Assembly (NCBI RefSeq): GCF_004010195.1 | Contig: NC_057754.1 | Coordinates: 279,012-308,593 of the forward strand | Direction of reading: 5' to 3' | DNA length: 29,582 nt | Origin: Chiloscyllium plagiosum | Lineage: Eukaryota | In this document: positions 1 to 29,582 of the stretch, one piece after another | Layout: each line of letters opens with the position of its first letter | Numbering within the stretch: the first letter of the stretch is position 1 | The notes under the pieces: model-generated | What the model was told of the DNA's origin: nothing | Database searches by the model: none | Seen by the model: the letters and a program-made list of their open reading frames with translations, nothing else | Position numbers and translations under genes: made by a program

Positions 1-208
1 TCGCACCCACTACCTGTATTTACCTATCACTACCTCACCACTCCGTCCCTCTCCACACCCATAATCTTTCCCATAACCACCCCCACCTTTTTCTGCAGCT
101 CCTACCCCACTTCCATTCCTGAAAAACGGTTATACCTGAAACGTCAACTTCTCCACCTCCTGATGCTGCCTAGCTTGCTGTATTTTTCCAGCCTCCTGAT
201 TGTCTGCA
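1..208 (+). mobile_element. Penelope-like element 3' terminal (pLTR/3'UTR) fragment with decayed hammerhead motif
   Basis: C/T-rich tract, then CTGAAAA-ACGGTTATACCT-GAAACGTC (119-145), then TGATGCTGCCTAGCTTGCTGTATTTTTCCAGC. Same terminal sequence family as 1663-1739 and the reverse complements of 10494-10580 and 29495-29579. Confidence 0.7.
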
Positions 209-378
209 TCCAATGAGATTGTGGCTGATCTGATCATTCTCAATTCCACTTTCCTACCTTTCCCCCACAGCCCTTGATTCCCCTTACTGATTAAAAATCT
301 GTCTATCTCAGCCTTTAATATACTTAACAACCGTGTCTCAACACCCCTCTGCAGTAATGAATTCCATAGATTCATTAT

Positions 379-690
379 GGGCGGCACAGTGGCACAATGG
401 CTAGCACTGCTGCCTCACAGCGCCAGAAACCCGGGTTCAATTCCCGCCTCAGGCGACTGACTGCGGGGAGTTTGCATGTTCTCCCCGTGTCTGCATGGGT
501 TTCCTCTGGGTGCTCCGGTTTCCTCCCACAGTCCAAAAATGTGCAGGTCAGGTGAATTGGCCATGCTAAATTGCCCGTAGTGTTAGGTAAGGGGTAAATG
601 TATGGGTGGGTTGCGCTTCGGCAGGTCGGTGTGGACTTGTTGGGCCGAAGGGCCTGTTTCCACACTGTAATGTAATCTAATCTAATCTAA
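379..690 (+). mobile_element. HE1-like V-SINE (tRNA-derived head, V domain, CR1-derived tail)
   Basis: A box TGGCACAATGG, B box GGTTCAATTCC, V-domain GGAGTTTGCATGTTCTCCCCGTGTCTGCATGGGTTTCC...TCCGGTTTCCTCCCACAGTCCAAA, tail GGGCCGAAGGGCCTGTTTCCACACTGT followed by (AATCT)n. Confidence 0.92.
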
Positions 691-1533
691 TATACTGAAA
701 AGAGATAGAGATCCTGCCTCCTGTTCCTACAGGCTTCCACAAATGGAAGCATCTTTTTCACACCTACCCTGCCAAACCTCTTAAGAATCTTGCATATTTC
801 AACAAGGTCTCCTCTCATTCTTCAAAGCTTCTAAAATGAGTACCCAACTCAACCTCCGCTCATAAGAAAATCCCTCCATGCCCTCCAACTTGGTGAACCT
901 TCTCTGGACTGACTGCAATGTCACTACACTTTTCCTTAGATAAGGGGTCCAAATGTCCACAATATGCCTTGCATAGCTTTAGCAAAACCTCCTTATTTTT
1001 GTCTTCCTTCAGTTTTTTTGTCTCTATTTTTATATTCCATACCCTCTGAAATAAAGTCCAACAGTCCATTTGCCTTCCTTATTACCCAATGAACTAGAAT
1101 ATTAACTTTTTGTGATGATGCAAAACCTCAGATTCCCACATTATATTCTATCTGCCAAGTTTCTGCCAGCACACTTAACCTATCCATATCCCTATGCAGA
1201 CGATGTCATCCTCTCTACTTGCCTTCACACCTATTTTTGTGACACGTATCTCAGTCTTTTGCACATTACCCATCCAAGTCATTAATATATACTGTACATA
1301 ATCGTGGCCCTGAGCATGCTCCCTGTGGCATTCTAATAGTTACAGGCTGCCATGCTACTGACACCACCTTTATTCCAACTCTGTCTTCTATTACCTTCAC
1401 TCTAATAGCTAGCAAGTTGTCTATCCATTCTGACTATACTATGTTCTCTTACCTTATGAAGTGGTCCCTTATCAAAGGTTTTTTAGAAATGCAAATATAT
1501 TCTACTGTGTCCTCTTTATCTATCCTACTTGTT

Positions 1534-1736
1534 GGGAGAAAGTGAGGATTGCAGACGCTGGAGATCAGAGTCAAAAAGTGTGGTGCTGGAAAAGCACAGT
1601 TGGTCAGGCAGCACCTGAGGAGGAGAGTCGACGTTGAGCATAATGCCCCTGAACAGCTCCTACTCAAAACATCGGCTCTCCTGCTCTTCGGATGCTGTTT
1701 GACTGGCTGTGCTTTTCCAGCACCACACTTTTTGAC
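1534..1736. mobile_element. Palindromic Penelope-terminus-derived mini-element with 15-bp TSD
   Basis: Perfect 33-bp inverted arms at 1567-1599 and 1707-1739, extending imperfectly toward the centre near 1645. Flanking direct repeat TCTATCCTACTTGTT (1519-1533) / TCTATCCTATTTGTT (1737-1751). Decayed hammerhead pieces at the centre. Confidence 0.85.
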
Positions 1737-2129
1737 TCTATCCTATTTGTTACCAACTTAAAGAATTCTAATAAACTTGTCAGGCACTATTTCCTCTTCA
1801 TGAAGCCACGTAGACAATACTCAATTACATTATGCATTTCTAAATGCTCTGCTATTACATCAGTTATAACAGATTAACGTTTCAGACCTTATGCTAACTG
1901 GCCCATAGTGACTTTTTTTATTTTGTCTCTTTTTTTTTGAAGTGAGTGACATTGACAACTTTCCAACTATCTGGGGCTTGATGACCACCAGTGCATTCAT
2001 TGGCTCCTTTAAAATGCTCGGATGCAACTTATCAGCACCATTGATTTACCAGCTTTCAGCAGAACAGGGCTCAACAAAAACTGATTTTTGGCAGGCAAGC
2101 AGAATCCAACAGAATAACTTGGCTGCCTC

Positions 2130-2360
2130 AAAGATTTGCATTTATATTGCAACTTTCAAGTCCTCACCATTCCAAAGCACCATAACCAGTGAAGAACTTT
2201 TTGAAATCTAGTCACTGCTGTAATATAGGAAATGTAGCATATAATTTGTACACAGCAAGCACCCACAAACAGCAACATGAGAATGAACCAGATCATCTGC
2301 ATTACTGAGGTTGGTTGAGGGACAAGCATTGCCCAAGACACTGGGAGAGCTCCCCTGCTG
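2130..2360 (-). mobile_element. DeuSINE (SacSINE1/AmnSINE1-like) 3' half
   Basis: Reverse complement reads CCCTCAACCAAC...CAGATGATCTGG...TTGCTGTTTGTGGGTGCTTGCTGTGTACAAATT...CATTTCCTATATTACAGCAGTGACT...TTCAAAAAGTTCTTCACTGG...TATAAATGCAAAT, i.e. the Deu domain plus tail. Confidence 0.8.
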
Positions 2361-3239
2361 AGTGAAGTTAAACTTGGAATCACCACCTCCTTCAACTCAC
2401 TGAACAGCAGCGAACATGCACTGAGCAGAAATCAAAACACTTCAAACATGGGAAAAAGACATTAACCCCAACAACAGCCACAAAGCTCACACCATGAGCC
2501 AAGCTCAGGAGACTAAATCTTACAGCAGCAATCAGCATGGAGGTCCCTCTGCCTTCTAACCTCACCTGAAGACATATAGAGAAAAATGCCAGCAGACTTT
2601 CACCACTCACTAACATCTTGTGCAAGTGATCATCCTTCTGGACTGCAAAGAATTAACAGATTCTTCAATCAAAAGACATGGCTCAGATAAATGCACAAAC
2701 ATTCAGATATTTTCATTTGCTGACAGCAAACAGGAGAGCAAATCCAGGGCAAGATTTCAACACTTCCTAAACCAGAGTCACTGAGGCTGTCCACCTCAGC
2801 AAACTCACAATGCAAAGTTTTCCTGTTCTGAACACCAGATGCACAATGATCAGCTAAGCTATTAGGAGCTCTGTGTTTTTTATATTCAGTCAGAGTCTAA
2901 CAAACAAGACAATTCTCATGGCTTCAGTCATGTAACTACCATCAAACAGATCTGAATCTGTCATCAATAAAATGCAATGGTCTGGTTAGTGTGCCAGCTG
3001 CTAGAGGAAGACACCAAGTGGGGCACAGCTCGAACGTAGGCAGTGTGTATTCTGCAGACAATGCTGTGATAACAGACCACGCAGATAGATGTATTTTTAG
3101 TCTTTTATGAAGTCTGACGCATGTATTAGCTGAAGAAAGAGTAACCTTTGAAGACGACAGGCAAAGTAGAGGAATCAGGGTAAATATCACTCCCTCTAGG
3201 CCTGGGATTTTAATCAGACACAATTAGACAGACCAGAGA

Positions 3240-3540
3240 TCACAGGAATGATTCACAGATTCTACATGGGAACAGGAGTCCATTCAACCCCTTGAGCTGG
3301 TTTTGTGATTCAATGTGATTATTGATCTGTAGTCTAATTCCACTTCATCTCATTCCCTTGATACCAGACACTGTCTGCCTGCCTGCCATCCAATCTTTTA
3401 GGGTATCTTCCAAATGCACCATAACCAATTTGCCCTTAAGATCTTCATAAATTCTCATCTTGAGATTTAAGCTACAAGTTCCAGAATAAAGTATTACACA
3501 TTCAAACTTAATGCAAAATTCTATCTTGGCCACCCTATAG
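3240..3540 (-). mobile_element. Highly decayed CR1 fragment (3'UTR joined to EN-RT linker)
   Basis: GGAGTCCATTCAACCCCTTGAGC is a CR1 3' end in reverse. ORF 3345-3533 (KIEFCIKFE...LNL...YEDLK...EDTLKD) resembles the CR1 ORF2 linker. Confidence 0.55.
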
Positions 3541-3689
3541 CCACTTTAAAGCAAGGGTGACTGGATGGAGATGAGCAACAGAAATTGTGTCTGATTCCCA
3601 CAATACATCCAGACACCAGCTGAGGTCAGCTAACAGCACAAGTGATTGAATCCGATCTGTGTTTGTTTCTATTTGTTCCTCAGAGTATT

Positions 3690-3870
3690 GGGGTTTCACT
3701 GACTTGATCCTCATTTATTGCCCATCCACTGCACTGGAGAAGGTGGAGGTGAGCTACCTTCTTGAACCACTGCAATCCACAGGCAATCCAATGTGGGAAG
3801 AGAGGGACTTCCAGAACTTTGATGCAGTGATACTGAAGGCACGGTGATATATTTCCAAGGCAAGAAGATG
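3690..3870 (-). mobile_element. Non-LTR retrotransposon 3' end fragment (shark LINE, clade uncertain)
   Basis: CATTTATTGCCCATCC...GAGAAGGTGGAGGTGAGCTACCTTCTTGAACCACTGCA...GATATATTTCCAAG, recognised from memory as an abundant chondrichthyan LINE terminus in reverse. Confidence 0.5.
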
Positions 3871-4089
3871 GGACCATGTCCCCACAAGGACTGTGCCATG
3901 AAGACTCATTTTAATACTGTCAGATTAGCTTGCGTAAAGATCCTTTTCCCCCCACTGCTTCTCTCACCTACTTACACCAGATTGAGTCCAGCAGCTGTGT
4001 CCTTTAAGAATTAAACAGCTTGGTGAATAGTAGATTGGGCCTGTATTCCCAGCAGTTTGGAAGAATGAAAGGGAATACAATTGAAATCT

Positions 4090-4680
4090 GATGCAGGAAT
4101 GATGTTTCCCCTGGCCAAGGGGCCACACTCTCAGAGCCACACTCTCAGAGGACAGGGTAGGCCATTTCAGACTGAGATGGAGAGATAGGTCTTCACTCAG
4201 TGGGTGGTGAATCTCTGGAACACTCAACCAAGTCACTGAACAGGAAAGGTTTAGAGGGATATGGGCCAAACACAGGCAAATGGGACAAGTTCAGTTTAGG
4301 AAACTTGGTCAGCATGCACAGGTTGAGTTGAAGGACCCGTTTCCATGCTCTTACTTCTATGTCTCTGTATATAAGAAACAAACAAAAGTTCCTAGAGGGT
4401 CGTGTTGAATAGCAAAATGGGCTCAATGGGTTGAATGACCTACTCCTGCTACTATCATCCGTGTTACTAAAGTGTAACAAGCTGCCTTTTAAAAAAAAAA
4501 TCAACATTGAGTCAAAGTAAAAAGGATGAGTGTATAGTCACATAAGCAAGGGAGTGAAAGTTCACTGGGAGTTGGCAGGAACATGGAGTCATCAGATCAG
4601 CCATGGTCTGATTGATGGTGGGACAGGCTTGAGAGGCCAAGCAGCCCATCCCTACTCGTAATTCATATGTTCCTATGTTA
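4090..4680 (+). mobile_element. Cluster of CR1 3'-end fragments (about 4090-4368, 4390-4460, 4520-4680)
   Basis: GGCCACACTCTCAGA...TTCACTCAGTGGGTGGTGAATCTCTGGAAC; tails GAAGGACCCGTTTCCATGCT, GAATGACCTACTCCTGCT and ATCAGATCAGCCATG...CCTACTCGTAATTCATATGTTCCTATGTT. Confidence 0.75.
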
Positions 4681-4689
4681 GTGAACAAA

Positions 4690-4862
4690 ACTCAGTCGAA
4701 GGAGGTTTCAAGAAGCATGTTGGAAATGGAAATAGGGCTCAGAGAACTGAAGCACAGCCACCGACGGGTGGAGCAATTTAAAATCAGGGAATACTCAAGG
4801 GACCAGAATCAGAGGAACACAAAGATCACAGAGGGCCAGAGGAGATAACACAAATAAGGTGA
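4690..4862 (-). mobile_element. L2 LINE 3' fragment
   Basis: AAAATCAGGGAATACTCAAGGGACCAGAATCAGAGGAACAC is homologous to 6953-6993. The reverse frame resembles the L2 RT C-terminal LRSS.SG.L.IP.F...GG.AFS segment. Confidence 0.6.
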
Positions 4863-5769
4863 ATTTTTCTATGCAATATCCAAAACAAGGCATTTATGAC
4901 ACAGCCAGACAATGAGTTGGCACGGGACTCCTCAATAAACATACAGAAAATTAGCAAGTGAAACATTGGCTCCGTGACTGAGATGATCTGGAGATGATCT
5001 TGATTGAGATCAGGCTGAAATCCTGAGTGCATTACTGCCCAGCAGCAGCTTGCTCCTAATTGGGCACACATAGTTTTCCAACTCCATGCTTGCTGCAGAG
5101 AACAGCAGGCAGGTTAGCACCTTTCCATGGCAGGGGCGGGGGGATCCCCTGACAGTTACTGATGCAACTTGTGGAACTGGGGGAAACAACAGCATTAAAC
5201 CAGATTGCTACACACAAATGGCAATAGTTTGCTTTCAGATGGAATGTGCAGAATAACCACTTCAGCAAAGGAAGAACATGGAGAATGGCCCAAAGATAGG
5301 ACAAATGGAGAAGTTACAAATGAACGTTGGAAAATAAAATCAGAAAGTTGGGAAGCTTGGAGCAAATTATTAATATATTAGAGAAATACTTAATGCTGTT
5401 GTGTTCCATACATTAACTGCTTGTTCACTGAACTATTTTAGAGGTAGAGACACTATCACTGCACTCAAGAGCCTATAAAAACAGGAACAAGTGCAGTTTA
5501 CGTTTCCACTCATCAACTATGTTAGAGGGAAAAAATGACCCAAGTTGCCCAGGACCACCTGACCTGCAGTAAAACCAATGTGTCTGGTCCCAACAATTCA
5601 AATGGGTAGATGCTGAAAGGTGAAAGTCCTGTCCAGTTTATCTCTCGTCACCCTGAGAGTTGCCTGATACAATGATATCGGAAGTGCTCAGTAAACAATG
5701 TCCAATTAATGAGTCTTCGACAGACACCGATGTGAAGCGAGGAAAAACCCCAGGCAGTGGACAGCTTTG

Positions 5770-6130
5770 AGAATCATCGGTCCAAAATTTCCTTTCCCTC
5801 TCTAGCTGACTCTATTCTCACACAATCAGGTTTCAAATTACTCCAGCCAATTTCCAAAATATTTTCTGAAAGAAATTCACTTAATTTACATTTGAAAGAA
5901 TCAATACCAACTGGTTCCACCGTCTCTCTTGGGAATTTGTTCCATATATTAAACACTTGGTCACCAAAATATTCCTTCGACAGCTCAGCTTTCAATTTGC
6001 CCCTTTCAAGCACAAACTGTGTTCACTCGATCTATTATACAGACAACGTTGAACTACTCAAGATGGTCAATGTAATTCAGTTCCTTTACAATCCTAAAAC
6101 TCCTCTCAACCTCGTCATTTCCAACTAGAT
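5770..6130 (-). mobile_element. Ancient CR1 ORF2 C-terminal fragment
   Basis: ORF 5774-6013 YFGDQVFNIWNKFPRETVEPVGIDSFKCKLSEFL matches the CR1 motif FF..RVV..WN.LP...V.A.....FK..LD.FL. Confidence 0.7.
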
Positions 6131-6542
6131 GTTAGCCAATCCACATAACTGCCCCTCAGAATTCAGTCTATGTTGTCTAGCTGATCACAGGCCACTTTGA
6201 GTTGTGTCTTGGACAGTTCTCGATGACTCCAATTCAGAAAAGCATACCAGGCATTGTCAGCACAACCCACTGTGATTAATCCAGAGGTGGAGATGACAAA
6301 CTGCCATCTGCATATGACAGAGAATCAAAATATTTAAAAGATCTGTGGCCTGGTTCCTGCTTTCCCTTGACAGTGCTCCCTCCCCTCAAGAAACTGATTC
6401 CCACTGGAGTTCTAGGATTCAAATTCTTCCCCTGGATACATTGAAGATTCAGAAAGATACAGCCGGGGAAGAATACATGTTAGCAGAGGAACATGTAGAT
6501 GAAGCTGCACCATTTACAGCATGCTTCTGTGAACGTTGGCAT

Positions 6543-6581
6543 GTTCCTTTTTATCCCTGCTAGTTCCTTTTTATCCCTGCT
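6543..6581. repeat. Perfect local tandem duplication (19-bp unit + 1-nt spacer)
   Basis: GTTCCTTTTTATCCCTGCT at 6543-6561 and 6563-6581. Confidence 0.95.
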
Positions 6582-6719
6582 CTGTGAAAAGCCACAGAAA
6601 TAGTTCCTGATGAAAATGTTAAAAGGCAAGCATGAGGTACTCTCACGACTGGTGATCTCTTCCTTCCTGTTTGCGCAACTATTCAGCAGGGTGAAGCTCC
6701 AAATACAGATCACAGTCCA

Positions 6720-7330
6720 ACAACAACAAGAATAACTTATAATTATATAGCATCCCTTCACATAATGAAACATTCCAAGACAATTCACAGCAGCACTATT
6801 AGACAAAATATGATACTATGTCACATAAAGAGACAGCCTGGACAAAGTAGTCAGTTTGAGAGAGCATCTTAGAGAAGGAAAGTGAAGTAGAATAGTTTTG
6901 ACAGTTGAGAGCCCATGCAGCTGAATTCACGTTTGTCAGTAGTGAGGCTACTAAAATTGAGGATACTCAAGAGGCCAGAGTTGAAGAAGCACAGTTCTCG
7001 GTGTGTCGTAAGTGCTGTAGAAAGTTACAGAAATAGAGAGGAGTGAGGACACAGAGGATTTGAAAGTAGGGATTAGAATTTTAGAATCAAGACATTGCTT
7101 GACCAGGAACTGATGTAGGTCAGTGAGCACACAGGTAATAGGGGATACTGCGTGGTTTAGTCACAGCTAGAAATCAAGGAGGAAAGAGTGAAGGTTTCAG
7201 CCAATGACCCGAGGTAGGGGTGAAGCTGAACAATATCAGTGTGGTAAAAATTGTGAAGTGAGAAAACGAGATCAGTGACTCATTTTGAGGTCAGATACAG
7301 AACCAATGTTGAGAAGAATATTCCTAATAT
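6720..7330 (-). mobile_element. L2 LINE 3' portion (RT C-terminus + 3'UTR)
   Basis: Reverse complement of about 7030-7145 encodes a decayed ITCVLTDLHQFLVKQCLDSKILI..FK...SPLYF, matching the L2 motif HITPVL..LHWLPV..RI.FKIL. Ends in GGATGCTATATAATTATAAGT plus (TTG)n. Confidence 0.72.
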
Positions 7331-7371
7331 TTAATTAGAGGACATTTCAGCATTTCAATATGGGACTTTGA

Positions 7372-7442
7372 TGAGCAGGTGGGAATTGAACTCAAGCTCC
7401 TGGCTCAGAGGTAGGGACACTACCACAGCACCATAAAATCCT
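7372..7442 (-). mobile_element. tRNA-derived SINE head fragment
   Basis: Reverse complement TGGTGCTGTGGTAGTGTCCCTACCTCTGAGCCAGGAGCTTGAGTTCAATTCCCACC has A-box-like and B-box-like motifs but no full cloverleaf. Confidence 0.6.
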
Positions 7443-8659
7443 ACAATAGCAAGCAGTCTCATAATTTAGGCACAGCGGAATCGCCGAGAGATGCGTTGGT
7501 GAGATAGAGTTGAATATTGTCAGAATACATGTGAAAACAACACTGTGCTACATAGATTCATGGCCACTGCAAGAAGCCAATGTACAATCTGGGACAACGA
7601 TGACACAGCAGGGAATGCCATACCTCCCCAACATTAAGCAGAGCCCCAATTGTCAGATCAAGTGGCTCCAATGGATTCTCACCTACGCAGGAAGATTATA
7701 GATGAGGAGTTCTGTCGGTGTCCAGACCAATATTCCAATCTCCATCAACCTCTCCCCACTCCATCCAACAAATAAACCAAAGGCACTGACTACTTACCTC
7801 ATAAATGGTTTGCAGAATCCTGTTTTGCATTTTGAAGTAATTCATGGTGTCATCAGCTTTGAGACATTTTCCACACGGAACTGAAGTCTGCTGTGTGAAT
7901 ACAAGTCTCTCTTTCAAATCACACGTCACTCTGTAATCACTGCACACCCACACACATCTTGCGAAATGAATCCTAACTCTAGGCAAGGTTGTGGCCAGTG
8001 TCACCTACACCTACCATTGGAACTGCATACAAGCTATTAGGAGGGATGCAGTTATCAGTCTGTGTAACTGAAACAGCATGGTATACCCTGCATATGTCCC
8101 AACAGGCGAAGAATGCTAATCAGGATAGGAGAATTGAGTGATGTAACCATCATCAACACTGAGAAAGGATTATTTACCGACCATCCAGTCTCACTGCATC
8201 ATCACCACAAACTCTCTGACCAGGTAGCTGATAAAGTGACTGTGGGAAATGCCTAATTTAGCAGAATGAGAATCCCTAATTTAGTGTGACTATGCTGTTC
8301 AACCCCTCCATGGGTGCCCAAAAAAGGTACACAAAGCTATATTTACTTCCCATCTCCAGCTAGGCTAATGAGATGATGAGCTTTACACTGCCTTCGTTTT
8401 CCAATTTCTGAAAGCACTGAAAATTGACTACTTGTTGTAGGACTGGAGTTACAGTCAGGCTAGCCAGGCAGGAGCCCATGTTACCTTCTTTAAGACAAAA
8501 CCATTTAGAAGCTTCAGCATCATTTCATTCACCAGTACAGAAGCAGAGAAAGATGGCAGTCTACTCTTCTCAGTTGGAATCAATCACATTTTCAAGTTCA
8601 GGAAAATTTGTTATTTTGGATTTCTGAAACCCTTCTCTATTCGGGATGAACAATGAGAC

Positions 8660-9038
8660 ACAAGAACATTGAACAGTACAGCACAGTACAGTCCCTCGAT
8701 GTTGTGCCAGTCTTTTATCCTACTCTACGATCAGACTAACCGGCATACCTTTCATGTGCACATCTTACATGTTGCTGATCCAAAAGTCACTTAAACGTTC
8801 CTAACACATCTGATTCTACTACCACTGCTGGCAGTACATTCCATGCAACCACCACTCTGTAAAGAACCTCCCTCTGACATCTCCCCTAAACCTTACTCTG
8901 ATTACCTTAAAATTACGCCCCCTCGTGATAGACATTTCCACCATGGGAAAAAAAGTCTCTGGCTATCCACTTTAACTATGCCGCTCAACATCTTGTACAC
9001 TTCTATCAAGTCACCTGTCATCCTTCTTCGTTCCAATG
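8660..9038 (-). mobile_element. CR1 LINE 3' end
   Basis: GAACATTGAACAGTACAGCAC tail in reverse; CATTCCATGCAACCACCACTCTG (RVV..WN); ACATCTTGTACACTTCTATCAAGTCACC (GDLIEVYKM). Confidence 0.8.
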
Positions 9039-9182
9039 GCTGAACGCTTGTCCAGTACTCACACTCTCCATTCAGGACTCCTATCTCTTTCCTCCAGTTA
9101 GCTCAGTGTTCCAACACTGCTTCAATCCCAGGGCTGCTCCAGCCCTTCATACAATGCCAACTTCCTTCCTAAAGAGACTGCT

Positions 9183-9337
9183 CAATCGATTGGAACAGTC
9201 AGGTGTCTCACCCCAACAACCAGAGACATCATGTCCAATCACTCCTTTAGTGACAATGAGTCATAGACACCAAGTCCCCCCCCCCTTCTCAAATCCAAAC
9301 GGGATATAAAGACAAACGGTCAAAGGTCATGTGACCT
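9183..9337 (+). promoter_or_regulatory. Candidate promoter/enhancer: CCAAT x2, E-box, AP-1, TATA, DR1/IR2 nuclear-receptor site with M-box
   Basis: ATTGG 9189-9193; CAGGTG 9200-9205; CCAAT 9235-9239; ATGAGTCAT 9256-9264; C-run about 9275-9285; TATAAA 9305-9310; CGGTCA-A-AGGTCA 9317-9329; AGGTCA-TG-TGACCT 9324-9337. Motif presence only, no functional evidence. Confidence 0.4.
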
Positions 9338-9349
9338 CCACCACCCTGT

Positions 9350-9590
9350 CAGCGATTGTTCAGTGGGTAGAACATCTGCCTTCAAATTCGAAAATTGAGA
9401 GTTAAGTCTCAGTCTAGAATCTGCAGCACATAATCCAGGCTGACACTAACAGTGCAGGACTAAGGAAGTGCTGTACTTTCAGAGGAGCTGCGTTTTAATG
9501 AATAATGCTTATTCTTACAAATGGAGATAAAATATCCCACAGAGAGAGAAAGGGACTTCTTCCAGTGTCCTAAACCAATATTTATCCCTT
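9350..9590 (+). mobile_element. DeuSINE (SacSINE1-like) 5' half, truncated at the Gypsy fragment
   Basis: Decayed tRNA head (TCAGTGGGTAG...GAGTTAAGTC), CACATAATCCAGGCTGACACT...AGTGCTG...CAGTGTCCTAAACCAATATTTATCCCT. Homologous to the reverse complement of 11930-12150. Confidence 0.7.
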
Positions 9591-9591
9591 T

Positions 9592-10320
9592 AAATGCTGA
9601 AGCCTTCTGTATTTCATTTGAAAAATTGGCTAGGTAGATGGAGTGGTCTAAGGATTTAAGGGTAATGCTAGTTCCGACTAAACTGGTAGGCAGTTTAATA
9701 GCTAGTGAAGTATTTGCTGCACTGTCAGATGAGGTGTCAAGAGATTATGAAGACGGTTAAACAGGCTATTTTAACTGCTTATGAATTGGTACCAGAAACA
9801 TATAGACAATGGTTCAGAAACACGAATAAGGAACTAGGTCAGACTTATGTTGAGTTCGAAAGAATTAAAGGTAGTCGCTTTAATCGATGGGTACATGCTT
9901 TGAAAATAGATAAGAAGTTTGAGACTCTAAGTGAGATTATTCTGCTGGAGAGTTTTAAAAACTCACATGGTAAGAACTCGTGTGGAGGAACAGAAAGTTC
10001 ATGAAGTGAGAAGGACAGCAGAATTAGCAGACGAGTACATGTTGGTGCATAAGACAAGCTTTTAATTTTGTCCTGTGAAGGATAGAAATTGGCAGAAAGG
10101 GAGATCCTACACTACTAAACCAAGAGTAGATCGCACTGATAAGAATTTACCACAGAATAAAAAAGAAGCCCAAGAGGGTGGAAAGGAGGTGAAAAGCTTC
10201 TCATGTTTCTGCTGTGGTAAAGTGGGACACGTAAAGTCACAGTGCCAGTCATTAAAGAAAGGCGCGGTGGGAAAAGATGTGGTAAAAGAAGCTAAGCCAG
10301 TGGCATTAGTGAAGGTAGTA
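9592..10320 (+). mobile_element. Gypsy LTR-retrotransposon gag fragment (Gmr1-like, SCAN-related capsid + CCHC zinc knuckle), frameshifted
   Basis: EAFCISFEKLA..MEW...KLVG..ASEVFAALSDEVSRDYE / VKQAILTAYELVPETYRQWFRN...LSEIILLESF; zinc knuckle CFCCGKVGHVKSQC at 10204-10245. Confidence 0.82.
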
Positions 10321-10490
10321 CAGAACTGCAGCCTCACAGCGCCAGGGACCCGAATTCGATTCCAGCCTCAGGCATCTGTGTGGAGTTTACACATTCTCCC
10401 CGTATCTGCATGGGTTTCCTCTGGGTGATCCAGTTTCCTCCCACAATCCAAAGATGTGAAGGTTAGGCGAATTGGCTATGCTAGATTGTC

Positions 10491-10583
10491 GCTGAAAATG
10501 TGTTGCTGGAAAAGCACAGCAGGCCAGGTAGCATCCAAGGAACAGGAGAATCGACGTTTCGGGCATGAGCCCTTCTTCAGAAA
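10491..10583 (-). mobile_element. 93-bp Penelope-terminus mini-insert with perfect 16-bp TSD
   Basis: GCTATGCTAGATTGTC at 10475-10490 and 10584-10599. The insert is nearly identical to 29495-29579. Confidence 0.9.
10553..10580 (-). ncRNA. Minimal hammerhead ribozyme core (Penelope-type, short palindromic stem III)
   Basis: Minus strand CUGAAGA-A-GGGC(UCAU)GCCC-GAA-ACGU-C: all core residues present. The native 5' strand of stem I was lost at the insertion junction. Confidence 0.65.
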
Positions 10584-10829
10584 GCTATGCTAGATTGTCT
10601 CAGTGTTCAGGGATGTGTAGGTTAGGGGTAAATGTAGAGTAATGGGGAATGGCTTTAGGTAGGATACTCTTTGGAAGGTCGGTATGGACTTGCGGGCCGA
10701 AGGGCCTGCTTCCATGCTGTAAGGGATTCTAATTCTAAAGAAACATACAGTAAATTTTTAAAGCAGTCCCGACTGCAGTCACAACTAATCAGGAAGTTAC
10801 TATGGGAAATAGACTAACAACAAGCAGAC

Positions 10830-11280
10830 AGCACAGACAATACTGAGAAACTGGAAGTGTCAAACCGAGGGACACAGTTTTAAGATAACCAATAAGAGAG
10901 CCATTAATAAAAGCATAGTAAGAATTACAGTGATCTGGAACATTCTGCCTGAAAGGGCAGCTGCAGCAGATTCAACAACTTCCATAATGAAATTGGTAAA
11001 ATACTTAAAGAGAAAAGATTTACCAAATTAGAGGAAAGGAAAAGGATAAATTTGAAAGTAAATTCAACCTGAACGAACAGGTTTGTTACGAAGAAATTCA
11101 GTGTGGGCATGAAAAGAACTGCTAACAGAACACATTCTGGGAGGGACCAGTATGATTCCATAAAACAACATTGTCAACAACAGCCAAGAACTCAAAGCAA
11201 ACCCCCAAGAAACACAGGAGAGAAAAGTAGGGCAGTGGACAAAGTGAATTCCAACAATGGTTGAAAGAATGCCAGCCAGG
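10830..11280 (+). mobile_element. Ancient CR1 3' end fragments
   Basis: GAGGGACACAGTTTTAAGATA (GHSFKI), ATCTGGAACATTCTGCCTGAAAGG (IWNILPER), GAAATTGGTAAAATACTTAAAG. Confidence 0.6.
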
Positions 11281-11756
11281 GGAGTCATTTTTAGTGCACC
11301 CAGTTTATTGTCAGGAGGGTAGCACTAAGCAAGCAGGGGCAGTTTAATCCATTCTCGAAGTAAGAAAAAGTACAAAGCAAAACATACTATACACTGAGTC
11401 TACCAGCAGATGCATTGATTTACTGTTAGGCTAGAAGCATGTACATAATCTTGTGCAACAACGTGAACCAGGAAGTGGGTTATTATTTTCAGTCAGGGCC
11501 TGACAAGACACATTTCAACACTGCTCCCTCCCATTGCTTGCCTCCACTTGACCTCCAGGGAAAACTGGAATGGACTCTCAGTCCCCACAGGACTATTCTC
11601 ATCCTGCTGGTTAACCCTGTATGACAAGTTCCTTGGTGCTATTTCAGCAAAAGGTGTTGAAATGAGCAATAAAAGTTCACTTCTCACAAACCAGTTATTA
11701 TCTGGGTTCTCTAAAATAATGTACAGGAAGTTGACACAGTGTGAGTACAGAAAAAA

Positions 11757-12158
11757 AACATGCATTTATACAATGTCGCTCATGAGCACGGGACATCTCA
11801 AAGCACTTCATTTGCTGTCAAGTTACAAATGTCCAGTCACCAGTAAAACATAGAAACCAAAGCAGCCAATTTAGACAAAGCAAGTTCCTACAAACAAGTG
11901 GATAATGACAGGTCATCAGCTTTTGTGAGGGACAATGAAAGACAAATATCAGCCCGACCACCAGTCAGAGCTCCACAGCCTTTCTTTCAAGATTACCAGA
12001 GGATTGCTTACATTCACCTGACAGGACAGTCAGGGCTTCAGTTCAATGTCTCTCATATAGAGATGGCATCTCTGACACTATAGCGCTCCCTCAATACTAC
12101 ACTGGAGTGTTAAGGGTTGGGATTTGAATCTAGAGGGGAACGTGCAATAACTGACTCA
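11757..12158 (-). mobile_element. Near full-length decayed DeuSINE (SacSINE1/AmnSINE1-like)
   Basis: Reverse complement has a head remnant, ACACTCCAGTGTAGTATTGAGGGAGCGCTATAGTGTCAGAGATGCC, TTGTTTGTAGGAACTTGCTTTGTCTAAATTGGCTGC, and tail AGTGCTTTGAGATGTCC...GTATAAATGCATG. Confidence 0.75.
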
Positions 12159-12519
12159 TATTAAAGACCTAAAAACAGTCAGGGATAATCCATAAAACAG
12201 CCAGTGACTGCTGACCTACACACTCTTACTCACTCTGACACCTAACCAATACCATTTAACCAATTTGCACTCTTTCCTTTTAAAGGGACAGCCTCATTCT
12301 TCAGTGCAATATAGATGACAGGTGCCCCAACTAAACCGCTATCTCTTCCAGAAAGACAGCAAAGTCTTGCCCCAGAGGCACGATGATCACATGTAAAACA
12401 GGTATCTCCCTGCAGTATACTGCTGTATCCTCCCTCCACACCAGATATCAACCACATTACTGGCAGAACTGCTGTCTCTGATGGGAATGACAATCAAAGA
12501 ATGATAATCAAACTTCACT

Positions 12520-12685
12520 GTGCATTCTTTAAGGTCGATGCAAATAAAGTCTTGATTAACAACTGAGTCAAAGATTATCAGGGTTAGGCAGTAATGTGAA
12601 ATAGTCCAATCAGCCATGAACTTAACAAATAGCAGACAGGCTCAAGGAGTTAAGGGTCCAATTCCTGCTCTTAATTCATACATTT
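12520..12685 (+). mobile_element. CR1 3'UTR remnant
   Basis: ATCAGCCATGAACTT...CAGGCTCAAGGAGTTAAGGGTCCAATTCCTGCTCTTAATTC, similar to the CR1 tails at 16994-17060 and 4590-4670. Confidence 0.6.
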
Positions 12686-13107
12686 CTCTCGCCTCGGATT
12701 CTGCCTTGCTGAGCGTCGAGCAGTAATGAGTGCTAATCGCCTCGGCTTGCTGCCTGAAACTGGTGAACATTTAGGGAAAATGGATTTTGGGCTACTGGCA
12801 TCGAGTGGGGAAATAAGACTGACCAGATTGTTGGACAGATAACTAGGACATACTCAATAGGTCAAACTGCCTTCACCTGTGCCAAAATGACTCAAAGATC
12901 TGTGAATTATGAACCAATAAAACAACAGAAGACAGGGAGCAAGGTAAGTTTAGTTTTTAAATCCAGGTTAACAACAAAAACTTTTAGCAATGAGCAAAGT
13001 GCGGAAATGAATCTCTAAATACAATAAAGTCTCAGTCTATCCTGGGGTTGTGGAGCTCAGGCAATGTAGCAGCTGGGAAAGGATGCTTCATGTACATAGT
13101 GGCATCA

Positions 13108-13259
13108 ACCAAAATGGAAATTGCTGAAGAAACTCAGCTAGTCTAGCAACATCTTCAGTTCTGAAGGAGGATCACTGGACTCAAAACAGTAACTCTGCTT
13201 TTTCTCCACAGATGCTGCCAGACCTGCTGAGTTCCTCCAGCAATTTCTGTTTTTGTTTG
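13108..13259 (+). mobile_element. Partly palindromic Penelope-terminus mini-element (second subfamily) with decayed hammerhead
   Basis: Inverted arms GAAATTGCTGAAGAAACTCAGC / GCTGAGTTCCTCCAGCAATTTC. AGTT-CTGAAGGA-GGATC(ACTG)GACTC-AAAACAGT-AACT at 13157-13194 keeps stem I (AGTT/AACT) but has a mutated core. Confidence 0.7.
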
Positions 13260-14274
13260 AGAGAGAATGTAAGTTTAGGCAGACAAAAGGATGGTTGATA
13301 GTAAGCCAGGAAAGAAGAAAAACTGAATGGTAATAAGTAGGCGAAAGTGTGTTGGCTAGAGAAGACAGCACAAGCCTCAGCAACTGCCTAACAGGTTTGA
13401 GGTTCTTTCTGCTTATTTGATTGGAAGCGGAGGCTGCAGGGTGAATTAGCCATCAAACTCTGGTATCATGGTACAGGAAGTCATTCAAGTGGGGCGAGCA
13501 AAAGTGTGTTAGTATGTAACAACATGGTCAGAGGGGTTGACACTATTCTTTACAGAAAACAGCAAGTCCAGACAGTTACGTTGCCTACCCAGTGCTTGGG
13601 GTTCAGACCATCTGCTCAGGGCTGGGGACAAATCTGCAGTGGGAGGGAGAGGACCATGGTGTTGTAGTCACTGTAGGCATCAAAGACATGTGGAGAACAG
13701 AGGAGGTGCTTTTGAATAGTCAGTATGTGGCACCAAATGAAGAACAACCAAAAAGGTCATAATGTCCCGAATATTACCTGAGCCAGAAACAAATTGATTT
13801 AGGGATGATCAGATTGGAGAGATTAATGCAAGGTTTAAAGACTGGAGTCGAAGCATCCAGCTCATGAGAACCGGAACCAGTACTGAGCAAACTGGAATCT
13901 GGTACCAATGGGACGGTCTCCACTTGAACCATGCTGGGGTCAGTTTTCTTGTGAGCCAAGTAACTCAGGTAGTAGAACTAAACCAAACAGTGAGTGCAAG
14001 GGATCAAATTTGGGAAGTGCAGTAAATCAAAGAGTAGTGACAAGGCACAACAGCAAGGTATTAATATGGGAAATAATTAACAGACCATGACAGGAAGGGA
14101 AAGCAAATACAAAATCTACCAGTAAATCAACAGAGAAGGCAAGAGGTTATAGAAAGAATAACAAAAAGAAAACTAAAATCTCTCTACCTGAAGACATTTA
14201 ACATTTGAAATAAAACATGAACTGAGAGCACAAACAGAAATGAGCAAGTACACTTTGGTAACCATGACAGAGAC

Positions 14275-14807
14275 AGTCATACAGTCAAAGAATTCTGTCC
14301 AACAAGTCCATACTGACCATAATCCCAAACTAAACTAGTCCCACCTATCTGCTGCTGGCCCATATCCCTCCAAAATATTTTTTATTCATGTACTTATCTA
14401 AATGCCTTTCAAATGTTGTGACTGCACCTGCATCCACCAATTTTTTTGGAAATGCATTCCACATACGAACCACTCTGTGCAAAAAGACAAACTACCTTCA
14501 TACCTTTTGCAAAAACTTTGTCCTCTCACCTTAAAGGTGTGTCCCCTGATCTTGAAATCGCACATCCTAAGGAAATGACACCTGCCATTCACCTTATCTA
14601 TACTTCTCATGATTTTATAAACCTCTACCAACCTCCTACATTCCAGTGAAGAGTCCCAGCCTCTCCTTATAAATCAAACCTTCATTCCCAGCAACATCCT
14701 GGTAAATCTCTTCTGAATCCTCTCTCGCTTAATAATATCCTTACTATAAAAGGACGATCAGACTGGACATAATACTCCAGAAGAGGCCTCACCAACATCC
14801 TCTATAA
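14275..14807 (-). mobile_element. CR1 3' fragment inserted antisense into the old CR1
   Basis: ORF 14398-14631 VEVYKIMRSIDKVN...RGHTFKVRG; tail (CAGTCATA)n in reverse; AGAC duplicated at 14271-14274 and 14808-14811. Confidence 0.85.
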
Positions 14808-15317
14808 AGACGTGGCTATAACATGACATGAATTGGGATCTGAATACTGTAGAATATGGAATATTTTGGAAGGAGAAGAAGCTAGCGTAAGGTGGAGTGA
14901 TGGCTTTGTTAGTTAGTGATATTAGCACAATAGGAGTCCAAGTTTAACAAACCAGGATGTGGAAATGGTTCGAGTTGAGATAAGATAAAGACAAGAAGTC
15001 ACTCGTGGGAGTGGTATACAGGCCCCTGACAATAACCATATGGTAAAGTGGAGCCTAAAGGAAGAAATAATGGGAACCTTTCATGAAGGCACAAGAATTA
15101 TAGGAGAATTTATATACAGATTTAAAAATTCAAATGTGCAAAGGGTAAGATGAGGAGTGCATAGAATGCTTTCAGGATAGTTTTTAGAACCACAAGTTCT
15201 GGAGTCCACCAGGAAGCAAGCTATTATAGACCCATTGTTATACAACAAGATACGATTACTTAATGTCAGGATTAATTAATTGAGAACACAAACAATATTC
15301 CAGAATTAACTATATAT

Positions 15318-17073
15318 CAGGGTGTGAAAGGGGAGAAAGGGAGGGAAGTTAAGAAACATATAAAGTTAAAAGAGAAAAAATATAACATAGCAAAGATAAG
15401 TGGGAAAACTGAGGACTGGGAGGTTTTAAAAGAGCAACAGAGGATTACTAAGAAGGAAATACGCAGAGGAAAAATGAGGTACGAAGGTAAACTGGCCAAT
15501 AATATTAAGGAGGATAGTAAAAGCTTTTTTAGGTATGTGCAAGGCAAAAAAATGGTTAGGACAAAAATTGGGCCCTTGAAGACAGAAACAGGGGAATATA
15601 TTACTAGGAACAAAGAAATGGCAGAGGAATTAAATGGGTACTTCAGATCTGTGTTCACTGGGGAAGACACAAGCAATCTCCCTGAGGTAACAGTGACTGA
15701 AGGACCTGAACTTAAGGGAATCTATATTTGCCAGGATTTGGTGTTGGAGAAACTGTTAGGTCTGAAGGTTGATAAGCCTCCGGGGCCTGATGGTCTGCAT
15801 CCCAGGATACTGAAGGAGGTGGCTCGGGAAATCGTGGATGATTATTTGGTGATTATTTTCCAGAGTTCAATAGATTCCGGGTCGGTTCCCGAGGATTGGA
15901 GGGTGGCTAATGTTATAACCTGGACTTTCAGAAATCTTTTGATAAAGTCCCACACAGGTGGTTAGTGAGTAAAATTAGGGTGCATGGTATTGGGGGCAAA
16001 GTACTAGATTGGATTGAAAATTGGTTGGCTGATAGGAAACAAAGGGTAGTTATAAACGGCTCCATTTCGGAATGGCAGGCCGTGACCAGTGGGGTACCGC
16101 AGGGATCTGAGCTGGGACCGCAGCTTTTTACAATATATGTTAATGATATAGAAGATGGTATTAGTAATAACATTAGCAAATTTGCTGATGATACAAAGCT
16201 GGGTGGCAGGGTGAAATGTGATGAGGATGTTAGGAGATTACAGGGTGACCTGGACAAGTTAGGTGAGTGGGCAGATGCATGGCAGATGCAATTTAATGTA
16301 GATAAATGTATGGTTATCCACTTTGATGGCAAGAACAGGAAGGCAATTTACTAACTCAATGGAATCAATTTAGGTAAAGGGGCAATACAGAGAGATCTGG
16401 GTGTTCTTGTATACCAGTCAATGAAGGCAAGCATGCAGGTCTTCATAACAAGAGGAATTGAGTAGAGAAGCAAAGAGGTGCTTCTGCAGCTGTACAGGGC
16501 CCTGGTGAGACCACACCTGGAGTAGTGTGTGCAGTTCTGGTCTCCAAATTTGAGGAAAGACATTCTGGCTATTGAGGGAGTGCAGTGTAGGTTCACGAGG
16601 TCAATTCCTAGAATGGCGGGATTACCTTACACTGAAAGACTGAAGCGACTGGGCTTGTATACCCTTGAGTTTAGAAGACTGAGAGGGGATCTGATTGAGA
16701 CATATAAGATTATGAAAGGATTGGATACTCTGGCAGCAGGAAACATGTTTCCGCTGATGGGGGAGTGCCGAACCAGAGGACACAGCTTAAAAATATAGGG
16801 TAGACCATTTAGAACTCAGATGAGGAGAAGCTTCATCACCCAGAGAGTGGTGGCTGTGTGGAATGCTCTGCCCCAGAGGGCAGTGGAGGCCCAGTCTCTG
16901 GATTCATTTAAGAAAGAGTTGAATAGAGCTCTCAAGGATAGTGGAATCAAGGGTTATGGGGATAAGGCAGGAACAGAATACTGATTAGGAATGATCAGCC
17001 ATGATCATATTGAATGGCGGTGCAGGCTCGAAGGGCTGAATGGCCTACTCCTGCACCTATTGTCTATTGTCTA
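15318..17073 (+). mobile_element. Younger 5'-truncated CR1 LINE (ORF2 RT pseudogene + 3'UTR)
   Basis: ORFs 15324-15965, 15965-16354 (SGVPQGS, KFADDTK) and 16529-16798; internal deletions at about 15917 and 16440; tail (CTATTGT)n. Confidence 0.93.
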
Positions 17074-18012
17074 AGATCTTGTAAAGCTGCAGGCTCAAGC
17101 CCTGACAGACTATACCCCAAGGTCTTAAAGGAAGTGACAAATGAGAAAGCTATTGCATTGGTTTTAATTTTCCAAAATTTCCTGGATTTGGGAATGTCAC
17201 ATCAGTTTGTAAGAAAGCAAACTTAATTACTCTGTTCAAAAAGGGAGACAGAAAGCACAATATCACAGGGAAGATGTTCGAAGCTATTATGAAATAATTA
17301 TGAGATGAAAAATAAAGGAAAAGTTCAAGGTAATCAGGCACAGTCAACATGATTCTGGAACAAGGAAATCTTGTTTAACCAACCTACTGCAGTTTTTGAG
17401 GAAGTAATGTGTGCTCTGGATGGGGGTGGGGGGGAAAAAGAAGAATCAGTATGTCATTTAATACAGATCCACAAATGATATTGTGGAAAATAAAAGCACA
17501 TGCTGTAGAAGGTAACCCCATTTTTGTATGGATAAAAATTTGACCTGTGAACAGGAAGCAGACAGCAAGCATATATGGGTCATTTTCAGTTTGGTAAGAT
17601 GCAACAAGTGATGTCCCACAGGATGGTTATGGAGCTTCTGCATTCTTACCATTTACATAAATGACTTAGATGAAGGGCAGAAGGAATTTGATGAGGTAAA
17701 GATTGGGAGGAAAATACACCATAAGGAGGACAGAAAGAGTTTACAAAAAGACACAGATAGGTAAGTGAATGGACAAGATTTGAGAAATGGAGTACAATAT
17801 GGTTGAATGTGTAAGTGCCCATTTTGACAACAAGAATAAAAGTACATTATTTAAATGAAGAGAGATTGCAGATTTCAGAGATACAGAAGAGGAAGGCTAT
17901 TCTTCAGTCATACAGGGTACTGGTGAAACAGAGTCTGGACTACCATGAACTGTATTGGTCTAAGAGAGAATGTATAAATATTTTGGAGGCAGCTCAGAGA
18001 AGGTTTACCATA

Positions 18013-20848
18013 GGTTGAGAGTAGGGAGGTCCGAAATCAAGTTTCAGGGACACAAGATGGCACCGGCAAGCACTTGGTTTGAAGTGTGTCTACTTCAACA
18101 CCAGGAACATTAAAATAAGGTGGGTGAATTTGCAGCATGGGTTGGTACCTGGGACTTCGATGTTGTGGCCATTTCGCAGACATGGATAGAGCAGGGACAG
18201 GAATGGTTGTTGCAAGTTCCAGGATTTAGATGTTTAGTAAGAACAGAGAAGATGGCAAAAGTGGGGGAGGTGTGGCATTGTTGGTCAAGGACAGTATTAC
18301 AGTTGCAGAAAGGATGTTTAGGGTCTTGTCAACTGAGGTAGTATGGGCCGAGGTTAGAAACAGAAAAGGAGAGGTCACCCTGTTGGGAGTTTTCTATCGG
18401 CCTCCGAATAGCTCCAGAGATGTACAGGGAAAGGATAGCAAAGATGATTCTCGATAGGAGTGAGAGAGACAGGGTAGTTGTCATGGGGGACTTCAACTTT
18501 CCAAATATTGACTGGGAACACTACAGTACAAGTACTATAGATGGGTCAGTTTTTGTCCAGTGTGTGCAGGAGAGCTGCCTGCCCCTTGTTGGCCAGAATG
18601 TAGACTGGCCAACAAGGGGCGAAGCCACATTAGATTTGGTACTGGGTAATGAGCCTGGCCAGGTGTTAGACTTGGAAGTAGGTGAGCACTTTGGTGATAG
18701 CGATCACAATTCTGTTATGTTTACTTTAGTGATAGAAAGGGATAGGTGTATACCACTGGGCAAGAGTTCCAGCTGGGGGAAAGGCAATCATCATGCAATT
18801 AGGCAAGATTTAGGAAACATAGGATGGGGAAGGAAACTGCAGGAGTTGGGCACATTAGAAATGTGGAGCTTATTCAAGGAAAAGCTCCTGTGTGTCCTCG
18901 ATTAGTATGTACCTGTCAGGCAGGGAGGAAGCTGTACAGCGCCGTGGTTTACGAAGGAAGTGGAATCTCTGGTCAAGAGGAAGGCGGCGGCTTATGTTAG
19001 GATGAGATGTGAAGGCTCAGTTAGGGCGCTTGAGGGTTACAAGGTAGCCAGGAAAGACCTAAAGAGAGGGCTCAGAAGAGCCAAGAGGAAACATGAGAAG
19101 TTGTTGGTGGATAGGATCAGGGTAAACCCTAAGGCTTTCTATAGGTATTTAAGGAATAAAAGAATGATGAGAGTAAGATTAGGGCCAATCAAGGATAGTA
19201 GTGGGAAGTTGTGTGTGGAGTCAGAGGAGATAGGGGAAGCACGAAATGAATATTTTTCGACAGTATTCACTCTAGAAAACGACAATGTTGTCGAAGAGAA
19301 TACTGAGATACAGGCTACTAGACTAGGTGGGATTGAGGTTCACAAGGAAGAGGTATTAGAAACCCTGCAGAGTGTAAAAATAGTCAAGTCCCTTGGGCCA
19401 GATGGGATTTATCCTAGGATCCTCTGGAAAGCCAGGGAGGAGATTGCCGAGCCTTTGGCATTGATCTTTAAATCATCATTGTCTACAGGAATAGTGCCAG
19501 AAGACTGGAGGATAGCAAATGTGGTTCCCCTGTTCAAGAAGGGGAGTAGAGACAACCCAGGTAATTATAGACCAGTGAGTCTTACTTCAGTTGTTGGCAA
19601 AGTGTTGGAAAAGGTTATAAGTGATAGGATTCATAATCACCTGGAAAAGAATAATTTGATTAGGGATAGTCAGCATGGTTTTGTAAAGGGTAAGTCGTGC
19701 CTCACAAACCTTATTGAGTTCTTTGAGAAGGTGACCAAACAGGTAGGTGAGAGTAAACCGGTTGATGTGGTGCATATGGATTTCAGCAAGGCGTTCAATA
19801 AGGTTCCCCACAATAGGCTATTGTACAAAATGCGGAAGAATGGAATTGTGGGAGATATGGCAGTTTGGATCAGTAATTGGCTTGCTGAAAGACGACAGAG
19901 GGTGGTGGTTGATGGGAAGTGTCTATCCTGGAGTCCAGTTACTAGTGGTGTACCGCAAGGGTCAGTGTTGGGTCCACTGCTGTTCGTCATTTTTATAAAT
20001 GACCTGGATGAGGGCGTAGAAGGGTGGGTTACTAAATTTGCAGACGACACTAAGGTCAGTGGAGTTGTGGATAGTGACGAAGGATGTTGTAGGTGATTCA
20101 CTTTGGTCGGAGTAACTGGAATGCAAAGTACTGGGCTAATGGTAAGATTCTTGGTAGTGTAGATGAGCAGAGAGATCTCGGTGTCCATGTACACAGATCC
20201 TTGAAAGTTGCCACCCAGGTTGACAGGGTTGTTAAGAAGGCATACAGTATTTTAGCTTTTATTAATAGAGGGATCAAGTTCCAGAACCATGAGGTTATGC
20301 TGCAGCTGTACAAAACTCTGGTGCGGCCGCACTTGGAGTATTGTGTACAGTTCTGGTCACCGCATTATAAGGAGGATGTGGAAGCTTTGGAAATGGTGCA
20401 GAGGAGATTTATCAGGACATTGCCTGGTATGGAGGGAAGGTCTTATGAGGAAAAGCTGAGGGACTTGAGGCTGTTTTCGTTAGAGAGAAGAAGGTTGACT
20501 TAATAGAGACATATAAGATAATCAGAGGGTTAGATAGGGTGGACAGGGAGAGCCTTTTACCAAATATAGTGACGGCGAGCACGAGGGGGCATAGCTTTAA
20601 ATTGAGGGGTGATAGATACAGGACAGATGTCAGAGGTAGTTTCTTTACTCAGAGTAGTAAGGGTATGGAATGCTTTGCCTGCAACGGTAGTAGAGTCGCC
20701 AACTTTAAGTACATTTAAGTCATTATTGGACAAGCATATGGACGTACATGGAAAAGTGTAGGTTTGATGGGCTTCAGATTGGTATGACAGGTCTGCAACA
20801 TTGAGGGCCGAAGGGCCTGTACTGCGCTGTGATGTTCTATGTTCTATA
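18013..20848 (+). mobile_element. Younger CR1 LINE with nearly complete ORF2 (APE endonuclease + RT), frameshifted
   Basis: GGGVALLVK, GVFYRPP, MGDFN, LDLVL, SDHN (EN); ORF 18960-20096 has [33 protein letters not shown] (RT); tail (ATGTTCT)n; ATA duplicated at 18010-18012 and 20846-20848. Confidence 0.95.
18960..20096 (+). pseudogene. CR1 reverse transcriptase domain (378-aa open stretch of a broken ORF2)
   Basis: Core RT motifs are present, but there is an upstream stop at 18903-18905 and a frameshifting deletion at about 20093. Confidence 0.9.
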
Positions 20849-23059
20849 CTAATATCTGGAATGAGCAGAGATAGAAATATTGGATAGGCTAGGCTTGTAT
20901 CTGCTGCAGCTTAGAACAATGAGAAGCAACTTGTTGAAGATTATAGCATCCGGAGGGGTCTCGACAGGATCAATGAAGGGAAGATCATTCCTCTTGTGAG
21001 AGAATCTAGAACTCGAGGTTTAGTAACTGTTTAAAAATTATGGGGTTACCCATTTAATACAGATCAGAGGCAAAAATATTTGCTCACAGAGGAAACTGAA
21101 TTGAATTTATTGTCACATGTGCATCTTTAGCCCGAACTTTTCCCAAAAAGGCAATGGAAACTGAGTCTTTGAACATTTTTCAAGTCAGGAGGCAAATAAG
21201 GGTATCAGAGGTAGGCAGCAATGCAGATTTCAGGTTACAATCAGATCAGCCATATGTTTACATGTTCCCACCTTGCTATGTATTGTGGCTTCTCCTTACA
21301 ATACTGGGTACTGTCTTAACCACATACAATCTTGGTTGTAGAATTTTTTCCCAATAATTCCTCCTTTTCACTGTTGGTCTCTTACATGTACACCTTGTCA
21401 GGCTTCAGCTCTGGAAACTTTTTTGTTCAGTGTCTATTGTTTAAAATTGAGCCCACCTGTTTCTTCATTCTTCTTCTTTTACTATCTTGTGGTTGTTTTA
21501 TGTAATTTAAGGCCTGATGTGTTAGAGATGGAAACTATGTCCTCAATCTCTCAGCAATGCTGATAGTGATAGTTCATTCTGAGGATCAATAACTCAACAG
21601 AACAAGATTTCGGTCTTTATTTCTCTTCAATGAAGCTTTAATTGTTCATACCCCTCTCTCAGCCTCAGTTTGCTTGAGGACAGCAAGGTGATTCAAGTCA
21701 TATTCATGTGTGAAATTTTGAAATTTCTCATCAGAAAGTTTGGGGTGCATTGTCTGACATTACTATATCCAGAAACCTATTAATGGAATAAATTCTTTTG
21801 AGGGATTGGATGACTGTAACTGTTGTGATACTATACAAAGTTAACTTCAATGCATTTTAAATAATCAATAACTACACAGAACATTTTTCCCTTAAACACA
21901 AAAGAAATTAATTTCCAGGCACACCCATAGCCTTGATGGAAAGGTGGTAATAAGTTTTCTTTATGTTCAGCACAAGGAACGTAGTTAGAAATCATTTCCT
22001 CAATGGAATGGAGAATACCTAGCCATCAAAGTAATTGTTGCACCCTTGCGTGGCACTTTGTAATCCCCAAATGTCTGATGACATTTATGAAGCCTATCAA
22101 GCTGAAGTGCTCTTCATAGGACTAATTTCTATTGGCTGGACTGTGTGCTTGACTCCTTGCTCAGAGATAAATCCACAAAGATTTTTGAACAGCCTTGGGA
22201 CAGGAATACCTGTATATATTTCTTGTTGGCATGGTAACCAGTGAAAGAACTCCTTGTCGGTGAATCTTTTTGATTTCAGCTTTAACTGAAGTGTGCAGGC
22301 GACTTTCCTCAGCATGAATAAGCAGATCAATTTAGCATTGGGTGATGTGAGATTGTGTCTTCAGTTTGCCCAATCCTGACAACAGTTTTGGGAATTCACT
22401 TTAAAATTAAGTCATTTTTAGCATCAGCAATCTCAACAACCTTACAGGCCCACCTCAGCTCCAAACATTCCTTAAGGGTCTGAATGGTAGCATTTCTTCT
22501 TTAATATTTGTACTTAACCAAGCACTGGCCTTTACCTTTTAATGAAGTTGGAATTTGATCACTAATAGTGGAAACTGAATTTGCTTGAGCCATTTTAGTT
22601 GCGCCCGTAATATGGAAATGATGGCTCCTGTACCTAATCGTGAGATGTCTATGTGCTTCTAGTTTAAAACTAGAATATTTGCTTTCAGTGTCATTTTTTT
22701 TCACAAAAGAATTTGATAATTTTTTTGTCGTTTTTCAACCCTCTTGTATGGAGCATTAATTTAAGAATTTCTCCCATTATTTTCCATTGTTTGCATTTTA
22801 AAACAAACTGCTTTAAAATGACCCACTTTTCCACAGCTGAGGCACACTGCATCTGTTTGTGAGGCTTGTTCGTGCTACACCAGAGGCATTATAAAATAGT
22901 GAGTGACATGCTTTTTCCTGTTTCAGCAGGTTCAGAATTACATGCACTTTCTCCTTTGGGGGCTTAGAATGGGCCATCAATTTTCCTTCTAAAGTATACT
23001 GAATTCTGTTAAGTTCAGTTTGCCTCATAATTTAACCACATTCTCCAGAACTAAATGGT

Positions 23060-24319
23060 TTAGATGAGAATATAGAAGGCATGGTTAGTAAGTTTGCAGA
23101 TGACATCAAGTTTGGTGGTATAATGCACAGTGAAGAAGGTTATCGACAATTACAAAGAGATTTTGATCAATTGGGTCAATGGGCTGAGCACTGGCAGATG
23201 GAGTTTAGATTAGATTCCATACAGTATGGAAACATGCCATTTGGCCTGACAAGACCACACCGGCCCTCCGAAGAGTAAAACACGCAAAGCCATTCCCCTA
23301 CATTTACCCCTGACTAATGCACTTAACACTATGAGCAATTTAGCATGGCAAATTCACACTAACCTGCACATCTTTGGATTGTGGGAGGAAATCAGAACAC
23401 CCGGAGGAAACCCACGCAGACACGGGGAGAATGTGCACACTCCACACAGACAGTGGCCCGAGGGTGGAATCGAACCCACGGCGCGGACAGGCAGCAATGC
23501 TAACCACTGAGCCACCATGCCACCCAATTTGCAATTTGGACAAATGCAAAGTATTGCATTTTGGTAAAACAAACAAAGGCAGGATTTATACAATTAAAAG
23601 TAGGGCCTTGAGCAGTGTTGTAGAACAGTGAGATCTAGGGGTTCAGGTACATAACTCTTTGAAGTTTGCATCACCTATAGATGGGTGATTAAGGCAGCAC
23701 TAAGAACACTTGCTTTTATTGCTCACACCTTTCAGTATGGAAGTTAGGATGTCATATTGAGGTTGTACAGGACGTTGGTGAGACCTTGCCTTGAATACTA
23801 TGTCCAGTTCGGGATGCCCTGCTATAGGAAGAATACGATTAAGCTGAAGAGGGATCAGAAGAGATTTACCAGGATATTGCTCGGAACGGAGGTTTGAGTA
23901 ATGGGGAGAGGCTGGGACTTGTTTCACTGGAGCATAGGAGGTTGAGAGGTGACCTTATAGAGATTTATAAAATAACGAGAGGTACAGATGAGGTGAATGG
24001 CAGGTATCCTTTCCCTAGGGTGGGGAATTTCAAGACTAAGGGGCATATTTAAAGTGAGAGGAGAAAGATTTAAAGACGAGGGGCAAACTTTTTTTACACC
24101 AAGTGTGGTTCGAGTGTGGAATGTACTGCCAGAAGAAATAGTGGATGAGAGTACATTTACAATGGTTAAAAGATATTTAACTAAGTACATGAATAGGAAA
24201 GGTTTGGAGGGATATGGGCCAAATGCAGACAGATTGGACTAGTTTAGTTTGGGATTATGGTCAGCATGGACTAGTTGGACTGAATGGTCTGTTTCCGTAC
24301 TGTCTAATTATGAATGCAT
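23060..24319 (+). mobile_element. 5'-truncated CR1 LINE, interrupted by an antisense V-SINE
   Basis: MVSKFADDIKFGG...WQMEF | NLDKCKVLHFGK; FFTPSVVRVWNVLP; tail GGACTGAATGGTCTGTTTCCGTACTGT. Confidence 0.9.
23207..23525 (-). mobile_element. HE1-like V-SINE
   Basis: Reverse complement starts GGGTGGCATGGTGGCTCAGTGGTTAGCATTGCTGCC, with B box GGTTCGATTCC, V domain and (AATCT)n tail; homologous to 379-690. Confidence 0.9.
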
Positions 24320-25623
24320 AAACCATTTCCCGGCTATGATTTGTCACTTGCCTCCCAAACAACAATCCAGTTTGGAAATCAACTCTGTCTTCAAACCTTC
24401 CAAAGTGCAGTTCTCTGCCAGCCTATTGAGGTCATTTCAATAACATTTCCATGCTTTCGCCTGGCCTTTGCTTCTGTCAATTAAACTTTGCCCGTTCAAA
24501 ATTTAAATTCTGACAAACAAGGAAATGCAAGTCAAATGCATAGAACGCTCCTTCAGAGGAAGCTGTAGTCTCATCAACTCCCTTGCTAACACCTTATTAG
24601 CAATACTGCCCACTGTAATGTACTAACCTGGCATCCCCTATTTAAGTTTGAAGCAGTTCAGTACCTGGTGAACCTTGTCTTCCATTCCTAGGCCTGGTGT
24701 GGTCCTTAAATTGCCTGGCATGTTTCTAGAAATGCCGGATTAGCTTCCACGCTTCCCCTGAAACCTCGAGTTCTCCTTACACTGCCCCACCATTCGCAGC
24801 TTTGAGTCTTTGCGAACAGCGGTTCTATCGTGGGCATTGCTTTCTAGCTCACTGCTACTGCTCCTGTACAATTTTCCCAACATCTTAGTAAATTCTGTCA
24901 CTTCCTCTTAATTGCCTTACCTTCAAGGTTCTGTTGGTTTTGCCATTTATTTTGGCCTCCTCCAATACCTCCGTATTATCTATGAATGCTTCAGATATTA
25001 AACTTATTATAACCGCCCCCTCCCCCCAAGTCTTTGTCCCAATCATATTCGAACTCTATTCACTTGATACATCAGTGGTTCAACTAGAAGGCAAGTAAAA
25101 GATAAGCACTAAATACTGGCATTACCAGTGACAGAATGGATTTTAAACATACATGCATCATTCAAGCTTATAAAAATCACTCACGTAAGATTAACTGTGA
25201 TTTGCAGCAAACACCATGAGGCACTCAGTGATTAATCCTTAGGCATAGTCACTTGGGGTGCTGGGACTTCCTGTCATTATTTAATGGTCCATCCTCAGCA
25301 AATAAAAGCTTATGATTAACCATTCTCAACTGCATACACACAGAGTCTTCACTGCACGTGGGCAGGTCATGAACTACAACATACATAGTTATTGCCACAA
25401 GAGCCAGCCTCTAGCACCTACTTACATATTCTGTGCTCTTTTGTAGAAACCAGGCATTGGATTTCATTAAAATATTCTTAGTTTGTTCTTTTGACATTGA
25501 TCCAAACACCAGTTGCTCTTCTGTAATGCATCAATTAACTACGAGCGTGCGTATCTCCCAGCTAATATACCATATAAGGCGACACTGTGAAGGGCCCTCC
25601 ATTCCATCACCCCCTGCACAAGG

Positions 25624-27245
25624 CCATAAGACAAAGGAGCAGAAGTAGGCCAATTGGCCCAGTTTGGCCTGCTATTTCATAAAACGGCTCATCTGATAAT
25701 CCTCAACTCCATTTTCCTGCTTTTTTGCCATAGCCCTTTATTTCCTTACTGATTAAAAATCTTATCAATCGCAGCCTTGATTGTCGTTAATGGCCCAGCC
25801 TTGACTGCAGTCTGCAGTATATAATTCCACAGATTCACTACCCTCTGGGAGAAGGAATTCCTCATCTCTGTCTTAAATGGGTGACCCCCTTATTCGGAGA
25901 CCACACCATTGGTCATATACTCTCCCAGAAGGTGAAACAAAACTCTACACCTGTCAAGCCCCCAAGATTCTTGTATGTTTCACTAAGGTCTCCTCTCATT
26001 CTTGTAAGCTCTAACGAGTACCAAGTCCAAGCTACTCAACCTCAGAAGAAAATTCCTCCACATCTGGTATCAGCATATTGAACCTTCTCTGGACTGTCTC
26101 CAATATCAGGACATCTTTCCATAGATAATGGTCCCAAAACCATTCAGAGGATTCTACCTTGGTCTGACTCGCATTTTGTATAGTTTTAGCACAACCTTTC
26201 TATTTTTATACACTTTGAAATAAGATCCAAAATTCCATTTGTCTTTCTTATTACCCACTGAATTTGGATGCTGGCTTTTTGACATTGATGCATAAGGACC
26301 CCCCAAATGCCTTTGTACTGCAGCTTTCTGTAGTTTTCCTCCTCCCCACCACTGAAATAATAGTCAACTCTTCTATTCTTCCTGCATAAGTGCAGAGTCT
26401 CACTTTTTCCATTCTAATGCATCCGCCAATTTTTTGCCAAATCAATTCATCTGTCTATACCCCTCTGTCGACTCTGTTATAGAGTCAGAGAGATGTACAG
26501 CATGGAAACAGACCCTTCGGTCCAACCTGTCCATGTCGAACAGATATCCCAACCCAATCTAGTCCCACCTGCCAGCACCCGGCCCATATCCCTCCAAATC
26601 CTTCCTATTCATATAGCCATCCAAATACCTCTTAACTGTTGCAATTGTACCAGCCTCCACCACTTCCTCTGGCAGCTCATTCCATACACGTACCACCCAC
26701 TGCGTGAAAACGTTGCCTCTTAGGTCTCTTTTAGACCTTTCCACTCACACCCTAAACCTATGCCCTCTAATTCTGGACTCCCCGGCCCCAGCGAAAAGAC
26801 TTTGTCTATTTATCCTATCCATGCCCTTCATAATTTTGTAAACCTCTATTAGGTCACCCCTCAGCCTCCGACACTCCAGGGCGATTTCTACTTATCTTCC
26901 CACCTATTTTTGTCTCGCCTGCAAATCTGGCGATATTACATTCATGGTTCTCATTCAAGTCACGAATAAGTATTCTACGTTATGGTGGCCCCAGCATGAA
27001 TCTGGGGCATGCTACTAGTTATAGACTGCCACCCTGACAGTCTAATTGTAACCCTGTCTTCTATTAGTTATCCAGTTCTCTATCCATGCCAATGTTCTCT
27101 CTCATTGCACTGTTTAATAACAGTATGTGCAGTGTCCTATTGAATGCCTTTTGGAAATCCAAATACACCTCATCAACTGGCTTCCCTTTATCAATCCTGC
27201 TTGCTCCCTCCTTAAAAGGCCCGAACAAATTTGGCAAACAGGTGT
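25624..27245 (-). mobile_element. Old CR1 LINE (RT C-half + 3'UTR), interrupted by a younger CR1 at 26479-26880
   Basis: CCATAAGACAAAGGAGCAGAAGTAGGCC tail in reverse; the reverse complement of about 27140-27180 encodes VDEVYLDFQKAFNR; same family as 209-1910. Confidence 0.8.
26479..26880 (-). mobile_element. Young CR1 3' end
   Basis: ORF 26559-26744 RGNVFTQWVVRVWNELPEEVVEAGTIATVKRYLDGYMNRK; tail GGACCGAAGGGTCTGTTTCCATGCTGTAC. Confidence 0.9.
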
Positions 27246-27507
27246 GAAAGAAGTTGGAGTCACTACATAAGAAAGAGGAGAAGCCATTTTTTTTTGTCTA
27301 CCTGCAGCCCCTGACCCTGAGGCTCAAAATAATGTGGCCTTTCCCCAATTAACTCCACAAAAATAACTGAGAACATCTTCAGGTTGCTATAAGGACTGAC
27401 CTGTTTCATTAACACTTGACAGCGAAGGCAGCTATTCACCTCTGCCTGCACTGACACTGTCCTACATTACACGAGCTACTCAACAATCACTTCAGATCTT
27501 CCATCAT

Positions 27508-28677
27508 CTGGATGTAGGTTTGCTCACTGAGCTGGAAGGTTCATTTCCAGACGTTTCATCACCCTCATAGGTAACATCTTCAGTGGGCCTCAGGCGAAGC
27601 ACTGTACATTGACTCCTACATTCTATTTGTGTGTTTGGGTTTATTTGAGTTGGTGAAGTCATTTCCTGTGGTGATGTCATTTCTTGTCCTTTTTCTCAGG
27701 GAGTGGTAGATGGGGTCTAACTCGATGTGTTTGTTGATAGACTTCCGGTTGGAATGCCATGCTTCTAGGAATTCTCGTGCGTGTCTCTGCTTGGCTTGTC
27801 CTAAGGTAGATGTGTAATCCCAGTCGAAGTGGTGTCCTTCCTTATCTGTATGTAAGGATACTAGTGAGAGAGGGTCATGTCGTTTTGTGACTAGTTGATG
27901 TTCATGTATCCTGGTGGCTAGTTTTCTACCTGTTTGTCCAATGTAGTGCTTTTTACAGTTCTTGCACGGTATTTTGTAAATGATATTAGTTTTGCTTGGT
28001 ATCTGTATAGGGTCTTTCAAGTTCATTAGCTGCTGTTTTACTGTGTTGGTGGGTTTGTGGGCTACCATGATGCCCAGGGGTCTGAGTAGTCTGGCAGTCA
28101 TTTCAGAGATGTCTTTGATGTAGGGGAGAGTCGCTAGGGTTTCTGGATGCGTTTTATCTGCTTGTTTGGGTTTGTTGCTGAGAAATCAGCGGACTCTGTT
28201 CATTGGGTATCCATTCTTTTTGAATACACTGTATAGGTGATTTTCCTCTGCTCTGCGTAGGTCCTCTGGGCTGCAGTGTGTGTTGGCTCATCAAAATAAT
28301 GTTCTGATGCAGCTTGGTTTGTGAACGTTGGGATAACTGCTTTGCAGTTCAGTATTTGGTCTGTATGTATTGTTTGCCTGTAGATGCTGGTTTGAAGTTC
28401 CCCATTGGCTGTGCGATCTGCTGCAACGTCTAGGAGTGGCAGTTTGTTGTTGTTTTTCTCCTCTTTAGTGAATTTTATGCCAGTAAGGGTATTATTGATG
28501 GTCTTGAAGGTTTCCTCTAATTTGTTTCGTTTAGTGATGACAAAGGTGTCATCCACGTAGCAGACCCAAAGCTTGGGATGGATGGTTGGCAGGGCTGTTT
28601 GTTGAGTCTCTGCATAACTGCCTCTGCTAAGAACCCGGATATCGGAGAACCCATGGATGTTCCGTTGGTTTGTCTGC
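27508..28677 (-). mobile_element. Penelope-like element (Poseidon-like): RT C-half + GIY-YIG endonuclease + 3' end with hammerhead; pseudogenised
   Basis: RT GTSMGSPIS, LWVCYVDDTF, IKFTKE, LPLLDV; EN NIIYKIPCKNCKKHYIGQTGRKLATRIHEH...REFLEAWH...INKH (ORF 27616-28101). Confidence 0.93.
27547..27586 (-). ncRNA. Minimal type I hammerhead ribozyme in the Penelope 3' terminus
   Basis: Minus strand CCA-CUGAAGA-U-GUUACC(UAUGAG)GGUGAU-GAA-ACGU-C|UGG: stem I CCA/UGG, stem II 6 bp with 2 G.U pairs, palindromic ACGU stem III. Predicted cut between 27550 and 27549. Confidence 0.75.
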
Positions 28678-28812
28678 AAGTACCATGCAAGAACTGTAAC
28701 AAACACTACATTGGACAAACAGGCAGAATACTAGCCACCAGGATAGATGAACACCAACTAGCCACAAAACAACATGACCCTCTCTCACTAGTATCCTTAC
28801 ATACAGATAAGG
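28678..28812 (+). mobile_element. Inverted partial copy of the Penelope GIY-YIG region
   Basis: PCKNCNKHYIGQTGRILATRIDEHQL; reverse complement of about 27840-27972, with about 9 substitutions counted by eye. Confidence 0.9.
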
Positions 28813-29494
28813 GATAGCATTACAGCTGTGCTGAGGGAGGATATTCCCGGAAATACATCCAGGGAAGTTATTTGGGTGGAACTGAGAAATAAGAAAGGGA
28901 TGGTCACCTTATTTAGATTGTATTATAGACCCCCCAGTAGTCAGAGGGAAATTGAGAAACAAACTTGGAAGGAGATCTCAGCTATCTGTAAGAATAATAG
29001 GGTAGTTATGGTAGGGGATTTTAACTTTCCAAGCATCGACTGGGGCTGCCATAGTGTTAAAGGTTTAGATGGAGAGGAATTTCTTAAGTGTGCACAAGAC
29101 AATTTTCTGATTCAGTATGTGAATGTACCTACTAGAGAAGGTGCAAAACTTGACCTATTCTTGGGAAACAAGGCAGGGCAGGTGACTGAGGTGTCAGTGG
29201 GGGAGCACTTTGGGGCCAGCGACCATAATTCTATTCGTTTTAAAGTAGTGATGGAAAAGGATAGACCAGGTCTAAAAGTTGATGTTCTAAATTGGAGAAA
29301 GGCCAATTTTGACGGTATTAGGCAAGAACTTTCGAAAGCCAATTGGAGGCAGATGTTCGCAGGTAAAGGGACGGCTGGAAAATGGGAAGCCTTCAGAAAT
29401 GAGATAACAAGAATCCAGAGAAAGTACATTCCTGTCAAGGTGAAAGGGAAGGCTGGTAGGTATAGGGAATGCTGGATGACTAAAGAAATTGAGG
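28810..29494 (+). mobile_element. CR1 ORF2 endonuclease region (5'-truncated, open frame)
   Basis: ORF 28828-29571: IWVELRN, LYYRPP, VGDFNFP, LDLFL, SDHN, WMTKEIE. Confidence 0.92.
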
Positions 29495-29582
29495 TGAAAA
29501 ATGTGTTGCTGGAAAAGCGCAGCAGGTCAGGCAGCATCCAAGGAGCAGGAGAATCGACGTTTCGGGCATAAGCCCTTCTCCT
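29495..29582 (-). mobile_element. Penelope-terminus mini-insert with partial hammerhead, running off the window edge
   Basis: Near-identical to 10494-10577. Minus strand AGAA-GGGC(UUAU)GCCC-GAAACGUC (29556-29579), with CUGA replaced at a junction. Confidence 0.85.

Follow-up and report, generated by a model that had tools for sequence, protein, structure and literature searches.

EN+ Penelope-like retroelements (PLEs) are described as units with 5′ truncation, an inverted pLTR and a 30–40 bp tail at one end (PMC8557442, PMC3846280, PMC4209133). A study of an anole PLE describes internal priming at two sites, on both strands, with the RNA uncleaved (PMC11167929), and an untemplated G is given for L1 and SVA as the mark of a copied cap (PMC3287187, PMC4859970). 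A Cys-rich linker is common to Neptune and Nematis PLEs (PMC8557442). No account of a 5′-end hot spot, a cap-derived G or a start site at the PLE hammerhead was found in a search of the openly accessible literature.

The window analyzed here is a stretch of 29,582 nt from Chiloscyllium plagiosum (GCF_004010195.1, NC_057754.1, positions 279,012–308,593, forward strand), and it contains both short inserts and longer copies of such elements (Table 1). These copies bear on how PLEs build inverted repeats, tails and pLTRs, and on the role of the hammerhead, subjects treated in earlier work (PMC8557442, PMC11167929).

Methods

Positions are given on a scale on which +1 is the first base of hammerhead stem I, i.e. 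the A four bases 5′ of CUGA, and the predicted cleavage point falls after +32. Minimal hammerheads in the window were recognized by their core pattern. Breakpoints were taken from a 1.58-Mb genome sample picked blind to the motif, with 225 arms collected by tail-only queries and aligned with reference copies trimmed to 200 nt. Thirty arms were left out as family C (by eye, a few are probably A/B), 9 units of a tandem tail array were also removed, and 15 arms adjoining N or a stretch edge were kept out of the breakpoint count. Family C breakpoints are by-eye readings.

Results

Table 1. PLE-derived features of the window (positions are those of the window)
Feature	Position	Strand	Remarks
Long Neptune-type copy, 3′ end	1..200	+	Reads through own hammerhead, core 119–145
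Palindrome 1, left target-site duplication (15 nt)	1519..1533	+	1 mismatch to 1737–1751
Palindrome 1, long-tail arm	1534..1647	-	Begins within hammerhead stem II, about +13 to +17
Palindrome 1, short-tail arm	1648..1736	+	Begins in decayed core, about +4 to +9
Palindrome 1, right target-site duplication	1737..1751	+	1 mismatch to 1519–1533
Insert 2, target-site duplication (16 nt)	10475..10490	+	Exact match to 10584–10599
Insert 2, solo mini-copy, family A	10491..10583	-	Spans +2 to short-tail end
Insert 2, second target-site duplication copy	10584..10599	+	Identical to 10475–10490
Palindrome 3, inverted arm, family C	13108..13154	-	Tail only, from near +54, beyond cleavage site
Palindrome 3, sense arm, family C	13155..13259	+	From −2, at initiator-like TCAGTT
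Insert 4, family A arm, short tail	29495..29579	-	Match stops at +9
Poseidon-type PLE fragment	27497..28812	-	Reads through hammerhead at 27583–27549

Judged from their sequence, the inserts are the hammerhead-bearing ends of Neptune-type PLEs. The parent elements have the minimal type I hammerhead (core pattern) in the pLTR and the 30–40 nt tail continuing into the ORF that characterize EN+ PLEs. In long copies of the same families, reverse transcriptase (RT) precedes a GIY-YIG endonuclease (EN): RT motifs are present in L007, L021 and L231 (RVT_1 E 0.001, under the cut-off), and L032 shows by eye EN motifs that have no Pfam match, together with a CxxxxCxxC sequence (8951–9244) of the zinc-finger-like linker between RT and EN. 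As this Cys-rich linker is common to both clades, the name Neptune is provisional with respect to Nematis. The copy at the left edge of the window extends about 2 kb further left, where a Cys-rich linker and GIY-YIG-like motifs are visible by eye and no Pfam match was obtained, and the Poseidon-type fragment has an internal inversion (28678–28812) and a GIY-YIG match under the curated cut-off (PF01541, E 0.0015). These two copies, absent from the initial annotation's set of cases, are counter-examples to breakage at the hammerhead. An Rfam scan of the whole window at E <= 1 gave zero matches, and single-strand fold prediction of the minimal hammerhead recovered stem II alone.

The initial annotation held that four independent inserts all break or invert at the 5′ edge of the hammerhead. 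This is true of two arms in the window, whereas palindrome 1 breaks inside the core. The solo insert stops 3 nt upstream of CUGA as described, starting at +2 between its exact duplications, and its minimal core is intact (10580–10553). In palindrome 3, whose sense arm was placed by alignment to the read-through copy L158, the inversion does lie at 13154/13155 and the right arm starts 2 nt ahead of stem I; the left arm, however, begins at about +54. For this arm the further statement that breakpoints lie upstream of the GUC fails, because it starts past the cleavage site. The boundaries proposed for palindrome 1 hold, with a 15-nt duplication containing one mismatch, but its center is near 1647–1650 and its arms start inside the hammerhead (at +17 and +9 by mapping; about +13 and +4 by eye). 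The match of insert 4 ends where the window continues for just 3 nt further. The four cases are weak by themselves; it is the genome sample that gives a strong hot spot.

The expectation that truncations would form a sharp peak near the hammerhead 5′ edge was borne out, 72 of the 225 arms stopping within 4 nt of +1. The end hazard per nucleotide is 0.098 at +1..+4 and 0.081 at −4..−1, against a background of 0.004–0.009 upstream of −10, 0.005 at +23..+32 and 0.005–0.008 at +23..+45. Counted per insertion (n = 171), 99 end at −7..+14, 42 upstream and 30 downstream. Arms mapping at −4..−1 (24/225) are above expectation for one sharp start; some of these placements, such as that of L043, are chance matches. 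There is no peak in the cleavage-site zone (+30..+36), where only 10 of the 225 arms end. Among RNA reads and contigs, the most frequent loose end is exactly +1 in three of four runs. By extrapolation there are about 4 × 10^5 family A/B insertions, over half with an end near +1.

RNA polymerase II start sites are typically marked by a TATA box at about −31 and an initiator at +1. The elements fall into families A/B, C1 and C2, in keeping with the earlier observation of at least two sequence subfamilies. In all three, an initiator lies at +1, preceded near −31 by a TATA or TATA-like box. In the 42 read-through A/B copies, TTTATCT begins at −29..−33 in 38 despite a variable spacer, and YYANWYY sits at +1 in 32, a count that is inflated because the reference copies were selected for ATTC; the A/B box is non-canonical and only TATA-like, and its other strand reads as a GATA-type motif. 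The C1 and C2 boxes are canonical: ATAAAA near −30 with TCAGTT in C1 (178 matches) and TATAAATA at −31/−32 in C2 (543 matches). The predicted hammerhead occupies the first 36 nt, with the ORF ATG at +19 within stem II, and the tail runs into the ORF in the 5′-complete elements L236, L239 and L241, the first two of which begin at −4 and +2. Two read sets, whose raw reads are poly(A) single-cell and not 5′-end libraries, gave no RNA start peak or adapter at +1. A TATA box lies 47–53 nt before CUGA in 10 of 21 Poseidon copies among those listed, yet 17 of 20 Poseidon copies read past the hammerhead; therefore run-off mini-copies are not a general PLE outcome.

The base preceding +1 is, genome-wide, G in 2992 cases, A in 1058 and T in 860, so that G is 4.0-fold over base composition, whereas the base preceding +5, taken as control, is G in 249 and A in 224 (Fisher p 1e-20 vs +1). 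The corresponding counts for family C1 are G 541 and A 271, although by eye the inverted arm seems to have templated about 10 of the first 100 C1 rows with G. The G of L009 and L010 is located in filler between duplication and element. The small random sample gave no G excess (G 8 and A 7 at +1; G 7 and A 14 in solo copies near the peak). Cap-independent terminal addition of C could be an alternative source of the extra G.

The reproducible class of short hairpin elements that had been proposed is supported by 52 palindromes, of which 48 combine one long and one short tail. Paired arms are oriented head-to-head, and arm tail ends cluster about 58–68 and 97–103 nt past cleavage. The hairpins are roughly 140–270 bp and are joined through 1–4 nt of microhomology or short fillers, their two arms usually copying one common stretch of 60–95 nt. 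Target duplications of 10–19 nt (mode 15–16) flank 36 of the 52, against 2/152 in the control, and 49 junctions are distinct. In a comparison aimed at telling one source RNA per palindrome from two, of little discriminating value since it takes the maximum over many copies, an arm resembles its partner more than the best arm from another locus in 2 cases, equally in 10 and less in 40. The palindromes were said not to be cleavage-to-cleavage monomers, and the scarcity of ends at the cleavage site and the head-to-head pairing agree; for the same reasons, and with no head-to-tail cleavage monomers, identity as non-LTR retrozymes was rejected.

Discussion

The inserts are short Neptune-type PLE copies with a pile-up of 5′ ends at +1, which is likely to be the capped transcription start, and hence they probably represent run-off reverse transcription. 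At its 3′ end, one PLE unit carries the TATA or TATA-like box and the initiator that would direct RNA synthesis from +1. The enzyme would prime within this transcript at about +95 and at about +131, where ends are observed and where priming is suggested by the anole PLE; because these sites are near the mRNA's own 5′ end, synthesis would run off after about 95–130 nt and may often copy the cap as an extra G. The target strands would be cut 10–19 nt apart, the far site serving for priming on one strand and the near site on the other, and joining of the two cDNAs head-to-head via microhomology or filler would produce the structure seen in the hairpins, whereas loss of one cDNA would leave a solo copy. 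Products of this kind, lacking promoter and ORF, would be dead on arrival. We lean slightly toward a broader proposal, in which the mRNA of these Neptune families is capped at the hammerhead, mostly the 5′ tip and cap are copied because the PLE enzyme primes internally, the far and near sites are obligatorily paired, and the hairpins both record this and act as a brake on transposition.

The initial annotation left the ribozyme fold and an adjoining RNA end as alternative determinants of the breakpoint. The box near −31 and the extra G favor the RNA end, and the pile-up is probably not due to the fold. Stalling of RT, or forced template switching, at the 5′ edge by the fold, a dimer or a bound protein is an unlikely explanation, although the peak matches the first stem I base to the nucleotide, minimal hammerheads are thought to act as dimers (PMC4209133) and a PLE protein helps hammerhead folding (PMC11167929). 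At +33 to +36, RT moving 3′ to 5′ would meet the fold, which it should have unwound by +1, so that a block is expected on the 3′ side, yet the hazard at +23..+45 is at background. Moreover, within 15 nt of CUGA only 3/20 Poseidon copies, which have a similar ribozyme, break, compared with 136/180 zone-reaching A/B arms (p 1.5e-7), and stalling leaves unexplained the −31 box and a G excess that is found at +1 but not at +5. We give equally little weight to a processed, uncapped RNA end at +1, or to one related to splicing (a 3′ splice site or branch point), in place of a transcription start. In family A, CTCAT at +1 agrees with a branch-point consensus, and C1 and C2 carry a pyrimidine tract together with AG at +1/+2, but A/B, the source of the measured peak, has AT there, the listed flanks before +1 show by eye no common upstream exon, and the −31 box suits a promoter, not a branch point. 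The splicing interpretation has a precedent in the Drosophila virilis Penelope intron, which ends at the helix I 5′ end (PMC4209133).

Formation of head-to-head palindromes by self-priming on an antisense template, with +1 as the antisense RNA 3′ end, as proposed earlier (PMC3846280), would yield the observed geometry directly, and the A/B motif is TATA-like on the opposite strand. It is nevertheless very improbable, as it predicts neither solo copies sharing the end nor the many junction fillers and the sense-strand extra G, and the in vitro work showed sense-strand internal priming (PMC11167929). Least probable, and hardly credible, is descent of the palindromes as MITEs or SINE-like offspring from one or two master copies. 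Their sizes are narrow (median about 213 bp), they have terminal inverted arms, and one junction occurs three times and another twice, but the recurrent junctions carry 2–3 nt of microhomology. The palindromes are not MITEs, because the duplications span 10–19 nt, nearly all junctions differ and the tails are unequal in 48/52; MITE identity is thus largely refuted, the target duplication being neither fixed nor short and there being no single master structure.

If the run-off reading is correct, counts made in vivo constrain the mechanism to a template that is uncleaved at GUC and ends at +1, with priming sites differing by strand. On the broader proposal, several hundred thousand dead hairpins would preserve in the genome a trace of the start site, the 15–16 nt stagger and the joining step, and copying of the 5′ tip would be a built-in brake on full-length transposition in the least understood class of retroelements. 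The run-off reading would also account for a large class of hairpin repeats in shark-like genomes that would be misclassified as MITEs and that contribute double-stranded stems to host transcripts.

The EN+ PLEs (Neptune, Penelope/Poseidon) resemble the shark elements in the hammerhead in the terminal repeat, the tail at one end, head-to-head inversion, a variable target duplication and an ORF start within the repeat. However, truncation there is described as variable, whereas over half of the shark insertions end near one base and contain little beyond hammerhead and tail, and the shark duplications are longer, with a mode of 15–16 nt compared with 8–10 nt in the rotifer examples. Anolis Poseidon PAc in vitro likewise has its ATG in stem II, a tail delimited by two internal priming sites, cutting and extension of both strands, and an uncleaved RNA template, but it belongs to another clade, no difference in start site was found between its strands, and the available sections report no genomic 5′-end hot spot, cap-G or obligatory long/short pairing (PMC11167929). 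Full-length and twin-primed LINE-1 insertions share the extra G at the 5′ junction, two-primer inversion and microhomology joints, but differ in poly(A) priming and in having two cDNAs that cover non-overlapping parts (PMC3287187, PMC4859970). Non-LTR retrozymes are also short, carry a hammerhead and derive from PLE pLTRs, but they are head-to-tail tandems bounded by self-cleavage, whereas the shark inserts occur singly or head-to-head and extend across the cleavage site (bioRxiv 10.64898/2026.07.22.740005). In Drosophila virilis Penelope, as proposed here, the upstream unit's 3′ UTR drives the unit downstream, but from a TATA-less internal promoter whose start lies about 120 nt plus one intron before the hammerhead (PMC2377424); in the shark families, transcription is predicted to start at the hammerhead, with the box upstream of it.

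RESULTS

Self-comparison of the window revealed six hammerhead-type arms of related families and one Poseidon copy, an arm being one copy of hammerhead plus tail, either solo or as half of a head-to-head palindrome. Positions are numbered from the first base of stem I (+1), which lies 4 bases 5′ of CUGA; cleavage is predicted after +32. To judge from their sequence, the arms represent end fragments of Penelope-like elements (PLEs), since about 2 kb of further element sequence, with a Cys-rich linker and endonuclease motifs, adjoins the copy at 1-200 on its left, and long relatives have RT motifs (Pfam scores below cut-off). The initial annotation had all four inserts breaking or inverting at the 5′ edge of the hammerhead; locally this is right only in part, holding for insert 2 and the sense arm of insert 3 but not for the inverted arm of insert 3 or either arm of palindrome 1, and two of the window's copies, both long, read through the hammerhead.

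Inserts and neighboring features in the window
Feature	Position	5′ start or extent relative to +1	Remarks
Palindrome 1	1534-1736	+17 and +9 (by alignment)	Both starts within hammerhead; 15-nt duplication
Insert 2	10491-10583	+2	Flanked by exact 16-nt duplications; within the SINE
Splice-site-like tail (example)	10503-10525 (-)	~+68 to +87	CTGAC, pyrimidine run, CAG
Insert 3, sense arm	13155-13259 (+)	-2	
Insert 3, inverted arm	13108-13154 (-)	~+54	
Insert 4	29495-29579	Match as far as +9	3 bases of window remain beyond; within LINE-like fragment 28840-29494
LTR-retrotransposon gag-like fragment (presumed)	9560-10320		Zinc knuckle; SINE comes next
SINE, presumably tRNA-type	10322-10735		Landing site of insert 2
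Long LINE-like fragments, presumably CR1/L2-type	15340-17075, 18040-20830, 28840-29494		

Genome-wide, the 5′ ends of families A/B were surveyed with tail-only queries, which did not require the hammerhead, in 158 stretches, each 10 kb long and taken at fixed positions along the 45 largest contigs of the 3.56-Gb genome, whose repeats appear shark-like. These queries gave 279 arms. After setting aside 30 arms flagged as belonging to family C, 9 units from a tandem array, and 15 arms adjoining N or an edge, 225 remained and were placed on 42 natural read-through copies (continuing upstream of +1), the own locus being omitted. Among arms at risk, 5′ ends per nucleotide rose from 0.005 at +23 to +32, through 0.011 at +13 to +22 and 0.031 at +5 to +12, to 0.098 at +1 to +4 and 0.081 at -4 to -1, and fell to 0.020 at -10 to -5 and 0.004-0.009 upstream of -10. 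The sharp peak anticipated at the hammerhead edge was thus found, with 72 of 225 arms ending at -4 to +4 and 10 at +30 to +36. It was also present in solo copies alone, in palindromes alone, and when only the 109 arms with the least divergence were taken; counted once per insertion, 99 of 171 insertions end at -7 to +14. The sample density, about 111 insertions per Mb, extrapolates to a genome total of about 4 x 10^5. In RNA data, depth increases steeply at +1, and exactly +1 is the commonest loose end in three of four runs; these reads are host transcripts with inserts and support the breakpoint at +1, not transcription starts.

Palindromes pair one long-tail with one short-tail arm in 48 of 52 cases (two long, 1; two short, 3), and solo arms comprise 66 of each type. 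Target duplications of 10-19 nt, mostly 15-16, flank 36 of 52 palindromes (control, 2/152), and the junctions, 49 of them distinct, show 1-4-nt overlaps or short fillers. The arm pairing, duplications, and distinct junctions indicate that each palindrome was, as read from its sequence, newly formed upon insertion. In other stretches of the genome (L004, L184 near 5552, and L189 near 4561), only the 35-nt tail is inverted, preceding a short-tail sense arm; such inserts are a non-overlapping twin-priming product, because of which the tail occurs at either end. Fillers at 5′ junctions in L010, L104 near 5058, and L172 near 940 derive from the initial 15 nt of the same element, which suggests slippage while joining. 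One palindromic insertion (L147, 2268-2730 (-)) contains a tandem array of about 10 units of 44 nt from the tail (~+35 to +87), possibly through repeated template jumps.

Read-through copies display promoter geometry around +1. In families A/B, TTTATCT lies at -29 to -33 in 38 of 42 copies although the spacer varies, while 32 of 42 have YYANWYY at +1, partly owing to copy selection; family C1 has ATAAAA near -30 with TCAGTT, and family C2 has TATAAATA at -31/-32, with 543 exact genome-wide matches of the hammerhead pattern with the TATA box. Immediately 5′ of +1, exact genome-wide matches of family A (copies with G at -2 left out) have G in 2992 cases, A in 1058, and T in 860, a G excess that contrasts with the A/T-rich background; in C1, the counts are G 541 and A 271. 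A small random sample gave no G excess before +1 (G 8, A 7). At the position preceding +5, G occurs 249 times and A 224 times, and about 40 among the first 100 G matches listed represent, by eye, microhomology with the inverted arm; tail-only-inverted inserts also occur among the matches listed for this position. In 5′-complete elements, the tail continues into the ORF; the ATG of this frame lies within stem II, at +19. Among 20 loci examined upstream of the N-terminal part of the ORF, five keep a whole or partial 5′ hammerhead: one starts at -4, one at +2, and one inside the hammerhead, and two read through.

DISCUSSION

The initial annotation had proposed that the ribozyme fold, or an RNA end beside it, fixes where reverse transcription stalls or switches template, and had named MITE master copies with fixed short duplications as the contrary origin of the palindromes. 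Only 3 of 20 Poseidon arms, whose ribozyme is similar, break in its vicinity, which argues against the fold as cause; as 17 of 20 read beyond -30, run-off at the predicted start is also not universal. Two Poseidon copies (L060 near 1471 (-) and L187 near 8015 (-)) start at or just before the TATA box, at -47 and -56 relative to CUGA. MITE amplification is excluded by the 10-19-nt duplications, which are not of fixed length, and by the number of distinct junctions.

We consider a capped-start, internal-priming, run-off mechanism likely as a whole, building on the observed ends, tails, duplications, junctions, motif spacing, and G excess. By analogy, +1 would be a capped start promoted by the 3′ end of an upstream unit, and priming at site copies close to the mRNA 5′ end would lead to run-off at the cap. 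The hammerhead would lie at the breakpoint because it fills the first bases of the RNA, and with run-off it probably marks the breakpoint in this way rather than as an enzyme block. Different priming sites may be used on the two strands; head-to-head joining of the cDNAs would give a palindrome, and loss of one cDNA a solo copy. Long copies would need tandem RNA primed in the second unit. In L1 and SVA, untemplated G is ascribed to cap copying (PMC3287187, PMC4859970). For an anole PLE, PMC11167929 describes internal priming at two sites bounding the tail, with both strands cut and extended and uncleaved RNA as template.

The tail stretch with CTGAC, pyrimidines, and CAG looks in sequence like a 3′ splice site with its branch point, by which mini-inserts might provide host genes with splice acceptors.

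PLEs are already known to show truncation, inverted pLTRs, tails, and minimal hammerheads (PMC8557442, PMC3846280, PMC4209133, PMC8969392); no report of a PLE hot spot, start site, or cap-G was found in the open literature searched. Retrozymes, as described in bioRxiv 10.64898/2026.07.22.740005, are tandems delimited by cleavage, unlike these inserts. The family C2 core reads UUGACAA (L115, another stretch of the genome, near 4830; genome-wide pattern), with a U3-A8 pair replacing C3-G8, a covariation also reported in Schistosoma PLEs (PMC4209133). Drosophila Penelope, in which the start is driven from the 3′ end of an upstream unit according to PMC2377424, is similar in outline.

Follow-up and report, generated by a model that had tools for sequence, protein, structure and literature searches.

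A short Penelope-like insert in a shark SINE, probably copied from the capped 5' end of an element RNA

The insert and its surroundings

The window, meaning the whole 29,582-nucleotide stretch of Chiloscyllium plagiosum DNA that was analysed, contains at 10321–10735 on the plus strand an older SINE of the tRNA type, whose ends are approximate and whose tRNA-like head is partly lost. We take this SINE to be of the HE1/V-SINE kind. The HE1 SINE exists in sharks (PMC4824008). The SINE carries in antisense orientation a 93-bp insert (10491–10583, minus strand), and an earlier note on this DNA had claimed that a perfect 16-bp target-site duplication (TSD) surrounds it. This was confirmed, as all 16 bases of the left copy (10475–10490) match those of the right copy (10584–10599), and the bases flanking the repeat are unlike on both sides. 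Across the whole window, the probability that a 16-mer is repeated by chance at a distance of no more than 200 nt is about 0.002. The target is present only once, and the insert is absent, in the two sister SINEs of the window (403–685 and 23204–23474); these are paralogous and not orthologous empty sites. An orthologous empty site and a possible polymorphism were also sought in four DNA contig runs (at most three samples of one study), in which paralogs dominated. One contig matched the right junction (10555–10630), reaching 29 nt into the insert and falling short of the bridging rule, and one joined 10490 to 10601 with two letters differing, a joint that is probably a sister SINE. At 10066–10320 on the plus strand there is a short remnant, gag-like and including a CCHC zinc knuckle; the host SINE was apparently inserted there, giving a nesting of three levels.

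Positions in the element are numbered from +1, the A of TCATTCC (equivalent to window 10584), which lies four bases before the hammerhead C3 (+5). The insert spans +2 to +94 of the leader of a Penelope-like element (PLE) and its 3' end is tail-less. It is a single unit with no tandem array, and the pair of features by which a SINE family is recognised, a Pol III head of its own and fixed ends, was not found, the tRNA-like head being absent. It differs from a natural family copy (L056) at four positions. The perfect TSD and the 96–97% identity to the nearest copies make a recent insertion plausible. A true retro-insertion, as had been proposed, is borne out by a TSD that is typical for the family: with one mismatch and microhomology tolerated in the calling, TSDs of at least 13 nt were found in 49/66 simple or inverted copies (mode 14–16) and in 1/17 long copies. 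DNA-repair filler or a chance repeat was considered as the source of the insert and was ruled out by the family-typical TSD and ends.

Family identity and the hammerhead motif

The insert has matches across the genome at 90–97% identity, and a 27-mer from its 3' part gave 4,685 exact genome matches. In a sample of 19 stretches of 10 kb at even spacing, 186 kb in total, 24 related elements were counted, which extrapolates to about 458,000 family copies per genome. The Penelope origin suggested by the earlier note was upheld by longer sibling copies that continue into RT and GIY-YIG-type coding. In L007, RT coding lies upstream of the module on the same strand; in L027, which is interrupted by another insertion, the corresponding place on that strand is taken by a Cys-rich linker and the first part of a GIY-YIG-type domain; and in L096 an ORF starts past the tail, at about +167. 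The best homologs of the RT fragment are named from carpet sharks and rays, and a scan of four homologs found RVT_1 in all four and GIY-YIG in three of them. When the RT and EN fragments themselves were searched against Pfam and PDB there was no match, so the classification was made via these homologs. No intact full-length copy was seen among the copies examined. The family shows the optional tail of 30–40 nt, the inverted 5' copies and the TSDs of endonuclease-positive (EN+) PLEs, and the insert belongs to the terminal-repeat (pLTR) module of such an element. The Cys-rich linker between RT and EN, a feature of the Neptune clade that is in contrast with Poseidon, aligns in L027 to P0019, and by this linker the family appears Neptune-like; Nematis also has the Zn-finger-like motif between RT and EN (PMC8557442).

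Further copies of the family lie in the window at 116–192 and 29498–29582, both on the minus strand; the latter is 94% identical to the insert, lies within a LINE remnant and is truncated where the window ends. Inverted (fold-back) copies of the same module occupy 1567–1739 and 13107–13257, the second of which belongs to an older subfamily and has a direct arm that begins two bases before the +1 A. A different, Poseidon-like PLE without the Cys linker was found at about 27500–28800 (minus strand), with remnants of a YVDD RT and GIY-YIG domain, its own hammerhead at 27583, whose stem II is longer, and an inverted 5' segment of 135 nt. Broken LINE endonuclease/RT remnants, presumably CR1-like, lie on the plus strand at 15276–16354, 18342–20503 and 28792–29571.

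The minus strand of the insert reads TTT CTGAAGA A GGGC TCAT GCCC GAAA CGTC GATT, and the minimal dimer-type hammerhead motif noticed earlier was confirmed, with the conserved core CUGANGA ... GAAA, U16.1 and H17 all present. By the criteria of PMC4209133 the core spans 10553–10580 and consists of CUGAAGA (10580–10574), an extra A (10573) between A9 and 10.1, stem II (10572–10561) with four G-C pairs including G10.1-C11.1, GAAA (10560–10557) and CGUC (10556–10553). The 3' strand of stem I (GAUU) is at 10549–10552, and the predicted cut falls between 10553 and 10552, that is, after +32. The rest of the leader, 10491–10548, extends to the putative RT start site at +94, which is placed from the 3' ends of family copies described below and from PMC11167929. 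The core, the extra base between 9 and 10.1 and the G10.1-C11.1 pair are as described for the minimal hammerheads in pLTRs of metazoan PLEs, whose stem III is palindromic and loop-less (Cervera & De la Pena, 2014; PMC4209133). A scan of the window against Rfam (E ≤ 5) gave no match, and the hammerhead call therefore rests on the motif and on covariation of stem II across other subfamilies, where the swaps GAGTC/GACTC, AGGT/ACCT and GGGAA/TTCCT were seen; within the young subfamily stem II varies little. In the insert the palindrome ACGU replaces stem III. RNAcofold of two cores gave an intermolecular duplex around ACGU at −24.1 kcal/mol, but the catalytic fold was absent from it, and the minimum-energy folds retained stem II and not the hammerhead fold. 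An upstream ORF of 26 codons (element +19 to +99, window 10566 downwards) begins in hammerhead loop II and is out of frame with the main ORF.

Stem I was compared in 56 cores whose upstream sequence is pyrimidine-rich and mostly native. Pairing was found at positions 1, 2 and 4 in 51/56, 53/56 and 53/56 cores, while position 3, mostly U.U, paired in 7/56 and positions 5–7 in only 3/56, 5/56 and 7/56. Stem I of the family thus appears to stop at the +1 A, as would be required if the RNA begins at +1; a stem I of 4–5 bp is known for PLE minimal hammerheads (PMC4209133). The earlier note had held the native 5' strand of stem I to be missing from the insert, which proved wrong: the native stem comprises just four positions, and three of them (+2 to +4, 10581–10583, minus strand; TTT for native TTC) are kept with one C>T change, so that with the loss of just the +1 A the stem is weakened and not missing. 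Its pairs are G.U, A-U, U.U and then U.C, and the insert is probably a poor ribozyme.

Ends of the family copies

The ends of family copies were mapped at 90 loci, taken in order from the 100 listed matches to the 27-mer, so that nothing but the 3' part entered into the selection. For one inverted pair a single mate was used, and merging of three further inverted pairs left 87 elements, of which 47 were inverted, 19 simple and 15 long, and 6 had masked sequence nearby. The samples are the first matches to exact patterns on contig C1 (C1 and C2 for the older subfamily), by which young copies of one subfamily are over-represented. The 3' ends were bimodal, with 40/87 at 0–9 nt and 44/87 at 32–36 nt beyond +94 (+94 and +130), ends before +94 being invisible with this 27-mer anchor. 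These two ends are the known PLE tail and correspond to the two RT start sites of Poseidon of Anolis carolinensis, where RT initiates internally, 3' of the hammerhead, at two sites that set a tail of 30–40 nt (Frangieh et al, 2024; PMC11167929). The ORF of Anolis Poseidon starts at stem II, unlike the main ORF of the shark family, which starts at about +167, past both RT start sites. In many copies (L053, L055, L059, L065, L067, L074, L077 and others) the TSD shares 1–6 bases with the element just past its 3' end, suggesting microhomology-assisted priming; this sharing is absent in the 93-bp insert.

The 5' ends were counted in 82 copies after removal of five with a masked junction. Eighteen lay at +12 to +67, 47 at −9 to +11, a single one at −10 to −107 and 16 beyond −108, which corresponds to per-base rates of 0.004, 0.064 and 0.0006 for the first three intervals. 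The earlier note had named randomly distributed boundaries as an outcome that would count against its reading; those found are non-random, with a 5' cliff at +1 and two 3' ends. Its description of the insert as an extreme Penelope truncation held in so far as this is a short piece of a PLE, and overlooked that the boundary appears to be a fixed end of the template.

The alternative description as retrozyme-like did not hold, since the insert is a single unit with no tandem array and none of the 82 copies has a 5' end at the cleavage site (+30 to +34; two were at +35). Genome-wide, at most 121 cleavage-site junctions were counted with one pattern, which does not admit a T at the second base ahead of the junction; a control placed 4 nt further downstream gave 56. 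Many of the 30 such loci that were read are fold-back microhomologies or small indels, and an Rfam scan of 20 of the 30 gave no match. The rarity of these junctions indicates that uncleaved RNA is the main template. Uncleaved RNA is also the template of Anolis Poseidon, for which the hammerhead is dispensable for insertion in vitro (PMC11167929). Non-LTR retrozymes (Li, Clavereau & Pollet, 2026; 10.64898/2026.07.22.740005) are similarly derived from PLE pLTRs, carry a type I hammerhead and are present in a chondrichthyan; they consist of tandem units each with a hammerhead, unlike the insert, which is single and does not end at a cleavage site. Natural tandems of hammerheads were seen in L072, L087–L097 and L100, where, after a segment of hammerhead, tail and ORF start of variable length, the sequence returns to the beginning of the hammerhead. 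The hammerheads in these tandems lie 250–550 nt apart (1.5 kb in L096) and could form a dimer, and the tandems are possible seeds of retrozymes.

The base at −1 was analysed for a mark of the RNA cap. Of 53,912 exact matches to +1 to +17, 14,894 (28%) are without the native C at −1, and among the matches listed (n = 100) this base was G in 56, A in 28 and T in 16, with G expected in 26%. At 90 loci among the matches listed, G was present in 30/46 inverted and 21/42 simple copies; in inverted copies the fold-back arm can supply it. When one duplicate and five stutter junctions were removed from the simple copies, G remained in 16/36 (p 0.014). Four of the five junctions made of the TSD, one base and the element start have a G not supplied by the target. 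For the independent simple G junctions, G also occurs within the TSD in 6/20 and 5' stutter could give it in 4/20. The older subfamily (stem I TCAGTT ... AACT) had G in 37, T in 39 and A in 24 among the matches listed (n = 100). In 20 of its loci that were read, five T's were native upstream sequence, and G was found in 11/14 independent junction copies. The sequence at +1, TCA(+1)TT or TCA(+1)GTT, is in our judgement initiator-like in both subfamilies. An extra G at the 5' junction marks the copied cap in full-length L1 insertions (PMC11702581), and the excess of G at −1 in two subfamilies would be expected if the RT copies the cap. As the 93-bp insert begins at +2 and lacks an extra G, the evidence for a cap comes from its sibling copies.

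No RNA data set was listed for the insert locus itself. RNA reads on a sibling copy numbered 2,214 in one run, a polyA single-cell run of which 2% was read, and none in another. Both strands were present in the polyA run and 93% of its reads continue into unrelated sequence. A start peak was sought there, and no place where many molecules begin was found. The read depth shows the same step as the 5' ends, rising at +1 from about 110 to some 750, the reads being mostly from copies embedded in host transcripts.

Origin of the insert and of its sibling copies

We consider it likely that the insert is a retrotransposed piece of a capped leader, made by internal priming near the 5' end of the RNA, run-off at the cap and direct integration. 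Transcription would start at +1 in the initiator-like TCA+1TT or TCA+1GTT. The PLE protein would nick the DNA and prime RT within the 5' copy of the pLTR, at +94 or +130, and RT would reach the cap after 94–130 nt, the G at −1 being a putative copy of the cap. Joining of the cDNA end to the other target end would give a simple insert such as this one; its folding back, inverted copies; and its jump to another RNA site, hammerhead–spacer–hammerhead tandems whose ORF-derived spacers vary. The long copies, about 20%, would stem from RT primed at the 3' copy of the pLTR. The template would be uncleaved RNA and the hammerhead merely a passenger. For the 93-bp insert, RT was probably primed about 94 nt in and its product joined into a staggered break of 16 nt, giving a simple, tail-less product halted one base before +1. 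Being single, antisense to the SINE and terminated at its own priming site, the insert is probably inert and a dead end.

A transcription start inside the pLTR is known for PLEs (PMC8557442, PMC6765202, PMC2377424). In the Penelope of Drosophila the hammerhead comes after an intron, far downstream of the start (PMC4209133, PMC2377424), so the geometry of start and hammerhead is not universal. Full-length L1 insertions are alike in that RT runs to the capped 5' end and leaves one extra junction G (PMC11702581). The product considered here differs from L1 and from the retroviral strong-stop product in being just 94–130 nt long, as follows from internal priming, and in being integrated directly and not transferred. 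In retroviruses, minus-strand strong-stop DNA is made as RT copies the RNA up to its capped 5' end. Complex PLE insertions (Arkhipova et al, 2013; PMC3846280; Craig et al, 2021; PMC8557442) share with the shark family the head-to-head inverted copies (47/87 here), the optional tail, partial tandems, TSDs and an Inr-like pLTR sequence. For the inversions the same papers invoke an antisense template and self-priming, whereas the cluster of junctions at +1 found here suggests 5' run-off on sense RNA; their TSDs peak at 8–10 bp, against 14–16 bp here.

Three other origins were weighed. Ordinary 5' truncation at a structural hot spot, with priming on the 3' pLTR and RT stalling or falling off as it leaves the hammerhead fold, draws on the heavy 5' truncation known for PLE insertions (PMC8557442), on the scatter of ends over +1 to +11 with thinning to +67, and on the start of the insert itself at +2. 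We nonetheless find it unlikely, as a stall would be expected before or inside stem II and not beyond it, ends become about 100-fold rarer upstream of −9, and a stall leaves the single G at −1 in two subfamilies unexplained. Less likely still is a self-propagating, non-autonomous mini-element of about 93–130 nt, retrozyme- or SINE-like, that is transcribed and copied on its own. The very high copy number, the share of short and inverted copies (66/87), the existence of some hammerhead–spacer–hammerhead tandems, and the internal promoter of D. virilis Penelope (PMC2377424), by which +1 copies might be transcribed, would fit such an element. Its copies, however, differ in their ends, with a 5' spread and two 3' ends; the tandem spacers are of unequal length and come from the ORF start, as template jumps would yield; ends at the cleavage site are as rare as described; and the insert, a single unit, stops at the site where it was itself primed, whereas the Anolis PLE needs RNA past that site (PMC11167929).

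We give least credence, and very little, to the idea that the +1 RNA end arises by processing and not by transcription start, with the G supplied by fold-back of cDNA stem I or by untemplated addition of C. Position 1.5 is C in both subfamilies, so that a cDNA stem-I hairpin would add the identical base, and a fold-back junction of this type was found in L174. Continued fold-back predicts A at −2, though, and this was seen in 4/20 simple G junctions against a background of 29%; there is no AG acceptor at −2/−1, and both subfamilies have an initiator-like sequence around +1.

For the population, we lean towards the view that most PLE copies in the genome are integrated strong-stop DNAs: an initiator start four bases before the hammerhead, priming 94 or 130 nt in and copying of the cap, with the fate of the cDNA end building solo, inverted or tandem pLTRs. 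Earlier work has already described PLE hammerheads as well as truncated single motifs, tails and inverted heads. Most metazoan minimal hammerheads occur singly and dispersed, "probably related to truncated PLEs", and some form opposite-strand pairs (PMC4209133); the accessible text of that paper names no sharks, maps no ends of single copies and does not link the short stem I to the RNA start. Likewise, that of PMC11167929 contains neither a map of genomic 5' ends nor an account of cap-marked leader copies for Anolis Poseidon. A search of the literature, which excluded subscription papers, Repbase/Dfam entries and bioRxiv supplements, found no paper on cap-marked PLE leader copies or on this shark family.

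The single locus is ordinary, one of about 450,000 copies, and the mechanism at the level of the population is of moderate interest. The copy population bears on how PLEs form pLTRs, inverted heads and tails, which was called undefined in PMC8557442. Genomic ends and internal priming in vitro together predict exactly where transcription starts and that the base at the junction depends on the cap. There is also a warning here that dispersed hammerhead motifs in sharks may be by-products and not a separate ribozyme family. If the strong-stop reading is true, it would fill a gap in the Penelope cycle and account for the stem I of only 4 bp in minimal hammerheads.
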